From contig CAIVJR010000003.1 of NCBI GenBank assembly GCA_903906305.1, positions 1 to 56,874 on the forward strand: DNA of 56,874 bases, in the 5' to 3' direction. The translations under genes and the position numbers were made by a program. The DNA comes from an uncultured bacterium (GTDB lineage Bacteria; Patescibacteriota; Dojkabacteria; SC72). Numbering within the stretch: position 1 is the first letter of the stretch; each line of letters begins with the position of its first letter. Shown piece by piece: positions 1 through 56,874 of this stretch. The notes beneath the pieces are model-generated. The model was not told where the DNA came from. It did no database searches and saw only the letters and a program-made list of their open reading frames with translations.

Positions 1-25
1 ATATATTAAGTTTATCTTCTGTCCT

Positions 26-787
26 ATGGATAAATACAAAAATCTCCGTATATTTAACATAGTAATGGGATTCTTCCACTTTGTGCAAGGAATACTCATG
101 GTAGTACTCAGTAACGATTTCACATTACCAATCAATACCAGCTATCTTAAATTTGATGTAGCAACCCTTACACTACAACCATCTCTAAACAATATATATG
201 ATCTTAAGGTCGGATATGCAATAGCTGCATTCCTCTTCCTTTCATCATTAGCACACTTCATTATTTCAATGCCTAGAATCTATGAATGGTATGTAGCTAA
301 CCTAAAGAAGGGTATTAACTATGCTAGATGGATAGAATATGCATTTAGTTCATCCATTATGATTGTTGTGATATCAATGTTAGTAGGTGTATATGACTTT
401 AGTACTCTCTTGTTGATCTTCTTCCTCAATGCAATGATGATCCTCTTTGGAATGGTTATGGAAATACACAATCAAACTACAACAAAGACAAACTGGATAT
501 CATTCATATTTGGATGTATAGCAGGTATAGTTCCATGGGTAGTAGTAGCATTGTATCTATTTGGTTCTGGGGATGCAGATAACCATGCTCCAACCTTTGT
601 ATATTGGATCTTCTTTAGTATCTTCCTCTTCTTTAATACATTTGCAGGTAATATGATCCTACAATATGGAAAGATTGGAAAATGGAAGGACTATACATTT
701 GGAGAAAAGGTATATGTCATATTGAGCTTAGTAGCGAAATCATTACTTGCATGGCAGGTATTTGCAGGAACATTAAGACCTGTATAG
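26..787 (+). CDS. heliorhodopsin (7-TM retinal-binding photoreceptor)
   Basis: 253 aa with 7 hydrophobic helices. Full-length by-eye match to heliorhodopsin 48C12 motifs: GFFH18F, LSNDFTLP, SLAH77FI, RWIE104YAFSSS (counterion Glu), FGCIAGIVPW, FLFFNTF, S234-LVA-K238-SLLAWQ (Schiff-base Lys, codon aaa 737-739). Confidence 0.85.
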   Translation: MDKYKNLRIFNIVMGFFHFVQGILMVVLSNDFTLPINTSYLKFDVATLTLQPSLNNIYDLKVGYAIAAFLFLSSLAHFIISMPRIYEWYVANLKKGINYARWIEYAFSSSIMIVVISMLVGVYDFSTLLLIFFLNAMMILFGMVMEIHNQTTTKTNWISFIFGCIAGIVPWVVVALYLFGSGDADNHAPTFVYWIFFSIFLFFNTFAGNMILQYGKIGKWKDYTFGEKVYVILSLVAKSLLAWQVFAGTLRPV

Positions 788-798
788 AATAGAGAAAT

Positions 799-2070
799 AT
801 GTCAAAAAATAAAAGAATACTAGATTTAATACCTAAACAGTTCTCACGAAATACATTTGTATATTTTTTGATACCACTCTTTTTAATACTTCTTGGAGAC
901 GGAATAGTGGCATACATATTTCCATTGGTATTAGGAAATCATGTAAGCTCAAATCTTATCATCGGACTTATTATGTCTGCTTCATCAGTAACTAGTATTG
1001 CCTGCGACTTTCTTATTCCTCTTGTATTTCCAAAATATGGTTGGAAATTTCAGTTAATAACTGGAATCATCCTAGCCTTAACCTTTCCCCTAATCACAGC
1101 ACTTGGAGATACATTCTCAATTGTGTGGCTATTTTTAATCGCCTCATTAATGTGGGGTATTTATTATGAATTTATTATGTTTGCTCAACAAAGTTTTGTT
1201 GTGGAAGAAGAAGATCAAAAACATTTCTCTCATGATTGGAGTATTGTTGAAATCTTAACCAATATAGTAGAAGTATCAGCACCGATAATTGGAGCTTTCA
1301 TTCTCATAAGAGGGATAGTTGCATATACCTCTGTTACTTTAGTAATTGAGATTTTAGCATTGATATTTGCAATCCTACTTGTTCTCGTAAAACGAGATGT
1401 AAAAATGCAAAAACCAAAGAGCCAGATCAAGGAATATATTAGTTTTTTCAAAGAGTTAAAGTCTTGGAAAATACTTTCAAAAAAAGTATATATTGTTTTA
1501 ATAATGGCCGTAATAGTGGAAATGGTCTCCGCAGGTTTTCTAACCTTCGCAGGATTGTATGGAGAACAGTTAATTGGCAATCCTGATTGGAACTGGGCAC
1601 TCATAACAATTGCGACAATTCCATATATGTTTGGATCTATCATTATATATAGATTAAATATGAAAAAAGGGAAAAAGAGGCTTGCTCAACTCTCAATCCT
1701 TACTTCAGGAATAATACTTTCTTTATTATTCTTCTTTGGTGGAAAGCTAATTCCAATATTAGTTTTAATTTTCATTTCTAATCTCATAATGTCATTATGT
1801 TGGCCTTTAGATGATGCAATATTTAGTGATTTACAAAAACGATTAGGGAAACATGGTTTGCATCTCATTGGATTATCTCAGGCTAGTTATTCAATCGCAT
1901 ATCTAGTCGCACCAGCATTTATGGGATTTTTAGCAGATAGGGTAGGGTATAATAATTCGTTTGCGATAATTGGAGTAATAGCAGCAGTAATTGGCTTGAT
2001 TCTCTTAATTATAACTCCTCGCAAGTTACGTATGCCTCACAAAGAATTAGACAATATAGTTACTTCTTAA
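799..2070 (+). CDS. MFS-type transporter (substrate unknown)
   Basis: 423 aa, about 12 hydrophobic helices in a 6+6 layout with a basic central loop (KRDVKMQKPKSQIKEY). Starts 11 nt after the heliorhodopsin stop. Confidence 0.6.
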   Translation: MSKNKRILDLIPKQFSRNTFVYFLIPLFLILLGDGIVAYIFPLVLGNHVSSNLIIGLIMSASSVTSIACDFLIPLVFPKYGWKFQLITGIILALTFPLITALGDTFSIVWLFLIASLMWGIYYEFIMFAQQSFVVEEEDQKHFSHDWSIVEILTNIVEVSAPIIGAFILIRGIVAYTSVTLVIEILALIFAILLVLVKRDVKMQKPKSQIKEYISFFKELKSWKILSKKVYIVLIMAVIVEMVSAGFLTFAGLYGEQLIGNPDWNWALITIATIPYMFGSIIIYRLNMKKGKKRLAQLSILTSGIILSLLFFFGGKLIPILVLIFISNLIMSLCWPLDDAIFSDLQKRLGKHGLHLIGLSQASYSIAYLVAPAFMGFLADRVGYNNSFAIIGVIAAVIGLILLIITPRKLRMPHKELDNIVTS

Positions 2071-3556
2071 GGATTTGAAATTGTCCACCATATATTTCTA
2101 GACTTGGAGTATATCCTAAATCTATATATTTTTGTGCATCCTTTATTGAGACTATCAATACGTCCCCAATCTTTAACTCTGTAGCCTTAACACCATTAAC
2201 ATTTTCATTTAGTAATGCCCAACCAGGATAGTCACCATGGTTATCATAGTAATAGTAAACATTGGAGTGAGACATATAGAATTGAGAATCAATCATATCT
2301 GTCGGAGATACAAACACATAGCGTGTAACATTGTTTAAAGCATCAAGCTCTTGAGCCATAACTCTGTAATCAAGTCTCGCTTGCATAGGTTTAAGCATAC
2401 ATATTAGAGCAATATATATACCAATTGGAATTAATACAAACCATTTTTTTAACAATAACGACAATACCATCCAGAATGAAATCAAAAGAATTATCCCACC
2501 TGCAATGGTATATCTTTCAACAAAACAGTTGAAATTTAACACACTTAAGAGATAGAAACCTATAAAGGTTATTATCCCCAACACAAAGAAAAAAATAATC
2601 TTTCTTTTTTCTTCCAAATCAATTCGCTTAGATATTAAAACCCAGACATATCCAATTAGATGGATAAAAAACATAATTGCACCAAAAAGTAATGTAGGGA
2701 TATGTATGATTAATTCTCTCACAGGAGGAACACCCTCCATATACCTAACTACACCCAATGAATATGAATAGTATGCTCTAACAATGTCATAGAACTTCAT
2801 ATCCGGTACCCACCACATACCAGAAATTCCAAGACTATTTACTATTGATTTAAATGGAATGAATATTACAGCTAATGTAACAGCAAGTACTATTCCTAAG
2901 AAAACATACAGCCACTTCTTGTTTATACCCTTCTCTCCAAATACAAATTTGTAAATCAAGCTTGCGCAAACAATAGCAAAGATATAGATAATCTGGAGAT
3001 AGTGAGTACCACAAAGTAACAATGAAAGAAGAATTGTCATAACAATATATGTGATTCGTTCTTTTCCTTCTGAACTATTTAGAAGTTTAAACACTGAATA
3101 TGCTAATCCCAAAGCTAGGAATGCTAAGAAGGAATATGCCCTTGCCTCTACAGAATATGAGACAAAGAATGGGGAAATTGCAATTACTAAGGCAAAGATT
3201 AATCCAGTGATTGGATATTTTTCTTTTTTAAACAGATCTTTACCAACAAAATATGCTAGTCCAATACCTAGCAATCCAAAGAAAAGCGAAAATGATCTTA
3301 ATGAAGTTTGAGTAATCCCAAAGATGAGAGACCAACACCTAACTAATACATAGAATAGTGGGGGATGTACCTTATCTGCAGCTATCACTGCAAACATATC
3401 TTTCCAAGACATTTTAATAACATCACCTGTAAAGGCCTCATCATACCAGAAGCTCGTTCTATTGATTTCCAACAATCTTAATACCAAACCTACGATCAAT
3501 ATGATCGCGAGGATAAACAGAGGATTTTTCAATATTTTAAGAATTTTTTGCCACAT
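2060..3556 (-). CDS. GT-C fold membrane glycosyltransferase (ArnT/PMT-like, GT39/GT83 type)
   Basis: 498 aa polytopic membrane protein. First-loop motif FWYDEAF and HPPLFY are typical of PMT_2/ArnT-like enzymes. 1-nt gap to the upstream GT2 gene. Confidence 0.65.
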   Translation of the reverse strand: MWQKILKILKNPLFILAIILIVGLVLRLLEINRTSFWYDEAFTGDVIKMSWKDMFAVIAADKVHPPLFYVLVRCWSLIFGITQTSLRSFSLFFGLLGIGLAYFVGKDLFKKEKYPITGLIFALVIAISPFFVSYSVEARAYSFLAFLALGLAYSVFKLLNSSEGKERITYIVMTILLSLLLCGTHYLQIIYIFAIVCASLIYKFVFGEKGINKKWLYVFLGIVLAVTLAVIFIPFKSIVNSLGISGMWWVPDMKFYDIVRAYYSYSLGVVRYMEGVPPVRELIIHIPTLLFGAIMFFIHLIGYVWVLISKRIDLEEKRKIIFFFVLGIITFIGFYLLSVLNFNCFVERYTIAGGIILLISFWMVLSLLLKKWFVLIPIGIYIALICMLKPMQARLDYRVMAQELDALNNVTRYVFVSPTDMIDSQFYMSHSNVYYYYDNHGDYPGWALLNENVNGVKATELKIGDVLIVSIKDAQKYIDLGYTPSLEIYGGQFQILKK

Positions 3557-3557
3557 A

Positions 3558-4250
3558 CTATTTATGTGCCTTTCTTACATGCAGTAACTCTGCAAAGGTT
3601 TTGAAATATGAAGCTGTAGTCACATGGCTTTCTCCAACCTCTGTCCATTCAACCGGCATTTCCTTAATCATTAAACCATTCTTGTGTAAGAGATAAAGAA
3701 ATTCAAAATCATAACCATATCTATTGTTTTCACACATTAAAAAATATGGCTTGCATTTCTGATTAAACATTTTAAACCCACATTGAGTATCCTTAAAATT
3801 AAGGCCTAAAATTGATCTAATTAGAAGATTAGATGCGTTTCCAAATAATTTTCTTAGTGGAGAGACTTTTATATCTTCCTTACCTAATGCTCTAGAACCA
3901 ATTACACAATCATATTTATCCATCTTTTCTACAAAGTGTTCAATATATTCAATTGGTGTAGAGAAATCTGCATCTGCAATATATATGTAATCTCCATCGG
4001 CTTTGGTTATACCTTGTTTTAGGGCATATCCTTTTCCCATATTAGGGAAGTAGCTAACAATGATCACCTCGTCTTTGAATGTAGTGAGTACTTCTAGGGT
4101 TTTGTCCTTAGATCCATCATTAACAACTATGATTTCGGTTTGGATTTGGTTCTTTTTACTAAATTCTTTGAGATATGAGATCACATGAGGGAGAGTTTTT
4201 CCTATTCTATTTTCTTCATTGTAAGCAGGGATAACAATGGATATCTTCAT
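3558..4250 (-). CDS. GT2 polyprenol-phosphate hexosyltransferase (DPM1/GtrB-like)
   Basis: 230 aa. ISIVIPAYNEE N-terminus, DGSKDKT and ADADFS (DXD) motifs of family-2 glycosyltransferases. Confidence 0.8.
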   Translation of the reverse strand: MKISIVIPAYNEENRIGKTLPHVISYLKEFSKKNQIQTEIIVVNDGSKDKTLEVLTTFKDEVIIVSYFPNMGKGYALKQGITKADGDYIYIADADFSTPIEYIEHFVEKMDKYDCVIGSRALGKEDIKVSPLRKLFGNASNLLIRSILGLNFKDTQCGFKMFNQKCKPYFLMCENNRYGYDFEFLYLLHKNGLMIKEMPVEWTEVGESHVTTASYFKTFAELLHVRKAHK

Positions 4251-4257
4251 ATGGGTA

Positions 4258-4266
4258 ATGATATCA
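4258..4266 (-). promoter_or_regulatory. extended -10 (TGATATCAT) 7 nt upstream of the GT2 gene ATG
   Basis: The reverse complement of 4258-4266 reads TGATATCAT. ATG at 4250. Confidence 0.45.
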
Positions 4267-4298
4267 ATTTATGTTCGTCATTATATCAGAAATTTTTA

Positions 4299-5633
4299 TC
4301 ATATGGACCTTGCAAACATAATTCCTGTTACAGCAGCTCCCGTTATGCTTCCTGATACACCCGCTGCATCGCCAGCTACATACAAGCCTTTGATACACGT
4401 TTGCAATCCGTTATCTGTAACTATCTTTGAAGATCTAAACTTAACCTCAGGTGCATAAAGAAGGGTAGAACCTCCATTAACACCCGGCATTACCTTATCC
4501 AATATCTCTAATCCTTCTTCAATATTCTTGACTATTCGATATGGCAAAGCCATAGCTATATCTCCTGGTGTAACATCTGTTAGAGAAGGTGTTACAAATG
4601 ATTTAGAAAGTCTACTCCATGAACTCCTTCGACCACTATGCAAATCCTCAAGTGATTGCAACAAAGGTTTCCCTCCTCCAAGCGTTGAGGCTACTTCCGC
4701 AATTGATTTAGCATATGCTATGGAATTCTCAACAGGTTCAGTTAAACTTACTTCAGAAACAAATGCAAAGTTAGAATTTTTGGACTTATGATCTGATTTT
4801 GAATGACCATTTACACATATGTAACCATCATAGTTTTCGGTAGCCACTTCACCATTTGGACAGCTACAGAAGGTTCTAATAATGTCGTGGTATGTTTTGG
4901 TTCTTACCTTGTAGACTGTCTCATAAAGGATATCCGCTTGACGTTTCATTATTGGTGCTAAAAATTCAACTCTTACTCCAACCTCTACCTTGTCATACAT
5001 ATATTTAATATCATATTTGTTAGCAAGTTTTTGTAACCAGCTAGCTCGAACTCTGCCAGGAGCAAGAAGAACGATAGGGGCTTTGATTTCTTTTTTGTCT
5101 TTTGTAATTACTCCACTTATCTTTTTATCCTTAACTAAGATATCTATTACTTCTGTGTTATCTAATATCTCCACACCTTTTTTAAGAAGGTCTTTTTCCA
5201 TCTTAGCTATAACCGTAGTTAATTTGTCTGTACCTACATGCCTTGCTTTTCTTACAATTAATTCAACATCATTCTTGGTAGCTTCTTCAATGAGTTTGTC
5301 ATATTCTTCATTTTGTTTTGGGTAATATTCTGCATCTACTCCAAAATCTGTAAATATTTCATCTACATAGTCTAAGATTTTTTGATATTCGGGTTGGGAT
5401 ATGAGGTGGAAGGCTTTCTCATGTGAGAGGTATGCTGTCAGGTGTAACTTTCCATCTGAGAATGTTCCTGCTCCTCCTATACCTGACATTACTTCATTGG
5501 GTTTTCTATTCTCAATTCTATTACCCATATCTATGAGGGCAATTTTCATATCTTTGTGAGATTTGAGGAGTTCGTAACATGCGAATAGGCCAGCAGGGCC
5601 AGCACCAACTACTATTACATCGTATTTAGACAT
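4299..5633 (-). CDS. FAD-dependent oxidoreductase (COG2509-like)
   Basis: 444 aa. N-terminal Rossmann motif VIVVGAGPAGL and a GGAGTFSDGKL motif typical of this uncharacterised FAD dehydrogenase family. Confidence 0.7.
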   Translation of the reverse strand: MSKYDVIVVGAGPAGLFACYELLKSHKDMKIALIDMGNRIENRKPNEVMSGIGGAGTFSDGKLHLTAYLSHEKAFHLISQPEYQKILDYVDEIFTDFGVDAEYYPKQNEEYDKLIEEATKNDVELIVRKARHVGTDKLTTVIAKMEKDLLKKGVEILDNTEVIDILVKDKKISGVITKDKKEIKAPIVLLAPGRVRASWLQKLANKYDIKYMYDKVEVGVRVEFLAPIMKRQADILYETVYKVRTKTYHDIIRTFCSCPNGEVATENYDGYICVNGHSKSDHKSKNSNFAFVSEVSLTEPVENSIAYAKSIAEVASTLGGGKPLLQSLEDLHSGRRSSWSRLSKSFVTPSLTDVTPGDIAMALPYRIVKNIEEGLEILDKVMPGVNGGSTLLYAPEVKFRSSKIVTDNGLQTCIKGLYVAGDAAGVSGSITGAAVTGIMFARSI

Positions 5634-5779
5634 AGTGATATGTGGTTAGGTTACCTATTATTATTCCAGAAAATACCCATCATGACAACAACCGTGGAAC
5701 ACCTGCTTCACGAGATCAGATCTAGAACTGATCTAATTTAATTTTTTATTCAAAAGAATTATGCTACCATATATCCATC

Positions 5780-6409
5780 ATGCTCCAACTCCAAAAATAT
5801 ACTAAGAATTTTAACAAGGTAGTAGTACTACTAACCATTTCCGATGTATTTGCATGGGGACCTTACTTTGTCATATCCACACTTGCAGGAATATATCTAG
5901 CTGGAAAGCTCGGGAGCAATGCAATTGAATTTATAGGTGTAGGGACTGCCATATACTACTTTACAAGAGCCCTAACACAGATACCAATAGGGTATATAAC
6001 AGATAAGATAAAGAAGGATAAAGATGATATATATTTCCTAATAGGTGGAATCATATTAATGGGAATACCATATATACTGTATCCACTCATATCTCAACCA
6101 TGGCATTACTATATTCTCCAACTAATATTTGGATTAGGAGCTTCATTAAACCTTTCTACATGGAGAAAACTCTTTGCTATGAATATAGACTATGGAAGAG
6201 AAGGAAAACAATATGGATTCTATGAGACCATTATTAGCCTCTCTACCGTTATACTTAGTGCGATTATCGGTCTTGTCGCAAATCTAGGTGACATATACTT
6301 TGATTGGGTAATGATTTGTTCTGGAATATTGATGATGGCAGGTAGTATATGGGTTGTATTAATATTTACTGCTAAGAAGAGAAAAACAAACCATATTCTG
6401 AAAACATAA
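5780..6409 (+). CDS. half-size (6-TM) MFS-like membrane protein
   Basis: 209 aa with about 6 helices. Loop motif GYITDKIKKDKD resembles the MFS TM2-3 loop. Only half the length of a canonical MFS protein. Confidence 0.45.
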   Translation: MLQLQKYTKNFNKVVVLLTISDVFAWGPYFVISTLAGIYLAGKLGSNAIEFIGVGTAIYYFTRALTQIPIGYITDKIKKDKDDIYFLIGGIILMGIPYILYPLISQPWHYYILQLIFGLGASLNLSTWRKLFAMNIDYGREGKQYGFYETIISLSTVILSAIIGLVANLGDIYFDWVMICSGILMMAGSIWVVLIFTAKKRKTNHILKT

Positions 6410-6428
6410 TATTTGATATATTAGAGAT

Positions 6429-6545
6429 ATGAATGCAACAGAGATAAATCAAAGATTACAAGAAATAAATATATTACTAACCATTATTTACAATAAGCTC
6501 CTTGATATTAAGGCACAAAGATCAATTTCAAATATATCTTCCTAA
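6429..6545 (+). CDS. 38-aa micro-protein (amphipathic helix), hypothetical
   Basis: Not in the ORF track (below the size cutoff). MNATEINQRLQEINILLTIIYNKLLDIKAQRSISNISS. Preceded by extended -10 TGATATATT (6414-6422) exactly 6 nt before the ATG, the same geometry as many genes here. Confidence 0.4.
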   Translation: MNATEINQRLQEINILLTIIYNKLLDIKAQRSISNISS

Positions 6546-6549
6546 AACT

Positions 6550-6807
6550 ATGATACCTGACACAACAACAGAAACTAATAATATTCTTGATTTAGAAATA
6601 GCTCCAGATGTTAATACATCAACAAATATCCTTCCGGAGCAGATAAACATGCAACTTATTGAAGATGCCCAAACCAAGGGAAGGGAGATAAAAAATCTAG
6701 CACAAGAACTTTCCCAAGTAAATGACCAATTTCTAACAGGAATAGGAAAGCTCCTTGATGAAGCTGATAAATATAGTGCTGAAATAGATAGATACAATAA
6801 ACAATAA
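6550..6807 (+). CDS. hypothetical acidic coiled-coil protein (85 aa from ATG 6550)
   Basis: The track ORF 6502..6807 starts at TTG. The first ATG is at 6550, 4 nt after the micro-ORF stop. No recognisable domain. Confidence 0.4.
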   Translation: MIPDTTTETNNILDLEIAPDVNTSTNILPEQINMQLIEDAQTKGREIKNLAQELSQVNDQFLTGIGKLLDEADKYSAEIDRYNKQ

Positions 6808-6819
6808 CTCCTTGACCTA

Positions 6820-6830
6820 TGTGGTAAAAT
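6820..6830 (+). promoter_or_regulatory. extended -10 (TGTGGTAAAAT) 6 nt upstream of the iscS ATG
   Basis: TRTG-n-TAAAAT. ATG at 6837. Confidence 0.55.
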
Positions 6831-6836
6831 ATATAT

Positions 6837-8018
6837 ATGAAAAATATATACCTTGATCACGCAGCAACAACCTCTGTAAAACCAGAGGTATTAGAAACAA
6901 TGCTCCCATATTTTACTGAAAAATACGGCAACGCTTCATCAATATATTCATTAGGAAGAGAAAACAAGAAAGCAATAGATGATGCAAGAGAGAAAGTAGC
7001 AAAAGCATTAAATGCACAACCAAAAGAAATATTCTTCACAAGTGGCGGGACAGAAGCAGATAACTGGGCATTAGAAGGAATAGCATTTGCCAACCAAACT
7101 AAAGGAAAACATATCATAACTACAAATATTGAGCATCATGCAATATTGCACACTTGTAAGTTCTTAGAAAAGCAAGGTTTTGAAGTAACATATGTACCAG
7201 TAGATAACAAAGGAATAGTACACGTTGAGGATATAGAGAAAGCCATAAGGCCAGATACCATATTAATATCCATAATGTTTGCTAACAATGAGATAGGGAC
7301 AATACAACCAATTAAAGAGATAGGGGTATTAGCTAAGGAAAAAGGAATATACTTCCATACAGATGCTGTACAAGCTATCGGAAATATACCTATCGATGTA
7401 AAAGATATGAATATTGATATGCTCTCACTCTCTGGACACAAGTTCTACGGCCCTAAGGGAGTCGGAGTGCTCTACATTAGAGACGGAGTAAGAATATCTC
7501 CAATGTTACATGGTGGTGCACAGGAGCGAGGTAAGCGAGCTAGTACAGAGAATGTAGCAGGTATTGTTGGACTCGGAAAAGCCATCGAACTAGCTACAGA
7601 GAACATTGAAGAATACAACACGAAATTAATGAAAATAAGAGATAGGGCTATTAGGAAGATATTAGAAAAGATTCCATATTCAAGATTAAATGGAGAGGAA
7701 AAGAATAGATTACCAGGAAATGTAAATATTTCCTTTGAGTTCATAGAAGGAGAATCAATCCTCCTTATGCTAGACATGAAAGGTATATGTGCTTCGAGTG
7801 GATCAGCATGTACCTCTGGTTCCTTAGATCCTTCACATGTGTTACTTGCCATAGGTTTACCTCATGAGATAGCACATGGTTCTTTAAGATTAACCTTTGG
7901 AGAAGAAAATACAGATAGTGATTTAGACTATCTATTAGAGACATTACCTCCCATTATTGAAAAATTGAGAGCTATGTCCCCTTTATATGACACCTTTATT
8001 AAAAATGGAAGAATATAG
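6837..8018 (+). CDS. iscS: cysteine desulfurase (NifS/IscS type)
   Basis: 393 aa. PLP-lysine motif [12 protein letters not shown] and active-site loop SSGSACTSG. Confidence 0.9.
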
Positions 8019-8388
8019 TCAAAAAGTAATGGATCATTTCATGAATCCAAGAAATGTAGGAGAAATCCCTGATGCTGATGGCATAGGTCAGGTTGGAAAT
8101 CCCGTTTGTGGAGATATCATGAAGATGTATCTTAAAATCAAAGACAACGTCATAACCGATGTTAAATTTAAAACCTTTGGGTGTGGTGCAGCCGTAGCTA
8201 CAAGTAGTATGGCAACAGAACTCATAATGGGAAAAACATTGGAAGAAGCATTAGAAATATCAAACAAAACAGTTGCAGAAGCATTAAATGGGTTACCACC
8301 AATAAAGATGCATTGCTCCAATCTTGCAGAACAAGCTATAAAAGCAGCAATAGATGATTACAAGAAAAAAAATGAATCCTCAAAATAA
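8005..8388 (+). CDS. iscU: Fe-S cluster scaffold protein IscU/NifU N-terminal type
   Basis: Three scaffold cysteines (PVCGD, GCGAA, HCSNLA). First ATG at 8005 (the track ORF opens at 7987). Overlaps the iscS stop by 14 nt. Confidence 0.9.
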
Positions 8389-9451
8389 CAGTAAAAAAGT
8401 ATTAATCGCCATGAGTGGTGGTGTAGACAGTTCTGTATCCGCAGCCTTACTTAAAGAGCAAGGCTATGAAGTGATTGGAGCTACTATGCAAATATGGCAA
8501 ACCGAAGGCATGGAAGAAAGAGACAACGGATGTTGTTCGCTTACTGCCGTAAATGATGCTCGAAGAGTAGCTAACAAATTAGATATTCCATATTACGTAT
8601 TAAATTTCAAAGATATATTTAAAGAAAAAGTAATTGATTACTTTGTAAGAGAATATACCGCCGGTAGAACTCCAAACCCATGCATCATCTGTAACAAAGA
8701 AGTAAAGTTTGAAGCACTCTTAGACAAAGCAATATCAATGGGGTTAGATTACATAGCTACTGGCCACTATGCACAAGTTGAGTTTAGGGATGGAAGATAT
8801 CTTCTAAAAAAATCATTTAGCAAAACCAAAGATCAAACCTATGCACTCTACAACCTAACTCAGAAACAACTATCTCAAACGCTTTTTCCAGTAGGAGAAT
8901 ACAACAAGGACAAGGTTAGAGAGATTGCAGAGAAGTATGAATTAGGTGTAGCAAGCAAACCCGATAGCCAAGAGATATGTTTTGTAGAAGATAACGACTA
9001 TGGAAAGTTCATTGCTGAGCATATAGATTCAGATATATTACCTGGAAATTTTGTAGATACCAAGGGGAATATATTGGGAGAGCATAAGGGGATATATTAC
9101 TATACCGTTGGTCAGAGAAAAGGTTTAGGCATTGCTAGTAACAAACCTTTGTATGTTGTAGATGTAGATATTGAAAAGAATGAAGTTATGCTTGGGGATG
9201 ATGAAGAAACTTTTGGAAATACATTAATTGCTAGAGAGTTGAATTGGATATCTATTGAGAAGTTAGAGAACGAAATGAAAGTATTTGCAAAGATAAGGTA
9301 TGGAGCTAAGGAAGCACCTGCTACTATAAAACCTCTAGCTGATGGAAGAGTAGAGGTTATATTTGATACTCCTCAGAGAGCAATTACTTCAGGTCAATCA
9401 GTAGTATTCTATGATGATGAATACGTTATTGGTGGCGGGATTATTGAGTAA
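8354..9451 (+). CDS. mnmA: tRNA-specific 2-thiouridylase MnmA
   Basis: PP-loop [16 protein letters not shown] catalytic Cys region, 365 aa. Alternative in-frame ATG at 8372. Overlaps the iscU stop. Confidence 0.9.
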
Positions 9452-9965
9452 TTCTCGATATATATTCAGCATTATCACGCAGAATTCCATGCAAAAGCAA
9501 TATCTTATGAAGTAGTAATAGATAGGCAGATTCTATTGGGTTATCAACAACTCCTTTATACAAACAATCCGTCTGATCCCTTCCATCATGGTATTGTCTT
9601 GTTATACTAAAATCCTTAAGTTCAGAGAAATCGTTATTACAACCTTGTTTAATGTAGAAAGCTATTTTCTTTTTCGTTTCCGAATTCTCTATGTCCGAAT
9701 TTTCAATTTTTGAACCATATGCTATGAATCCAAGTACTCGTTTTTCCTCAACGTTTATGGCTCGTATTTGTATATTTGCAAGAGAATCATCTCCCGATAT
9801 AAGACCAAGAACTCTTGCGCAGGCATTCATAGAATCTATCTCCTCAGATTCCAAATCAAATTCTGAACAAATCAATTCCTTCCCTTTGGGAATATCTAGA
9901 CTTTCAAGTATTTGAATATCATATAGCTCAGGAGCATTCTGAAGAGTAGCATCTGTTTGTTGCAT
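9441..9965 (-). CDS. hypothetical acidic cytoplasmic protein
   Basis: 174-aa ORF with no recognisable domain. A TATACT box (rc 9971-9976) lies 5 nt upstream of the ATG. Confidence 0.45.
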
Positions 9966-10104
9966 CGTATAGTATATAAGTCTAGTACAATTTATATATC
10001 AATATACCCCAACCCTATATACTTCATCAAGAGGATAATTAAAAATTCAACAATAAGTATATGGTAATATATAGATATAAGAAATAATTTGTCATTTTTT
10101 AAAC

Positions 10105-10347
10105 ATGGAAGATATGAAATTCACCTTAGAAGATGCAAGACAAATAGGAAATCAATTAAATATTGATTGGAATGTTGTAGATATTAATCAATTTTTTAAG
10201 GGAATAAATGTTGAACTTGAACATGGGAATAGGGATCCAGAAACCAATGTAACAAACAATGATCCAATTTTAACAGGTAAAATAGCTTTAGCACATCTAA
10301 AAGAATTACCTGACTATTACACAAGGTTAGAGACCATAGAAGAATAA
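10105..10347 (+). CDS. DUF5661-like small protein
   Basis: 80 aa. VELEHG..TNVTNNDP..KIALAHLKELPDYYTRL resembles the DUF5661 family common in phages and small genomes (recalled from memory, not searched). Confidence 0.5.
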   Translation: MEDMKFTLEDARQIGNQLNIDWNVVDINQFFKGINVELEHGNRDPETNVTNNDPILTGKIALAHLKELPDYYTRLETIEE

Positions 10348-10361
10348 TTACATATATAAAT

Positions 10362-10754
10362 TTGAATAGAAATATCATGAATAAAAAAGTCATATTAATT
10401 TCTGTCATAGCATTCTTGTTAATTGTGATCTCAGGAATATTTGTATACCTGTATATACACAACAAAAACCTACAAACAAGCAAACAACTAACCAAAGAGA
10501 ACTTCATACTCACATACGAATATGAAGGTGATAATACATGGAGCTATACCGTCACCGAAGCAGCTTCTACCTCATGTATACATATTAAAACTGATGCCTT
10601 AGTTATGGAAAGCTTTCCAGAACAAGTCAAAGTAAGAGTACAAAAACTAGACGAACCAACTTCCGAAGTATGCTCAATAGTTCAGGAAGAATATTCTTCT
10701 TCAGGGACATTTAGTGCCAGCAGCAAAGCTACAGTATCATTAATGGTAAAATAG
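10362..10754 (+). CDS. membrane-anchored hypothetical protein
   Basis: 130 aa with an N-terminal TM helix (VILISVIAFLLIVISGIFVYLYI) followed by a soluble domain. Confidence 0.45.
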   Translation: MNRNIMNKKVILISVIAFLLIVISGIFVYLYIHNKNLQTSKQLTKENFILTYEYEGDNTWSYTVTEAASTSCIHIKTDALVMESFPEQVKVRVQKLDEPTSEVCSIVQEEYSSSGTFSASSKATVSLMVK

Positions 10755-10757
10755 TCT

Positions 10758-12134
10758 ATGCTAACCAAATCAGATTTTCTAGTCTTCATGGATGCACCAA
10801 TGCATCTATGGGCATTGAAACACAACCAATACAACAAGTCTCTTTCAATGTATGATCAACACCTCATCAAGCAAGGATATGAGGTAGAAAAACTCGCAAG
10901 GGAATATGTTAAAAAATATATCTCCAATGATTGTGAATATCAAAAAATATATCAAACTGATGATCTCTACAGTAGAGCAGACATTGTAGTAGGAAATGAT
11001 ATATATGAGGTAAAGAGCGTAACAGAGATAGAGAAAGAGCAAGAATATGATGTCCTTTTCCAATATTATACTGCCTCAAATACCCTAGAAAAGAACATTA
11101 ACGATATATATATAATATATCTAAACAAAGACTATGTTAAAGAAGTGGAAATAGATTTGGAACAGCTCTTCGTAGTCAAGAAGATGACGGATTTTGCAAA
11201 AGAAAATTACAACAAAGTGCAAGGATTGATAGCAGAGGCATTACTAGTAACCAATAAAGAAGAAAATAATGGATTAATGGAATGTTACAAACCCAAGGAT
11301 TGCCCATGTAAAGAACTATGCTTTCCAACACTTCCAGAATATTCAATCTATGATGTAGGAATGATCGGGGAGAAGAAAGTAAGAATGCTCAGAGATATGG
11401 AGATATTGGATATGAGGAGTATTCCAGAAAATTTCAAGCTTAGCTCAAAACAACAGATTCAAGTAAAGGCTACAAAGGAGAACAGAGCAATCATTGATAC
11501 ATATGCAGTAAAAAGTGATATAGAAGGATTAATTTTTCCTTTGTATTTCTTAGATTACGAAACCTATTCCTGGGCTGTACCAAAATACAATGGCCACAAA
11601 CCATATCAAAATGTGGTTTTTCAATATTCACTACATGTAAAGAGAACACCGAATTCAGAATTAGAACATTATGAATATCTCTCTACTTCGCAGGATGACC
11701 CTATGAAGTCTGTTCCTACAGAATTGCAAAAGGTCATAGGGAAGACGGGGAGTATATTAACATGGAATAAGTCATTTGAAATGGGTAGAAACAAAGAGAT
11801 GGGAGAAATATATCCCGAATATGAGGATCTTTTCATAATGGTAAACAGTAGGGTAAAGGATCTCGGAGATATTTTCAGTAAGCAGATGTATGTAGACCCG
11901 AAGTTTAAGGGTAGTTGGAGTATTAAGAAGGTTCTTCCCGTTCTATGTCCTGATTTAACATATCACGATATGGAGGTATCAAATGGTACAGAGGCTATGG
12001 TTGTTTGGGAAGAGATTGTGTATGGGAATAAATCGGATGAAGAAAAGAATATTATGAAAGAGAACTTACTTAGGTATTGTGAACTAGATACCTATGCTAT
12101 GATTAGAATATGGGAAGCTATGAAGTTAATTTAA
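10758..12134 (+). CDS. DUF2779 protein (PD-(D/E)XK nuclease N-domain plus RNase-H-like exonuclease C-domain)
   Basis: 458 aa. D..EVK motif (RADIVVGNDIYEVKS). YFLDYET .. FQYSLH .. YCELDTYAM motifs are characteristic of DUF2779. Confidence 0.6.
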   Translation: MLTKSDFLVFMDAPMHLWALKHNQYNKSLSMYDQHLIKQGYEVEKLAREYVKKYISNDCEYQKIYQTDDLYSRADIVVGNDIYEVKSVTEIEKEQEYDVLFQYYTASNTLEKNINDIYIIYLNKDYVKEVEIDLEQLFVVKKMTDFAKENYNKVQGLIAEALLVTNKEENNGLMECYKPKDCPCKELCFPTLPEYSIYDVGMIGEKKVRMLRDMEILDMRSIPENFKLSSKQQIQVKATKENRAIIDTYAVKSDIEGLIFPLYFLDYETYSWAVPKYNGHKPYQNVVFQYSLHVKRTPNSELEHYEYLSTSQDDPMKSVPTELQKVIGKTGSILTWNKSFEMGRNKEMGEIYPEYEDLFIMVNSRVKDLGDIFSKQMYVDPKFKGSWSIKKVLPVLCPDLTYHDMEVSNGTEAMVVWEEIVYGNKSDEEKNIMKENLLRYCELDTYAMIRIWEAMKLI

Positions 12135-12145
12135 ATAGATAACCT

Positions 12146-13507
12146 ATGAAATTAATACAAGAATTTAAGAATGAATATAACAATATTACATATAGATTAT
12201 ATGAATTAGATTGTGGTATTAAGTTAATACATTTAGAAAATCCTGCTACTGTTAATTTTGATTTTGTTGCAGTACATAAAGCTGGTTCTTCATATGAAGA
12301 TCAAGAAAAAGTCCCACATGGTACAGCACATTTTCTTGAACATATGCTATTCAATCCCAATACAACATTTAAGAGCATTGATGAAATCTTGCAGTTTGAA
12401 GAAGGCAATCTTACCAGACCAGCATTATATCCAAACGGAGGTACAAGCCGAAAATTTCTTTATCTTCAATGCACCGCACAAGCAAAATCTACCTATCGTG
12501 TTTTAGAAAGAATAGAGAGCTTAATAGAATTTCCATCTAATATTCTTGATAAATATTTTCCAAAAGAAAAAAACGTTGTTTCTGCAGAAAGAAGTAATCA
12601 ACCTAAACTTGAGAATTATTCATCTATCCAACTATTACAATTCATTGAGGGAGATTTCCTACCTGAGTTTGCTTACGCTGTTGTTGGAGAACTAACAGAT
12701 ATAAAGAAAATAAGTCTAAAGAATCTTGAAGAATATTTCAGAAATAGATTTGTTCAAGAAAATGTTATCTTTTCAATTCAATCTGAAGAGAAACCTAGTA
12801 AGAAATTATTTGAAAAAATAGAAAATCTTGGACAAAAGTATCCGAAGGAAAAATCCTCAATCTTTCGAACAGTAAAGATGAAAAACCAGAAAGATCTCGG
12901 ATATTTCTTCGATGAACACACGACAGGTACTACAATAGAATTCTTGCATTTTGATGATTATGAAGGAGCTATTAATTACAAAAGAGAAGCAGAAACCAAT
13001 CTACTACATAAATTAATTCATAAACTTGGATTTGATATCTTAAGAGAGAAGAAAGGATTAATATATGATTTGAGTGCTTCCATTTCTATGAGTTATTCCG
13101 CAAGTAACGCAGTTGATGGTATCAACTTTGTTACTGAGAATAAAAAAATCAAAGAAATGCTTGAAGCAATCGATAAACTCATATATAAGGATTTGGAACA
13201 TTTTATCAAATCCGAAGATGGAACACGTTGGCTTGAACACGTACTAAGCAAGTTTATCTATCCTACAACAATTTCATACAATAGCGATTTAGCAAATAGC
13301 ATTGCCACTACATATTTCGAAACTGGAGAGCTGTATAACTATAATAAATATGTAGAAGAAGCAAAGAAAATAACAAAGGAGAGAATAATTGAACTTATCC
13401 ATGAATTTCAAAATATTCCTCCACATATCTGGGTAGAAAGTAACTTACCTAAAAAAGAAGTAGAGAAGGTTGTAAAAGAATCAACCCTTTGGAAAAGATT
13501 TAAATAG
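12146..13507 (+). CDS. M16 (pitrilysin/insulinase) family zinc peptidase
   Basis: 453 aa with the inverted zinc motif HFLEH (HxxEH) near the N-terminus. Confidence 0.7.
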   Translation: MKLIQEFKNEYNNITYRLYELDCGIKLIHLENPATVNFDFVAVHKAGSSYEDQEKVPHGTAHFLEHMLFNPNTTFKSIDEILQFEEGNLTRPALYPNGGTSRKFLYLQCTAQAKSTYRVLERIESLIEFPSNILDKYFPKEKNVVSAERSNQPKLENYSSIQLLQFIEGDFLPEFAYAVVGELTDIKKISLKNLEEYFRNRFVQENVIFSIQSEEKPSKKLFEKIENLGQKYPKEKSSIFRTVKMKNQKDLGYFFDEHTTGTTIEFLHFDDYEGAINYKREAETNLLHKLIHKLGFDILREKKGLIYDLSASISMSYSASNAVDGINFVTENKKIKEMLEAIDKLIYKDLEHFIKSEDGTRWLEHVLSKFIYPTTISYNSDLANSIATTYFETGELYNYNKYVEEAKKITKERIIELIHEFQNIPPHIWVESNLPKKEVEKVVKESTLWKRFK

Positions 13508-15002
13508 CACCAACCCTTTCAATATATTCATCCCTAAAATACCCAAAGTATTCCTCTGGCATTAATATCACCTTCTCAATACCCAATTCTCTAACAAAGT
13601 GAGGCTCATGACTTACCAATATAATAGTACCCTTGTATTCCTTAAGTGCTTGAAGCAATATATTCTGAGAATCAGGATCCAAATAAGTAGTAGGTTCATC
13701 TAACAACAACACATTATATCCACCTGCAAATAGTTTGGCTAAAGCTAATCTAGTCTTTTCACCACCAGATAGGGTAGACACCTTCTGATTAACCATATCG
13801 CCAGCAATTAGAAATCCGCCTAAGAATTTTCGTTTGTCCAACAATCCCCATTCCAATTTCTCAACATTCTCCCAAACAGTCATATTAAAATCTAAATCCT
13901 CATTCTCTTGAGAATAGTATCCAACCGTAGTATTAAAACCCCATTTGTATGTACCGCTATCCTGTTTTAATCTCCCTGCCAATATCTTAAGCAAAGTAGT
14001 CTTACCTGCCCCATTCTTACCAATAATGGCAAGACGATCATGTCTTTGAACATTGCATGAGACATCCTTTAACACTTCCTTACCTTTGATATATGCCTTT
14101 GAAATATTGTCCATCTCCAACACAAGCTTGTTACTTTGTGATGGGACAGGAATATTCAAATGCATCTTCTTACCCTTCATAACCTTAATCTGCAATTCTT
14201 TAACATTCTCCTTTAACTCCTTAGCTTGTTCAAATTTTCTTGCGGCACGTTTCTTTTCCTTAATACTCTTTCTACCAGATAGTCCTTGGGCTAATTCAAA
14301 TACTTTTTCAGCTTTCTTTTCCTCACTAACCAACTGTTTAACAAGGAATTCATCTCTTAATGCTTTAACCTTTAAAAATTGTTCATAGTTACCTCTGTAA
14401 ACCTCTACGTCATGTATCTTTTCATTTAAAAACCATATCTTAGTTATCCCTTTATTCATCAATCTCAAATCATGTGAGACCACTAGAACAGCCTTAGGGT
14501 ATGTAACTAAGTATCTCATTAACCACTCTGCAGAAGGAATATCTAAGAAGTTAGTAGGCTCATCAAGTATTAGAAGATCCGCTTTCTCCATCAATATCTT
14601 TATGATCTCTACCTTAATCTTCTGACCACCAGAAAGTTCTCCTAGTTTACTATCACAATCCTTGTCATCCATTTTTAGGTTATTCAAAAATTTCTTTATC
14701 TCCCATTCCTCAACATCAATACTTTTTTCGATTATTAGGTATTCACCAATGGTTAGATTAGGATGATTATTTATATCCATCTCTTTATGTGTCTCTTGTG
14801 CTAGGTATGACATAGTTCCTTTAAAGGATACTTCTCCTAGATCTGGTTCTTCTAATTTACCAATGACTTTTAATATGGTTGATTTGCCAGCGCCATTAAC
14901 TCCAACAAGTCCAACCTTCTCTTCCTCACCCATGGTTAGGGATATATTCTTTAATATTTGTTTGTTACCTCTACTTAAAGAGATGTTATTTATATTTAAC
15001 AT
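13500..15002 (-). CDS. ABC-F family ATPase (translation/ribosome-associated type)
   Basis: 500 aa. Two NBDs (GVNGAGKST/LSGGQ and GKNGAGKTT/LSGGE) joined by a K/E-rich linker, with no TM domain. Confidence 0.85.
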   Translation of the reverse strand: MLNINNISLSRGNKQILKNISLTMGEEEKVGLVGVNGAGKSTILKVIGKLEEPDLGEVSFKGTMSYLAQETHKEMDINNHPNLTIGEYLIIEKSIDVEEWEIKKFLNNLKMDDKDCDSKLGELSGGQKIKVEIIKILMEKADLLILDEPTNFLDIPSAEWLMRYLVTYPKAVLVVSHDLRLMNKGITKIWFLNEKIHDVEVYRGNYEQFLKVKALRDEFLVKQLVSEEKKAEKVFELAQGLSGRKSIKEKKRAARKFEQAKELKENVKELQIKVMKGKKMHLNIPVPSQSNKLVLEMDNISKAYIKGKEVLKDVSCNVQRHDRLAIIGKNGAGKTTLLKILAGRLKQDSGTYKWGFNTTVGYYSQENEDLDFNMTVWENVEKLEWGLLDKRKFLGGFLIAGDMVNQKVSTLSGGEKTRLALAKLFAGGYNVLLLDEPTTYLDPDSQNILLQALKEYKGTIILVSHEPHFVRELGIEKVILMPEEYFGYFRDEYIERVGAI

Positions 15003-15009
15003 GAGAGCT

Positions 15010-15018
15010 ATTATATCA
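15010..15018 (-). promoter_or_regulatory. extended -10 (TGATATAAT) 7 nt upstream of the ABC-F ATG
   Basis: The reverse complement reads TGATATAAT. ATG at 15002. Confidence 0.55.
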
Positions 15019-15039
15019 AGATTTCTTTAAAAATGGGGG

Positions 15040-15068
15040 TTGATGGATATATAGACCTGTAGTATAAT
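15040..15068 (+). promoter_or_regulatory. sigma70-like promoter TTGATG-17 nt-TATAAT
   Basis: -35 at 15040-15045 and -10 at 15063-15068, upstream of the SD-led ORF at 15106. Confidence 0.5.
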
Positions 15069-15105
15069 AGCCGGTTCGTCAAATCGCTCATTGAGGAGAA
15101 ATATT

Positions 15106-15504
15106 GTGGCATCATTGTTAGATTTAATAAGGGCTGTCAAAGTAAAAAAATCATCACTTATTTGTATGGATGATTTGAATAAAGATGTGCAAGAAATTGC
15201 AGATCTTTTACCTAAAGGAGAGGCTTTCGTGTATGGGAATCAAATTTTTATTCCATCCGAAGTGTCTCGCCAATTGGCAAGCCTCAATAAACTGTATGCC
15301 AGATGTCTAATTACAAAAATTAGAGAAATTCAACCTCTCAAAACAGAGGAAGAAGCAGATCTAATCAGTGAATTATTCTCATTGCTTCCGGTAGGAATAA
15401 GTTTGATTGTAATTAATAATCAAACATATCATTGCACCGGAAACAAAAAAGCTGGCGAAATCATTACAGAAGAAGAAATTATCTCAAAAATCATTGACGA
15501 TTAA
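15106..15504 (+). CDS. hypothetical protein
   Basis: The track ORF opens at TTG 15091. GTG 15106 lies 7 nt after GAGGAG (15093-15098). A TTGATG-17-TATAAT promoter is upstream. No domain recognised. Confidence 0.4.
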   Translation: MASLLDLIRAVKVKKSSLICMDDLNKDVQEIADLLPKGEAFVYGNQIFIPSEVSRQLASLNKLYARCLITKIREIQPLKTEEEADLISELFSLLPVGISLIVINNQTYHCTGNKKAGEIITEEEIISKIIDD

Positions 15505-15514
15505 TCTTCTTCAC

Positions 15515-15549
15515 CAGAGAGGTGTTTAATATAATAGGACACCTCTCTG
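15515..15549. terminator. bidirectional hairpin terminator between convergent genes
   Basis: Perfect 11-bp stem CAGAGAGGTGT / ACACCTCTCTG with a 13-nt loop, lying between the stop at 15504 (+) and the stop at 15562 (-). Confidence 0.6.
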
Positions 15550-15561
15550 TAATTTCCAATC

Positions 15562-15939
15562 CTACACCTGCCATAACCCATGAACATTGCAATATGCTCT
15601 AACTATCATATTGCTAGCATCTCCATCTATCATAAATACAGTCTCTGCAACTTCATTAGGTTTTAATTCCTTTTTGTAAATATTCTCACCAACAATACAC
15701 TCAATCCACTGAATAAAATGCTCCTCCAACATAGGATGAGGAACACTCCCAACCTTAACACTAACCTCATTACCATTTACAGTAACTACAGGAAGATGCT
15801 TCTCATTACCCTCCTCAGACTTCTTAACAGCTTCTAAAACCATAGGGTGACCACAACATACCAAAGTACCACCCCCAACATGCAATACCTCAACAACATT
15901 TCCACATACAGAACATCTATATACCTGTTTCTTTTCCAT
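15562..15939 (-). CDS. dfx: desulfoferrodoxin (2Fe superoxide reductase)
   Basis: 125 aa. N-terminal desulforedoxin centre CSVCGN..CCG, and C-terminal SOR centre with HPM.EEHFIQWIE and CNVHGLW. Confidence 0.85.
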   Translation of the reverse strand: MEKKQVYRCSVCGNVVEVLHVGGGTLVCCGHPMVLEAVKKSEEGNEKHLPVVTVNGNEVSVKVGSVPHPMLEEHFIQWIECIVGENIYKKELKPNEVAETVFMIDGDASNMIVRAYCNVHGLWQV

Positions 15940-16013
15940 ATGATATTGTAAATATATAAGTTATTGATAAAATGATAACATATATAAAGTGAAGTAAATT
16001 AAAAATAAACAAA

Positions 16014-17000
16014 ATGGAAGACAAAAACAAAAAAGATATCACAGGGGCAATATTCTTAGTATCCATAGGAATACTATTCCTACTAAACACGACCAACATA
16101 GTTCCATGGGGGATATGGCTTCAGATATTTAGATTCTGGCCAATACTTCTAATACTTGCAGGTCTGAAAATAATATTACCTGAGAACAAAGCCGGGCAGG
16201 TAATATATCCAATTGTATATACACTGTTCATAATCTTCATTGGAGCAACATCATACTTTTTTACAAAAACACAGAAAGTTCCTTTCTTACCTGAAAGCGT
16301 CTCAAACTGTATATTTAACAGATGTGAGAATGTAAATGAAAGTGAGCTGATGGAAAGTGATGCATATGTTAATCTTGCAGATTATGCAGATATAACTTCA
16401 AGAGTCTTAGACTTGAATGTTGCAGCTTCAACGCTGTATTTGAACGATGAAGTTGCAGACTACTTCCTTCACTCTGAAATGAAAAACTATACTGAGGCAT
16501 ACAAACCAACATTAGAGAACACATCAAAAGAGGGTGTTTTAACTACAGTATTTGATAACACAAGAATACATAACTGGGGATGGTGGAATTTTAGATCTCC
16601 AGAATATACTCTTACACTTGGACAAAATACCATACCAACAGATATCACAATTGATCTAGGTGCAGGAGAAGGAATCGTAGATTTAGATTCAGCTTCAGTT
16701 AAGACATTTAAAGCAAGTGTGGGTGCTGGAAGTCTAGACATTACATTAGGTGAGAGTGCAATTCCTGAGACAATAGATATAAATGTAGGCGCAGGAGAGA
16801 TAACTCTAACACTTCCTGAGAGCATAGGTATATTGGTAACATATGATTTAGGAGTAGGTTCCATAAATCTTGATGACACAAGTATTGATGGCGTTGGGAA
16901 AGAAACCAACTACAAATCTACTAACTATGATACTGCTACAAAGAAAGTAGTAATTACTGCATCTGTAGGAGTAGGTGAGTTAACAATAGATCGAAAATAA
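16014..17000 (+). CDS. LiaF-like membrane protein (DUF5668-type TM region plus beta-helical repeat domain)
   Basis: 328 aa. N-terminal TM block (FLVSIGILFLLN..FWPILLILAGL). C-terminal VGAG-x-LDITL/VGAGEITLTL repeats as in DUF2154/toastrack-type domains. Confidence 0.5.
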   Translation: MEDKNKKDITGAIFLVSIGILFLLNTTNIVPWGIWLQIFRFWPILLILAGLKIILPENKAGQVIYPIVYTLFIIFIGATSYFFTKTQKVPFLPESVSNCIFNRCENVNESELMESDAYVNLADYADITSRVLDLNVAASTLYLNDEVADYFLHSEMKNYTEAYKPTLENTSKEGVLTTVFDNTRIHNWGWWNFRSPEYTLTLGQNTIPTDITIDLGAGEGIVDLDSASVKTFKASVGAGSLDITLGESAIPETIDINVGAGEITLTLPESIGILVTYDLGVGSINLDDTSIDGVGKETNYKSTNYDTATKKVVITASVGVGELTIDRK

Positions 17001-17024
17001 TTTAATTAACATATATTTAAAATC

Positions 17025-17702
17025 ATGAACACAAATTCAAAATTAGTAATCGGAGGACTTTTAATAATCCTTGGCCTCATATTCTTCCTACAAACATCAG
17101 GTGTATTACCTTTGTTGAATCTAAACGCAGGAGATGTCATCGGCTACCTATGGCCAGCTGCATTGCTAGGTGTTGGTATTAAAATGTTACTAGACAAAAA
17201 TACTGCTTCTGCAATACTCTTCCTTTCAATTGGATCAATCTTCCTCTTCACTAAACTCTTTTCATGGAATTTCTTTGCAGTGTTATGGCCAGTTGCAATA
17301 ATTGCCATTGGACTTTCCATGATCTTCAAGAAAGAAAGTACACATATGAACTTAGACAAGAAATACGATGAAAGTGACAAAGTATCTGAAGCTCTCATAT
17401 TCTGGGGAGTAGATAAAAGAATGGATTCAAAAGCATTTAAGGGTGGAGATATCTCTGCAATATTTGGTGGTGGGAAGTTAGACCTTAGAGATGCAAAAGT
17501 ACATAAGGATGGAGCGAAGTTAACCATTAACGCAATATTTGGTGGAGTAGAGGTTCTTGTACCTAAAGATTGTAAGATTGTTACAAATGGAACAGGCATA
17601 ATGGGAGGATGGGAAAGTAAGATTGCTTCGAGGGAAATTAAATCTCCAGTTCTAGAAATCACTGGTACTGCAATCTTTGGTGGGGTTGAAGTAAAAGAAT
17701 AG
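17025..17702 (+). CDS. LiaF-like cell-envelope stress membrane protein (DUF2154 C-domain)
   Basis: 225 aa with 4 TM helices, then AIFGGGKLDLRDA .. AIFGGVEVLVP .. AIFGGVEV repeats typical of the LiaF C-terminal domain. Confidence 0.55.
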   Translation: MNTNSKLVIGGLLIILGLIFFLQTSGVLPLLNLNAGDVIGYLWPAALLGVGIKMLLDKNTASAILFLSIGSIFLFTKLFSWNFFAVLWPVAIIAIGLSMIFKKESTHMNLDKKYDESDKVSEALIFWGVDKRMDSKAFKGGDISAIFGGGKLDLRDAKVHKDGAKLTINAIFGGVEVLVPKDCKIVTNGTGIMGGWESKIASREIKSPVLEITGTAIFGGVEVKE

Positions 17703-17739
17703 AAATTTGATCACAATATAGTATCAAGTTTGCCATTTT

Positions 17740-17750
17740 TGTGGTAAAAT
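17740..17750 (+). promoter_or_regulatory. extended -10 (TGTGGTAAAAT) upstream of typA
   Basis: 11 nt before ATG 17762. Shares the 14-mer GTGGTAAAATCCTA with the mraZ promoter. Confidence 0.5.
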
Positions 17751-17761
17751 CCTACCTTGTC

Positions 17762-19669
17762 ATGGAATATTCACCAATAGATCAAAAAAATCTAAGAAAC
17801 ATCGCTATTATTGCGCACGTAGACCACGGTAAAACTACCCTGGTCGATGCCTTTATGAAGCAAAACCATCTTTTTAGAGATAACCAGGATGAAATGTCTG
17901 AGACTCAGATTTTGGACTCAAGTGAATTAGAAAGAGAAAAGGGCATTACCATTAGTGCAAAGAATATTTCAATCAGATACAAGGGATACAAAATCAATAT
18001 CATTGATACTCCAGGTCATGCAGATTTCGGTGGAGAAGTAGAAAGAACATTAAATATGGCAGATAGCTGTTTACTTTTAGTAGATGCAAAAGAAGGACCA
18101 ATGCCACAAACAAAATTTGTCTTGAAGAGAGCATTGGAGATGGGACTCAAACCAATCGTTGTTGTAAACAAAATAGACAAGAAATTAGCAAATATCGAAA
18201 AAACAATTAGTAAAGTACAAGATCTCTTCTTAGCGTTAGCTACAGACTCTGAACAGTTAGAATTCCCTGTTTACTATGCAATAGCTAGAGAAGGTAAAAT
18301 CTTCAAGGAGATGCCAAAGGGTGACCTCACAGTACCTAATAGCGTACCAGGTGATGTAACTCCAATATTGGATGAGATCATTGCAAGTATGCCAGCACCA
18401 AAGGGTGACCCAGAAGGAGCATTCCAGATGCAAGTAACTTCTTTAGAATTTGATGTACATACTGGTAGATACCTAATTGGAGAAATCAATAGAGGAAGTG
18501 TAAAATTAAATGATCCAGTGATATTGATTTCTAACAAACCTGGAAAAGAAGAAAAAGTTCAAGGAAGAGTCAGAGGTCTTTTTGTTAAGGAAGGTATGGG
18601 ATGGCAGGCTATTACAGCTGCAAAAGCAGGAGAGATTGTCGCTATCACAGGTATCGAATCCACCAAAATTGGAGCAACTATATGTGATATCAACAACCAA
18701 GATGTACTTCCAGAAATTGCAATTACTCCACCATCAGTGAGAGTTAAATTTCAAGCTAATACCTCTCCTTTCTTAGGAAAAGAAGGTAAATTTGTTACAG
18801 ACAAACAGTTAGCACAAAGGTTAGAACAAGAAAAGAATTTAAACATTAGTTTGGATATTACAAACAATGGATCCAATAGTTTCTTTGTTGCAGGTAGAGG
18901 AGAACTTCAATTAGCAATCCTTGTTGAGCAATTAAGAAGAGAAGGATTCGAACTTCAATTGAGTAAGCCTGAGGTTATTCTTCAGAATATAGATGGTGTA
19001 ATCAGCGAACCTATTGAAGAACTAACAATTGATGCTCCAGAAGAATATATGAGTGTTGTAACACAAGAGGTAAGTGACAGAAAAGGTGAAATGATTAATA
19101 TTGAAAATGAAGATGGTCAAACTAGATTTACATACAAGATTTTAACCAGAAACTTGATTGGTCTTCACAGATCATTAATGAATGCTACAAAGGGAGAGGC
19201 TATAATCAACAGTTTCATTGCAGAATATATTCCATATATCAAACAACCGGAACTATTTAGAAAAGGTGTTATCGTATCCTCAGAGACAGGCACTGCACTT
19301 GGATATTCATTGACTACAATACAAGACAGAGGAAAGTTATTTATCTCTGGATCTGAACCTGTCTACGAAGGAATGGTTATTGGTATTAACAACAATGAAG
19401 AAGATATTATGGTAAACCCATGTAAGGCTAGACATAAGACTAACGTCAGAATGTCTCATGCTGAGGTCACTATCGTCTCTCTAAGGGCTACAATTCCTCT
19501 TACATTAGAATATGCACTTTCATTCATAAATGATGATGAGTTAATTGAAGTAACTCCTGTGAGTATTAGGTTGAGAAAGAAACTTCTTACTGATACTCAA
19601 AGAACATGGGCTAAGAGAAAGAATCTAACTGCATATGCACAGCAACAGTTAGAAGGTATGACTGAATAA
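17762..19669 (+). CDS. typA: translational GTPase TypA/BipA
   Basis: AHVDHGKTTL, DTPGH, NKID G-motifs with EF-G-like domains. First ATG is at 17762; the track start GTG 17741 is part of the promoter motif GTGGTAAAAT. Confidence 0.9.
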   Translation: MEYSPIDQKNLRNIAIIAHVDHGKTTLVDAFMKQNHLFRDNQDEMSETQILDSSELEREKGITISAKNISIRYKGYKINIIDTPGHADFGGEVERTLNMADSCLLLVDAKEGPMPQTKFVLKRALEMGLKPIVVVNKIDKKLANIEKTISKVQDLFLALATDSEQLEFPVYYAIAREGKIFKEMPKGDLTVPNSVPGDVTPILDEIIASMPAPKGDPEGAFQMQVTSLEFDVHTGRYLIGEINRGSVKLNDPVILISNKPGKEEKVQGRVRGLFVKEGMGWQAITAAKAGEIVAITGIESTKIGATICDINNQDVLPEIAITPPSVRVKFQANTSPFLGKEGKFVTDKQLAQRLEQEKNLNISLDITNNGSNSFFVAGRGELQLAILVEQLRREGFELQLSKPEVILQNIDGVISEPIEELTIDAPEEYMSVVTQEVSDRKGEMINIENEDGQTRFTYKILTRNLIGLHRSLMNATKGEAIINSFIAEYIPYIKQPELFRKGVIVSSETGTALGYSLTTIQDRGKLFISGSEPVYEGMVIGINNNEEDIMVNPCKARHKTNVRMSHAEVTIVSLRATIPLTLEYALSFINDDELIEVTPVSIRLRKKLLTDTQRTWAKRKNLTAYAQQQLEGMTE

Positions 19670-19878
19670 TCAGATACACCCAGCTACTTTCACAGATATA
19701 CCATACGATATTTCCTTGTAATAAAGGATTTCTTTTGTGTTGACTTTCATTTTCCAATAAAGGTAATATATAAGACAAGCAGGGGCATTGATGTTTGATT
19801 TTAACTGGTCGCTAATGAATCAAACGGAGCCAATAGCGAACCCAATCTGCAAATATAATAAGCTTTATATTTAAGGAT

Positions 19879-20385
19879 ATGAAAACAACTGCTCTCTTGG
19901 TTTCGCTTTCGTTAGTATGTCTTTGTCTTTTTTCAGCAAAAGTAGATGCTGCTGACAGTGCTACTGTAAATGCTACAGTGACAGCACAGAATATCTCAGT
20001 TACTGTATCAAGTGGAACCATTGCCTACGGAATTCTTCCTGTTAACACAAGCAAAAGCACAATTGCAGCTGATTTAAATGCATTACAGACAGCTACAAAT
20101 ACCGGTAATGTTGCAGAAGATTTAAATATTAAAGGAGCAAACAGTACAGCATGGACATTATCTGCAACACCTGGAGCAGAGCAATATACTCATAAATTCT
20201 GTACAACAACATGTACAACTCCTCCTACTAATTTCACAGCTTTAACAACAAATTACCAAACACTAGGTACAGATGTTGCAACAAGCGGAACTAAGACATT
20301 TGATTTACAAATCACAACACCAACATCAACAGCAGTATTCACAGCACAGAATGTAGATGTTATAGTACAAGCAGTTGCACACTAA
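19879..20385 (+). CDS. secreted Thr/Ala/Asn-rich small protein (putative surface-fibre subunit)
   Basis: 168 aa. Signal peptide ending KVDA|AD and no C-terminal anchor. Five N-x-S/T sequons. Motif TAQN-x-x-V-x-V occurs at both the mature N-terminus and the C-terminus. Confidence 0.5.
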   Translation: MKTTALLVSLSLVCLCLFSAKVDAADSATVNATVTAQNISVTVSSGTIAYGILPVNTSKSTIAADLNALQTATNTGNVAEDLNIKGANSTAWTLSATPGAEQYTHKFCTTTCTTPPTNFTALTTNYQTLGTDVATSGTKTFDLQITTPTSTAVFTAQNVDVIVQAVAH

Positions 20386-20407
20386 TTATTTTATATCTGA
20401 AAACTGA

Positions 20408-21016
20408 ATGAGAAAGTTATCTGTTATCCTGCTCTCTTTGGTAAGTGTTTGCCTTTTATCAACATTTGCATATGCAAAGATTGGGGTAGGAGTAGGAACA
20501 GGTAAAATTGTTGTTAATGATATTCTCAAACCAGGACAAATATATATACTTCCCTCATTAACAGTTTTAAATACTGGAGATGAAAAGTCAACCTACAAGG
20601 TATCTATATCGTATCATGAGAATCAACCCGAGTTAATGCCTTCACAAGATCTTTTTCAATTTTCCCCAGAGACATTTGAACTAGCACCTGGTGATGCTAA
20701 GGTAGTTAATATAAAACTTAATCTTCCCTTAAAGATAGAACCTGGAAAATATTTTGCATATCTTGAAGCTTCTCCAACTGCAACCGCAGAAACCTCCGCA
20801 GGTACATCCATAGGAGTAGCTGCAGCTGCTAAACTATACTTTGAAATAGCTCCTGCAAACATATTTCAAGCAATATATTACAAACTTGTTTCCCTTTGGA
20901 TCCTTTACTCTCCTTGGTCACTTAGAGTAACAATATTCATTGGATTAATAATCGCAGTTTTACTCTTGAGAAAGTTTTTAAATATAAATATAAGCCTAAG
21001 GAAGAAAGATGAATGA
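20408..21016 (+). CDS. signal-peptide protein with Ig-like beta-sandwich region and C-terminal TM anchor
   Basis: 202 aa. Signal peptide, then alternating beta-strand pattern (TYKVSISY, AKVVNIKLNL, GKYFAYLEA), then C-terminal helix VTIFIGLIIAVLLL followed by basic residues. Confidence 0.5.
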   Translation: MRKLSVILLSLVSVCLLSTFAYAKIGVGVGTGKIVVNDILKPGQIYILPSLTVLNTGDEKSTYKVSISYHENQPELMPSQDLFQFSPETFELAPGDAKVVNIKLNLPLKIEPGKYFAYLEASPTATAETSAGTSIGVAAAAKLYFEIAPANIFQAIYYKLVSLWILYSPWSLRVTIFIGLIIAVLLLRKFLNINISLRKKDE

Positions 21017-21546
21017 AAATCTTAGGAAAATTGATTGCAACAATTAGTTTAATATCTATACTCCCACTGGCAGTATTGGCATATTCAGATTCTTCTCGGA
21101 TAGGGGCATCTGTAAAGATATCGGTCTGTGGAGATGACATTATAGAAGGAAAAGAAGAATGCGAAAAGGGATTAGGTATACAATATAACTGTAAAGATTT
21201 TGGATACATCTCTAAACCAATTAGTTGCGATATTAGTTGCGCATATGATCTTTTGAGTTGCCAAACAGTAAAAGCAATTGATAATAATAACAATAATGAA
21301 GATATAGAAGAGTCATCCCTTCCAACTTTAATGATCGACTGGGATCAAGATAGTGATGGGATATTAACAATAAAAGAATTTGCTTCATTCATAACAAATT
21401 GGGTAAGTAACTGGAAATCATTCATTGTACTACCTAAAGAAAACATCGAAAAAGACACAGTTGCAAAGGAGTGTGATATTAATTCAGACAAAACATGTAA
21501 TATAACTGATTTCTCAATAATATTGTATTATTTAAATAATGACTAA
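21013..21546 (+). CDS. secreted Cys-rich-repeat protein with dockerin-like double EF-hand
   Basis: 177 aa. Signal peptide, CGDDIIEGKEECE Cys-rich repeat, poly-Asn linker, and two Ca-loop motifs DQDSDGILTIKE and DINSDKTCNITD. ATGA overlap with the upstream gene. Confidence 0.6.
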   Translation: MKILGKLIATISLISILPLAVLAYSDSSRIGASVKISVCGDDIIEGKEECEKGLGIQYNCKDFGYISKPISCDISCAYDLLSCQTVKAIDNNNNNEDIEESSLPTLMIDWDQDSDGILTIKEFASFITNWVSNWKSFIVLPKENIEKDTVAKECDINSDKTCNITDFSIILYYLNND

Positions 21547-22579
21547 TCGAGAAAGAATAAAACCAATACAAACTATTCTCCTACTGATTCCTACAGTTGC
21601 CCTGTCTTGGATCTTTGTACATGTATTTGCAATCTTAGGTATCTTTTTAGCTGTCGCATACCCAATATGGTGGCTAATATTCCCTAAGGGTACTCCATGC
21701 ATTTTCTGTAGGACAACTCCATTAGGTGAAGAATGTCCCGCTTGTCATGAAGTAGTTACAATTGATAGAAGGTCACCAGCAAATTTCATCTCGGTAACAA
21801 AAAACTTTTTATTAATAATGTTAATTTCAGGTATTTCAGTATTAGCTGTATATGGAGAAACTTTAGCACTTGGTAAGCTTGGAATACAATTAGAAGAAGC
21901 CAAAGTGGAATTCGTCATACAGGACAAACAACAGTACAAAATTGGAGAAATATTTCCAATTGATTTGAATATAAATAGTAATGGGGTAAATATAAATGCA
22001 GTACAAACAGATATCGGTTTTAACCCAGACAAAATTGAGATAGTAAAACTTTCATTAGAAGAGTCCTTTGCACAAATATTTATTCAAAAAGAGATTAATA
22101 ACGATAGTGGATATTTGAGAGTTACAGGAGGATTACCTTCACCAGGATACAACGGTGATAATGGCCATTTTGCTACAGTATACTTTCGATCCAAAGAAGC
22201 CGGCATATTTGATATACAATTTCTTCCATCCTCCCTTGTGTTAGAAAATGACGGGAATGGGACTAATGTTCTTAAGTCATATCCAAAAACTTCATATTTA
22301 ATCAAACCTGAATATGTCACAGAAACAGAAAAGGAACTTCAAAGCACTATCTTAAGTCTTAATGGAAATGGAGTACTTGGGGTTGATTCAACCAATAAAC
22401 AGATGTTGTTCTTTGATAGTACTAATAACACGGAAAATATTATGGGTGTAGAAGATATTGATGATACAGATACAACAGAAAAAGCAGAAGAAACGAAATC
22501 ATTTTGGAAGATATTATTAATGATTGATCAATGGATTGTTGGAATACTAGCAAAATTATTAGAGGTATTTAAATTCTAA
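21539..22579 (+). CDS. membrane-anchored cohesin-domain protein with cytoplasmic Cys4 loop
   Basis: 346 aa. Two N-terminal TM helices, CIFC..CPAC, a third TM helix, then a cohesin-like domain (KIGEIFPIDLNINSNGVNINAVQTDIGFNPDKIEIV..GHFATVYFRSKEAGIFDIQF), an acidic linker and a C-terminal hydrophobic helix. Confidence 0.6.
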   Translation: MTNRERIKPIQTILLLIPTVALSWIFVHVFAILGIFLAVAYPIWWLIFPKGTPCIFCRTTPLGEECPACHEVVTIDRRSPANFISVTKNFLLIMLISGISVLAVYGETLALGKLGIQLEEAKVEFVIQDKQQYKIGEIFPIDLNINSNGVNINAVQTDIGFNPDKIEIVKLSLEESFAQIFIQKEINNDSGYLRVTGGLPSPGYNGDNGHFATVYFRSKEAGIFDIQFLPSSLVLENDGNGTNVLKSYPKTSYLIKPEYVTETEKELQSTILSLNGNGVLGVDSTNKQMLFFDSTNNTENIMGVEDIDDTDTTEKAEETKSFWKILLMIDQWIVGILAKLLEVFKF

Positions 22580-22580
22580 T

Positions 22581-22616
22581 AAAAAAAAGGGAGACCTTTC
22601 GGTCTCCCTTTAATTT
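22581..22616. terminator. bidirectional intrinsic terminator
   Basis: A8 tract, then perfect 8-bp GC-rich hairpin GGGAGACC-tttc-GGTCTCCC (22589-22608), then a T-rich tail. Lies between convergent genes. Confidence 0.8.
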
Positions 22617-22631
22617 CAAAACAACAACGGA

Positions 22632-22940
22632 TTACCTTCTGTCGTAACCACCTCTGTTATCTCTATCACCAAATGATCTGTTCTCTCTAGGAGTTTCCTC
22701 TCTAGCTTCAGATACATTCAATGCTCTTGCGTCAAGCTCTTTTCCGTTTAACTCAGCGATTGCTCTCTGAGCTTCTTCTTCGGTTGACATCTTAACAAAA
22801 CCAAATCCTTTAGATCGGTTTTTGATTCTGTCTTTTATAACGACTGCTTCAAGAACAGTACCAACAGAACTAAAGAAATCTTTAAGCATAGCGTCATCGA
22901 CGTTCCAGCTCAAGTTTCCTACAAATAACTTGTTTCCCAT
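22632..22940 (-). CDS. RRM-type RNA-binding protein with Arg/Gly-rich tail
   Basis: 102 aa with RNP-2 LFVGNL and RNP-1 KGFGFVKM. Confidence 0.85.
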   Translation of the reverse strand: MGNKLFVGNLSWNVDDAMLKDFFSSVGTVLEAVVIKDRIKNRSKGFGFVKMSTEEEAQRAIAELNGKELDARALNVSEAREETPRENRSFGDRDNRGGYDRR

Positions 22941-23074
22941 TTATTTATAAATGTATAAATTATATTCGCTATACCAATAACTTGGGAGAAAAATTACTCA
23001 AAGCAGTCTATTCAACGCTCCAATAGCAAAAGTATTATAGCATGTCTTGAGCAGAAAATATATATACGTAAGAG

Positions 23075-24313
23075 TTATTGTATATTCTTCTTTATCCTTA
23101 AGTATCCGATCAATTCTTTAAACGATGGCCTTCTGTTAAACATAAGACACCCCAACTCAAATAACTTCAAAGCTAAGAACATAGCAACTACAACATAGAT
23201 AATAGAAGTACATATACCTATTATTAACTCCACTGTTGGAAGTGCTCCAAACGAGTTTCTAATTAGCAGTACCATAAAGGAGGTAAATGGAAAATAGCTT
23301 AATGCTATGGAAAGAGGACCATTCGGGCTAATAAGTAAAATCTGCATCAAATACATAGGAAAGATCGAGAGGATTATAAATATTGATGAAAGATTTCTAC
23401 TATCCTCAGCACCAGTACCTACAGCACCAGTACCAATCATAATCGCTGCAAAGAATAAGAATCCCATAAATATCAAAAAGATATTTAAAGGTAAAAGTGA
23501 TAAATCAATATTATTAAAATCAATAGGAATAGGTAGGCTAAACTTGCTCATAACTACTTTGTATATTCCAAAACCAAATATTAACCAAGTAGAAAGTTGT
23601 GTAAACATAACTCCCATCAAGCCAAGCATCTTTCCAAACATAAGGGATTTTTTATCTACAATTGAAAGAATCGTTTCAATCATCCTATTTTCTTTTTCGG
23701 CCGAAACACTTTGTAACATAAAACCAGAAGAAATATATACAGACATAAAGAAGACAACCATCGAAGCAATTGGCAGAAGATATTTTTCGAATCCTTCTTT
23801 TTTAAGAGTTCCCTTCTCATCATAAGTATAACTTGTACTTGTAGGTTTTCCATTTAGAATATTTATTACCCCAGGATTAGAGATCCCCGATATTGCACTT
23901 TGCTTAACAAATGCATTGATTACAGAAGGTAAATTAGCCGTACCTATGAAATCAGCGTCCTTTCTATAATAAAAAGTAGAGGTTAAGTCATTATAATAAT
24001 TATCAGATAATGTAACCAATACAACAGATTTATCTGCTTTAACCATCTCCTTACTAGCCTCTACGTTCGTAGTAGATTCATACGGCGCAACAAAAAACGC
24101 TGGGTTAATAACAGTTTGAGGATCATATATAAATATTTTTGAAAAAGAAGTCGGTTTTTCAACCTGTTTTGCAGCCTCAACTGATGATAATCCAGAAACT
24201 AAACCTATCACACCAATGAATAATGGTAAAAATAGGGTAGCCAACCAAAAACTTTTCTTTTTGATTGTTTTTAGATATTCAAATTTTGCTACTTCTAAGT
24301 AATTCTTTTTCAT
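23075..24313 (-). CDS. ABC-2 type exporter permease (NatB-like)
   Basis: 412 aa. N-terminal TM helix, large extracytoplasmic domain and a C-terminal 5-6 TM bundle. 1-nt overlap with the upstream ATPase gene. Confidence 0.65.
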   Translation of the reverse strand: MKKNYLEVAKFEYLKTIKKKSFWLATLFLPLFIGVIGLVSGLSSVEAAKQVEKPTSFSKIFIYDPQTVINPAFFVAPYESTTNVEASKEMVKADKSVVLVTLSDNYYNDLTSTFYYRKDADFIGTANLPSVINAFVKQSAISGISNPGVINILNGKPTSTSYTYDEKGTLKKEGFEKYLLPIASMVVFFMSVYISSGFMLQSVSAEKENRMIETILSIVDKKSLMFGKMLGLMGVMFTQLSTWLIFGFGIYKVVMSKFSLPIPIDFNNIDLSLLPLNIFLIFMGFLFFAAIMIGTGAVGTGAEDSRNLSSIFIILSIFPMYLMQILLISPNGPLSIALSYFPFTSFMVLLIRNSFGALPTVELIIGICTSIIYVVVAMFLALKLFELGCLMFNRRPSFKELIGYLRIKKNIQ

Positions 24314-25206
24314 TATTTCATTATCTCTATAAATACTTGATTGAGACTTGGATAGTCTAGGTTAAAACTAATTAACTTCACACCCTGTTCAAGAAGATTC
24401 TTAAGTATCTCATCTTCTGTAACATCCTTGTTTGGGATTAATTCTGCTGTCTTATTTGTGATGATAGCAGTATAAAGGTCGTTCTTCTCAGCAGGAGCCC
24501 AACTTCCAAATTCAATGTATATGTTCTTACTTCCATGCCTTGCACGTACCTCGTTCACAGAACCATATTCTAATCTTACACCATCCTTAATAATCAATAA
24601 TCTATCTGCCATCTTCTGTGCTTCATCAATAACATGAGTACTGTACAAAATAGTCGCACCTTTTTTTCCTTTTTCCGTAAGCAAATCAACGTAAAGTTGT
24701 CTATTTACAGGATCTAAACCCTTAAATGGTTCATCCAATATTAATATCTCGGGATTATGAATCAATGCTGTTCCCAATTGAACCTTTTGTTGCATTCCCG
24801 AGCTTAACTGCGAAATTTGTTTATCCTTATGCAATATCAACCCAACCATATCTAAATATTCTAAACTTCTCTTCATAGCTTCATTCGCATCAATACCTCT
24901 TAGCCTTGCTGTATATGAAAGGATATCAATCACAGAGACATCTCTGTACAAACCTCTCTCTTCTGGTAGGTACCCAATTATGCTGTTTAGTTCTTCTGAA
25001 TATTCTTTTCCATTGATTAATAGTTTTCCCTCATCAGCTTGATAGATTTTCAAAAGACATCTAATTGTAGTCGTCTTTCCCGATCCATTCGTACCTAAAA
25101 ATGCAAAAACTTCACCGTCTGCAACTTCAAATGAAAGGTCTTGCACTGCCTTGATTGCACCAAAGGTTTTAGAAAAATTATCGATTTTGATAGAGAATTT
25201 TGCCAT
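24313..25206 (-). CDS. ABC transporter ATP-binding protein (NatA-like)
   Basis: Walker A GTNGSGKTT, signature LSSGMQQ, Walker B ILILDEP. The track start is 25212. The second ATG at 25206 lies exactly 6 nt after extended -10 TGATATCGT (rc 25213-25221). Confidence 0.85.
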   Translation of the reverse strand: MAKFSIKIDNFSKTFGAIKAVQDLSFEVADGEVFAFLGTNGSGKTTTIRCLLKIYQADEGKLLINGKEYSEELNSIIGYLPEERGLYRDVSVIDILSYTARLRGIDANEAMKRSLEYLDMVGLILHKDKQISQLSSGMQQKVQLGTALIHNPEILILDEPFKGLDPVNRQLYVDLLTEKGKKGATILYSTHVIDEAQKMADRLLIIKDGVRLEYGSVNEVRARHGSKNIYIEFGSWAPAEKNDLYTAIITNKTAELIPNKDVTEDEILKNLLEQGVKLISFNLDYPSLNQVFIEIMK

Positions 25207-25212
25207 TTCCAT

Positions 25213-25221
25213 ACGATATCA
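25213..25221 (-). promoter_or_regulatory. extended -10 (TGATATCGT) for the ABC exporter operon
   Basis: The reverse complement reads TGATATCGT. 6 nt before ATG 25206. Confidence 0.45.
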
Positions 25222-25271
25222 AAGTGAAGATATATTTGCAATATCGTTCATATTTCTAGTATTCTTGATAT

Positions 25272-25988
25272 ATGAAAAATATTAAAAAGACACTATTATT
25301 TTCACTTATCATATTCATTGGATTGATATCAGCTCGCCAAGTTATGGCAAGTACGACATATACCCAAACTGAAGTAGCACAACATAATACAAGTAGTAAT
25401 TGTTGGGCGATATATGAAAGTGAGGTATACGATATAACTACATATTTGAATATACATAATCAGAAATATTCAGATATTACCTCATGGTGTGGAACTGATA
25501 TGACAACTGATTTTGACAGTGTTCGAAAACATCAGGGAGAAGCTACTACATTATTAGCATCTTTTAAGGTCGGAACAATCTCTACTGCTACACCTTCTAC
25601 TACTACACAAACTTCAACAGTAACGGATACAAGTTCACAAACTGAAACTACGGCAACATCAAATACAACAGTACTAAAAAATCCATATAATTTGTTTCTA
25701 CCTTTAATTCTTGGAATGGTATTGTATTGGGGAAGCCTACTAATATTCAGCAAATACCTCAAACAATTTAATGCCTTCTGGAATACAATTCTTCTACTTA
25801 CATTCTTGATACCAACTTTTGGTTTTGGAATCTTCATGATGTTCCAATATAGATTTCCTTCGCTCATGGATACAAGCTTCAGATTTATGTACTGGCATGT
25901 AGAATTCTCCGTATTTATGGGTGTGCTTGGAATCTCTCACTTCATACGTAGAGCAAAAATATATTTAATGCAAATCAAACAAAGATGA
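25272..25988 (+). CDS. membrane protein with extracytoplasmic cytochrome-b5-like domain and His-containing 4-TM C-domain
   Basis: 238 aa. Signal/anchor, then EVAQHNTSSNCWAIYESEVYDITTYLNIH..TDF..RKH (cyt-b5 fold pattern, HPGG replaced by IHNQ), a Thr-rich linker, and TM helices with WHVEF/SHF histidines. Confidence 0.5.
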   Translation: MKNIKKTLLFSLIIFIGLISARQVMASTTYTQTEVAQHNTSSNCWAIYESEVYDITTYLNIHNQKYSDITSWCGTDMTTDFDSVRKHQGEATTLLASFKVGTISTATPSTTTQTSTVTDTSSQTETTATSNTTVLKNPYNLFLPLILGMVLYWGSLLIFSKYLKQFNAFWNTILLLTFLIPTFGFGIFMMFQYRFPSLMDTSFRFMYWHVEFSVFMGVLGISHFIRRAKIYLMQIKQR

Positions 25989-26530
25989 TAGAGAAGATAG
26001 CAATACATACATGCTGTGCCGATTGTTTAATACACTTAGTAGAATCACTTGAAGAGGAAAAGCAAATTTCAAAAAATACAGAAATCGCTCTTCTTTTTTA
26101 CAATCCCAATATACATCCTAAGACAGAGTATATGGAGAGATTGAATGCACTTAAGATTGTCTTGAAGGAAAAATATCCAGATTGGGATATGAGGTTAGTA
26201 GTTCCAGATTACAAACCACAGGAATATTTTGAAAGTATAGTAGGAAGGGAAAAACGATGTTTGGGATGTTGGGAATTGAGACTCGCAAAAGCTTTTGAAT
26301 ATGCCAAAGCACATGATATTAGATATATATCTTCAACACTCCTTGGAAGTCATTACCAAGATAAAGCAACAATTTTAGAGATTGCAAAACGATTAGAAGA
26401 TAAAGATACCAATATCATATATCCAAAAGATGAACACGATCATCCAATGAATAGGGGATTTTACAAGCAAAATTATTGTGGGTGTTGCTATTCATTAAAT
26501 GAAAAACTTTTTGAAAAGTACGTAAAGTAA
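25985..26530 (+). CDS. queH: epoxyqueuosine reductase QueH (DUF208)
   Basis: 181 aa. HTCCADC near the N-terminus and QNYCGCCYS near the C-terminus, as in QueH. Confidence 0.75.
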   Translation: MIEKIAIHTCCADCLIHLVESLEEEKQISKNTEIALLFYNPNIHPKTEYMERLNALKIVLKEKYPDWDMRLVVPDYKPQEYFESIVGREKRCLGCWELRLAKAFEYAKAHDIRYISSTLLGSHYQDKATILEIAKRLEDKDTNIIYPKDEHDHPMNRGFYKQNYCGCCYSLNEKLFEKYVK

Positions 26531-26583
26531 TAACTAGTCATTTCAAAATTCCAATATTTCAGAATAAAAATGTATAATAAATT

Positions 26584-26724
26584 ATGAACAGTATCTTTTT
26601 CATAATTTTAGTAGCCGTACTAGTTGTAACATTAGCATTGCTAATAATTCTTTCATATTTCCATCCCTCAAAGAGTAATGATGAGGAAGAAGATGAAACG
26701 AATGGAGAGGAAAAAGAAGAATAA
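26584..26724 (+). CDS. 46-aa micro-protein (N-terminal TM helix, acidic tail)
   Basis: Not in the ORF track. MNSIFFIILVAVLVVTLALLIILSYFHPSKSNDEEEDETNGEEKEE. TATAAT (26573-26578) lies 5 nt before the ATG. Confidence 0.4.
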   Translation: MNSIFFIILVAVLVVTLALLIILSYFHPSKSNDEEEDETNGEEKEE

Positions 26725-26767
26725 TTTCAGTAAGGTTTTTGTAAGAATTCATATTGTACAATAGACA

Positions 26768-27478
26768 ATGGTTTCGAAAACATCAGAGAATTCCGCTCTG
26801 TTAGTTGAAAAGAACACTGATATTCTAAAAGTTTTAAAACCTTGTTTCCTTTACCACGAGATACATTTGACTCATCTAAAGGATATTTCAGATATTCCTA
26901 TTTCACTTAGTAGTAGATATTCTCTTTTAATATTAGATCTCAAGCTTTTAAATCCAACAAACATCGAATATTTTAAAAAAGTTAGAGAGCAGAATCTATT
27001 CTTACCAATTATAGCTACAGGACCAAATGATATATCAGATGCTATTAATTCATTTACTCTTGGGATTAATCTCTATCATTCGAAGCCAATCTGTTGTGAA
27101 TTGTTAAAAGCTCAAATTGGTCAATTAACATCTTTCTTTAGTAGAAAAGTAATATTTGAGATTGGAGATATAATGATAGATTTGGCTTCCAAATCATTTT
27201 TTGTTAAGAATAAGAAAATTCCTCTTACATACCAAGAGTTCCACCTTCTTGCACTATTAATGCGGGCTAGGGGACATATAGTTAGTAGAGATTGTATTAG
27301 TAAGTACTTTGCAGGAAAGCATGAAGAAATTAGTTATGCCGCAGTTGATACCTTAGTTAGCAGAATTAGATCTAAGCTTAAATCACATCTCAAAGAACCA
27401 CTAATTCAAACTGTTCATAAGGTAGGGTATAGAATAAATACAATATATTTCAAAGACCTCCACATTGAAAAAAGCTAA
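26768..27478 (+). CDS. OmpR-family winged-helix regulator with atypical receiver domain
   Basis: 236 aa. C-terminal Trans_reg_C pattern (YQEFHLLALLM..VDTLVSRIRSKL..VHKVGYRI). The receiver keeps the Asp (LLILDLKL), Thr and Lys (HSKP), but the acidic pair is E-K (LLVEKN) instead of D-D. Confidence 0.7.
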   Translation: MVSKTSENSALLVEKNTDILKVLKPCFLYHEIHLTHLKDISDIPISLSSRYSLLILDLKLLNPTNIEYFKKVREQNLFLPIIATGPNDISDAINSFTLGINLYHSKPICCELLKAQIGQLTSFFSRKVIFEIGDIMIDLASKSFFVKNKKIPLTYQEFHLLALLMRARGHIVSRDCISKYFAGKHEEISYAAVDTLVSRIRSKLKSHLKEPLIQTVHKVGYRINTIYFKDLHIEKS

Positions 27479-27487
27479 TCACAATTA

Positions 27488-27496
27488 TGATATAAT
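27488..27496 (+). promoter_or_regulatory. extended -10 (TGATATAAT) 6 nt upstream of the def ATG
   Basis: Perfect TGnTATAAT. ATG at 27503. Confidence 0.6.
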
Positions 27497-27502
27497 TTCT
27501 CT

Positions 27503-27994
27503 ATGGCGAAGGCATTAAACATACTAACAACAAAGAATTTAAAAGAAGAATCCATATTACGTGGAAGAAGTTTGTTAGTTACACCTGATGAGTTAAAAGC
27601 AAAGAAATTTAAGGAATTTCTTGATGATTTGCTATACACGGCCCAACATAGTGAGGATCAGGGAAATGTGCCTGCAGGGGGTATTGCAGCTATTCAGGTT
27701 GGACAAAACAAGCGAGTGTTCTATTCATTAAACTATGATACCGAGCAATGGGAGCTTTTCATAAATCCAAGCATAGAACCACATGGTTTTCTCAAAGTAA
27801 CAGGTGAAGAGGGGTGTTTGAGTATTCCAAATTTTACTGGTAATGTTTCAAGGTATTTCAAGATTAAAGTTAGGTACCAAGATTTGGATGGAAATTGGAT
27901 TACGAAAAAATACAATGATATAAATGCAGCTAGCATACAGCATGAGTTCGATCACTTGGAGGGAATCTTGTTCACTGATAGAATGGAGAAATAG
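27503..27994 (+). CDS. def: peptide deformylase
   Basis: Motifs GIAAIQVG, EGCLSIP and HEFDHLEG. 163 aa. Confidence 0.9.
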   Translation: MAKALNILTTKNLKEESILRGRSLLVTPDELKAKKFKEFLDDLLYTAQHSEDQGNVPAGGIAAIQVGQNKRVFYSLNYDTEQWELFINPSIEPHGFLKVTGEEGCLSIPNFTGNVSRYFKIKVRYQDLDGNWITKKYNDINAASIQHEFDHLEGILFTDRMEK

Positions 27995-28017
27995 AAATAA
28001 ATTTTTTACTGCCGAAA

Positions 28018-29145
28018 ATGAAAAAGCTTCTTGTATTAATAACCATCCTAATTATATCTTCCACTATTGTTTCTCCAATATTTGCAACTACAGATACCAC
28101 AGTCTCAGATGTACTTGGTTCTACAACCGAAACTGAAAACAAGAATCCTTTAGAAACAACAACCATATCAAATAACGCACTTAAGGTAGAAATACCTACT
28201 CAAACAGATAATCCAAGCACAATAATTACATTTACCAATCCTTCTATGGACAATGCTGTCGTTCAGCTAGAAATGGATAGTAAGGGATATGTAGATATTA
28301 CCAGTCCTTACACCTTACCAGCTTTAAGCATTGGTAAACATACACTCTCCTTTAAATTCCAGGATGAGAATGCATCTACACAACTTTACGACACATCAAT
28401 AATCATAATTCCGCGTGCTCCAATATTAAGTACTCCTGTAATCGGCACAGAAGACGTCACTATATCTGGAAGTGGATTAGCCAACTCAGAAGTCATTGTC
28501 TTACTTTCTTCGGGAGATACAGTACTAACTCAAACTGTAATAATTGATGGGGACGGGAAATGGACTATGGCTTTTGCAAAAAGCGATTTTGGGAATGACA
28601 TATTTTCACTCAATGCATATACCCGAAGATATGGGTATGCTAGCAATCTCTCTGAAGTTACAAAGTTTACATTAGATAATCAAAAAACAATATCTAATAC
28701 AACAAACAAAGCTTTTGATATTCGAGACATTACCATTGATGGTATAAAAAACTGGATTATAACCAATCAAATATATTTGATTATCGCAGTATCTTCATTA
28801 CTAATAGGAATAATGCTTGGAATATTTTTCGTATCACAAAAGAAGCAAAAAAATGAGAAGGTAGTCGAGAAGAAGGTCGCAGAAAAATTCGTTAAAACAG
28901 ACTCTAAGGAAGCAGGGGTTACTTTAAGAGAGAAACTTATGGGAACTGGGAAACCAACAGAACAAAAGGTGGAGGAAAAAAAAGAGGAAGAGAAGAAAAC
29001 AGAAGTTAAACCAGAAGAAAAAGAAGACGAACGAGTTATGAACAAAATGGATTTCCTAAAAGATTTCAAAAACTTTGATCCTGATAATTCAAAAGGCGAA
29101 GAAAAAACATCATCTGTAGAAGTATCTCTTACATCCAAAAAATAG
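28018..29145 (+). CDS. type-I membrane protein: signal peptide, Ig-like extracellular region, TM helix, K/E-rich cytoplasmic tail
   Basis: 375 aa. Signal peptide, beta-rich region, TM helix IYLIIAVSSLLIGIMLGIFFV, then a highly charged KE-rich tail. Confidence 0.5.
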   Translation: MKKLLVLITILIISSTIVSPIFATTDTTVSDVLGSTTETENKNPLETTTISNNALKVEIPTQTDNPSTIITFTNPSMDNAVVQLEMDSKGYVDITSPYTLPALSIGKHTLSFKFQDENASTQLYDTSIIIIPRAPILSTPVIGTEDVTISGSGLANSEVIVLLSSGDTVLTQTVIIDGDGKWTMAFAKSDFGNDIFSLNAYTRRYGYASNLSEVTKFTLDNQKTISNTTNKAFDIRDITIDGIKNWIITNQIYLIIAVSSLLIGIMLGIFFVSQKKQKNEKVVEKKVAEKFVKTDSKEAGVTLREKLMGTGKPTEQKVEEKKEEEKKTEVKPEEKEDERVMNKMDFLKDFKNFDPDNSKGEEKTSSVEVSLTSKK

Positions 29146-29151
29146 ATTTCG

Positions 29152-29160
29152 TGGTAAAAT
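29152..29160 (+). promoter_or_regulatory. extended -10 (TGGTAAAAT) upstream of tRNA-Leu(CAG)
   Basis: Ends 11 nt before tRNA position 1 (29172). Confidence 0.5.
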
Positions 29161-29171
29161 ACCAGTAACAA

Positions 29172-29255
29172 GCCAAGGTGGTGAAATTGGTATACACGCT
29201 ACGTTCAGAACGTAGTCCTAGTGATAGGTTGGGGGTTCAAATCCCCCCCCTGGCA
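29172..29255 (+). tRNA. tRNA-Leu (anticodon CAG)
   Basis: Cloverleaf by hand. Anticodon stem CTACG/CGTAG with loop TTCAGAA, long variable arm, T-arm GGGGG-TTCAAAT-CCCCC, discriminator A, CCA not encoded. A5.C68 mismatch in the acceptor stem. Confidence 0.85.
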
Positions 29256-29257
29256 TC

Positions 29258-31018
29258 TTAATTATTCCAATACCAGTTCTCAATATTCCAATATCTCTCA
29301 TATGAGAAATTGATATTATCAATATCTACACCATTAAGCTTACTATCAAAGTAAAACACGAGGGTTGGATGATATAGGAATATGACAGGGGCATCTGCCA
29401 TGAGATATTTTTGAAACTGAAAATATTTTGCTTTCCTTGTAGCTTCATTCGTTGTTTTACGAGCATCTTCTAATAGAATATCAACTCTTTCATACTGATA
29501 ACCTGATAAATTCAAATATGGATCATTAACTTTCAATGAGTGCCATAGATTATATTGATCAGGATCAACAGTTGTTTCTATTTCATACAATAATATTTCA
29601 AAGTCTCTTGTAACAATAGTCTGCTGAGATATTTGATTGTAATCTTGTTTATTAGGCTTTATCACAATACCTTCTTCATCCATCCTTGCTACAATAGCTT
29701 CCACTAATCGATTATTCATATCATTATCAAGGTAACTTAATGTAAAACTTAAGATTTTTCCTTCCTTTGATTCGAAGTATCCAGTTTCTGCATTCTTCGT
29801 ATACCCACCAGTTGTCAAAAGCTCAGCAGCCTTTACAGAATCATATGAAAAGTAAGATATTTGATTATTAAATGCCCACGAGCTTTTGGGATATGGACCC
29901 TGCATAACCTCTCCCTCAATATGGGCATCCTGAAGCAATGAATTAATATCAAAGAGATAGTTTAAGGCCATCCTAATATTTTTATCTTTTAAGTTATCCT
30001 TTCTTATATTTAGAAATAGAATTCTGTTTCTAAATTCTTCGCTCTTTGTCAAAACACCAAAGGAAGAATATTCTTGCATGAAAGAAAGGGCTTCACTGTT
30101 CCAGCTTCCCAAAGCATCAATATCACCGACTCTCATAGCAGTTTCCAAAGATGCAAAATCTGGATATACCCTTAGTACAATCTTCTTAAGGCTTGGATAG
30201 TAATTATCATATTGATTATCTACCAAGTAAACTGCATTTTGTTCAGTTTTTTCTACTTTGTATTTTCCACTTCCTATAACAGTTTCATCAAATGCATTGC
30301 GCATATCCTTTAAATCTATCTTACTTAAAATACTTTTTGGAACTATATATATTGATATTGCTTCAAAGAATGTAGGATTTGCTTCTGTAAGAGTAAATTG
30401 CAAGGACTTCTCATCTAACTTTGTAATATTCACTCCAACAAGCGCAGCACCAACAGAATCATCTGAAGCGAGGGAGATTGCAGTATTAAAGGTATATAGA
30501 ATATCATCTATGGTAACACTTGTACCATCTTGCCAATATAGCCCCTCATCGATTGTAAATGTATATATCAAACCATCACTAGAACCTGACCATTCTTTTG
30601 CAATACCTGAAGTTGGCTTACCATTAGTATTAATATATACAAATTTTTCAAAAACCAAACTATCTATTGCCTTGTCTACATAGTTAGTTGAAGCAAACAA
30701 CGGATTAAAGGTTGAAATAGCACCAACCATACCTTCCGTATATTTATCAACTGAAGAAGATTTAGATTTCAAGAAATTTGTAAATGTTTTTGATTGCAAA
30801 AATATTACAAAGGATATGGCTAACAAAGAAAAAACAAATATCAAACTAAATGGGATAGTTTTTTTAAAAACTTTTTCAACAAAATAGGGATAATTCCAAA
30901 TTCCATCTCTCCAGTCATGAGATTCATCTTTTGCTTCAACAATCTTAAGACTTTTAAACTCGTTAAGAGCATCCCTCATGGATAAAGCCTTGTTTTGTGC
31001 TTTAGTATTAGATTTCAT
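29258..31018 (-). CDS. family-5 (Opp/Dpp-type) solute-binding protein with N-terminal TM anchor
   Basis: 586 aa. TM helix IPFSLIFVFSLLAISFVIFL, then an SBP_bac_5-like domain. No permease or ATPase genes adjacent. Confidence 0.6.
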   Translation of the reverse strand: MKSNTKAQNKALSMRDALNEFKSLKIVEAKDESHDWRDGIWNYPYFVEKVFKKTIPFSLIFVFSLLAISFVIFLQSKTFTNFLKSKSSSVDKYTEGMVGAISTFNPLFASTNYVDKAIDSLVFEKFVYINTNGKPTSGIAKEWSGSSDGLIYTFTIDEGLYWQDGTSVTIDDILYTFNTAISLASDDSVGAALVGVNITKLDEKSLQFTLTEANPTFFEAISIYIVPKSILSKIDLKDMRNAFDETVIGSGKYKVEKTEQNAVYLVDNQYDNYYPSLKKIVLRVYPDFASLETAMRVGDIDALGSWNSEALSFMQEYSSFGVLTKSEEFRNRILFLNIRKDNLKDKNIRMALNYLFDINSLLQDAHIEGEVMQGPYPKSSWAFNNQISYFSYDSVKAAELLTTGGYTKNAETGYFESKEGKILSFTLSYLDNDMNNRLVEAIVARMDEEGIVIKPNKQDYNQISQQTIVTRDFEILLYEIETTVDPDQYNLWHSLKVNDPYLNLSGYQYERVDILLEDARKTTNEATRKAKYFQFQKYLMADAPVIFLYHPTLVFYFDSKLNGVDIDNINFSYERYWNIENWYWNN

Positions 31019-31029
31019 AATCTACTCAG

Positions 31030-31260
31030 TTATGCAGAGTATTTTAGTATTAAGAGGGAGAGTACAACTAAGACAAGTATTAAACCAATTGTAAGGTAAT
31101 AAAGAACCTTTTCTAAACCTCGCTTTGTTCTAAATACTTCTCCGCCTCCACCAAACATTTTACCCAAACCTTCTGCACGGTTTTGAAGTAATACGGCGAC
31201 TACGAGTACACCACATACAGCGATTTGAGATATTAAGAATATTTTTAATGTGTTATCCAT
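31030..31260 (-). CDS. secG: preprotein translocase subunit SecG
   Basis: 76 aa with two TM helices flanking the Gly-rich loop LLQNRAEGLGKMFGGGG. Confidence 0.75.
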   Translation of the reverse strand: MDNTLKIFLISQIAVCGVLVVAVLLQNRAEGLGKMFGGGGEVFRTKRGLEKVLYYLTIGLILVLVVLSLLILKYSA

Positions 31261-31268
31261 AAGCCATA

Positions 31269-31676
31269 TTATACACTATCTAATTCCTTGTAGATAGAAC
31301 AAATTAAAGCGGAAATTACAGATACACTGATAATTGTAACTGTAGGTGTAACAGAAAAACTCGCTATTTCTAACGTTCCCCAAGTAACACCATCAAAAAC
31401 ATATGGATTAATATATAACCCTGTCATGAATATTTTCAAAAGAAAAAATACTCCAACCAAAAGAATTCCTGACATTAAAAAGTGTGTAAACAGATTTGAT
31501 TTAACTGTTAAGAATTTCAAAAGAGGGCCAGAAATAACAACAGTGAAGGTAAGAATCAAAAGGGTAATAACAAGATAGAGAGATGTAGTAGGTAATACAA
31601 TTCCTTTGTTAAACAAACCAATAACAAAGTACAGTATGAAAAAGTACACAAACAAAGATTTAATAAATTGCTTCAT
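31269..31676 (-). CDS. 4-TM small membrane protein (possibly PF04020/holin-4_2-like)
   Basis: 135 aa with four hydrophobic helices. The family guess comes from the topology and the GPLLKFLT..SGILL pattern only. Confidence 0.4.
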   Translation of the reverse strand: MKQFIKSLFVYFFILYFVIGLFNKGIVLPTTSLYLVITLLILTFTVVISGPLLKFLTVKSNLFTHFLMSGILLVGVFFLLKIFMTGLYINPYVFDGVTWGTLEIASFSVTPTVTIISVSVISALICSIYKELDSV

Positions 31677-31772
31677 ATTTAGCAGTAAAAATATTAAGAC
31701 ATAAATAATATATCACACCATCATAGACATGAATAGTTTGTTTAAGTATACTAGAAATATCAAACCTGCCTA

Positions 31773-33155
31773 ATGAAAAACTATTCTAAAACTAAAATAA
31801 TAGCCACTATTGGACCATCTTCTTGGGATGCTCCAGTATTAAAGGAGATGTATTCTGCTGGAATGGATATAGCCAGAATAAATGCTTCATTTGCAGATTT
31901 TGCAGAATTAGAGAGAGTTTCAACTGCTTTAAGAGCAACTTCTCCAAGGATTGGAATCATGCTTGATACACAGGGACACAAGATCAGAGTAACTGGATTG
32001 GATCATGAAATGATGATAGAAGGGGAAATCTCAATTCCAAATACCTTCAATATTACATACCCTGATTTGTACAAGGACGTTTCTGTGGGGACAAGAATTC
32101 TTCTAGATGATGGCAATATTCAATTGATTGTAAAAGCAATACAAAATACAGAAGTGATATGCACAGTTACACAACCTGGAATATTAAAGCCAAACAAAAC
32201 TGTAAATATACCTGATGTTAATTTAAATTTTCCTGCCATTGCAGAAAAAGATAGGGCAGATATTATTTTTGCGGTTGAACATAAATTTGATTTCCTTTCG
32301 CTTTCATTTGTAAGAAATAAAGAAGATATATTGGCTGTAAGAGAATTAATTGGGAATAGTGGTATCAAACTCATCGCAAAGATAGAGAATATACAAGGAG
32401 TAGCAAACTTTGATGAAATCCTTTCTGTGACTGATGCAATCATGGTTGCTAGGGGAGACCTTGGAGTGGAGATCCCTTTTGAAAAAGTCCCAATACTACA
32501 AAAACAATTCATATATAAATGTAGACAAGCAGGTAAGCCAGTGATCGTTGCTACCCAAATGCTTGAATCCATGAAAGAAGCCATACAACCAACTAGAGCA
32601 GAGATTTCAGATGTAGCCAATGCGGTTATGGATGGAGCTGATGCTTTAATGCTTTCTGCAGAAACTTCTACTGGTAAAAATCCTGTTGTAGCAGTAGCTA
32701 CTATGCAAAAAATTGCTAAAGAAGCTGAGTCAGTACTACAACAAAGTCCGATATATGGACATACTTCCGCACCTGAAGAGGTTGATGAATTATGTAGAAA
32801 TCTATGTGATATTTCTGAGAGTATGAAGCTTAAAGGTATTGTTGTCATATCTAATACGGGTCAAACGGTACTTAGTCTTTCAAGGCATAGACCTAATGCT
32901 CCAATATGGGAGATTAGCAATTCATTAGAACGTATTAGACAGGATTCTTTGCTTAATGGGGTTACTGGGTTCTTTTTAAAGGATTTACCTCAGGACAGGG
33001 ATGAGTGTACTCAGGGTGCGGTAGAAGTGATTTATGCACAAGGGGAGTTGGATTTAAATGATAAAATTGCTATTATTAGCGGTAGTTCTATAAGACATAA
33101 CACAACTGATGCTATTTTAGAGATAGTTCAAGTTAAGAATGTCTTATCCAGATAA
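31773..33155 (+). CDS. pyk: pyruvate kinase
   Basis: 460 aa. KIIATIGPSS, MVARGDLGVEIP and ATQMLESM motifs. Confidence 0.9.
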   Translation: MKNYSKTKIIATIGPSSWDAPVLKEMYSAGMDIARINASFADFAELERVSTALRATSPRIGIMLDTQGHKIRVTGLDHEMMIEGEISIPNTFNITYPDLYKDVSVGTRILLDDGNIQLIVKAIQNTEVICTVTQPGILKPNKTVNIPDVNLNFPAIAEKDRADIIFAVEHKFDFLSLSFVRNKEDILAVRELIGNSGIKLIAKIENIQGVANFDEILSVTDAIMVARGDLGVEIPFEKVPILQKQFIYKCRQAGKPVIVATQMLESMKEAIQPTRAEISDVANAVMDGADALMLSAETSTGKNPVVAVATMQKIAKEAESVLQQSPIYGHTSAPEEVDELCRNLCDISESMKLKGIVVISNTGQTVLSLSRHRPNAPIWEISNSLERIRQDSLLNGVTGFFLKDLPQDRDECTQGAVEVIYAQGELDLNDKIAIISGSSIRHNTTDAILEIVQVKNVLSR

Positions 33156-33158
33156 CAC

Positions 33159-33234
33159 GGTGACGTAGCCAAGTTGGTTAAGGCCGCGGTCTGCAAAACC
33201 GCTATCATGGGTCCGAATCCCATCGTCACCTCCA
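33159..33234 (+). tRNA. tRNA-Cys (anticodon GCA), CCA encoded
   Basis: Perfect acceptor GGTGACG/CGTCACC, anticodon stem GCGGT/ACCGC with loop CTGCAAA, discriminator U73, CCA. The T-loop reads TCCGAAT (C at position 55). Starts 3 nt after the pyk stop. Confidence 0.85.
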
Positions 33235-33283
33235 TTAAATGATTGAAAATCTAAGTCTTTTAGATTAGAATAGCGTAAATTAT

Positions 33284-33367
33284 GCCGAGATGGTGGAACT
33301 GGCAGACACGCGGGACTTAAAATCCCGTTCTAGAAATAGAGTGAGGGTTCAAGTCCCTCTCCCGGCA
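33284..33367 (+). tRNA. tRNA-Leu (anticodon TAA)
   Basis: Anticodon stem CGGGA/TCCCG with loop CTTAAAA, long variable arm, T-arm GAGGG-TTCAAGT-CCCTC, discriminator A, no CCA. A5.C68 mismatch in the acceptor stem. Confidence 0.85.
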
Positions 33368-33398
33368 TATTCAAAAAGAAATTCTTTATGAGAATAGT

Positions 33399-33665
33399 TT
33401 AATCAGCCTCATCAAACTTATCTGGATCATTGTTTCCACACTTAGGGCATACCATTTCCCCTTTATGCAGTCCCTCATATACATACCCACATACAAGACA
33501 CTTCCATCGTCTCCATGAACTATCAATACCATGAGCAGGAGGTTCTTTAACTACATATGCCTCTTGATTAACAGGAACTACATTCGAAGTAATATCAGGA
33601 ATAGGAGTAACTACTGGTGGTACAGGAGTAGTAGGCAGAGGATTATTATTTAATATATCCGCCAT
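33399..33665 (-). CDS. rubredoxin-like zinc-ribbon protein with Pro-rich N-terminus
   Basis: 88 aa. C-terminal WKCLVCGYVYEG..MVCPKCGN..DKF resembles the rubredoxin/rubrerythrin CxxC..CxxC knuckles. 20-nt overlap with the upstream gene. Confidence 0.5.
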   Translation of the reverse strand: MADILNNNPLPTTPVPPVVTPIPDITSNVVPVNQEAYVVKEPPAHGIDSSWRRWKCLVCGYVYEGLHKGEMVCPKCGNNDPDKFDEAD

Positions 33666-34257
33666 CTTGTATATATTTTAAAATTAAATCAAATGTCTCC
33701 TTCTCATTCATATGGGAGGAGTCTATGACAATATCATTGTACTCCGTTGGATCAGAATAATTAATACCTTGAATATCATAGTATCTTCTAAAATCAATCT
33801 GATATCTTTTAACAAGATCAAATCGCATCCTTAAATATGTAAATATATTTTTCCAATTAAATGGAATACCATACTTAGACATAGCTCTCAACGTTCTAAC
33901 ATGAAGATTGGCCTCAATCCATATCTTAACGGTACAAGGGATATCTTTTTTAACTGCTAATGCAGCGAAATTCTTAGATTCTATTAATATATTGGGATTC
34001 TCACTTTCCTTAAAAAGAATAGCATCAACCTCCTTATCCAAATCCATTAATAATTTCTCATTCTCTTGAAAATATGCTCTATCATTATCTATATATCCCT
34101 TTTCTTCAAGTAACCTTCTAAAAAGGTTTCCACCATATATACGCTTCAAATTGAAATGTTCTGCCAACATCTTCGCAATAGTGGAGCTACCACTACCACC
34201 AGGACCACCTATTACAAAAAGCAATCCTAAATCTTTAGATCTAACCTTTTGATTCAT
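33646..34257 (-). CDS. P-loop nucleotide kinase (cytidylate kinase-like)
   Basis: 203 aa. P-loop GGPGGSGSST and archaeal-type CMP-kinase-like layout. TATAAT (rc 34264-34269) lies 6 nt upstream of the ATG. Confidence 0.55.
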   Translation of the reverse strand: MNQKVRSKDLGLLFVIGGPGGSGSSTIAKMLAEHFNLKRIYGGNLFRRLLEEKGYIDNDRAYFQENEKLLMDLDKEVDAILFKESENPNILIESKNFAALAVKKDIPCTVKIWIEANLHVRTLRAMSKYGIPFNWKNIFTYLRMRFDLVKRYQIDFRRYYDIQGINYSDPTEYNDIVIDSSHMNEKETFDLILKYIQDGGYIK

Positions 34258-34288
34258 ACACTAATTATAGTATATTAATAATCAGACT

Positions 34289-35503
34289 ATGTCCAATCCA
34301 AACAATATCCAAAAACGAAGAGTAAAGAAGATACTAACTGGGCATAAACCAGATAGCATAATTCTCATATTTGCCATTGTAATGGCTATATTTGGAGCCA
34401 TCATGATCTTTGATGCAAGTGTATTTCAAGCTAATACCATCTTTCATGATCAATTCTATTTCCTCAAATCACAACTTGTTTGGTTAGTTGTAGGAACAAT
34501 CCCAGCAGTATTAGTATATTTCTGGGATTACCGAAAAATTCTTAAATTAGCATTCCCTGCACTAATCATTACTGTAGTATTACTAGTACTCGTGCTAGTA
34601 CTTGGAGAGGCTCTAAATGGCTCAAAACGATGGTTTGCGCTTGGATCATTGCCAAAGATACAACCTGCGGAATTTGCAAAGATAACATTGATTATGTATC
34701 TAGCTAGCTGGCTTGCAAAGAGGGATTACAAATACAAAGATTTTAAATCTGCATTGAGGGAAGGGTTCATAAAAAATCTACTAGGATTCTTAGCCATACT
34801 TGGAACTGTTGCAGTTTTAATTCTCCTAGAACCTGATCTTGGTACCACTATGATCCTATGTATGACCTGCTTTTTAATGTTCATTATGGCTGGGGAAGAC
34901 AAAACACATACTCTAGCTTCAATTTCAGTGCTCCTTTTACTTGTTCCTGTAGCTGTATTAGCTGCGATACTTGAGCCATATAGATTACAAAGGGTAATGA
35001 CATTCATGAGCCTACTGTTCACTGGAAAAGTAGCAGATCCTCAAGGAAGTGGGTATCAGATGCAACAGATATTAATTGGAATTGGATCGGGTGGGCTCTT
35101 TGGAACCGGCTTTGGACAATCACGGCAGAGATTTGGATATTTGGTAGAAAATACTGCATTTACTGATTCCATATTTGCTGTAATCTTGGAGGAATTAGGC
35201 TTTTTGGGAGGAACAATAATCATAATTGCATGGTTAGTATTCCTTTGGAGAGGACTTAAGATTGCAATGGGTGCACCAGACAAAGAAGGAAAACTCTTGG
35301 CAGCGGGTATTACAATATGGTTAGTACTACAAACCCTTTTAAATATTGCTGCTAATGTTGGATTTATACCTCTTACCGGAATGCCTATACCTCTAGTAAG
35401 CTATGGTGGGTCAAGTACTATCGTTTCCTTAATAGGAATTGGTATACTGTTAAATATCAGTAAATACTCGAACGTACAAAATGGACAAACAAAGATTAGA
35501 TAA
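34289..35503 (+). CDS. ftsW: SEDS-family peptidoglycan polymerase FtsW/RodA
   Basis: 404 aa, about 10 TM helices, motifs QPAEFAK, TDSIFAV and PLVSYGGSS. Directly upstream of murG. Confidence 0.8.
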   Translation: MSNPNNIQKRRVKKILTGHKPDSIILIFAIVMAIFGAIMIFDASVFQANTIFHDQFYFLKSQLVWLVVGTIPAVLVYFWDYRKILKLAFPALIITVVLLVLVLVLGEALNGSKRWFALGSLPKIQPAEFAKITLIMYLASWLAKRDYKYKDFKSALREGFIKNLLGFLAILGTVAVLILLEPDLGTTMILCMTCFLMFIMAGEDKTHTLASISVLLLLVPVAVLAAILEPYRLQRVMTFMSLLFTGKVADPQGSGYQMQQILIGIGSGGLFGTGFGQSRQRFGYLVENTAFTDSIFAVILEELGFLGGTIIIIAWLVFLWRGLKIAMGAPDKEGKLLAAGITIWLVLQTLLNIAANVGFIPLTGMPIPLVSYGGSSTIVSLIGIGILLNISKYSNVQNGQTKIR

Positions 35504-36647
35504 AAGAATATTAATAACTGGAGGAGGATCAGGTGGACATATCTCTGCTGCACTTTCAATAATTGGTTCGCTTCAAGAAAAATATTTGTTTGATGATGAA
35601 CACTTCCTCTATGTTGGCGGCGATTTGGGTATGGAAGGTGAAAAACCTGGAAATTCCATGGAACAAAAATTAATGAAAGACAAAGATTTCAACTGTAAAT
35701 ATATTAGACCTGGGAAATTACAAAGAACTTTCTCATTTAATACCATTAAATTACTTTTTAGAACAATATTAGGATTTTGGGATTCCTACAAAATAGTTAA
35801 GGAATTTAAACCAGATATTGTCATATCAACAGGAGGATTTGTTACCGTACATGTATGTTTAATGGCAAAGCTTTTTAAATCAAAGATATATCTACATGAA
35901 CAAACCGCAACAGTAGGACTTACAAATAATCTTGTTGGAAAAGTATCAGAAAAAGTATTCATCTCATTTGAATCTTCTAGAAAATATTTCACAAAAACTG
36001 AAACTGTTCTAACTGGCAATCTTGTTCGACCTGAAATTTTTAATACGAAAGGACAAGGGAAATTAGCAGAAGAGATTAGAAAGATGAAAGAACAGCAAGA
36101 TCAGTATCCAATTATATATATGTCTGGAGGCGGGCTTGGCTCACATTTGATCAATGAAACTGTTAAAGAATGTTTACCTTTGTTACTACAGAAATATCAA
36201 ATTATTCTTCAAACAGGGGATAACAAGGTATTTAAGGATTTTGAAATTATCGAGAACGCAAAGAAGTCATTACCCAATGAATTACAGGAAAGATTTCTCC
36301 CTATCACATATGTTCAAAGTAATGATATTGGATATCTTTTAAATAATATTGATTTGTTTGTAGGTAGAGCAGGGGCTAATACTGTGTATGAGATGGGTGT
36401 CTTACAAATTCCTTCCATATTCATTCCTATACCTTGGGTTACACATAATGAACAGCAGAAAAATGCAGAAGTTTTGGTTAAATTAGGATTAGCAGAGATA
36501 ATTCAAGAGGGAGAACTTACTTCGGGATGTATGGTTTTAAGGATAGATAAGTTCTTTGGTAGAAGATTGAATATTAACAAGGAAGAACTTAAAAAAGTAT
36601 TTAAAATTGATGCGAATAGATTGATACTGAAAGAGATTGGGATATAA
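35481..36647 (+). CDS. murG: lipid II synthase MurG (undecaprenyl-PP-MurNAc-pentapeptide GlcNAc transferase)
   Basis: 388 aa. N-terminal ITGGGSGGHISAAL G-loop and GT28 C-domain (GRAGANTVYE). Confidence 0.8.
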   Translation: MDKQRLDKRILITGGGSGGHISAALSIIGSLQEKYLFDDEHFLYVGGDLGMEGEKPGNSMEQKLMKDKDFNCKYIRPGKLQRTFSFNTIKLLFRTILGFWDSYKIVKEFKPDIVISTGGFVTVHVCLMAKLFKSKIYLHEQTATVGLTNNLVGKVSEKVFISFESSRKYFTKTETVLTGNLVRPEIFNTKGQGKLAEEIRKMKEQQDQYPIIYMSGGGLGSHLINETVKECLPLLLQKYQIILQTGDNKVFKDFEIIENAKKSLPNELQERFLPITYVQSNDIGYLLNNIDLFVGRAGANTVYEMGVLQIPSIFIPIPWVTHNEQQKNAEVLVKLGLAEIIQEGELTSGCMVLRIDKFFGRRLNINKEELKKVFKIDANRLILKEIGI

Positions 36648-36679
36648 GAGTCTTTAGCTTAATTAATATACAAATCATT

Positions 36680-37801
36680 ATGAAGAAAAATATACTCGTC
36701 GCTTTTGGAGGTGTCTCAAGTGAGCATGAGGTTTCAATAATTACAGGACTTCAAATACTAGAAAACATTGATAAAAGCATATACAACCCCATACCCTTGT
36801 ATATAACCAAAGACGGGTTGCTCCTTTTAATACCAAATTTAAAAAATAAAAAGGCATTCTTTACCGAAAAAAGAATATTGTGCCACTTTGGTAAAGATAA
36901 CAAGGGTTCATTTGTACAATATGGATCATTTGGCAAAAAAGAATATATCTATTCAGCATACCTAGCATTACATGGAGGAATGGGTGAGGGAGGTCAATTA
37001 CAAGGAATGTTAGAATGCTTTGACTTCGCATATACTTCTCCTGATTATGAATCTTCCGTAGTATGCATGAATAAGAATATAGCAAAAGAAATTCTTGCAT
37101 ATTATGACATTCCAACTGTTAAAGGTTTCGCCTTTAAAGATATGGATTTTGAAAAAGATTCTGAGAAAGTAATGGAAAGCATAAAAAATAACATTGGATT
37201 TCCAGCTATTATAAAACCCGCTCATCTCGGTTCTACGATTGGAATCAATATTGCCAATAATGAGTCTGAACTAAGCAAATATCTCTCGGCAGCAGTACAA
37301 ATAGATAAAGAAATCTTAGTAGAAGAATTTTTAACTGATATCAAAGAGTTTAATATCTCTGCTAGAACTATTAATGGTGAAATTCAACTTAGCGAGATAG
37401 AGGAACCTATAAAAAAATCAAACCTTCTAAGTTTCGATGACAAGTATGCCAATGGAGCAAAGAAGACAGGTGGTATGGCTAGCTTAGATAGAAATCTTCC
37501 TGCAAATATCTCCGATGCCTTAAGAAATGAAATCTACGATTTAGCAATAAAAACCTTTAAGGCTTTAAGATGTTCGAAATTGGTACGAATTGATTTTATA
37601 TATTCGAAAGAGAAACTATATATTTGTGAAGTAAACCAAATTCCAGGATCTATGGCTTTCTACCTTTGGGAAGCAAAGGGAATTATGTTCCAATCTCAAA
37701 TTACAGATTTAATAGAAGAGTCAATTCTTGATAGAGACCGAGTACAAAAGAAAAGATTTTCTTACTCTACAGACATTGTAGAAAAGTTTGTATCCGCATA
37801 G
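36680..37801 (+). CDS. ddl: D-alanine--D-alanine ligase
   Basis: 373 aa. GGVSSEHEVS N-terminus, ATP-grasp fold, C-terminal EVNQIPG. Confidence 0.85.
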   Translation: MKKNILVAFGGVSSEHEVSIITGLQILENIDKSIYNPIPLYITKDGLLLLIPNLKNKKAFFTEKRILCHFGKDNKGSFVQYGSFGKKEYIYSAYLALHGGMGEGGQLQGMLECFDFAYTSPDYESSVVCMNKNIAKEILAYYDIPTVKGFAFKDMDFEKDSEKVMESIKNNIGFPAIIKPAHLGSTIGINIANNESELSKYLSAAVQIDKEILVEEFLTDIKEFNISARTINGEIQLSEIEEPIKKSNLLSFDDKYANGAKKTGGMASLDRNLPANISDALRNEIYDLAIKTFKALRCSKLVRIDFIYSKEKLYICEVNQIPGSMAFYLWEAKGIMFQSQITDLIEESILDRDRVQKKRFSYSTDIVEKFVSA

Positions 37802-39189
37802 TACAAATCATTTAGTTCTGGTTGCATCAACACTATATGTTTGTCTGGAGAAAATTCATCTGTGATTATTTCCCATGCATTAGACATTGAATCTGCATAC
37901 TTTATTTGAGAGGATCCTAATCCTTTTTGAATCTCTAATACCAAATTTGTTTTAAGAAGAATAATATTTGAAATCTTATTTTCAGCAAGGAATCTTCCAT
38001 AATCTTCATTGGCTGTCCTATTCTCCTTTCCAAGTTCAGGAATACCACCCGCTATTATAATCAACTCTTTCCCCTCTGCATTTGCCCTCTTCATAGCTTC
38101 TAAAACTCCCGCTTTGGCAGTATCAAAACTAATATTGTACGAATTATCTAATGTGGCAAAACCATTTTTGATAATCTCCTGGCTTCTTCTTTCTGGAAGT
38201 TTTAATTTATTCATTTCATCCTTTACATATTCAGATGGGATTTTTAGCAATTCACATAGCTTTAATGCAAATCTAGCATTATATTTATTTATCTCCGATA
38301 AACTCTCTACTTCAATCTTTTCATTATCATATTCCAAATCTCCACTGTCCTTGAGCATATGGAATCTATCTTCTCCATACATTTTGAATAGATCAAATCC
38401 TAAAGATAGAAAATCTTCTTGAGTCTTCTTTGTTAGAATAATAGGAGCATCCTTTTTAGAATATCTTATTGCCTCTAATAATGTTTCAGCTAATCTCTTC
38501 TTCGAGCCTAATCTTTCTAAGTGTTGATCCCCAATTGCAGTAATGATGACGAAATCCGGAGATATAATTTTACAACAGTCTGCAATTTCTCCTAATTTAT
38601 AGCCATCTGTCTCAGCAATTAAGACATCTGTATTTCTGTTTAGATTTTTCATTAACCACACAGCTATTCCAGTAGGTGTATTTATATTTCCAGCTACCAT
38701 TTGAGATTTGTAATTATACTGTATTAATTGTTGAATAAAATTTTTGGTTGTTGTCTTACCATATGAACCAACAATCATTATATTTTTTGTTCCAGTTTCA
38801 TTTACTAACCTCTTCGCCTTATTCTGCAAATTCTTTTTTATTAAGAAATAGAATGGCTCAAGCATTAAACTAGAAATACCTACCCATGTTGGAATAAGAA
38901 CAATAGAGAGAATCAACAATCCTAAACATACAAATCCTGTAATCACCCAATTACTCCAGACTAGTAAAGATAACAATCCTAAGATAATAGGGACATATAG
39001 CGTTAAAATGACTGAAAGAATATATGTGAGCTGTATCCTGGAAGTTAGCACAAGCTTTTCATGAATCATAAAGCCTCTTCTAAAAAACAACTTCAAAACT
39101 CTTTTAAAATATCTATCATAATAATATTCCTCAAGCTGAAGAATATATAGGAAATCTGCATATGGGAATATTTGTTTAATCATTTTCAT
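37762..39189 (-). CDS. murF: MurF-like Mur ligase with N-terminal transmembrane extension
   Basis: 475 aa. P-loop VGSYGKTTTK, GNINTPTG, ETDGYKLGEI, ITAIGDQHLERLGS and C-domain GIPELG. Residues about 45-115 form 2-3 hydrophobic helices in place of the usual soluble N-domain. Confidence 0.7.
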   Translation of the reverse strand: MKMIKQIFPYADFLYILQLEEYYYDRYFKRVLKLFFRRGFMIHEKLVLTSRIQLTYILSVILTLYVPIILGLLSLLVWSNWVITGFVCLGLLILSIVLIPTWVGISSLMLEPFYFLIKKNLQNKAKRLVNETGTKNIMIVGSYGKTTTKNFIQQLIQYNYKSQMVAGNINTPTGIAVWLMKNLNRNTDVLIAETDGYKLGEIADCCKIISPDFVIITAIGDQHLERLGSKKRLAETLLEAIRYSKKDAPIILTKKTQEDFLSLGFDLFKMYGEDRFHMLKDSGDLEYDNEKIEVESLSEINKYNARFALKLCELLKIPSEYVKDEMNKLKLPERRSQEIIKNGFATLDNSYNISFDTAKAGVLEAMKRANAEGKELIIIAGGIPELGKENRTANEDYGRFLAENKISNIILLKTNLVLEIQKGLGSSQIKYADSMSNAWEIITDEFSPDKHIVLMQPELNDLYYADTNFSTMSVE

Positions 39190-39871
39190 ATATTTCAGAA
39201 ATAATCTTTTTTATAATACCATTAAAGAGAATAGGGTTCTCTAAATGTAAGAAATGAGTTGCATTAGGAACAATTACTTCCTTCGAGTTAGCAATCAATT
39301 CATGCATTTCATTAGCTATCTCAATTCTTACAGAAGCATCTTTGTCACCCTGAATTATATATGTTGGAACATTAATTTTCTTTAATTCTTCTGTTTGATC
39401 AAACGGAATTGTTTTTCTAAATATCTTAGCCAGAGAAGTATTTTCAACATTTTTTTGATCATCACTCTTAAAACTCTGTAGAAACGATTGAGGAAGTATT
39501 CTCTTTAATATTTTGTATACTCCGATTTTTCTTTTAATCTGTGTTGTTGGTCTATATAGTGAAGGAGTTGCATACAAGATTAAGGCTGAAAGATAACTTG
39601 GCTGTGAGGAGGCAAGGTATGAAGCCACACGACCTCCAAACGAGTGACCTAACAAAACAATTTTCTTATTTGATAATTTTTTATTAATTTTCTCATTTAC
39701 CCAATTCGCATATTCAGGTATAGACCAGTTATCATCAATTAATGGTTCTTTTCCAAAACCAGGGAGATCCCATGAGATTACTTCATATTTTGAGCTTAAC
39801 TCTTTTTCAAAATTGATCCAATCTGCTCGATCTCTTTGCCAACCATGTAATAAAACAAAAACCTTTTCCAT
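39176..39871 (-). CDS. alpha/beta-fold hydrolase
   Basis: 231 aa with nucleophile elbow GHSFGG and a HG oxyanion motif near the N-terminus (LLHGW). 14-nt overlap with the murF start. Confidence 0.7.
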   Translation of the reverse strand: MEKVFVLLHGWQRDRADWINFEKELSSKYEVISWDLPGFGKEPLIDDNWSIPEYANWVNEKINKKLSNKKIVLLGHSFGGRVASYLASSQPSYLSALILYATPSLYRPTTQIKRKIGVYKILKRILPQSFLQSFKSDDQKNVENTSLAKIFRKTIPFDQTEELKKINVPTYIIQGDKDASVRIEIANEMHELIANSKEVIVPNATHFLHLENPILFNGIIKKIISEIYEND

Positions 39872-40115
39872 ATATTATTGATTAGTTTATATCTATTTCC
39901 ATTATACCTAAGACATTTATTTGCACAACCCCTTTTAAGCATTCTTGATAGATAATTATTAAATTTTTCAATAAATATCGCTATCGGTTCGTGTTCACAT
40001 TTTAGACATCAAAGAGATGATCTCTCTCTAATCGGTCAATATCATATAGCCTAGAATATTATATATTATCCTGTAGTTATATTTTCTTGACGGTTATATT
40101 GGTTAATGTTAAATT

Positions 40116-40140
40116 AGTGGCATGAAGTGGTGAGAAGTGG
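40116..40140 (+). promoter_or_regulatory. candidate MraZ operator: three AGTGG direct repeats at 10-bp phasing
   Basis: AGTGG at 40116-40120, 40126-40130 and 40136-40140 (AGTGGcatgaAGTGGtgagaAGTGG), immediately upstream of and overlapping the mraZ -10 region. Confidence 0.6.
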
Positions 40141-40146
40141 TAAAAT
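40138..40146 (+). promoter_or_regulatory. extended -10 promoter of mraZ (TGGTAAAAT), leaderless geometry
   Basis: TGn plus TAAAAT, ending 6 nt before ATG 40153. An alternative upstream sigma70-like pair is TTGACG 40087-40092 / TAAATT 40110-40115 (17-nt spacer). Confidence 0.55.
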
Positions 40147-40152
40147 CCTAGT

Positions 40153-40596
40153 ATGTTAATAGGAGAGTACCATGGAAAGCTTAGCAATAAGAAAAGAACA
40201 TCACTTCCAAAAAAGTTCAGAAATGAACTAGGTGAGAACATAATACTCACCAGGGGATATGAAGATGCACTTATACTTGTAAACCAAGATATGTGGCAAA
40301 AAATAGCCCAAGATGTTATAAATGGCTCTTTTATAAATAAAAACATCCGTGATACTAGTAGATTCTTAGTCGGAAGTGCTACAGAGATCCAAACAGATAA
40401 GCAAGGAAGATTCATAATCCCACAAGCATTATTTGATCATGCTCAATTAAAAGAAGACGTAGTCTTCATTGGTTTAGTAAATTGGGTTGAAGTTTGGGAC
40501 AAAGATATGTGGCAAAAGCGATTGGAATACCTAAAGAAAAACGGGGATGAAATTGCTCAAGAATTGACTAATATGAATAACAAGAACAATGGATAA
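40153..40596 (+). CDS. mraZ: transcriptional regulator MraZ
   Basis: 147 aa. Duplicated SpoVT/AbrB-like halves (D.KGR pattern: TDKQGRFIIP). First gene of the dcw block. Confidence 0.85.
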   Translation: MLIGEYHGKLSNKKRTSLPKKFRNELGENIILTRGYEDALILVNQDMWQKIAQDVINGSFINKNIRDTSRFLVGSATEIQTDKQGRFIIPQALFDHAQLKEDVVFIGLVNWVEVWDKDMWQKRLEYLKKNGDEIAQELTNMNNKNNG

Positions 40597-41467
40597 AATA
40601 CATGTACCAGTACTCTTAAACGAATCAATCGATTCATTAAACATTAAGCCAGATGGTTTCTATGTAGATTGTACATTAGGAGATGGGGGACACAGTCAAA
40701 CAATCTTAAAACAATTATCATCCAAAGGATTACTACTTAGTATCGATCAAGATAGTTTTGCAATTGAGTTTGTAAAAAGTTATTACAAATCTCAATCTAA
40801 CTGGATAATCAAACAGTCCAATTTCAGATATATAGATAAACTAGTAGCTGAGATAGGAAGAACACCAGATGGCATACTCATGGATTTAGGACTTTCTTCA
40901 AGGCAACTAGAAGAATCACACAACAGAGGATTCAGTTATCAAGAAGATCAAGAACCTTTAGATATGAGAATGGATACCAACTTAGGAGTCACTGCAAAGG
41001 ATATATTGGTTGTATTAAACAATAAACAATTAGCCAAACTATTCTTAGAATACGGAGAAGAACGATATTCAGCTCTAATAGCTAAAACTATTAAAGAAAA
41101 TATCGATCACATTAATACTGTCGGAGATCTTACAAGACTTATCTACAAAGTCGTACCGGCGAACAATACTATTAAGAACCCTTCCCGCAGAGTCTTTCAG
41201 GCCCTGCGGATCGTGGTAAATGATGAGTTAGATTCGCTTACCGAGACATTAGATAGATCTTTTAAGCTCTTACAAAAGAATGGAAGATTATCCGTAATAT
41301 CTTTCCACTCATTGGAAGACAGAATTGTGAAAACTTACTTTAACGACAAGGCTGGAAGCGGGGAAGGCGAATTACTCTTCAAAAGTTCAATTGCCCCAAC
41401 CGACACTGAGATAGAGCAAAACTCTAGATCCGCTTCTGCCAAGTTGAGATGTCTAATTAAAAATTAA
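40589..41467 (+). CDS. rsmH: 16S rRNA (cytosine1402-N4)-methyltransferase RsmH
   Basis: 292 aa. HVPVLL N-terminus, DCTLGDGGHS SAM motif, DLGLSS, SFHSLEDR. Confidence 0.9.
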   Translation: MDKIHVPVLLNESIDSLNIKPDGFYVDCTLGDGGHSQTILKQLSSKGLLLSIDQDSFAIEFVKSYYKSQSNWIIKQSNFRYIDKLVAEIGRTPDGILMDLGLSSRQLEESHNRGFSYQEDQEPLDMRMDTNLGVTAKDILVVLNNKQLAKLFLEYGEERYSALIAKTIKENIDHINTVGDLTRLIYKVVPANNTIKNPSRRVFQALRIVVNDELDSLTETLDRSFKLLQKNGRLSVISFHSLEDRIVKTYFNDKAGSGEGELLFKSSIAPTDTEIEQNSRSASAKLRCLIKN

Positions 41468-41485
41468 AATCTAGTACTGCCCAGT

Positions 41486-41788
41486 ATGACAATTTACAAT
41501 ACAAGAAAAAATATACCTGCTGCTGTCTTCACATTTTCAATGGTAGCTTTTGTACTATGCCAGTTAGTTATAAATGCAGTATTAAATCCACTAGGTACAG
41601 AATTACAAAATTTAAATAGAGAAAAGAACTTCTTAGTTGAAGAAAATAGAACAATGGAAGAGCAAGTAGCAAAAACAAGCTCAATTACTGTCATTAAGAA
41701 ATTAGCAGACAAACAATTAGACATTAGATCACAAAGCCAGAAATCAATTATATATTTAGAGCAATCTGCAGTATTAGCAGAAAAATAA
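41486..41788 (+). CDS. ftsL: FtsL-like bitopic division protein
   Basis: 100 aa with one N-terminal TM helix then a coiled-coil. Assignment is positional (between rsmH and ftsI). Confidence 0.5.
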   Translation: MTIYNTRKNIPAAVFTFSMVAFVLCQLVINAVLNPLGTELQNLNREKNFLVEENRTMEEQVAKTSSITVIKKLADKQLDIRSQSQKSIIYLEQSAVLAEK

Positions 41789-41789
41789 A

Positions 41790-43622
41790 ATGGCTAAGCT
41801 AAATCATCTCTATACTTCTCAAAAAAAGGTTAGGGGTAACAAGATTTCTACTAAGTCCCATCACAACAATATCTCCCTCGTTGGTTATGCCGTTTCCATA
41901 CTTGCAGGCTTAATACTTCTGCAGATCTTCCGATGGCAGGTTATCGATTCTGGAGCCCTCAAATCCCTTGCAAGCGAACAATATCAATCAAGTGGTACAC
42001 AAACAGCTTCCAGAGGTAAAATCTCTGCAGCAGACGGTACTATACTCGCTGTTGACCAACCAGTTTGGGATGTATATGCAACTTTAAGCACAGACGAAAC
42101 AGAGAGAAAGAAATTCTTTGATCAAAAGGATAAATTCGTAACCGAAGTTGCAAGTATTCTAAGTGTAGAAAAGACCACTATTGAGGAGAAAATAACGGAT
42201 GGTTTTGTCTATGTCAGTCTTGCAAAAAGTATACCAACAGATATTAAAAATGCTCTAGCACAAGCCAATATATTTGGAGACGGTACAGCAGGCTTTGGCC
42301 TCTACTTCGAAAACAGAGAACAAAGGGTATATCCCAATGGGACCCTAGCCGCACATTTGCTTGGATTCATTGGAAAAGATGAAACAGGAGACGCCATAGG
42401 GCAATATGGAATCCAAGGTTACTACTTCAGAGATCTAAACGGAACGGAAGGATATACGTATGAAGAAAAGGATTCCGCAGGAAACGTTATCCTTACATCC
42501 GAATACGATCCAATACTCCCTCGAGAAGGAAAAGACTTTACCTTAACAATTAATCCTAATTTGCAAACAAAAGTAGAGGAGCAATTAGAAAAGGGTGTTA
42601 AAGATACAAGATCAAAAAGTGGATCAGTCATCATTATGGATCCAAAAACTGGAGCAATATTGGCTATGGCCAACTATCCAACATACACACCTTCTGAATA
42701 TTGGAGAATTTCGGAACCATGGATATTGAAGAATAGGGCAGTATCTGATGTATATGAGTACGGGTCAGTACAAAAACCAATAACCTTGGCAATTGCATTA
42801 GATGCAGGAACAATCAAAGAAGATTACACCTGTAATGATAGCACTGGGAAACTTGATTTGTATGAAGAAACCGGATATCTAGATTTAAAAGGTCGATTCA
42901 TATATACATGGAACAAAAAGGCCAATGGTGTATTAAATATTGCAGGAATCTTTGCAAAATCAAACAACCCATGTGCCGCTAAAGCAGGATTAACTGTTGA
43001 TCTTCCGAAATTCTACTCATACCTCCAAGCATTTGGTATTGGACAATTCATTGGGGTAGGATTGCAAGATGAAAGTACCAGCTACATGAAGCCTTTAGCA
43101 CAGTGGACTCTGTTAGATCAAATTACCGCCTCATATGGGCAAGGAATTTCCGCAACAGAGCTACAGGTAGTATCTGCATTAAGTGCAATAGCTAACCATG
43201 GAACAAGGATGAGACCATATGTAATCTCACAAATCAGTGATGAGAAAGAAACCATAAATATTACTCCACAGGTTTTGTCACAACCAGTTTCAAAAGAAGT
43301 AGCAGATATTGTAAGTAAGGATATGGCAGAAGGAGTACAACAAGATGCACTCGGAGGATTAGCAAAAGATTTAAAAAATTACAAAATTGCAGCTAAGACA
43401 GGAACTGCACAAGTCGCAAAATCGGATGGTGCAGGTTACCTAGATGATCTAAGTAATGCAACTGCTGTTGGCTTTGCTCCATACGATAATCCGAAATTCA
43501 TCATGATTGTTAAATTAGAAGAACCCCAGGTAAGTACGTATGCATCATACACATCTGTACCTGTTTGGAGAGATATTTTCCTTGCCATAAAGGATGACCT
43601 GGAAATACAAGAGGAGAATTGA
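41790..43622 (+). CDS. ftsI: class B penicillin-binding protein (FtsI/PBP2 transpeptidase)
   Basis: 610 aa. N-terminal TM anchor and the transpeptidase triad SVQK, SNN, KTGTA. Confidence 0.85.
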   Translation: MAKLNHLYTSQKKVRGNKISTKSHHNNISLVGYAVSILAGLILLQIFRWQVIDSGALKSLASEQYQSSGTQTASRGKISAADGTILAVDQPVWDVYATLSTDETERKKFFDQKDKFVTEVASILSVEKTTIEEKITDGFVYVSLAKSIPTDIKNALAQANIFGDGTAGFGLYFENREQRVYPNGTLAAHLLGFIGKDETGDAIGQYGIQGYYFRDLNGTEGYTYEEKDSAGNVILTSEYDPILPREGKDFTLTINPNLQTKVEEQLEKGVKDTRSKSGSVIIMDPKTGAILAMANYPTYTPSEYWRISEPWILKNRAVSDVYEYGSVQKPITLAIALDAGTIKEDYTCNDSTGKLDLYEETGYLDLKGRFIYTWNKKANGVLNIAGIFAKSNNPCAAKAGLTVDLPKFYSYLQAFGIGQFIGVGLQDESTSYMKPLAQWTLLDQITASYGQGISATELQVVSALSAIANHGTRMRPYVISQISDEKETINITPQVLSQPVSKEVADIVSKDMAEGVQQDALGGLAKDLKNYKIAAKTGTAQVAKSDGAGYLDDLSNATAVGFAPYDNPKFIMIVKLEEPQVSTYASYTSVPVWRDIFLAIKDDLEIQEEN

Positions 43623-43655
43623 GATAATAGATAAATTAATTAATAGAAAGTACAT

Positions 43656-44687
43656 ATGATTGACATATTAAGAACTGGATTAACCTACCTCTTCCTCGCA
43701 ATACTTTGCTCTGCGATCTTTGCTCCAATTATGATTAGTATCTTGTACAAGTTTAATCAAGTAAGTGGATTAAAGAAATCAAAGATAGGGGCTGAAGAAA
43801 ATGGAGATAACTCCCTTTTTCTTAGAATAATGAGAGTTACTGAAACGAATGGTACCCCTAATATGGGTGGGATATTAATATGGATTGTTGTACCTATCAT
43901 TGTTGCTTTAACCGTAACCCTAACACCAGTTATAAAAGTATTCTTGTTAGGGTTTATATTGTATGGATTATGGGGATTCTTAGATGTTGTTGTATTTACA
44001 AATGGTTTTAAAAACAATGAGAAGATGAAAGCTTTCCAAGAGACCTTTGAATGGAGAATGGGCAAGCTTGCATTCGCTACGTTGATTAATATTGGGATTA
44101 TGTTTTTACTTTACAAAACAGGACTATTTGAATCTCTTTCTTTTTTTAATATATTTTCAATAACCATTACACCATTAATAGTCATACTCCTTGGATTTGT
44201 AGGACAACTTGCAATATATTCCGCAGAACTCACAGACGGATTAGATGGTTTAATGATGGGTATATTCTCAATAATTAACTTTGCAATGATTGTACTCTTA
44301 CTCGTACAAGGAAAAACTGAGTTTATCCCTGTGCTATGTATCATTCTCGGAGTGCAAGTAATTGATCTTTACTTCAATATTCCACCTGCAAGATTCTGGA
44401 ATGGTGGGCCAGGAGCTATGCCACTTGGTTTTGCCATATTCTTCATAGGTGTAGTTACAGACAATGTTATTCCATACTTAGCGATGTCTGCTATGCCATG
44501 GATCATAATGGCTTCAAGTGCTATACAAATCTTGAGCTTGAAATTCCTTAAGAAGAGAGTATTCATAATCGCTCCAATACATCATCATTTCCAAGCTAAG
44601 GGATGGCCACAGTACAAAGTAACAATGAGATTTTGGTTGTTTACAGCAATATTCTGTATCTTAGGAATATATTTAGGATTACTCTAA
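43656..44687 (+). CDS. mraY: phospho-N-acetylmuramoyl-pentapeptide transferase MraY
   Basis: 343 aa, about 10 TM helices, motifs LTDGLDGL and APIHHHF. Confidence 0.85.
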   Translation: MIDILRTGLTYLFLAILCSAIFAPIMISILYKFNQVSGLKKSKIGAEENGDNSLFLRIMRVTETNGTPNMGGILIWIVVPIIVALTVTLTPVIKVFLLGFILYGLWGFLDVVVFTNGFKNNEKMKAFQETFEWRMGKLAFATLINIGIMFLLYKTGLFESLSFFNIFSITITPLIVILLGFVGQLAIYSAELTDGLDGLMMGIFSIINFAMIVLLLVQGKTEFIPVLCIILGVQVIDLYFNIPPARFWNGGPGAMPLGFAIFFIGVVTDNVIPYLAMSAMPWIIMASSAIQILSLKFLKKRVFIIAPIHHHFQAKGWPQYKVTMRFWLFTAIFCILGIYLGLL

Positions 44688-45394
44688 AGTTCTTTGCAAC
44701 TAATAGTTCCTACTTTACATATACAAATTGAAGATGTTTTTTTAGACTTGAAAACCTCTTGATCCCCATACAGAGTATTGTCTTCTACACATGCCCCAAG
44801 ACTTTCTAGATTTCCATTATCCGATTGATAATATATTTGGAAGTTTTCATCTAGAGCAATATCCAAGCCGGAGATCTCAAAGCTATTCAAGATCTTACAT
44901 GGTGCAACATATTTAGTTGCATCTGTATTGGTCATTATTGAAAGTTTCAAATCTTCAGAAGAGAGTTCATAGAGACCCGATTGCGTAGGAGCAATCTCAT
45001 CATTTGTACATAATGCATTTCTTTCAAAACTTACCTTCAAAACACCGTTAATATATGAAGCCGAATTTGATTCAACCTCTTCAGTAAGCAAAGCCTGGTC
45101 TGTTAAGAAATTGATATATTGATATGTGAATTTGAGGTTTTGAGATGAATATCCACTGTATGTAAGCTCATCTGTACTATCATTACACTTAATAGTTCCA
45201 TCAGCATTGCACTTACACTCATCCCGCCCATTATATGCTGGAATATCATCACCACTTCTGTAGACATTTTCTCCATATGCACAGGAGTTAAATGACAATT
45301 TTTGTTGTATCGAAAGGAACAAACCTGCCCCAGATACTATTACTAAGAATATGGTTATTATTATCAACCAGTTTCTTTGTTTTATTTTGCCCAT
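44684..45394 (-). CDS. membrane-anchored Cys-rich extracytoplasmic protein, hypothetical
   Basis: 236 aa with N-terminal TM helix WLIIITIFLVIVSGAGLFL and about 12 Cys in the ectodomain. Promoter TGTGGTAGAAT (rc 45405-45415) is upstream. Confidence 0.5.
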   Translation of the reverse strand: MGKIKQRNWLIIITIFLVIVSGAGLFLSIQQKLSFNSCAYGENVYRSGDDIPAYNGRDECKCNADGTIKCNDSTDELTYSGYSSQNLKFTYQYINFLTDQALLTEEVESNSASYINGVLKVSFERNALCTNDEIAPTQSGLYELSSEDLKLSIMTNTDATKYVAPCKILNSFEISGLDIALDENFQIYYQSDNGNLESLGACVEDNTLYGDQEVFKSKKTSSICICKVGTISCKEL

Positions 45395-45404
45395 GACGAG
45401 GAAT

Positions 45405-45415
45405 ATTCTACCACA
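45405..45415 (-). promoter_or_regulatory. extended -10 (TGTGGTAGAAT) upstream of the Cys-rich protein gene
   Basis: The reverse complement reads TGTGGTAGAAT. 10 nt before ATG 45394. Confidence 0.45.
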
Positions 45416-45470
45416 TTACAAGCTAAAAGTTATGGTTTCTAAATCTTGTAGTAATTTCCCCTCTAATATA

Positions 45471-45479
45471 TGTTAAAAT
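45471..45479 (+). promoter_or_regulatory. extended -10 (TGTTAAAAT) 6 nt upstream of the tatD ATG
   Basis: ATG at 45486. Confidence 0.55.
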
Positions 45480-45485
45480 TCTTCC

Positions 45486-46361
45486 ATGCACGATTCACAC
45501 ATACATTTAAATCTAGAGCCTCTAAACAGAAACATTCCCGAGATTATAGATACCTTTGTTTCAAACGGTGGAAAGCATATCCTTACTCAATCAACTGACA
45601 ATGTTGATATCCAAGAGACATTAGATATTGCTGCTAAATACCCAGATATCATAGATGTAGCACTAGGATTACATCCAACAATATTTGAAGAAACAACAAT
45701 ATTAAAAGGAAGAAATAAAAATCTGTATGAATTCTGTAACAGATATATTAATGAGTTTGAATCTCAATTTGAAAAAAATGTTAGAAAAGTAAAAGCCGTA
45801 GGAGAGACTGGGTTAGATTACTTCCAGTTTAATCTAAATCAAAGCATATTAAGAGCTCAGCAAGAAGAGTTACAAGAAATTCAAAAGCTTTCATTTAGAA
45901 GACAGATTGCATTAGCAAGAAAGTACAACCTACCATTAAGTATACATGCTAGAGATATTCAAGGTAGAAAAGATACCGTAAGAGATGTATTAAGAATATT
46001 AGTAGAAGAAGGCAAAGGAGAAGTAAGAGGAAGCTTCCATAGCTATACTGGAGATATATCATTCATTGAAGATATATTAGCCTTAGGTTTCTATGTTGGC
46101 TTCAATGCAATCATTACATATCCAAGTGGGGAGAATGTAAGGGAGATATTAAAACAAGTACCGTTAGACAGAATACTGTTTGAAACAGATGGACCATTGT
46201 TACCACCACAATCAGTAAGAAAGGATAAAAAGATAAAGGAGAAGTTTGGACAACCTGCAGATGTAAGAGAGATAATAGAGGTAGCTGCTGAAATAAAAGG
46301 AGTATCTATGGAGAAGTTGGAATCAATTACAGATGAAAATTACAAAACACTATTCCTTTAA
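45486..46361 (+). CDS. tatD: TatD-family metal-dependent hydrolase/DNase
   Basis: 291 aa. DSHIHL N-terminus, GETGLDY, SIHARD, FETDGP. Confidence 0.8.
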   Translation: MHDSHIHLNLEPLNRNIPEIIDTFVSNGGKHILTQSTDNVDIQETLDIAAKYPDIIDVALGLHPTIFEETTILKGRNKNLYEFCNRYINEFESQFEKNVRKVKAVGETGLDYFQFNLNQSILRAQQEELQEIQKLSFRRQIALARKYNLPLSIHARDIQGRKDTVRDVLRILVEEGKGEVRGSFHSYTGDISFIEDILALGFYVGFNAIITYPSGENVREILKQVPLDRILFETDGPLLPPQSVRKDKKIKEKFGQPADVREIIEVAAEIKGVSMEKLESITDENYKTLFL

Positions 46362-47056
46362 TCCTGCGGCTCCTTGTTCTCTAACATAACCACATACTCT
46401 CCATGAGGATTATTTTCAAAATCATTCACATTAATATCTATTAATACCTTTGAAATATTTCCAACAAAATATGCTTCTTTCATCTTTGTAATATCTCTAG
46501 CAACACTAACATTAACATCCCCAAAGACTTTTTTGAGAATTTCAAGAAGTTTGAGTAAACGATTAGGAGATTCATAGAAGACTAAGGTAGATTCTAGTTT
46601 TACATATTCACTTAATAATTTCTCTCTTCTTACATCAGACTTTGGTAAGAATCCAAAGAATGTAAATCTATCCGTTGCCAATCCACTTACCGAAAGTGCT
46701 GATATTAAAGCACTAGGTCCAGGAATCGCCAATACTTCATAACCTTTAAATCTCAATTCTCTAACCAACCTATACCCTGGGTCAGAAATGAGTGGTGTAC
46801 CGCAATCAGATATCAATGCTAAATCCAATCCTAAATCAAGTTTTTCTAAAACCTTCTCCATCATTCTCACATGATTTTGATCTCTGTAGGATACTAATTG
46901 GGTAGGGATATCATAACGTTGTGTTAATTTGTAGGATTCTCTTGTATCTTCAGCTAATATGAACGCTACACTTTTTAATGTTTCAATAGCTCTAAATGTC
47001 ATATCTCCCAGATTACCAATAGGGGTAGCCACTACATACAATTTTCCTTTATTCAT
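46358..47056 (-). CDS. rsmI: 16S rRNA (cytidine1402-2'-O)-methyltransferase RsmI
   Basis: 232 aa with a tetrapyrrole-methylase fold. LYVVATPIGNLGDMT, AEDTR, SDCGTPLISDPG. Confidence 0.85.
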   Translation of the reverse strand: MNKGKLYVVATPIGNLGDMTFRAIETLKSVAFILAEDTRESYKLTQRYDIPTQLVSYRDQNHVRMMEKVLEKLDLGLDLALISDCGTPLISDPGYRLVRELRFKGYEVLAIPGPSALISALSVSGLATDRFTFFGFLPKSDVRREKLLSEYVKLESTLVFYESPNRLLKLLEILKKVFGDVNVSVARDITKMKEAYFVGNISKVLIDINVNDFENNPHGEYVVMLENKEPQD

Positions 47057-47757
47057 ATCTTTAATATCTCTTTTACTTTATCTATCTCTATTATACTCTC
47101 TAAAGTGCTTTCATTGATAGCTTTTGTTGATATTGCCTCATTAATATTAAACTCTCCTATTCTAGTTCTTCGAAGGGCAACAGCCGTAGCATAGGTTCCA
47201 ACTTTCTCACCAAGATCATTTACCAACGTCCTAATATATGTTCCAGTAGAGCAAACTATTCTGAACGTAACAAATGGCCATTCATAGTTAATAATCTCAA
47301 ACGTCGAGATCTTCACACCCCGGGGTTGCAGTACAACTTCTTTTCCTTGTCTTGCTAAATCATATGCTCTAACACCATTTACTTGTTTTGCAGAATATAT
47401 AGGTGGTAGTTGAGAGATATCTCCTAGGAAGTTCTCTTTGATTTTGATTTCTAATTCTTCTTGGGATATTGGAGATGTAGTAGGGGCTGTGTGAATTTTT
47501 TCCCCTGTACAGTCCTGTGTATCTGTTGCATATCCGAATTCTGCAGTTACCTCATATTCCTTTTCTAATCCATGGATAGTGTCCATGAGTTTGGTTGCCT
47601 TACCGAGAAGTATAACTAAGATACCTGTGGCAAATGGGTCTAAAGTACCCGCATGACCAATTTTATATTTCCGAGGTAATAACCATTTTAATTTTTTAAT
47701 CACGAAGTATGAACTAATGTTCTCCTCCTTGTCTATTAGTAAGATTCCGTCTATCAT
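47053..47757 (-). CDS. truB: tRNA pseudouridine(55) synthase TruB
   Basis: 234 aa. GILLIDK and the catalytic motif GHAGTLDPFATG. Confidence 0.85.
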   Translation of the reverse strand: MIDGILLIDKEENISSYFVIKKLKWLLPRKYKIGHAGTLDPFATGILVILLGKATKLMDTIHGLEKEYEVTAEFGYATDTQDCTGEKIHTAPTTSPISQEELEIKIKENFLGDISQLPPIYSAKQVNGVRAYDLARQGKEVVLQPRGVKISTFEIINYEWPFVTFRIVCSTGTYIRTLVNDLGEKVGTYATAVALRRTRIGEFNINEAISTKAINESTLESIIEIDKVKEILKI

Positions 47758-47795
47758 GTATATACATATATAATTTACATTAGTATGATATCACA

Positions 47796-48329
47796 ATGTT
47801 AAATGGTATTACCTTAGGGATTATAATTACTTTTGTATTACTATTCCTTTGTACAATTCTTTCCATATTAGTAAATGCGTTACTTTCTCCTATGTCTAGA
47901 ACTCCTTCTAAGGTGTTGGATGAGATAGCTGATTTAATGGATCCTTCTAAAAAGGATGTATTTGTAGATTTGGGAAGCGGGGATGGTAGATTGGTATTTA
48001 AGATGTATGAGAGAGGGCATGGTAAGTGTATTGGGTATGATATATCTCCTTTAAGTATAATATGGGCAAATGTAATTAGAACATTTAGATTTCCATTACA
48101 AAAGGAAATTATATTTGATGCTCAGAATGTGTTTAAGGCTGATATTTCTAAAGCTACAATGGTATATTGTTTTTTGGATGAGAAGAGTATGGGGATATTA
48201 GGACCTAAGTTAGAGGAATTTGTTAAGAATGGTGGGGAAGTATATTCATATATGTACAATGTAGATGGTATGAAGGGTGAGAAGAAGATGGAATTGAGTA
48301 ATGGGAAGGAATTATATATTTACAAATAG
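47796..48329 (+). CDS. class I SAM-dependent methyltransferase with N-terminal TM helix
   Basis: 177 aa. TM helix, then SAM motif I VDLGSGDGRL. Confidence 0.6.
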   Translation: MLNGITLGIIITFVLLFLCTILSILVNALLSPMSRTPSKVLDEIADLMDPSKKDVFVDLGSGDGRLVFKMYERGHGKCIGYDISPLSIIWANVIRTFRFPLQKEIIFDAQNVFKADISKATMVYCFLDEKSMGILGPKLEEFVKNGGEVYSYMYNVDGMKGEKKMELSNGKELYIYK

Positions 48330-48350
48330 GGGAATATTTAGTCTAGATCA

Positions 48351-48389
48351 TACCGGGGGGCCTTTTGGAAAAAACCTCCCGGTATTTTT
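48351..48389 (+). terminator. intrinsic terminator
   Basis: 10-bp stem TACCGGGGGG / CCTCCCGGTA (one G.U) followed by T5. Confidence 0.7.
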
Positions 48390-48401
48390 GTAAAAAGTGA
48401 T

Positions 48402-48737
48402 CTAGATAAGCATTCTAATGATGATAGTAATCAAAATTGCAATAAGTCCTGCGAATTCGATTATGTTCATCACTTTCCAAACAATTTCTTCCTTTGGGAT
48501 GTAAAAAATATCTGTGATATTAAATACAAAAGCAACTACGACACCACCAAGGTTAATAAAAGGATCGAGCCCTTGTAGGCAAGACACAATTAGACCTGTC
48601 ATACTTATTAGATTGAAGACAAGTTGTCTTCTGTTCATAGCATCCTTAAAGAAAGCCAATTCAAATATGTATACCAGGGTTATTCCTAAAATAGCATTCG
48701 TTATGATATTTGCTTCCGAAATTATTTGAGCGAACAT
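48402..48737 (-). CDS. small polytopic membrane protein, hypothetical
   Basis: 111 aa with 3-4 TM helices. Canonical SD AAGGAG lies 6 nt upstream of the ATG. Confidence 0.5.
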   Translation of the reverse strand: MFAQIISEANIITNAILGITLVYIFELAFFKDAMNRRQLVFNLISMTGLIVSCLQGLDPFINLGGVVVAFVFNITDIFYIPKEEIVWKVMNIIEFAGLIAILITIIIRMLI

Positions 48738-49008
48738 GTTATTCTCCTTTTTTGATTCCCTCTTGTGAAGGGTTAATGTTTAACTTACATTAATACAACA
48801 AGACTTCCACATATATAGTGAAAATCATATTGTATTAAGCAAGCTAAACAGGAGATACCTAGATCCTTTTTAATGAGCAGATATATCTATAAACAAAGTT
48901 AATAGATAGACCTATATTATACTATAGGGTGGAGTTTAATTCAATTCTTAAGAAAATCTATGAAGGAGTACAATATGCATGAAAGCGGTATGTACTCCTT
49001 CAGGAGGA

Positions 49009-49161
49009 CTAGAAAAAACGGATCACAACATACAGGACAATAAGGACAATAGCAATAATTTCTACTATTCGAGTATTCTTCTTGAATAACTCATGCACCT
49101 TATCTTCCTTCTCCTGTGTATTTCCGTCCTCAGATTGAGGTATTACAAATCCAAATCCCAT
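49009..49161 (-). CDS. 50-aa tail-anchored micro-protein
   Basis: MGFGFVIPQSEDGNTQEKEDKVHELFKKNTRIVEIIAIVLIVLYVVIRFF. SD AAGGAG (rc 49169-49174) lies 7 nt upstream. This replaces the implausible 126-aa track ORF 49009..49389. Confidence 0.45.
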   Translation of the reverse strand: MGFGFVIPQSEDGNTQEKEDKVHELFKKNTRIVEIIAIVLIVLYVVIRFF

Positions 49162-49291
49162 TTTAGTTCTCCTTGTGTTTTGTTTCAGATTTGTATCATT
49201 TCTCAATGACGCGGTGGAGATTATACTCCTCTTATCAACATACTTACAAGAGACTACAAAACCTGGAAAGATATTTAACAAAGTGAAACCA

Positions 49292-49337
49292 AGAGGGGAA
49301 TATATATAAATTGCGTAAAAGCATATATTCCCCTCTG
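49292..49337 (-). terminator. strong hairpin after micro-ORF (putative terminator)
   Basis: Perfect 14-bp stem AGAGGGGAATATAT / ATATATTCCCCTCT starting 6 nt after the stop codon at 49343-49345. Confidence 0.55.
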
Positions 49338-49342
49338 GAGAT

Positions 49343-49498
49343 CTAAAGAAAAAGAAAAGCATAAACAACGGCACAAGTAGAGAGAACAACGATTACTCCA
49401 ATAGCCCAGCTTATCTTTTTCCTTATACTACGGCGGCGTTTTTCTTCTTCAATCTCTTTCATGTCTTGTTCAAACTCCCAAGCCGCTGCCATTCCCAT
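49343..49498 (-). CDS. 51-aa tail-anchored micro-protein
   Basis: Not in the ORF track. MGMAAAWEFEQDMKEIEEEKRRRSIRKKISWAIGVIVVLSTCAVVYAFLFL. Strong SD AAAGGAGG upstream. Confidence 0.5.
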   Translation of the reverse strand: MGMAAAWEFEQDMKEIEEEKRRRSIRKKISWAIGVIVVLSTCAVVYAFLFL

Positions 49499-49565
49499 TT
49501 GAGCCTCCTTTCAAAAAAGATCTCATCACAGTATTGTGATTAATAGAATTATACTACACACACAA

Positions 49566-49574
49566 TGGTATAAT
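49566..49574 (+). promoter_or_regulatory. extended -10 (TGGTATAAT) 6 nt upstream of the rarA ATG
   Basis: ATG at 49581. Confidence 0.6.
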
Positions 49575-49580
49575 ACACAT

Positions 49581-50789
49581 ATGCCAGCATACGAACCATT
49601 AGCATCAAAATACAGGCCTAAAACATTAGAAACCCTCATAGGTCAAGAACACCTTGTAGGAGACAATGGACCCATTAGGAAGTTCATAGAATCAGGCAAC
49701 ATACCCTCAATGATTTTCTGGGGGCCACCAGGCACAGGAAAAACCACATTAGCATATATCATCTCCCTTAACCTCTACTATGATTTCCACAAACTCCAAG
49801 CAGTATCAGCAGGAAAAGAACAATTAAGAAAGATCATAAAGGTAGCATTAAATAACCAACAATATGGTAAAAAAACAATCCTGTTTTTAGATGAAATACA
49901 TAGATGGAATAAAGCTCAACAAGATGCATTACTACCATATGTAGAGAAGGGGATAATCATACTCATAGGAGCTACAACAGAGAACCCATCATTTACCGTA
50001 AACAGTGCATTACTTTCTAGAACTAAAGTATTTGTATTCAAACAACCAACGGAAGAAGATATATCAAAGCTCATAAAGAGGATTGCAAAACTAGAATATC
50101 CAGATATTGGTATAGGGAAGAAGGAATTGGAAATAATGGGGAATCTCTCCAATGGAGATATACGTTCAGCATTAAACATATTGGAAATGGCTACCACATT
50201 AGCAACATCTGCACAAAAGCAAGATGAGAAAGCTAAGGTAACTACAGAACTTCTAATGTCTGCCATACAGAAACCCGTCTACTATGACAAGACTGGAGAG
50301 GAGCATTACAACATCATATCTGCAATACATAAGTCCATGAGATCATCTAATCCTGATGCTGCATGTTACTGGGTAGGTAGAATGTTAAGTGGGGGAGAAG
50401 ATCCATTATATATTGCTCGAAGACTTCTAAGGTTCTCTAGTGAGGATGTAGGAAACGCAGATCCTAATGCATTGGTACTCGCAAATAGCGTATATGAAGC
50501 ATGCCAAAAATTGGGTATGCCAGAGTGTGAGACCTTACTTATGCAGTTAGCTATATACCTTTCTAAGGCTCCTAAGGACAATACCGCTTACAAGGTTGAA
50601 TTAGAGGTAAAGAAAGATATTGAGATATATGGGAATCTTCCTGTGCCTTTAAATATACGTAATGCTGAAACAAAATTAATGAAGGATATTGGATATGGTA
50701 AGGGGTATGAATATGATCATGATTTAGCTAACAAGAAATCAGATCAACAATGTTTACCAGATAGGTTGAAGAACAAGAAATATCTCTAA
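49581..50789 (+). CDS. rarA: replication-associated recombination protein RarA/MgsA (AAA+ ATPase)
   Basis: LASKYRPKTL, Walker A GPPGTGKTT, Walker B LFLDEIHR. Start re-called to ATG 49581, exactly 6 nt after extended -10 TGGTATAAT (49566-49574). The track ORF opens at 49536. Confidence 0.85.
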   Translation: MPAYEPLASKYRPKTLETLIGQEHLVGDNGPIRKFIESGNIPSMIFWGPPGTGKTTLAYIISLNLYYDFHKLQAVSAGKEQLRKIIKVALNNQQYGKKTILFLDEIHRWNKAQQDALLPYVEKGIIILIGATTENPSFTVNSALLSRTKVFVFKQPTEEDISKLIKRIAKLEYPDIGIGKKELEIMGNLSNGDIRSALNILEMATTLATSAQKQDEKAKVTTELLMSAIQKPVYYDKTGEEHYNIISAIHKSMRSSNPDAACYWVGRMLSGGEDPLYIARRLLRFSSEDVGNADPNALVLANSVYEACQKLGMPECETLLMQLAIYLSKAPKDNTAYKVELEVKKDIEIYGNLPVPLNIRNAETKLMKDIGYGKGYEYDHDLANKKSDQQCLPDRLKNKKYL

Positions 50790-51307
50790 ATAGATCGATC
50801 AACTCTGTACTTAATCCTTGGTCTAATTTTCTCATCTCTTGTAAGTCTTCGCATAAAGATATTGTTTTCTATTTCAAATAATCTTCCTATAGCTGAATCG
50901 AGTCTTTCACTTCGCCCTTTTTCTTCACCACGTTTTACAATCAAAAGAGGCATTGATGCTCGTTTAAAGTCTTTTGAATATGGTATAAAAAGAGTGATTT
51001 CACCGAAATCTCCAAAAGCACATTTAGTCTGTAGTATTACTGGATATATAGGATCATGAGAATTTTTAACATCTGCAGAAATAGTAATTGGCAACTGCAC
51101 ATCTTCAACTCCAATTTCTAATAAAACATCGTGTAGCGCTTCAATTTCAAAATCATATATCTGTCCATCAAATATACCTTCTAATGTTTCTGATGGGTCA
51201 TCATACAAAACAATATCCTGATATTGAGATCTAGATAATGTATCCGCGAGTTGTGCGAATTCTTTAGTTAATTCTGTTGTGTTATTTTCTTTTGGATCTC
51301 TGTTCAT
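50786..51307 (-). CDS. hypothetical acidic protein (third gene of orphan trio)
   Basis: 173-aa ORF. Acidic N-half and basic C-tail. No domain recognised. Confidence 0.45.
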   Translation of the reverse strand: MNRDPKENNTTELTKEFAQLADTLSRSQYQDIVLYDDPSETLEGIFDGQIYDFEIEALHDVLLEIGVEDVQLPITISADVKNSHDPIYPVILQTKCAFGDFGEITLFIPYSKDFKRASMPLLIVKRGEEKGRSERLDSAIGRLFEIENNIFMRRLTRDEKIRPRIKYRVDRSI

Positions 51308-51340
51308 GGCCTATAATTATATCTCAATATCATTATATTC

Positions 51341-51805
51341 TCAATCCTCATACCAGAAATAATCATCAGCCACTGCTTTACCTAAAAGAAATATATCCCT
51401 ATGTGGATACTTCTCCCATGTACTAACCACCTTCGCCTCCTTATATGCCTCCCTATGCTTCACAATACCTTCTCTTGAATTTGTATCTATCTCAAAAGTA
51501 ATGGCACAGCTATCGCATCCAATATCCATATGTAATAGTCCTGTTTCCGTATGTGAAATATCAATTGCTATTTTAGGGAAGAAACTCAATTGTGAATTAA
51601 AAATATCAAAAAAATGATTATATATCTCTAAAGAATATTCAGATGGCATGATTTCAGCATAAAATACAGAGGTCTTATTCAAGAATTCCTCCTCATTTGC
51701 GAAATGAATGTTTGTTAAACCTGATAAGATAAGGGTACTATCCAAATATTCCGCTTCTAAATTGGGATCAAAATTCAGTTGTTCTGCGATTGATACATTA
51801 TTCAT
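51341..51805 (-). CDS. hypothetical acidic protein (second gene of orphan trio)
   Basis: 154-aa ORF whose start overlaps the upstream stop (ATGAATAA). No domain recognised. Confidence 0.45.
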   Translation of the reverse strand: MNNVSIAEQLNFDPNLEAEYLDSTLILSGLTNIHFANEEEFLNKTSVFYAEIMPSEYSLEIYNHFFDIFNSQLSFFPKIAIDISHTETGLLHMDIGCDSCAITFEIDTNSREGIVKHREAYKEAKVVSTWEKYPHRDIFLLGKAVADDYFWYED

Positions 51806-52406
51806 GTTTGAGCTCTATGCCTTCCAATTCACCATTCGTTGCCTTTTTCATAACTATTTCTTGAGCTAATACAAATAGATTTTTTAATTCTTCTGTTAGC
51901 TCTAGATCTGCACAACCTTTGTATTTCTCATCCGAAGGCCATCTAAAAAATACTCTGCATTTAGGATTTTCTTTTTTAAGATGTAAAACATGTAAACTTA
52001 CCCAACAATCTTTTGAAAAATATACTACCAAATTCAATCGCTCTCCACATTCTTCATTTTCTAAAAAAGCATCCATATCTAACAACGAATTTTGAAGGTG
52101 AGGATGTACACCTTTGGGAAGTTTCCTAAAACTATAATCAATATTTAAAGCAATACCATCTGGTACACTATGAATCTCATCCGTTACGAATAGTTCGTCA
52201 CATTTTGATAAGGCTTCAATAAGGTTAGCAGTATCTTCTCCAGAAAGCATCGCATTCTCTTTAATCCCCCATGGACGGGATTCTTCTTCCCTTACATCTC
52301 TAACAATCTTAATATATTGTGTAGAGGATAACTCAACCAAGTCATACAATTGAGGGAGATTGAGAAATATTTCTTTATCTATATCTGTTAGTTCTGCGTT
52401 TACCAT
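51798..52406 (-). CDS. hypothetical acidic protein (first gene of orphan trio)
   Basis: 202-aa ORF, divergent from tyrS. No domain recognised. Confidence 0.45.
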   Translation of the reverse strand: MVNAELTDIDKEIFLNLPQLYDLVELSSTQYIKIVRDVREEESRPWGIKENAMLSGEDTANLIEALSKCDELFVTDEIHSVPDGIALNIDYSFRKLPKGVHPHLQNSLLDMDAFLENEECGERLNLVVYFSKDCWVSLHVLHLKKENPKCRVFFRWPSDEKYKGCADLELTEELKNLFVLAQEIVMKKATNGELEGIELKHE

Positions 52407-52493
52407 ATCCCATCAAGTATACATTATCATAGCCCATAATTATACTTTCCTTACCTTGTTCTAGCAATCAATTCCATATATAATAATCTCGTC

Positions 52494-53717
52494 ATGACTA
52501 CAGTAAAAACCGATCCAGAAATAATACAAAGAATATTAGAAAAAGGAGTAGAACAAATACTCCCTTCAAAAGACGCACTAAAAGAGAAATTACTCTCAGG
52601 ACAAAGATTAAACATATACCAAGGCTTTGATCCTACCGGTGAGACATTACACATAGGACACAGCGTTGGAATGAGAAAATTAGAAGATTTTAGAAAGCTA
52701 GGACACCATGTCATATTCCTCATTGGAGATTTTACCGCAAGAATAGGGGATCCTACAGACAAGGCAGCTACTAGAAAAATGCTTACAAAAGAAGATGTAG
52801 AGAACAATATGAAAAAATACATTGAGCAAGCTTCCCACATTATCGATATGAAGAATACTGAAAATCCAGTAGAAGTGATGTACAACAGCACATGGTTAGA
52901 GAAGTTAGACTTTGGAGAAATAATTAATCTAGCATCCGAATTCACAGTACAACAACTTTTAAAACGAGATATGTTCCAAAAACGATTAGAAGCTAACAAA
53001 CCAATTCATCTAAATGAATTCTTGTATCCATTAATGCAGGGGTATGACTCCGTAATGATGGATATAGATATTGAAATAGGGGGAAATGACCAACTCTTCA
53101 ATATGCTCTCCGGTAGAGATATGGTTATGAACCACCTCAAAAAAGAAAAAATTGTATTAGCTGGGAAATTACTCGAGGATCCAAATGGAGACAAGATGGG
53201 AAAGACCACTGGAAATATGATTAGGATGGATGACAAACCAGAAGATATCTATGGCAAGGTTATGACCTTTACCGATGGAATGATCCTCATAGGGTTTGAG
53301 ATATTAACGGTAGCAACATTAGAAGAGTTAGAGACATACAAGAAGAGATTAGATTCTGGAGAGAATCCAATGGTACTCAAAAAAGAGTTAGCCTTAAGAG
53401 TAACAGAAGAGATAACCTCAAAAGAAGATGCTCAGAAAGCGCAACAATACTTTCAAGAGGTGTTCCAGAACAAAGAAGACAGTGAAAAGATACAAGAAAT
53501 TAAAGTAAACAAGGCAGTATTCCAGATTGGGGAACTTTTGGTAACTGTTGGTTTTGCAGGAAGTAAATCCATTGCAAGAAGATTAGTAGATCAAGGTGCC
53601 GTAAAGATTAACAACGAAAAGATATCTGATTGGGATTGCAAGGTTGATATTGCTTCCTACCCATCACTATTACTAAAGGTAGGAAAACAGTTATGTCACA
53701 TTACAGTAAAGACATAA
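52494..53717 (+). CDS. tyrS: tyrosine--tRNA ligase
   Basis: 407 aa. HIGH motif (LHIGH), KMSKS variant KMGKT, C-terminal S4 domain. Confidence 0.9.
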   Translation: MTTVKTDPEIIQRILEKGVEQILPSKDALKEKLLSGQRLNIYQGFDPTGETLHIGHSVGMRKLEDFRKLGHHVIFLIGDFTARIGDPTDKAATRKMLTKEDVENNMKKYIEQASHIIDMKNTENPVEVMYNSTWLEKLDFGEIINLASEFTVQQLLKRDMFQKRLEANKPIHLNEFLYPLMQGYDSVMMDIDIEIGGNDQLFNMLSGRDMVMNHLKKEKIVLAGKLLEDPNGDKMGKTTGNMIRMDDKPEDIYGKVMTFTDGMILIGFEILTVATLEELETYKKRLDSGENPMVLKKELALRVTEEITSKEDAQKAQQYFQEVFQNKEDSEKIQEIKVNKAVFQIGELLVTVGFAGSKSIARRLVDQGAVKINNEKISDWDCKVDIASYPSLLLKVGKQLCHITVKT

Positions 53718-53745
53718 CTCCAGGGGAAAAAATATTTTAAATATT

Positions 53746-53767
53746 AATCCCCAACATGGGGATTTTT
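53746..53767 (+). terminator. hairpin plus T-tract after tyrS
   Basis: AATCCCC-aacat-GGGGATT followed by TTT. Ends 4 nt before the rel start codon. Confidence 0.5.
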
Positions 53768-53771
53768 AATT

Positions 53772-55175
53772 ATGGAAGAAATTGAAAAGATACAACAGAA
53801 GATATTACAAAAAAGTCCAAGAGCCTTTTCAAAAGAGATAGGCAAGGCTATGGAATATATTGAAGGTAGAGATATCGCTTTAATTAAGCATCTCTTAAAT
53901 ACTGCCTTAATTGTTGCAGAACAAGGCTTTGATGCAACTACAATCATAGCCGCAATATTACATGATGCAGAGCCAGACGAAACATTTGATGATGAGATCT
54001 TAGGTATTGTAAAAGGAGTACGACATATTGAAGCAACAACTAAGAATGAAGATACTAAAGATGAAATCATAACCAAATATATATTGAACAATGCAAAAGA
54101 TTTAAGATCTGTGATCATAAAATTAGCCAGTGTATTAGAAAAGGTTAAACATATAGAGGATTTCAAACCAGAAAAACAAAAATTGTACTTAAGACAAGCA
54201 ATAACTATATATTCGAGTATTGCAGAATATTTGGATTTAGGAAATATCAAAACAGAACTGGAAGAAAAAGTTTTTGAAATAACTTTACCTGCAGAGTACG
54301 AAGCCGTAAAACAAAGATATGAAGAGTTTGGAATAAATAATCAACTTCTTGAACAATACGAGGAACTCTTAAAAAGAAATATAAATGGTTTAGATGTAGA
54401 AATTTATGGTCGAGCAAAGAGTAAGTATAGTATATATAACAAACTCAAGAAATATGAGAAGGAATGGAGAAATCCCGATATTAAATCTATTACTGATTTA
54501 ATTGCATTCAGATGTGTAACAAAAACTTTTGAGGACTGTTTTAATGTGTTAGAAAAAGTCATGGATTCCGGTGAATTGGATACTGAACACTTCCATGATT
54601 ATATTTCTACACCTAAACCTAATGGGTACATGGCGATACACTGTTTTATTATTTTTAATAAAATTTCTCAATTAGCAATAGAAGTTCAAATTTTAACTGA
54701 TGAAATGCATAAAGCAAATACATATGGTAAAGCATCGCATATTGCATATAAGGCTAGTAAAAGCAGATATGCCAATCCTACAGACAAATATGATTGGGTC
54801 GAAGAAGTACATAACGCCATACAAAAAAATATTAAAAATCGAGATACCTATATAGATACACCAATCAATATTAACCTCTTCCAAGAAGATATTTTTGCAT
54901 TTACTCCAAAGGGAGAAATCATACCTCTCTCAAAAGGAGATACTGCATTAGATTTTGCATACAGAATACATTCACAAATTGGCAACAGTGCAGTAGGAGT
55001 TAAGATAAATGGAAAGGCTGCAGGATTAGGACAAACACTTGAAACCGGAGATATGGTAGAGATAAAAACACAAAAAGATAAGGTCCATCAGAACATGGGA
55101 GCATTACAGCATGTAAATTCTCAAAGTACCAAGGCAAGAATATTAAAAACTATTTTAAAGCATCAAAAAAATTGA
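53772..55175 (+). CDS. RelA/SpoT homologue ((p)ppGpp synthetase with HD domain and TGS domain, no ACT)
   Basis: 467 aa. HD motif ILHDAE, synthetase motifs FRCV..YISTPKPNGYMAIH..EVQILT..ASHIAYK, and a TGS domain (FTPKGEIIPL..GD..DFAY.IH). The KLADRLHN hydrolase motif is degenerate (KLASVLEK). Confidence 0.8.
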   Translation: MEEIEKIQQKILQKSPRAFSKEIGKAMEYIEGRDIALIKHLLNTALIVAEQGFDATTIIAAILHDAEPDETFDDEILGIVKGVRHIEATTKNEDTKDEIITKYILNNAKDLRSVIIKLASVLEKVKHIEDFKPEKQKLYLRQAITIYSSIAEYLDLGNIKTELEEKVFEITLPAEYEAVKQRYEEFGINNQLLEQYEELLKRNINGLDVEIYGRAKSKYSIYNKLKKYEKEWRNPDIKSITDLIAFRCVTKTFEDCFNVLEKVMDSGELDTEHFHDYISTPKPNGYMAIHCFIIFNKISQLAIEVQILTDEMHKANTYGKASHIAYKASKSRYANPTDKYDWVEEVHNAIQKNIKNRDTYIDTPININLFQEDIFAFTPKGEIIPLSKGDTALDFAYRIHSQIGNSAVGVKINGKAAGLGQTLETGDMVEIKTQKDKVHQNMGALQHVNSQSTKARILKTILKHQKN

Positions 55176-55188
55176 TAATATAGTCAAT

Positions 55189-55299
55189 ATGAAAAGAGAA
55201 ACATCTAAAAAAATTCGTAATGTTATCAATGTAGCCACAGCTATCATATTACTAGGAGGAATACTTGTACCAATTATTCTCACCCTTATTAATATATAA
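55189..55299 (+). CDS. 36-aa single-TM micro-protein
   Basis: Not in the ORF track. MKRETSKKIRNVINVATAIILLGGILVPIILTLINI. Extended -10 TGATAATAT (55173-55181) lies 7 nt upstream of the ATG. Confidence 0.4.
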   Translation: MKRETSKKIRNVINVATAIILLGGILVPIILTLINI

Positions 55300-55305
55300 T
55301 AGGGA

Positions 55306-56874
55306 ATGGATTCAAATTCCAATATCACCCAAATCAAAGGAATAGGAGAGGCTTTAGCTTCTAAATTTGAGAAGCTAAATATCTTTACAATCAAAGACTT
55401 ACTCTTCCACATACCATACAAATATCAGGACACATCTGAAGTACTCTCAATTGAGCAATTTCTTCTTGCAGGAAAAGGTACATTCATAGCAGAGATTGTA
55501 AGTGTAAAAACCTTCTATACTCGATTTAAAAAGCAGATAACCACCGTAAGAGTAAAAGACGATACTGGCTCACTCAGCCTAATATATTTCAACCAACCAT
55601 ATCTTTCCAAAACATTAGGCATAGGAGAACTTTACCTTTTCAATGCCCAGGTTACCTTAAAAGCTGGCAAAAGGAATATATATAACCCAAAGATTGAGAA
55701 GTTAAAAGATGATGTATCTCAACAAACCCATTTAGGAAAATTAATCAGCGTATATTCAGAAACCAAAGGACTTTCATCTCGAATTCTTCGAACAAAGATT
55801 AAAGAATTAAAACCTGATGTTAAAAAAATAATTATAGATCCTTTAGATAGTAGGATATTAGTACAAAACAATCTGCTTACACTTCCTGACTCAATTGAAA
55901 AAATCCATTTTCCTGAAACTAATGATGAAATTATCTCTGCTCGAGAAAGACTCTCCTTTGATGAGATGCTTAAGATTGCATTTCGAATTGAAAAAGAGGT
56001 ATTAGAACAGAAGAAAGAAAAAGCAAAACCAATCAAGATAGATGCAAAACTAACTAATCAATTCATAAAATCACTACCATATACATTAACAGATGATCAG
56101 AATAGTTCCTTAGAAACAATTCTCGATGAGATATCAAAAGAGAAGCCAATGAATCGACTACTCAATGGAGATGTAGGTAGTGGAAAAACAGTAGTATCTG
56201 CAATAGCAATATTAAACACAATCAGCGCAGGCTATTCAGCAATACTAATAGCTCCAACCACGGTATTAGCCACCCAACATTTTGAAACATTCAAAAAACT
56301 CTTCAAAGATTTTGATCTCCAAGTTGAATTGTGTATTTCATCCGAAAAAACAATTACGGATGCTAGCAACAAACTAATAATCGGTACCCATGCAATTCTT
56401 TACCAACAAGAATTACCCTCTGATTTAAATCTAGTTGTAATTGATGAACAGCATAGATTTGGGGTAGAGCAGAGAAAGTATTTAAAAACCAAAACAAAGA
56501 ATACACCACATTACTTAACCATGACTGCAACTCCAATTCCAAGAAGTTTAACCGAGATATTCTTTGGAAATTTAGATGTATCAGAGATAAAAGAAAAACC
56601 GGCGGATAGAAAAGAGATAAAGACATATTACACACCATATACCAAACGAAATGATTGCTTTGATTGGATAGTAAAAAAAATAAAAGATTCGAATTTCAAA
56701 GAACAAGCCTTTGTCATATATCCACTCATTGAAGAATCTGAAAAAACCGCAGTCAAATCAGTTCTAAATGAATTCACTTCTCTCCAGGAGAAATATGTGA
56801 ATATGAAGATTGCTTTCATGCACGGAAAGTTAAAACCAAAAAACAAAGAGCAGATATTAAATGATTTTAGAGAT
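55306..56874 (+). CDS. recG: ATP-dependent DNA helicase RecG (3' end truncated by the window)
   Basis: Open frame from ATG 55306 to the window end (523 codons, no stop), absent from the ORF track. Wedge/OB N-domain, GDVGSGKT, DEQHRFG, TATPIPR. Confidence 0.85.
   Translation, partial: MDSNSNITQIKGIGEALASKFEKLNIFTIKDLLFHIPYKYQDTSEVLSIEQFLLAGKGTFIAEIVSVKTFYTRFKKQITTVRVKDDTGSLSLIYFNQPYLSKTLGIGELYLFNAQVTLKAGKRNIYNPKIEKLKDDVSQQTHLGKLISVYSETKGLSSRILRTKIKELKPDVKKIIIDPLDSRILVQNNLLTLPDSIEKIHFPETNDEIISARERLSFDEMLKIAFRIEKEVLEQKKEKAKPIKIDAKLTNQFIKSLPYTLTDDQNSSLETILDEISKEKPMNRLLNGDVGSGKTVVSAIAILNTISAGYSAILIAPTTVLATQHFETFKKLFKDFDLQVELCISSEKTITDASNKLIIGTHAILYQQELPSDLNLVVIDEQHRFGVEQRKYLKTKTKNTPHYLTMTATPIPRSLTEIFFGNLDVSEIKEKPADRKEIKTYYTPYTKRNDCFDWIVKKIKDSNFKEQAFVIYPLIEESEKTAVKSVLNEFTSLQEKYVNMKIAFMHGKLKPKNKEQILNDFRD

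Follow-up and report, generated by a model that had tools for sequence, protein, structure and literature searches.

The closest characterised relatives of the heliorhodopsin (HeR) considered here are TaHeR of the Thermoplasmatales archaeon SG8-52-1 (PDB 6is6, 7u55, 7clj) and 48C12, the prototype actinobacterial HeR (PDB 6su3, 6uh3, 9ljj), both of which lack ion transport. Among the proteins that HeRs bind and thereby regulate are glutamine synthetase, photolyase and an ABC exporter, the corresponding systems being AbHeR–glutamine synthetase, TfHeR–photolyase and OcHeR–OmrDE; in the last of these an HeR modulates the ABC exporter OmrDE (PMC11109279). The recurrent partners in HeR operons have been listed as GS, NAD+ synthetase, photolyase, MerR, TerC, an ABC transporter, SDR, an alpha/beta hydrolase, DUF2177 and DUF2238 (Cho et al. 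2024, PMC11109279).

HeRs have also been surveyed in the CPR: Chiriac et al. 2022 (Microbiome 10:84, PMC9166423) found 98 of them in 1,326 CPR genomes screened (among them 80 in Saccharimonadia, seven in Dojkabacteria and three in ABY1), with SLVAK, SLIAK and SFVAK as the commonest motifs, and discussed a sensory, oxidative-stress-related role. Patescibacteria were likewise included in the HeR neighbourhood analyses of Bulzu et al. 2021 and Chazan et al. (bioRxiv 10.1101/2021.02.16.431466). The latter authors found the blh gene to be rare both among the neighbours of HeR genes and in genomes with HeR only, with blh and HeR occurring together mainly in the company of a type-1 rhodopsin, and suggested that some unknown retinal pathway exists (bioRxiv 10.1101/2021.02.16.431466). 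No blh was found in rhodopsin-bearing Saccharibacteria either (Jaffe et al. 2022, PMC9296517), and the same paper cites Shihoya 2019 for an opening in the TaHeR apoprotein that lets retinal in rapidly, in organisms without a retinal pathway. Our searches of the literature returned no biochemical characterisation of any CPR HeR.

Family membership, retinal pocket and predicted fold

The window, i.e., the entire stretch of 56,874 nucleotides (57 kb) that was analysed, begins 25 nt 5′ of the HeR start codon. The gene occupies positions 26..787 of the forward strand, starts with ATG and encodes a product of 253 aa with seven TM helices, just as the first-pass annotation had called it. The full-length heliorhodopsin identity that this annotation had assigned by eye is upheld by the profile comparison it had proposed: the Pfam Heliorhodopsin model PF18761 matches significantly over its entire length (E=1.9e-101, 338.9 bits against a cutoff of 26.7 bits, profile positions 1–242 of 242), as does the NCBIfam equivalog NF038020, “heliorhodopsin HeR” (349.7 bits against a cutoff of 100 bits, profile positions 1–244 of 244). 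The family match is far above chance level. The type-1 rhodopsin profile PF01036 (Bac_rhodopsin) gives no match to the same ORF at E<=0.01, and the motif in TM7 is SxxxK, as against the DxxxK of type-1 rhodopsins. Among all PDB sequences the best matches are TaHeR 6is6, with 51% identity over 250 aligned positions (E=5e-76), and 48C12 6su3, with 46% identity over nearly the full length (E=5.8e-63). Judged from its sequence together with its modelled fold, the gene at 26..787 is a genuine, intact heliorhodopsin.

The residues that had been singled out as diagnostic sit where they had been placed, namely H18 (GFFHFVQ), H77 (SLAHFII), E104 (RWIEYAF), S234 and K238 (LVAKSLL), and the HMMER alignment to 48C12, which had been left as a check, pairs them with H23, H80, E107, S237 and K241 of that protein. 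K238, the predicted Schiff-base lysine in the TM7 motif S234-L-V-A-K238, is encoded by the codon aaa at 737..739 (+), again as annotated, and E104, the predicted single Schiff-base counterion in TM3 (RWIEY), by gaa at 335..337 (+). The claim of a complete retinal-pocket signature also holds, with 25 of the 26 checked positions of 48C12 identical; those shared include N16, S76, Y92, N101, R104, W105, Y108, N138, M141, E149, P172, W173, Y226 and E230. The sole mismatch is Q213 of 48C12, which is M210 here; 48C12 also differs in its host phylum. TaHeR, like our protein, has M at 48C12 position 213. TaHeR further shares with it I199, F203, N204, A207, Q213, E227 and the lysine of SLVAK, the differences being an EF loop that is four residues longer in our protein (SGDADNHAP) and the host, which is archaeal for TaHeR and bacterial (CPR) here. 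In 47 CPR HeRs that are 67–95% identical to it, H18, H77, E104, S234, K238, Q213 and E227 are invariant together with the pocket residues.

The predicted lateral-fenestration region spans 503..646 (+) and comprises F160, C164 and G167 in TM5 and F203, N204 and A207 in TM6, all six being identical to their 48C12 counterparts (F162, C166, G169, F206, N207 and A210). The protein thereby carries a motif that is aromatic at 48C12 positions 162 and 206 and small at 166 and 210, together with G169 and N207, which a 2025 preprint defines and proposes as a carotenoid-binding site (bioRxiv 10.1101/2025.11.27.691015).

We used an alignment of 47 homologues to build an AlphaFold2 model (mean pLDDT 90.6, pTM 0.86), which displays seven helices, strands at residues 33–61 and the beta-sheet AB loop typical of heliorhodopsins. 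In Foldseek comparisons the model superposes on TaHeR 6is6 with a TM score of 0.93 (rmsd 1.5 Å) and on 48C12 6su3 with one of 0.92, against only about 0.6, at 8–14% identity, for type-1 rhodopsins. Its loops bear 10 K+R residues on the N-terminal side versus three on the opposite side, a distribution that, by the positive-inside rule, predicts the inverted topology with a cytoplasmic N-terminus and the C-terminus outside. Against close relatives the gene has a dN/dS of 0.042–0.053 at dS 0.34–1.1; since this ratio is about 0.05, the HeR gene is under strong purifying selection.

Host, relatives and retinal supply

The first-pass annotation had described a reduced, CPR-like genome, and this agrees with the host, a member of candidate division WS6/Ca. 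Dojkabacteria, a CPR lineage. We recovered more than 7,600 HeR homologues at E<1e-20, the nearest of which, among those with a name, come from this group: the HeR of GCA_964610125.1 (locus L006) is 97% identical, those of candidate division WS6 bacterium GW2011_GWC1_36_11 (in GenBank as “hypothetical protein UR96_C0010G0030”) and of GWC2_36_7 are each 95% identical, that of WS6 bacterium GW2011_WS6_36_26 is 94% identical and that of Candidatus Dojkabacteria bacterium HGW-Dojkabacteria-1 is 76% identical, with the HeRs of other Dojkabacteria and further relatives at 67–78%. Several homologues already bear the NCBI name “heliorhodopsin HeR [Candidatus Dojkabacteria bacterium]”. The HeRs of WS6/Dojkabacteria share with ours a near-uniform length of 253 aa and the SLVAK motif, and the gene order of the window is common to the closest WS6/Ca. 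Dojkabacteria MAGs; these relatives differ from the present locus only at the strain level, the accessory MFS gene behind HeR here being found in some strains and missing from others. When one genome per GTDB species was scanned, 189 HeR relatives emerged, and among the top ~60, at 57–98% identity, most are titled as Patescibacteria or a CPR lineage (WS6, Kerfeld-, Nomura-, Berkel-, Parcu- and Saccharibacteria) and the rest have other or generic titles; the HeRs of Thermoplasmatota follow at ~55% identity.

The window itself is of uniform GC (31–38%) and its gene content is bacterial and sparse, as seen in Pfam scans of 61 ORFs. It includes genes for cell division and the cell wall (MraZ, RsmH, FtsI, MraY, FtsW, MurG and Ddl), for information processing and housekeeping (peptide deformylase, BipA, MnmA, IscS/NifU, TyrRS, RelA/SpoT and pyruvate kinase) and a few transporters. 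Alongside the peptidoglycan genes FtsW, MurG, Ddl, MraY and FtsI, none of the 61 ORFs scanned in the 57-kb window belongs to an outer-membrane biogenesis family; a monoderm-type envelope is presumed for the CPR, and HeRs have been reported to be absent from diderms. Several of the close relatives are MAGs with groundwater names (GW2011_*), an odd fit with a light-dependent role, and the 95%-identical GenBank protein dates from the 2015-era Rifle aquifer MAGs.

The absence of retinal and carotenoid genes from the window, which the first-pass annotation had also reported, stands: BCD/Blh, RPE65, SQS_PSY (phytoene synthase) and CrtI-type (phytoene desaturase) families are all missing among the 61 ORFs covered by the Pfam scans. 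The sole related match, to lycopene cyclase in the ORF at 4299–5633, was discarded, as it covers only the N-terminal Rossmann motif (residues 4–39) of an FAD-dependent PF21688 protein. Judged on the 57-kb window, scavenging of retinal by the host is a reasonable reading. By analogy with TaHeR, and because the cell most likely cannot make retinal, the probable source of the chromophore is the environment or a host, with entry by way of the conserved lateral fenestration. The Saccharibacterial rhodopsin SacR (Jaffe et al. 2022, PMC9296517) offers a parallel, being likewise found in a CPR host without blh, presumably obtaining its retinal from hosts or neighbours and taking it up rapidly through a hole in the apoprotein; SacR, however, is a type-1 outward proton pump with a DTS motif, whereas the HeR here has the opposite predicted topology and would not pump.

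The novelty implied by the first-pass annotation does not survive comparison with the literature, in which CPR HeRs, including those of Dojkabacteria, are already published and SLVAK is among the commonest motifs (PMC9166423). The kind of protein, the host group, the motif and the idea of scavenging are all already known: given the prior survey of CPR HeRs, the 95%-identical protein in GenBank and the published proposals of scavenging, the HeR described here is thus known in kind. It is one more strain-level copy of a family catalogued in the CPR, and its value is confirmatory. The pocket and the fenestration are strictly conserved, under purifying selection, in genomes apparently unable to make retinal, and the conserved pocket supports the published view that minimal cells acquire their chromophore from hosts or neighbouring cells and nonetheless devote resources to sensing light.

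Gene neighbourhood

An exact-sequence search with the HeR of the window returned no record, and the context 5′ of the gene was taken instead from the 97% relative L006 (GCA_964610125.1), in which 64 nt separate the start of HeR from the end of an upstream polysaccharide deacetylase gene. A promoter-like site, TTCACT-18-TATATT, lies in this 64-nt gap at 5953–5982 of L006; its -10-like hexamer, TATATT, is found at 2..7 (+) of the window, with the -35 part outside. It is a weak match to the consensus and to the consensus only, and the scan 5′ of HeR in L006 yielded fewer sites than shuffled sequence. On the other side, 11 nt after the HeR stop, lies an MFS_1 transporter gene at 799..2070 (+), coding for 423 aa (Pfam MFS_1, E=2e-27). 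No terminator-like site occurs in the HeR–MFS junction of L006, and from this layout the MFS gene is probably co-transcribed with HeR in this strain. None of the ten recurrent partners listed by Cho et al. 2024 adjoins HeR, the neighbours being MFS_1 on the 3′ side and, in the 97% relative, the polysaccharide deacetylase on the 5′ side.

The distribution of the MFS gene was mapped by tblastn of the window neighbours against 85 loci. It is present behind HeR in L001/L006 (the 97% relative) and in L008 (a 93% relative), and cleanly absent in L007 (HeR 95% identical) and L009 (HeR 98% identical), where the HeR stop abuts a convergent PMT_2 glycosyltransferase gene; in all of the 70 more distant loci, no MFS homologue adjoins HeR. 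The idea of an HeR–MFS operon as a conserved functional pair was consequently dropped, the MFS gene being absent from L007, L009 and all the more distant loci. It is probably an accessory gene, dispensable in sister strains, and not a conserved HeR partner.

Nor did the wider neighbourhood reveal a conserved partner. The 409 neighbour proteins within three genes on either side of 78 non-redundant HeR loci fall into 323 clusters, and the best of these, an ABC exporter, was rejected as a candidate, being found in only 11 of the 78 loci and at variable positions. The raw counts for the other recurrent neighbours are five for OmpR-type response regulators and four each for MsrA and ABC-2 permeases; none of these genes, the ABC exporters included, is conserved across the 78 loci or adjacent to HeR here. 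These recurrent neighbours echo the published links of HeR to transporters, two-component signalling and oxidative stress. The only lasting linkage within Dojkabacteria is to the IscS–NifU–MnmA cluster, 0.6–6 kb downstream of HeR, and this is most simply inherited gene order.

Likeliest role and rival readings

We consider it probable that the gene codes for a functional HeR of a WS6 CPR bacterium, which takes up exogenous retinal via its fenestration and serves as a light sensor or regulator and not as an ion pump. Retinal binding, the photocycle and the absence of transport are here extrapolated from the 46–51% identical homologues 48C12 and TaHeR. By analogy with these, all-trans retinal would enter from outside through the fenestration formed by F160, C164, G167, F203, N204 and A207, and would be attached covalently to K238 in a protonated Schiff base, for which E104 would be the only counterion. 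Light would isomerise the retinal, and the Schiff-base proton would then pass to an internal acceptor group including H18, H77, Q213 and E227, with no release to the bulk. The resulting long-lived intermediate may act on one or more partner proteins via the cytoplasmic face or in the membrane, and the protein would thus be a light sensor or regulator rather than an ion pump. The presumed likeness to AbHeR–glutamine synthetase, TfHeR–photolyase and OcHeR–OmrDE is that HeR, once activated by light, binds a second protein and modulates it; here a transporter gene lies directly 3′ of HeR and the partner genes of AbHeR, TfHeR and OcHeR are not adjacent. Unlike in those partner pairs, the adjacent gene codes for an MFS transporter and is not kept even among near-identical strains. 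On these analogies, the likeliest role is that of a non-pumping light sensor or regulator operating on exogenous retinal.

The transporter gene nevertheless invites the reading that HeR and MFS form a two-gene light-regulated transport unit, in which HeR, activated by light, binds its MFS neighbour within the membrane and modulates it, the possible cargo being retinal, a carotenoid or a drug. The two genes are on the same strand with a spacer of 11 nt and no terminator-like site between them; the arrangement is kept in the 97% relative, with a dN/dS of 0.046 for the MFS gene, and is seen also in the 93% relative. There is, moreover, the precedent of an HeR that regulates a membrane transporter, the ABC exporter OmrDE (PMC11109279), and ABC exporters are the commonest HeR neighbours in the 78 related loci. 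Yet a unit of this kind is difficult to reconcile with strains whose HeRs are 95% and 98% identical (L007 and L009) and which are missing the MFS gene, with the other 70 loci in which no MFS homologue lies beside HeR, or with the list of ten recurrent partners of Cho et al. 2024 (PMC11109279), in which MFS does not feature, and we regard it as unlikely. We give somewhat less credence still to the more specific scenario of an MFS gene that was inserted 11 nt behind HeR and kept under purifying selection, with HeR gating its product by light. Were it true, it would be the first HeR–MFS pair, and the MFS protein could conceivably import a retinoid or carotenoid for a cell unable to make the chromophore. 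Alternatively, the protein might chiefly harvest light, a xanthophyll that the cell has scavenged serving as its second antenna at the fenestration, as in the “two-antenna” proposal; this could be combined with sensing or some energy-conserving output. The full carotenoid-site motif is present (the aromatic pair F160/F203, the small C164/A207, G167 and N204), and a presumed monoderm host could reach exogenous carotenoids. The motif, however, occurs in 91% of HeRs and therefore says nothing specific about the HeR here; the proposal itself, as presented in the accessible part of the preprint, is built on docking and sequence statistics, and that part reports neither a carotenoid-bound HeR structure nor an energy-transfer measurement (bioRxiv 10.1101/2025.11.27.691015). 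We hold this to be improbable, marginally more so than the plain HeR–MFS unit and marginally less so than the inserted, light-gated MFS.

A further alternative is proton transport, light-driven or light-gated, on the pattern of the giant-virus HeR V2HeR3, from which an energy-poor CPR cell would draw a proton-motive benefit: proton transport has been shown for some HeRs (PMC9448325), it would be an asset to a fermentative CPR cell, and in Saccharibacteria there are type-1 pumps (PMC9296517). The viral hallmark is nonetheless absent, E191 of V2HeR3 being Ile199 here and its Trp195 being Phe203, as in the non-transporting TaHeR, and the extracellular half is hydrophobic in both TaHeR and 48C12, its nearest characterised relatives (PMC9448325). 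We rejected this reading as very improbable on account of I199 and F203. Scarcely credible, finally, is a light-independent role, with the protein as a structural element or a chromophore-free regulator in a host that lives in the dark and is unable to make retinal. Its closest named relatives do come from MAGs named after aquifers (GW2011_*), groundwater names recur in many further CPR MAGs with an HeR and the window is without retinal genes; against this, none of the 47 CPR HeRs departs from K238, E104, S234, the two histidines or the residues of the pocket and fenestration, which, together with a dN/dS of about 0.05, is the pattern expected under selection for chromophore binding.

With no conserved partner in linkage, this locus does not make the physiological output of CPR HeRs easier to approach. 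The protein sequence is short, well-behaved and 51% identical to the crystallised TaHeR, and is a reasonable candidate for the biochemical characterisation of a CPR HeR. The single feature peculiar to this locus is the MFS gene behind HeR, which varies between strains and underlies the scenario of a light-gated HeR–MFS pair.

Strain-variable and conserved genes beside the heliorhodopsin

The immediate 3′ neighborhood of the heliorhodopsin (HeR) gene differs between closely related strains in both gene content and sequence. The MFS transporter gene at 799-2070 (+), lying between the HeR gene and a convergent gene for a PMT_2-type glycosyltransferase (2060-3556, -), displays a clean presence/absence polymorphism among relatives whose HeRs are 93-98% identical to that of the window: it is present 3′ of the HeR gene in the loci L006 and L008 and absent from L007 and L009. 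The PMT_2-type glycosyltransferase itself is locally hypervariable: in our comparison of the WS6 relatives its between-strain identity is just 62-73%, and the products of the flanking genes, namely the HeR, a GT2 protein, a FAD-dependent protein, a half-size MFS protein and IscS, are mostly 87-98% identical, the exception being the GT2 protein, at 66% in L008. The PMT_2 gene product probably functions in surface glycosylation.

The FAD-dependent protein (4299-5633, -), which matches the family PF21688 (FAD-depend_C), is encoded 3.5 kb from the HeR gene and shows 94-98% conservation across the WS6 relatives; its weak "lycopene cyclase" match is confined to the Rossmann motif. The half-size MFS protein (5780-6409, +; Pfam MFS_1) is followed on its 3′ side by a short ORF without a Pfam match (6502-6807, +). 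As its 209 aa form is retained at identical length and 95% identity in L006, the relative with a 97% identical HeR, this protein is either a genuine half-transporter or an old truncation.

Neighbors, taxon labels and habitats of HeR-bearing relatives

In a Dojkabacteria relative with a 76% identical HeR, a DUF1295 gene (L004, 7057-7839, -; L005, 224-1006, -) is positioned two genes upstream of the HeR gene. Along with DUF2177 and DegV, DUF1295 is reported to be a recurrent HeR neighbor (Chazan et al., bioRxiv 10.1101/2021.02.16.431466); it was not seen adjoining the HeR gene in the window's own lineage.

Certain HeR-bearing MAG loci are labeled as diderms in their record titles: L013, L014, L015, L039 and L059 as "uncultured Gammaproteobacteria", and L083 as "Spirochaetia". 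The HeRs they encode share 54-67% identity with the WS6 protein, and some of these loci have neighboring gene families in common with loci from Kerfeldbacteria and Patescibacteria. These labels are probably unreliable; if correct, they would conflict with reports that diderms lack HeRs.

The record titles of many CPR MAGs with a HeR, among them the window's closest named relatives, contain sample names that point to groundwater, aquifers or geysers (GW2011, NC_groundwater, SO_*_GW1, CG08_land). Titles of this kind are borne by the loci L007, L017, L023, L025, L027, L028, L031, L034 and L047 and by the HeR homologs P0013, P0022 and P0049. Strong purifying selection on a light receptor contrasts with habitats that, judged from sample names, are nominally dark.

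An OmpR-type regulator and other genes of the window

The OmpR-type regulator encoded by the ORF at 26768-27478 could be a response regulator of atypical or degenerate form, given that its receiver domain scores below the cutoff (21.6 versus 30.2 bits). Within its coding sequence ARAGORN calls a tRNA-Leu(aag) (27170-27258, +), a probable false positive because Rfam offers no support at the gathering threshold.

Two runs of consecutive ORFs, four at 19879-22579 (+) and three at 50786-52406 (-), match no Pfam family at E<=0.001. The window further codes for a cytochrome b5-like heme-binding domain protein (25272-25988, +) and an RRM_1 RNA-binding protein (22632-22940, -), both less usual in bacteria. 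A desulfoferrodoxin-type superoxide reductase gene (15562-15939, -) matches the oxidative-stress context put forward for CPR HeRs (PMC9166423).

Follow-up and report, generated by a model that had tools for sequence, protein, structure and literature searches.

We analysed a 56,874-nt stretch of DNA (the window) from an uncultured, ultra-small bacterium of Candidatus Dojkabacteria (WS6, candidate phyla radiation); relatives of its TypA are found in WS6 GW2011_GWC2_36_7, at 95% identity, and in several Dojkabacteria MAGs. The GC content is 34% and the intergenic DNA is AT-rich. Across the window, genes ranging from iscS, def and mraZ to micro-ORFs carry a -10 box a few nucleotides before the ATG (a spacer of n nt is written Nn). 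A sequence-only reading had listed 11 main and 7 weaker motifs of this kind and had taken them as a sign of widespread leaderless mRNAs. All 18 were exact in sequence, coordinates and spacer (N5–N7), and they are given in Table 1 together with further sites and contrast cases. The longer form TGTGnTAnAAT was found at typA, iscS and the gene at 45394. The promoter of the DUF2779 gene sits within the 3′ end of the upstream gene, and the box of the cytidylate-kinase-like gene overlaps that of the divergent ftsW in an intergenic region of 31 nt.

Table 1. Start-proximal elements in the window (SD, Shine-Dalgarno)
Position	Strand	Element and gene	Remarks
4248..4266	-	TGATATCAT-N7-ATG, family 2 glycosyltransferase (3558-4250)	First start codon of ORF; Pfam Glycos_transf_2 aligned from residue 4
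6414..6431	+	TGATATATT-N6-ATG, 38-aa micro-ORF (6429-6545)	Geometry only
6820..6839	+	TGTGGTAAAAT-N6-ATG, class-V aminotransferase (IscS/NifS-like, 6837-8018)	Sequence, ORF start, Pfam
9963..9976	-	TATACT-N5-ATG, 174-aa protein of unknown function	Weak case; sequence, ORF start
10744..10760	+	TGGTAAAAT-N5-ATG, DUF2779 protein (10758-12134)	Not listed previously; Pfam; 4/4 orthologs
15000..15018	-	TGATATAAT-N7-ATG, ABC-F ATPase (13500-15002)	3/4 orthologs at N5-8
15058..15108	+	TGTAGTATAAT promoter, leader ~30 nt, GAGGAG-N7-GTG start at 15106	Contrast; predicted leadered, SD-dependent gene
15937..15950	-	TACAAT-N5-ATG, desulfoferrodoxin (15562-15939)	Weak case; 1/4 diverged orthologs only
17739..17764	+	TGTGGTAAAAT-N11-ATG, typA/bipA	Short-leader class; true start ATG 17762, not GTG 17741
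19866..19881	+	TATATT-N7-ATG, 168-aa protein, signal-peptide-like N-terminus	Weak case; sequence, ORF start
25204..25221	-	TGATATCGT-N6-ATG 25206, ABC transporter ATPase	Start moved from 25212 to 25206
25260..25274	+	TATTCT-N6-ATG, secreted cytochrome-b5-domain protein	Weak case; few orthologs; geometry without clear conservation
26573..26586	+	TATAAT-N5-ATG, 46-aa micro-ORF (26584-26724)	Hydrophobic stretch then acidic tail
26757..26770	+	TGTACAAT-N5-ATG, OmpR-type response regulator (26768-27478)	4/6 orthologs at N5-8
27488..27505	+	TGATATAAT-N6-ATG, peptide deformylase (def)	aTGaTATAcT-N6-ATG in 13/14 diverged orthologs
28008..28020	+	ACTGCC-N4-ATG, operon-internal gene after def	Start-proximal motif
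31258..31273	-	TATAAT-N7-ATG, SecG (31030-31260)	Not listed previously; 9/10 orthologs
31674..31686	-	ACTGC-N5-ATG, 135-aa protein	Start-proximal motif
31765..31775	+	CCTGCC-N2-ATG, pyruvate kinase	Start-proximal motif; Pfam
34255..34269	-	TATAAT-N6-ATG, cytidylate-kinase-like P-loop protein	4/4 orthologs
40138..40155	+	TGGTAAAAT-N6-ATG, mraZ, heads division/cell-wall cluster	9/10 orthologs
41476..41488	+	ACTGCC-N4-ATG, 100-aa gene in ftsL position between rsmH and PBP gene	Start-proximal motif
45392..45413	-	TGTGGTAGAAT-N10-ATG, 236-aa protein	Short-leader class; ends CCTCGTC-ATG; 5/7 orthologs at N9-12
45471..45488	+	TGTTAAAAT-N6-ATG, TatD-family hydrolase	24/25 orthologs
47784..47798	+	TATGAT-N6-ATG, methyltransferase-like protein	Ambiguous; 4/17 orthologs only
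48735..48748	-	AGGAG-N6-ATG, 111-aa membrane protein (48402-48737)	Contrast; SD
49566..49583	+	TGGTATAAT-N6-ATG, rarA/mgsA	Start moved from GTG 49536 to ATG 49581
51305..51321	-	TATAAT-N8-ATG, 173-aa protein of unknown function	Not listed previously; sequence
52479..52496	+	TATATAAT-N9-ATG, tyrosyl-tRNA synthetase	Short-leader class; ends CTCGTC-ATG; sequence
55173..55191	+	TGATAATAT-N7-ATG, 36-aa micro-ORF (55189-55299)	One predicted membrane helix

The motif is concentrated at gene starts. In the window, TGNTANNNT lies at N5–8 before 8/64 called gene-start ATGs versus 16/2227 other ATGs (odds ratio 19.7, p=1.2e-7), and the same held in about 1 Mb of DNA from related Dojkabacteria (loci L004–L029; 51/416 versus 113/13003, odds ratio 15.9, p=2e-37). 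A good -10 box was present at N5–8 for 19 of 63 window genes, and each other 4-nt bin out to N44 held between 1 and 10. Across 79 Dojkabacteria-like loci, with 948 unique gene-start contexts, the spacers peaked at N6 (N5, 24; N6, 61; N7, 22; N8, 11; 0–5 at most others), with the same motif also seen at N9–12 and N27–33; such counts pooled across loci are phylogenetically non-independent, and the window alone and a family-level table agree with them. When 630 strong extended -10 sites were picked without gene calls, 74 had an ATG at N6, where the baseline is ~10 (7-fold), and neither GTG nor TTG showed a peak downstream of these sites.

With a GC content this low, TAnnnT could fall near many ATGs by chance, and TANNNT alone does occur at N5–8 before ~10% of all ATGs. 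Whole-window dinucleotide shuffling, a moderate test only, separated the two forms of the motif: strict TGNTANAAT-N6-7-ATG was observed 6 times versus 1.1±1.0 expected, with 0/200 shuffles reaching 6, and loose TGNTANNNT-N6-7-ATG just 17 times versus 9.4±2.9, about 2-fold. The signal is co-location with gene starts rather than raw count. Against coincidence, the peak is positional within the same upstream regions, the odds ratio over other ATGs is 16–20, and box and spacing are conserved gene by gene where the flanks have diverged; the ATG enrichment, the N6 peak, the ATG-only specificity and the ortholog conservation together refute chance, to which we assign a negligible probability. TATAAT is itself depleted genome-wide (70 observed versus 123±11 expected), consistent with selection against spurious promoters.

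Conservation extends to orthologs at 35–90% protein identity, in which box and spacing are kept despite diverged flanks for def, tatD, mraZ and secG (counts in Table 1) and for the ABC ATPase (6/6). The aminotransferase geometry recurs as TGATAGAAT-N6-ATG in L007 and TGATATAAT-N6-ATG in L011. Genes without a box likewise stay without one in their orthologs (rsmH 0/16, PBP 0/16, mraY 0/17). The weaker -10-only cases fared less evenly: for those at 15939, 47796 and 25272, orthologs show poor or ambiguous conservation (Table 1), and a -10-only case at 17025 was kept in 0/6. The methyltransferase-like site at 47784 is ambiguous because its conserved palindrome, TGATATCA, is shared with the promoter of the divergent truB. 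No usable orthologs were found among the compared loci for the cases at 4250, 6429, 9965 and 19879; the 38-aa micro-ORF at 6429-6545 had no conserved homolog in the Dojkabacteria-like loci, and a Pfam search with the 174-aa protein (ATG 9965) returned no match. The micro-ORFs at 26584 and 55189, which the sequence-only reading had taken the motif to support, proved to encode small membrane proteins that are conserved, and both have a -10 box of their own at N5–8. The 46-aa peptide and its ATG-proximal box are conserved in L001, L002, L004, L006, L007, L009 and L026, the box being TGTATAAT or TATATAAT at N5 (N7 in L009/L026). The 36-aa peptide was found in 19 loci at 31–100% identity, nearly all with a -10 box at N5–8, and other assemblies annotate a 36-aa gene following relA/spoT.

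A sequence logo of these promoters reads T-17, T-15, G-14 and then TATAAT, which is the sigma-70 extended -10 element, and has no recognisable -35 box. At the modal N6 spacer the A of the ATG falls 7 bp past the -10 box, and 82% of motif cases, versus 50%, have a pyrimidine at position -1, yielding Y-A-T. According to PMC12641261, a Y-1 R+1 Y+2 element coincides with the start site in 93% of cases when its centre lies 7 bp past the -10 box; the pyrimidine at -1 creates this configuration, which is reported to fix the start site. The box also follows operon structure: genes whose upstream neighbour is divergent have it at N5–8 in 35% of cases, versus 7% of overlapping operon-internal genes (22% versus 3% at N9–12). 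The motif thus marks operon-leading genes that need their own promoter and avoids overlapping internal genes, a restriction that was observed directly, as were the motif, its geometry, its statistics and its conservation. Many boxes are found in short gaps of 15–39 nt behind a same-strand gene, where read-through leadered transcripts probably coexist with leaderless ones.

This distribution bears on whether the TAnnnT-rich element could instead be an RNA-level, non-SD translation signal (A/U-rich, unstructured or S1-binding), with transcripts starting further upstream. Such a signal would suit a genome that hardly uses SD sites, an element held at a short fixed distance from the start codon like a ribosome-binding site, and the unusual ribosomes of the candidate phyla radiation (PMC9297842), and the Bacteroidota ‘group B’ pattern resembles ours in that SD sites are very seldom used and the stretch ahead of the start codon is rich in A/T (PMC6028130). 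However, the conserved positions are those of sigma-70 DNA contacts (T-17, T-15, G-14, T-12, A-11, T-7), the pyrimidine at -1 is as expected of a transcription start element, and the same motif recurs at N9–12 and N27–33. The group B motif, moreover, also precedes internal genes and therefore cannot be a promoter (PMC6028130), whereas the element here is rare before internal genes and has promoter anatomy. We consider a translation signal unlikely.

Alternatively, the boxes may be genuine promoters, with translation starting elsewhere than at the ATGs or transcription beginning a few nucleotides off the A, such that products would begin downstream and the mRNAs would be leadered. Gene starts are computational calls, and typA, tyrS and the gene at 45394 do have boxes 9–12 nt before the ATG in this lineage. 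Yet for 16/18 listed ATGs the interval back to the preceding stop holds no other in-frame start codon, the N-termini of orthologs line up from the first residue, Pfam domains (e.g. in GT2, aminotransferase, TatD, desulfoferrodoxin, pyruvate kinase) set in at residues 1–5, and the 7-fold ATG excess exactly at N6 was obtained without gene calls. This alternative appears quite improbable to us. Re-called starts proposed earlier for rarA and the ABC ATPase were borne out: GTATAAT-N5-7-ATG precedes rarA in nearly all loci at at least 74% identity despite diverged flanks (by strict score, 15 of 24 orthologs at N5–8 and 5 at N9–12), and in all six diverged orthologs of the ABC transporter ATPase the first residue corresponds to 25206 and a -10 box lies at N5–8. 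The re-call of typA to ATG 17762 also held, but its spacing is N11 rather than N6 (TTTGTGnTAnAAT-N11-ATG in 20/21 diverged orthologs), placing it in a separate short-leader class. In that class a G at -3 is enriched (41% versus 10%), which together with the box at N9–12 suggests leaders of ~3 nt. Tyrosyl-tRNA synthetase orthologs span both classes: in all 19 the -10 box is no more than 12 nt from the ATG, with 11 boxes at N5–8 and 8 at N9–12.

The listed genes do lack SD sequences, as had been claimed, but elsewhere this genome uses canonical SD sites for a few leadered genes. SD motifs at the correct spacing were found in 18/948 gene-start contexts (about 2%), and no ribosome-binding site is recognisable at most leadered or internal genes. 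The window has a single clear GTG start, at 15106; it is preceded by an SD site, and its AGGAG is kept in orthologs of L002, L004 and L007; for the 111-aa membrane protein, AAAGGAGAA is conserved in ~10 orthologous loci despite diverging proteins. A further start-proximal motif, ACTG[C/T]C, is distinct from the -10 box (Table 1). Orthologs of the OmpR-type response regulator in L009, L010 and L026 have ACTGTC instead of a -10 box.

Leaderless transcription is very probably the best explanation of the box placement, and every sequence-based test that we ran supports it. Housekeeping promoters consist of an extended -10 element (T-17 n T-15 G-14 n TATAAT) and lack a recognisable -35 box, and for roughly a third of the genes needing their own promoter the hexamer ends 5–8 nt (mode 6) before the ATG. 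We infer that RNA polymerase would initiate on the A of the ATG, inside the Y-A-T start element, which would give an mRNA with neither a 5′ leader nor an SD site, and that the ribosome may bind such an mRNA via its 5′-terminal AUG, by analogy with other bacteria. For about a fifth of the genes needing their own promoter, the box 9–12 nt upstream, with G at -3, would give leaders of ~3 nt.

The promoter resembles known extended -10 (TGn) promoters and the -16 ‘TRTG’ region of Gram-positive bacteria, having T-17, T-15 and G-14 directly before TATAAT and a weak or absent -35. The promoter itself shows no difference; what is distinctive is its placement relative to the start codon. For Mycobacterium tuberculosis, Cortes et al. 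in 2013 reportedly described a TANNNT box, ~6–7 nt and then the start codon, at many leaderless genes, an arrangement like ours. Mycobacterial leaderless mRNAs begin with GTG as well as ATG, whereas here only ATG is enriched at N6. In GeneMarkS-2 ‘group C’ (Actinobacteria, Deinococcus-Thermus), leaderless transcription is frequent, at some 25–50% of operons, and the genes that head operons have a Pribnow box 6–8 nt from their start codon (PMC6028130); here ~35% of obligate operon heads are affected, and a further 22% would have very short leaders. Group C differs in that its other genes use an SD site, against ~2% of genes here, and our case combines an AT-rich genome with an extended -10 (TGn) box and no -35 in a CPR/Patescibacteria clade not named in PMC6028130. 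We found no literature report of leaderless expression in Dojkabacteria. As a mechanism it is already known from Actinobacteria and Deinococcus (GeneMarkS-2 group C), and this fragment adds a Dojkabacteria case, from the candidate phyla radiation, to that known mode of expression.

Upstream of many genes in the window, the sequence-only reading had placed an extended -10 box (TGnTAnnnT, built on the hexamer TAnnnT) 6-7 nt before the ATG, and had taken this geometry to mean leaderless mRNAs. We found all 18 of its elements, 11 main cases and seven weaker ones with a -10 box only, at their positions and with the spacers given for them (N5, N6 and so on being the number of nt between box and start codon). 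For 16 of the 18 ATGs there is no alternative in-frame start codon between the upstream stop and the ATG, and Pfam domains start within the first five residues in several of the products. Pfam searches backed the gene names (GT2, class-V aminotransferase, ABC-F, peptide deformylase, MraZ, TatD and RarA/MgsA) and added SecG, desulfoferrodoxin, pyruvate kinase, TyrRS, RelA/SpoT and others.

Gene starts were called crudely and blind to the motif, as the first ATG of each long ORF (63-64 genes). With these calls, TGNTANNNT stands at N5-8 before 8 of 64 window starts versus 16 of 2227 other ATGs (odds ratio 19.7, p = 1.2e-7), and 19 of 63 genes have a good -10 box, by a simple score, at N5-8, as compared with 1-10 genes in each of the other 4-nt bins. 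Internal ATGs, in frame and off frame alike, carry the element at 0-0.5% per position. Dinucleotide shuffling gave an excess for the loose pattern (17 versus 9.4 ± 2.9 expected), but this is a weak test in an AT-rich genome; the strict form TGNTANAAT-N6-7-ATG occurs six times in the window versus 1.1 ± 1.0, and none of 200 shuffles reached six. A position-frequency matrix of the longest-ATG starts of the window alone holds little information (at most 0.19 bit); the signal mixes several classes and is visible only in spacer histograms and class-specific alignments.

The window has a GC content of 34%, and its TypA is 98% identical to that of one MAG contig, 95% to that of 'candidate division WS6 bacterium GW2011_GWC2_36_7' and 57-87% to those of further MAGs, several of them labelled Candidatus Dojkabacteria; WS6 is another name for Dojkabacteria, which belong to the candidate phyla radiation (CPR, Patescibacteria). 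Two scans added 109 related loci: 29 from genomes, which surround typA, and 80 from metagenomes, which surround rarA. The 79 Dojkabacteria-like sources among the window and these loci yielded 948 unique gene-start contexts. Within the loci L004-L029, TGNTANNNT lies at N5-8 before 51 of 416 starts versus 113 of 13003 other ATGs (p = 2e-37). Across the 948 contexts its spacers peak sharply (24 at N5, 61 at N6, 22 at N7 and 11 at N8), run at 12-17 at N9-12 and then at 0-5 at most spacings; a broad rise at N27-33 reflects ordinary leadered promoters. When gene calls were ignored, 630 unique strong extended -10 sites were followed by an ATG exactly at N6 in 74 cases versus a baseline of about 10, a 7-fold enrichment, and no GTG or TTG peak was found after these sites. 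Among distant low-GC relatives gathered through RarA (L084-L109) the N5-8 enrichment is weak, 33 of 203 versus about 18 in other bins, and the leaderless-type signal is claimed here for Dojkabacteria only.

Aligned on the box, 262 N5-8 cases read T-17, T-15, G-14, r-13 and TATAAT, with T-15 in 63%, G-14 in 53%, A-9 in 90% and A-8 in 79%, while T-12, A-11 and T-7 are set by the selection rule; a sigma-70 extended -10 promoter is built in this way. No -35 box appeared in these 262 promoters (at most 0.15 bit from -38 to -28), an absence from the logo that is no proof of dispensability. Both TATAAT (70 observed versus 123 ± 11 in dinucleotide shuffles) and TANAAT (267 versus 407 ± 19) are strongly depleted across the window, consistent with selection against spurious -10 boxes, and the promoters of this Dojkabacteria genome seem to need little besides the -10 box. 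The presence of the element tracks the need for a promoter: it sits at the first genes of transcription units. Where the upstream neighbour is divergent, 35% of genes have a box at N5-8 and 22% at N9-12; where a gene overlaps the one before it, the figures are 7% and 3%. In the N5-8 class 82% of genes have a pyrimidine directly 5' of the ATG, versus 50% of genes without a nearby box, so that the A has a pyrimidine before it and a T after it, 7 bp downstream of the box. Kuo et al. described a Y-1 R+1 Y+2 'start element' and reported that, where its centre lies 7 bp downstream of the -10 element, it coincides with the start site in 93% of cases (PMC12641261); the Y-A-T of the N5-8 class is exactly this configuration. 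The leaderless interpretation is thus supported by the sequence tests and is very probably correct; from them we infer the transcription start itself. For the N5-8 genes, ribosomes would putatively bind directly to the 5' AUG.

We next compared, for each window gene, unique orthologs of less than 90% identity with aligned N-termini (Table). Across these alignments the flanking bases vary freely, whereas the box and its spacing from the ATG are kept. A further five rarA orthologs have the box at N9-12. The weaker cases fared less well, with a box in 1 of 4 desulfoferrodoxin orthologs and 4 of 17 orthologs of the gene at 47796; the gene at 17025 has it in 0 of 6. The cases at 4250, 6429, 9965 and 19879 had no orthologs in the comparison.

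Signals at gene starts in the window, their classes and their conservation
Feature	Position	Strand	Signal or class	Orthologs with N5-8 box
def			leaderless-type	13/14
tatD			leaderless-type	24/25
mraZ			leaderless-type	9/10
secG	start 31260		leaderless-type	9/10
ABC ATPase			leaderless-type	6/6
DUF2779			leaderless-type	4/4
cmk-like			leaderless-type	4/4
ABC-F	start 15002		leaderless-type	3/4
response regulator	start 26768		leaderless-type	4/6
rarA			leaderless-type	15/24
rsmH			no-box class	0/16
PBP			no-box class	0/16
mraY			no-box class	0/17
RRM protein	22632-22940	-	no-box class	0/12
relA/spoT	53772-55175		no-box class	0/6
gene after def (28018)	28008-28013	+	no-box class; (A)ACTG[C/T]C	0/9
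135-aa protein (31676)	31682-31686	-	(A)ACTG[C/T]C
pyruvate kinase (31773)	31765-31770	+	(A)ACTG[C/T]C
ftsL-position gene (41486)	41476-41481	+	(A)ACTG[C/T]C
typA	17739-17764	+	short-leader class
236-aa protein (45394)	45392-45413	-	short-leader class
tyrS	52479-52496	+	short-leader class
111-aa membrane protein (48402-48737)	48744-48748	-	SD; AAAGGAGAA-ATG
gene at 15106	15093-15098	+	extended -10 box, ~30-nt leader, GAGGAG-N7-GTG
GTGG repeats before mraZ	40117-40146 (40117, 40127, 40137)	+	three repeats
cmk-like/ftsW gap	34258-34288 (ATGs 34257, 34289)		31-nt intergenic
-10 box of cmk-like	34264-34269	-	-10 box
-10 box of ftsW	34271-34276	+	-10 box
hairpin before relA/spoT	~53745-53771	+	atccccaacatggggattttt
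upstream of RRM gene	22941-22985	-	tGGTaTAGCGAATnTAATTT...TATAAATA-ATG

Ortholog alignments also bear on start sites that had been re-called from the box. They agree with rarA starting at ATG 49581, not GTG 49536, and the ABC ATPase at 25206, not 25212; for typA they uphold ATG 17762 over GTG 17741, but the spacing is N11 and not N6. Two of the proposed micro-ORFs, of 36 aa at 55189 and 46 aa at 26584, encode small membrane proteins that many relatives share, and almost all of these copies have a -10 box at N5-8; the former is called as a gene in other assemblies too, and a 38-aa ORF at 6429 is without such support. Gene finders that expect an SD place starts wrongly in Dojkabacteria genomes. 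Longest-ORF calls in the window are wrong for rarA, typA and the ABC ATPase, and the box-to-ATG rule corrects them, as it recovers both membrane micro-proteins, which lie below the usual length cut-offs.

Several upstream regions have features of their own. The GTGG repeats before mraZ have a 10-nt period, resemble MraZ operator repeats and are kept in relatives; the last overlaps the extended -10 box, and the repeats would let MraZ repress its own leaderless promoter. The gap that separates the divergent cmk-like gene and ftsW holds two -10 boxes that overlap back to back, an arrangement also kept in relatives. A terminator-like hairpin with a T-run, conserved in close relatives, ends 4 nt before the relA/spoT ATG, and no promoter box or SD was found between tyrS and relA. 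Some 40 nt upstream of the gene for the RRM-domain RNA-binding protein are near-invariant in 19 relatives, a conservation far above that of other upstream regions, and are a possible regulatory leader.

The N11 spacing of typA is kept in 20 of 21 orthologs (TTTGTGnTAnAAT-N11-ATG), which places this gene in a short-leader class (N9-12). With the 236-aa protein gene and tyrS it shares TGTGnTAnAAT or TATATAAT and then 9-11 nt whose last bases, directly 5' of the ATG, are C-T/C-Y-G-T-C, and the spacing is kept across relatives. Throughout the N9-12 class a G stands at -3 in 41% versus 10%, suggesting initiation at G-3 with a leader of about 3 nt, and the three genes look like a class with such a leader and a C-rich discriminator. 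As the window encodes a RelA/SpoT homolog, stringent control of this class is conceivable. Metatranscriptome 5' ends are predicted at the A of the ATGs at 27503, 45486, 40153, 49581, 15002, 31260, 25206, 10758, 26584 and 55189, and at G-3 for typA (ATG 17762), tyrS (ATG 52494) and the gene at 45394.

The absence of an SD from the listed genes was borne out, with no GGAG, GAGG or AGGAG upstream of any of them; a leaderless mRNA would have no room for one. AGGAG or GGAGG at N5-8 was found in 18 of the 948 contexts, about 2% of starts; a canonical GGAGG-like motif does not precede most starts by 5-9 nt, and SD sequences are limited to a few families. Only two canonical SD-led genes were found in the window, starting at 48737 and 15106, and the GTG of the latter is its sole clear non-ATG start. 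The SD of the former is kept in about 10 orthologous loci although its fast-evolving membrane protein diverges, and these two SD sequences suggest that the anti-SD is putatively intact in this lineage. Tsurumaki et al. found anti-SD loss only in a subgroup of Parcubacteria (PMC9297842). Rfam and regex scans found no rRNA signature in the window or among the 109 related loci, a look-up of the genes at the window's ends gave no extension of the contig, and viral contigs scanned for the 16S 3' motif gave unrelated sequences only.

A de novo search for k-mers enriched at positions -20 to -1 returned ACTGCC as the top hexamer (21-fold), followed by TATAAT (13-fold). In 43 unique contexts, which represent about seven gene families, the motif (A)ACTG[C/T]C ends 2-5 nt 5' of the ATG; it is also found in the related loci L005-L078 and is conserved in orthologs. 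Most of these contexts are same-strand gaps of 15-39 nt, which makes the genes leadered or operon-internal. Of 277 genomic copies, 35 are no more than 8 nt away from a called start, versus 0-4 for control hexamers. We considered the motif as a start-site element at a fixed distance from a -10 box and rejected this, as there is no consistent upstream box. Compared by eye with the canonical E. coli 16S rRNA 3' end (anti-SD), which is not this lineage's rRNA, ACUGCC shows no good match. It is possibly a non-SD ribosome-binding site or a processing site. The response regulator carries TGTACAAT-N5-ATG in the window and close relatives, and in a sister clade (L009, L010 and L026) ACTGTC-N3-ATG replaces the box; the two signals appear interchangeable over evolutionary time.

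Taken jointly, these signals could make up a three-way initiation regime in Dojkabacteria, a reading we regard as rather doubtful as a whole. The mRNAs of about half of the transcription units would have leaders of 0-5 nt, only about 2% of genes would retain a canonical SD sequence, and in leadered and operon-internal genes a lineage-specific (A)ACUG[C/U]C, 2-5 nt 5' of the AUG, would be a non-SD signal for ribosome recruitment or mRNA processing. This element might pair with the 16S rRNA at a non-canonical site; alternatively, it might mark a cleavage giving a near-leaderless 5' end.

The closest known counterpart is 'group C' of GeneMarkS-2, genomes in which the first genes of operons have a Pribnow box 6-8 nt from their start. 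This group is frequent in Actinobacteria and Deinococcus-Thermus, and 25-50% of its operons are predicted to be leaderless, 40% in M. tuberculosis (PMC6028130). The window agrees with this group in all sequence-testable features, but differs in lineage, in the extended -10 box without a -35 and in that the remaining genes are nearly without SD. A full-text literature search for leaderless mRNAs in CPR, Patescibacteria, Saccharibacteria and Dojkabacteria found no report. CPR bacteria, nearly all of them uncultured, have reduced ribosomes. A CPR lineage that is heavily leaderless or near-leaderless, and hardly SD-dependent, would be a deep-branching addition to the leaderless-rich bacteria, and has a bearing on the question of whether leaderless initiation is an ancestral trait or has arisen repeatedly in small genomes.

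Follow-up and report, generated by a model that had tools for sequence, protein, structure and literature searches.

A four-gene cell-surface cassette conserved in Patescibacteria that may assemble and anchor fibres or adhesins

The DNA analyzed is a stretch of 56,874 nt from an uncultured bacterium (GCA_903906305.1, CAIVJR010000003.1:1-56874), referred to here as the window. On its plus strand an ORF scan shows four consecutive genes: g1 (19879..20385, 168 aa), g2 (20408..21016, 202 aa), g3 (21013..21546, 177 aa) and g4 (21539..22579, 346 aa). An intergenic gap of 22 nt separates g1 from g2, g2 and g3 overlap by 4 nt (ATGA), and g3 and g4 overlap by 8 nt. Both overlaps were read directly in the sequence, and they and the four open reading frames are exactly those given in an earlier note on this DNA. 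The g1 gene has a Shine-Dalgarno sequence, AAGGA, 4 nt upstream of its ATG. A promoter-like site (TTGACT, an 18-nt spacer and TAATAT; 19740..19769, plus strand) is present within the 209-nt gap between typA/bipA and g1; it is a consensus match only, and 23 such sites are observed in the region vs 20.9 expected.

Downstream of g4 is an intrinsic-terminator hairpin at 22586..22611, with 11 pairs when extended by the scan. Its core, at positions 22589-22608, is a perfect 8-bp GC-rich hairpin, GGGAGACC-TTTC-GGTCTCCC, situated between the convergent genes g4 (plus strand) and that of an RRM RNA-binding protein (22632-22940, minus strand). On the plus strand the hairpin is preceded by A8 and followed by TTTAATTT, and on the minus strand it is followed by T8; thus the terminator is bidirectional and serves both strands. 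A closing hairpin had been described before and is real, but to call it the strongest in the window is slightly overstated, since at -15.9 kcal/mol it ranks second among the T-tailed hairpins of the window, behind one at 48345-48392 with -17.9 kcal/mol.

Signal-peptide-like N-termini can be read from the sequences of g1, g2 and g3, and transmembrane (TM) segments are found in g2 and g4, in agreement with the previous description of a secreted and membrane-bound surface operon. All four proteins have many homologues, and every relative belongs to the Patescibacteria (CPR), in line with the CPR-type cell proposed earlier. In 34 of the 45 informative related loci, i.e., those with enough upstream sequence, the genes are found on one strand in the order g1-g2-g3-g4. 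The loci come from Dojkabacteria/WS6, WWE3 and Microgenomates, and the lineages represented include the Levy-, Roizman-, Woese-, Shapiro-, Ames-, Beckwith- and Daviesbacteria. The flanks of the cassette vary from locus to locus. Co-occurrence of the four genes in relatives had been set beforehand as a test of the operon, and it holds, as the gene order recurs in these loci. The cassette is a conserved unit. No publication on it was found in a literature search, and it represents an uncharacterised cell-surface gene set that is common to many tiny, probably host-dependent Patescibacteria. How widely it is conserved is absent from the earlier note, which was largely right overall but undersold the locus. 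Identity across phyla differs between the proteins: 56-98% for g1, about 42% for g4 and about 30% for g3.

The g1 protein is a highly conserved, small secreted beta-sandwich. It consists of a signal peptide (residues 1-24), an N-terminal strand (residues 25-38, ADSATVNATVTAQN) and a core (residues 39-168) in which W92-T-L94 and C108/C112 are invariant. It has 193 homologues, none of which displays a Pfam domain. The AlphaFold model has a pLDDT of 91.6. The top PDB fold matches are the pilins FimA, FimG, PapE, CfaB and CS20, all weak (E 2.5e-3 or worse, TM 0.4-0.5), and generic, unrelated phage beta-sandwiches match with equal scores; thus a pilin fold is not established for g1. A search of PDB sequences with the g1 profile gave no match. 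Neither the WxL model PF13731 (at E of 1 or less) nor the Peptidase_M73/TasA profile PF12389 matches the g1 protein of the window or 57 family members.

The N-terminal strand of g1 (19951..19992, plus strand) is a candidate donor strand, with alternating hydrophobics, A-V-A-V-A, at every second position. It is among the most conserved stretches of the protein, with A32, V34 and T35 invariant, and is devoid of secondary structure in the AlphaFold monomer model. A library search with the g1 profile gave 1381 clusters, and the best 150 of these comprise 80 small and 70 large proteins. In all 70 large proteins among these 150 the g1 domain is at the C-terminal end. Within the same best 150 of 1381 clusters the strand is kept in 62 of the 80 small proteins vs 1 of the 70 large ones, where a strand is counted as present if at least half its residues match the consensus. 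The cores are equally conserved, with identities to the consensus of 0.54 (small) and 0.61 (large). The large proteins have 286-1581 aa, with variable heads (Gly_rich_2, BNR, DUF7483 with fn3, or unmatched) ahead of the C-terminal g1 core, and in other genomes their genes usually adjoin g1; a tally of the locus tables places one next to the cassette in 28 of the 34 canonical loci. None is encoded in this 57-kb window, thus the gene may be elsewhere in the genome. These proteins form a fifth component that the earlier note lacks, as it does the restriction of the strand to the small subunits.

The g2 protein has a signal peptide (residues 1-23), a single Ig-like domain and an aromatic helix next to the membrane, and the Ig domain is tethered by a C-terminal TM helix at about residues 171-190. 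Pfam matches among 37 family members are all weak: fn3_5 in 21, NPCBM_assoc in 16, PapD_N in 9 (best E 7.6e-4, below cut-off) and WxLIP_PGBD in a single member (E 0.091), together with weak matches to further Ig models of the PapD clan. No match was found in a search of PDB sequences with the g2 profile. The same profile finds two-domain paralogues (E 1.5e-7) in variant cassettes, and these match WxLIP_PGBD/DUF916 (E 1.9e-6), one of them above the Pfam cut-off (28.4 vs 27.3 bits). From these sequence similarities g2 is read as a probable membrane-tethered holder or chaperone of the PapD/DUF916 type, a character that is absent from the earlier note.

The g3 protein is secreted. Its signal peptide (residues 1-23) is followed by a conserved strand, xATVKISV, a six-Cys module (C39-C83) whose six Cys are conserved, a variable linker, and a C-terminal dockerin-like EF-hand pair (residues 103-175). 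This pair, predicted to bind Ca and resembling dockerin, is the constant part of the protein. A Cys-rich repeat had been proposed, and the motif C-G-[DN]-x3-E-x2-E-x-C-[ED] is indeed conserved, but matches to repeat models are found only below threshold, i.e., DUF4215 in 10 of 42 members (best E 0.0023) and TIGR02232 in 8 of 42 (best E 0.022). Predicted Ca loop 1, DQDSDGILTIKE (residues 111-122; 21343..21378, plus strand), conforms to the canonical EF-hand, with Glu at position 12 and a helix leading into the loop, and is conserved in family alignments. Predicted loop 2, DINSDKTCNITD (residues 155-166; 21475..21510, plus strand), has the dockerin-like form D-x-N-x-D...N...D, is framed by the conserved C154 and C162, and is followed by the helix FSIILYYL; here C154, D155, N157, D159, C162 and D166 are invariant or nearly so. 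The loops are spaced 44 residues apart in the window copy, and the spacing is long and variable in relatives. The type I dockerin pattern is a tandem pair of segments, each about 22 residues long and made up of a 12-residue Ca loop (D-x-N/D-x-D-G...D) and then a helix. Both g3 loops are followed by a conserved helix, and loop 2 fits this pattern, whereas loop 1 is the canonical EF-hand type.

Profile searches gave a similar picture. The window g3 has no Dockerin_1 match and weak matches to EF-hand_1/6/7 at residues 93-128 (E 0.02-0.1). At the family level Dockerin_1 (PF00404) is found in 25 of 42 members at E of 0.1 or less (best 1.5e-5), with scores of 13-21 bits in the 10 members inspected, all under the gathering score of 22.9. 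The partial matches in relatives fall on the loop 2 half; in one relative the match spans both halves (20.6 bits, under the 22.9 cut-off). EF-hand_1 is likewise found in 25 of 42 (best E 9.4e-7), and one member, L002, is at the cut-off (25.5 vs 25.4 bits). Thus the EF-hand models score g3 as well as Dockerin_1 or better. The best PDB matches of the g3 profile are the EF-hand pairs of calmodulin and secretagogin (E 4e-9 to 1e-6), which cover both loops. It should be noted that the AlphaFold model of g3 is of low confidence (pLDDT 48). The dockerin that had been proposed for g3 is supported in part.

The g4 protein spans the membrane with three TM segments and bears a cohesin-type domain outside the cell. 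Its parts are a hydrophobic hairpin (residues 12-48), a Cys4 loop (C54/C57/C66/C69), TM3 (88-106), an ectodomain (about 122-260), an acidic tail and a C-terminal amphipathic helix (321-346). The topology given previously, three TM segments with the Cys4 loop in the cytoplasm, fits the charge balance of 44 homologues, in which the Cys4 loop has a net charge of +4.1, placing it inside, and the ectodomain a net charge of -5.0, placing it outside. The protein has 348 homologues; in the family alignment H28, G34, P42, P49 and E107, the last directly after TM3, are invariant, and S23, Y41, W44 and W45 are nearly so. Pfam Cohesin (PF00963) matches 35 of 44 family members (best E 2.6e-9). A cohesin domain is thus supported at the family level, although the window g4 itself has no Cohesin match at E of 1 or less; across the domain it is 40-45% identical to members that do match. 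The cohesin-type ectodomain (21902..22318, plus strand) was located by family alignment with the g4 protein of locus L031, whose residues 124-223 correspond to Cohesin profile positions 3-107 (25.8 bits vs the 24.1 cut-off) and align with the window region. With a profile of the ectodomain only, the top PDB match is a cohesin, 5g5d_A, which is collinear but not significant (E 0.28).

The g3 and g4 genes, translationally coupled by their 8-nt overlap, behave as a pair. In 10 variant cassettes g1 and g2 are replaced and g3-g4 is retained; in these the N-terminal half of g3 gives way to Big_6/Big_13 Ig domains and the EF-hand module is kept. The g4 gene is present in every cassette variant. In L031 there is a natural fusion in which g4 residues 1-324 continue, by way of a Pro/Thr linker, into the EF-hand module of g3, which is placed outside the cell. 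The adjacency of g3 and g4 even in variant cassettes and this fusion bear out the functional pairing suggested before and, with the coupling, indirectly support a predicted binding of g3 by the g4 cohesin. No enzyme domain is found in any of the four proteins and, apart from g3 and g4, no other cohesin or dockerin-like ORF is present in the window, which has a single cohesin domain. As the earlier note also concluded, the locus does not encode a cellulosome, which would have dockerin-bearing carbohydrate-active enzymes and a scaffoldin with several cohesins.

We give about an even chance to the reading that the operon is a conserved cell-surface cassette of Patescibacteria for the assembly and anchoring of fibres or adhesins made of the shared g1 beta-sandwich domain; the polymerisation and the binding of g3 to g4 are the parts that we infer. 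All four products would be exported or inserted by Sec. The g2 protein would use beta-strand complementation to keep g1-domain proteins at the membrane just after their export, in the manner of PapD with pilins and of the AlphaFold-predicted complex of DUF916 with WxL, where a DUF916 strand is reported to insert into WxL (PMC10599100). The N-terminal strand of one g1 would then fill the next g1-domain subunit, so that g1 copies make up the stalk, and the large adhesin, with no strand of its own, would be at the distal tip. The EF-hand/dockerin-like module of g3 would dock on the g4 cohesin domain and link the base of the assembly to the membrane, and the variable N-terminal half of g3, here the ATVKISV strand and the Cys-rich module, may contact the fibre. 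Bacteria of the episymbiont type probably use it to attach to host cells or surfaces. A fibre subunit role for g1 is supported by its much higher conservation than that of g3 and g4, by a strand found almost exclusively in the small proteins, by the C-terminal g1 domain of the large proteins with their variable heads and by the pilin fold matches, weak as they are, and a holder role for g2 by the PapD_N and PapD-clan matches in its family and the DUF916 matches of its variant-cassette paralogues.

A possible but doubtful alternative is a complex that does not polymerise and resembles the WxL clusters (Csc) of Lactobacillales, Enterococcus and Listeria, which consist of a small WxL protein, a large WxL protein and WxLIP (DUF916-DUF3324-TM). 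Single copies of g1-domain proteins would be held non-covalently at the wall and membrane by g2 as the WxLIP counterpart, adhesin heads would be presented, g3 and g4 would be an extra membrane tether, and there would be no filament. The parts list agrees with that of published WxL clusters, a domain-only small protein, a large protein with host-binding heads and a TM Ig-fold protein (PMC10599100, PMC9772566), and in those clusters the Ig protein and the shared domain are predicted to associate by strand insertion (PMC10599100). Both systems have a small secreted protein that is the shared domain only, large proteins with this domain at the extreme C-terminus behind variable adhesin-like heads, and an Ig-fold protein that starts with a signal peptide and is anchored by a C-terminal TM, in monoderm cells. 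The DUF916 matches of g2 paralogues above the cut-off, the invariant W-T-L of g1 and the weakness of the fold evidence for a pilin also favour this alternative. However the g1 family does not match PF13731 and has one W-x-L motif (W92-T-L94) vs two; g2 has one Ig domain instead of DUF916 plus DUF3324, and its DUF916 match is by way of paralogues. The cassette has no LPXTG protein and has the extra conserved genes g3 and g4, and its host phylum is the Patescibacteria, whereas Firmicutes account for more than 91% of WxL sequences (PMC9772566). The perfectly alternating, conserved strand of the small proteins only, and the much higher conservation of g1, would also be left unexplained.

The preferred reading, fibre or adhesin assembly on a g3-g4 anchor, must also be weighed against two proposals that concern the anchor itself. 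If the earlier note is taken literally, g3 would be a true type-I-like dockerin that binds the g4 cohesin in a Ca-dependent, self-contained display scaffold; g1 and g2 would be accessory fibre partners, and signalling across the membrane would fall to the Cys4 zinc ribbon. This is unlikely: the family-level Cohesin matches, the fit of loop 2 and its helix to the dockerin pattern, the one relative with Dockerin_1 over both halves and the g4-g3 fusion all point to it, but Dockerin_1 is never above cut-off in the members inspected, loop 1 with its entering helix and Glu at position 12 is a canonical EF-hand, and calmodulin-type pairs are the best profile matches. As to signalling, at least one family member (P0118) has lost the Cys4 motif but kept the rest of the protein. 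Non-cellulosomal cohesin-dockerin pairs are similar in having one cohesin-type domain adjoining a protein with a duplicated Ca loop and helix, and no glycoside hydrolases. They differ in that the g4 cohesin belongs to a polytopic membrane protein whose Cys4 loop is cytoplasmic, the g3 module scores at least equally as an EF-hand pair, and g3-g4 is part of a fibre or adhesin operon. The other proposal makes g4 a membrane-embedded processing or assembly enzyme, a maturation factor or polymerase for g1-type subunits like SipW or an usher, with His28 and Glu107 as the active site and the cohesin fold binding the substrate. The TM hairpin is exceptionally conserved, E107 is invariant, H28 and E107 face outwards by topology, and g4 is common to all cassette variants. 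However g4 matches no protease, sortase or transferase family, no catalytic motif is recognisable, and the conservation pattern is the sole basis for what we regard as a very improbable function. Even so, the conservation of the g4 hairpin, with the invariant H28 and the E107 after TM3, exceeds what a passive anchor would need; the preferred reading does not account for it, and this counts against that reading.

By analogy, the layout of the cassette appears to parallel that of WxL clusters and that of donor-strand pili, the cohesin/dockerin-like anchor being an addition. In chaperone-usher pili (Fim, Pap, CFA/I, Csu) the major subunit likewise has an N-terminal extension of alternating hydrophobics, the two-domain adhesin at the tip lacks this extension and ends in its pilin-type domain, and there is an Ig-like partner, to which the PapD_N affinity of g2, weak as it is, corresponds; such pilins (FimA, FimG, PapE, CfaB) are also what g1 matches best in fold, if weakly. 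The cassette differs in having no outer membrane, usher or detectable sequence homology; no usher family match is found in the four proteins, and none is present in the gene tables of loci L001-L005. A single membrane is generally assumed for Patescibacteria. Moreover g2 is one-domain and TM-anchored, unlike the soluble two-domain chaperones of the PapD type, and a cohesin membrane protein would secure the base.

Donor-strand filaments that need no chaperone, i.e., TasA/TapA fibres, archaeal bundling pili, threads and cannulae, are found in monoderms and archaea. In these filaments (PMC9245690; bioRxiv 10.1101/2024.12.30.630787) the subunit is exported by Sec and the new N-terminus left after cleavage is the donor strand, an arrangement similar to that suggested for g1; the accessory protein TapA nucleates or anchors the fibre through strand complementation, and Ca2+ is involved in the assembly of cannulae. 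In the cassette, however, g1 has no TasA/Peptidase_M73 match and the operon has no dedicated signal peptidase, and a chaperone-like g2 and the g3-g4 pair are added.

The cassette consists of four plus-strand genes, g1 (19879-20385, 168 aa), g2 (20408-21016, 202 aa), g3 (21013-21546, 177 aa) and g4 (21539-22579, 346 aa), and the ORF list agrees exactly with the earlier note in coordinates. The overlaps between g2 and g3 (ATGA) and between g3 and g4 (8 nt) are both read in the sequence. The protein features that had been described are also present, i.e., signal peptides, the C-terminal TM segment of g2, the Cys-rich segment and two Ca-type loops of g3, and the Cys4 loop and hydrophobic segments of g4. 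AAGGA Shine-Dalgarno boxes are found ahead of g1 and g3. No such box precedes g2 or g4, and the start of their translation probably relies on translational coupling.

The operon is flanked by typA/bipA (17741-19669) and, on the other side, by a convergent gene for an RRM RNA-binding protein (22632-22940). A hairpin, GGGAGACC-TTTC-GGTCTCCC, is at positions 22589-22608, with A8 ahead of it and TTTAATTT behind it on the plus strand and T8 behind it on the minus strand; it can therefore terminate both convergent transcripts. It had been called the strongest terminator of the window. The hairpin is real, but it is the second most stable T-tailed one, at -15.9 compared with -17.9 kcal/mol for a plus-strand hairpin at 48345-48392 (ACCGGGGGGCC...CCTCCCGGTA followed by TTTTT). 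Upstream of typA, two adjoining plus-strand genes (16014-17702) encode membrane proteins of 328 and 225 aa that have TM bundles at the N-terminus and beta-rich repeats (...GAGxIxL..., FGGxxV...) at the C-terminus. Relatives do not share these flanks, and the pair is therefore placed outside the cassette.

Detectable homologues number 348 for g4 and 193 for g1, and a word-indexed search found 19 for g3. One genome per species was scanned for related loci, and the four window proteins, as well as family profiles, served as queries against the locus ORFs. The resulting 62 loci are all from Patescibacteria, except for a few obviously mislabelled MAG contigs; the named host groups are Dojkabacteria/WS6, WWE3, Levy-, Roizman-, Woese-, Shapiro-, Ames-, Beckwith- and Daviesbacteria. 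The earlier note had made its reading depend on co-occurrence of the four genes in relatives, and the order g1-g2-g3-g4, in the same orientation, is kept in 34 of the 45 loci that have enough upstream sequence. The flanking genes vary from locus to locus: bipA is downstream in a Dojkabacteria locus, and a Levybacteria locus has a sortase upstream and a PIN-domain gene downstream. Thus the four genes travel as a unit. The cassette was also looked for in the literature, under Patescibacteria or CPR together with cohesin/dockerin, chaperone-usher or WxL, and no published description came up.

When the four window proteins were scanned against Pfam and NCBIfam, only weak matches came out, neither cohesin nor dockerin among them, and family-level scans were needed. 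The cohesin-like domain that had been proposed for g4 emerges at that level: PF00963 (Cohesin) is matched by 35 of 44 aligned g4 homologues (best E 2.6e-9), although the window copy itself has no Pfam match. Several database entries of the g4 family are already called “cohesin domain-containing protein”, and a profile of the ectodomain alone ranks the cellulosomal cohesin 5g5d_A first among PDB sequences, in two collinear pieces and at a non-significant E of 0.28. The whole-length g4 profile matched nothing in the PDB but Skp1, and these matches were judged spurious. Ahead of the ectodomain, the g4 alignment displays in turn a hydrophobic stretch of 37 residues (H28, G34, P42 and P49 invariant; motif AYPIWW), the CxxC...CxxC loop, and a third TM segment with an invariant E107 right behind it. 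Over the 44 sequences the net charge is +4.1 for the Cys4 loop and -5.0 for the ectodomain. This balance fits the topology suggested earlier, with the N-terminus inside, a TM hairpin, the Cys4 loop in the cytoplasm and the cohesin domain outside. Thus g4 is a membrane protein with a cohesin-type ectodomain.

H28 (codon 21620-21622) is where the TM hairpin turns, and E107 (codon 21857-21859) comes directly after the third TM segment; the predicted position of both residues is the outer face of the membrane, inside an unusually conserved membrane domain. Conservation as strong as this is beyond the needs of a passive anchor. The domain matches no enzyme family, and the two invariant residues could point to a catalytic role of g4.

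The architecture of g3 is constant over 42 family members: a signal peptide, a strand xATVKISV, a six-Cys module, a variable and often Pro/Thr-rich linker, the sequence LPxLxxFDxNxDGxIxxxE...WVxxW, a variable spacer, and CDxNxDxxCxxxDFSILLYY. EF-hand_1 (best 9.4e-7) and Dockerin_1 (best 1.5e-5) are each matched by 25 of the 42, DUF4215 by 10 and TIGR02232 by 8 (best 0.022), and in the PDB the family profile finds the EF-hand pairs of calmodulin and secretagogin at E 4e-9. Ten members were inspected for Dockerin_1; they score 13-21 bits, below the cut-off of 22.9, and only one match extends across both halves. An AlphaFold model of g3 from 19 sequences was unusable (pLDDT 48). On its sequence, the C-terminal module is a Ca-binding EF-hand pair, the second half of which looks like a dockerin. 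Thus of the dockerin named in the earlier note the pair of Ca-type loops holds, but with these sub-cut-off scores membership in the dockerin family is not established.

g3 and g4 adjoin and overlap in essentially every locus. Ten variant cassettes (loci L028-L030, L034, L038, L040, L047, L049, L053 and L063, from other genomes) keep g4, and most of them have a g3-like gene beside it; the C-terminal EF-hand module was detected in the L029 copy. Two two-domain DUF916-like proteins (WxLIP_PGBD at 28.4 bits, above the 27.3 cut-off) replace g2. In place of g1 and the large g1-domain protein described below there is another pair that likewise shares a C-terminal domain; in L029:99-7020, L034:47-7056, L047:124-7068 and L053 the pair measures 335-365 aa and roughly 600 aa, and the shared domain ends in ...GxYTTTVxLTATPSY. 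The N-terminal half of g3 was examined in two variants, and its Cys-rich module is swapped for Ig domains, Big_6 in L029 and L047 and Big_13 in L029. An eleventh non-canonical locus, L031, carries a natural fusion (L031:4603-6225) of g4 residues 1-324, a Pro/Thr-rich linker of about 130 residues and the g3 EF-hand/dockerin-like module on the extracellular side; g1 and g2 are absent upstream. With the cohesin and its presumed partner on one chain, these molecules could associate with one another. Taken together, these arrangements are what one would expect if g3 docks to g4 through its constant C-terminal module and engages the cargo through its variable N-terminal half.

g1 is the most conserved of the proteins compared across phyla, with 56-98% identity versus about 42% for g4 and about 30% for g3. 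No Pfam family is matched by the window copy or by 57 family members, and a g1 profile found nothing among PDB sequences. The AlphaFold model is a confident beta-sandwich (pLDDT 91.6) that leaves about 15 mature N-terminal residues unstructured. In a PDB fold search the chaperone-usher pilins FimA, FimG, PapE, CfaB and CS20 came out on top, and an archaeal bundling pilin was also found, all with marginal scores (E 2.5e-3 and worse, TM 0.4-0.5). A control search in a viral structure library gave uncharacterised phage beta-sandwiches that score equally well; the pilin-fold argument is thus weak alone and was downgraded.

Domain architecture is stronger evidence than these fold matches. Of the 34 canonical loci, 28 have a large g1-domain protein (286-1495 aa) beside the cassette, in most cases immediately upstream of g1, and the g1 core forms the extreme C-terminus of this protein. 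A search of an exhaustive library with the g1 profile gave 1381 clusters, and the best 150 of these divide into 80 small and 70 large proteins; the latter reach 1581 aa, and their g1 domain is always C-terminal. Their heads differ (Gly_rich_2, BNR, DUF7483 with fn3, or nothing recognisable). Directly after the g1 signal-peptide cleavage site is the segment DTATVAATVTVQN, hydrophobic at every second position. Among the same best 150 of 1381 clusters, counted on sequences aligned to the g1 profile, at least half of its consensus is matched in 62 of 80 small proteins and in 1 of 70 large ones, whereas the cores are equally conserved (identity to consensus 0.54 and 0.61, respectively). Thus the small and large proteins share a domain, and the N-terminal strand is specific to the small one.

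No large g1-domain protein is found among the window ORFs of at least 50 aa. In the closest relative in the genome collection (locus L006, g4 76% identical) a 1495-aa protein (L006:6998-11485) directly follows g4, at a place that the terminator alone occupies in the window. The protein matches DUF7483 (best stretch 70-373), DUF7361 (488-549) and, weakly, fn3, and its C-terminal domain is that of g1; the adhesin gene looks to have been gained or lost between close relatives.

In g2 a signal peptide is combined with a single Ig-like domain, a juxtamembrane helix of aromatic character and a TM anchor. The Pfam affinities of 37 family members are weak: fn3_5 in 21, NPCBM_assoc in 16, PapD_N in 9 (best 7.6e-4), the HYDIN, ASH and Cep192 Ig domains of the PapD-like clan in 7, 5 and 3, and WxLIP_PGBD in 1. 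The g2 profile found the DUF916-positive paralogues of the variant cassettes (E 1.5e-7) and nothing among PDB sequences.

In its workings the cassette comes closest to a WxL cluster or a donor-strand pilus, coupled to a cohesin/dockerin-like anchor of the non-cellulosomal kind. In the pilus-like reading, g2 would hold exported g1-domain proteins by strand complementation, with IGVGVGTGKI or SIGVAAAAKLYF as candidate strands for filling the g1 groove; g1 would polymerise by insertion of its N-terminal strand into the preceding subunit, the large adhesin would be at the distal tip of the fibre, and the Ca-binding module of g3 would join the proximal end to the g4 cohesin domain. The last g1 may be capped by the N-terminal strand that is conserved in g3. 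The overall picture of g2 holding, a g1 fibre, an adhesin tip and a g3-g4 base seems to us evenly poised between right and wrong, and true donor-strand polymerisation of g1 is a doubtful part of it. Chaperone-usher pili resemble the cassette in having an N-extended major subunit and a two-domain tip adhesin that lacks the extension. The published layout of WxL clusters likewise matches small and large proteins with a shared domain, and there AlphaFold2 is reported to predict that the WxL domain takes up a DUF916 strand (PMC10599100). The main rival is a non-polymerising, WxL-like complex, possible if somewhat improbable; WxL membership of g1 itself was rejected, with no PF13731 match in 57 members.

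Other assignments were discarded as well: TasA by a profile scan of the g1 family, the chaperone-usher family for lack of its defining profiles or components, and an S-layer protein on the general grounds that g1 is too small and too conserved and that its domain is common to large multi-domain proteins. The operon is not a cellulosome, in agreement with the earlier note, since it has only one cohesin and no enzymes.

Apart from the type IV pili of Saccharibacteria, little is known, to our knowledge, of the ways in which CPR/Patescibacteria attach to hosts. The cassette is widespread in the branch of Microgenomates, Dojkabacteria and WWE3 and offers concrete, small, expressible proteins for testing; as a candidate attachment apparatus it is therefore of interest for CPR biology. 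Unusual conservation of its main subunit, together with exchangeable adhesin heads, is how one would picture a host- or surface-attachment organelle. We tentatively put forward, as a rather speculative proposal, a new pilus class: a donor-strand-exchange fibre of single-membrane bacteria with a membrane-tethered, one-domain PapD/DUF916-like chaperone, interchangeable adhesin tips and, to fix it to the cell, a three-TM protein with a cohesin-dockerin-like joint that depends on Ca. Such a fibre would be the host-attachment organelle of Microgenomates, Dojkabacteria and WWE3 and a mechanistic link between WxL clusters and chaperone-usher pili. Were strand exchange confirmed, the assembly of pili with the help of a chaperone would extend beyond double-membrane bacteria, a mechanism would be at hand for the WxL clusters of lactic acid bacteria and enterococci, which are poorly understood, and a cohesin-dockerin-like joint would be seen in structural use as a pilus anchor.

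Elsewhere in the window, ARAGORN calls a tRNA-Leu(aag) at 27170-27258 (+) on which the Rfam tRNA model is silent at gathering score; the other three tRNAs (Leu-cag, Cys-gca and Leu-taa) are called by both. The plus-strand ORF at 25985-26530, whose counterpart in the related loci L004 and L005 matches QueH, overlaps by 4 nt the ORF at 25272-25988 (+). The product of the latter, secreted or in the membrane, combines a Thr-rich linker with several TM segments, and its L004/L005 counterpart bears a Cyt-b5 heme-binding domain, somewhat unexpected in a minimal CPR genome.
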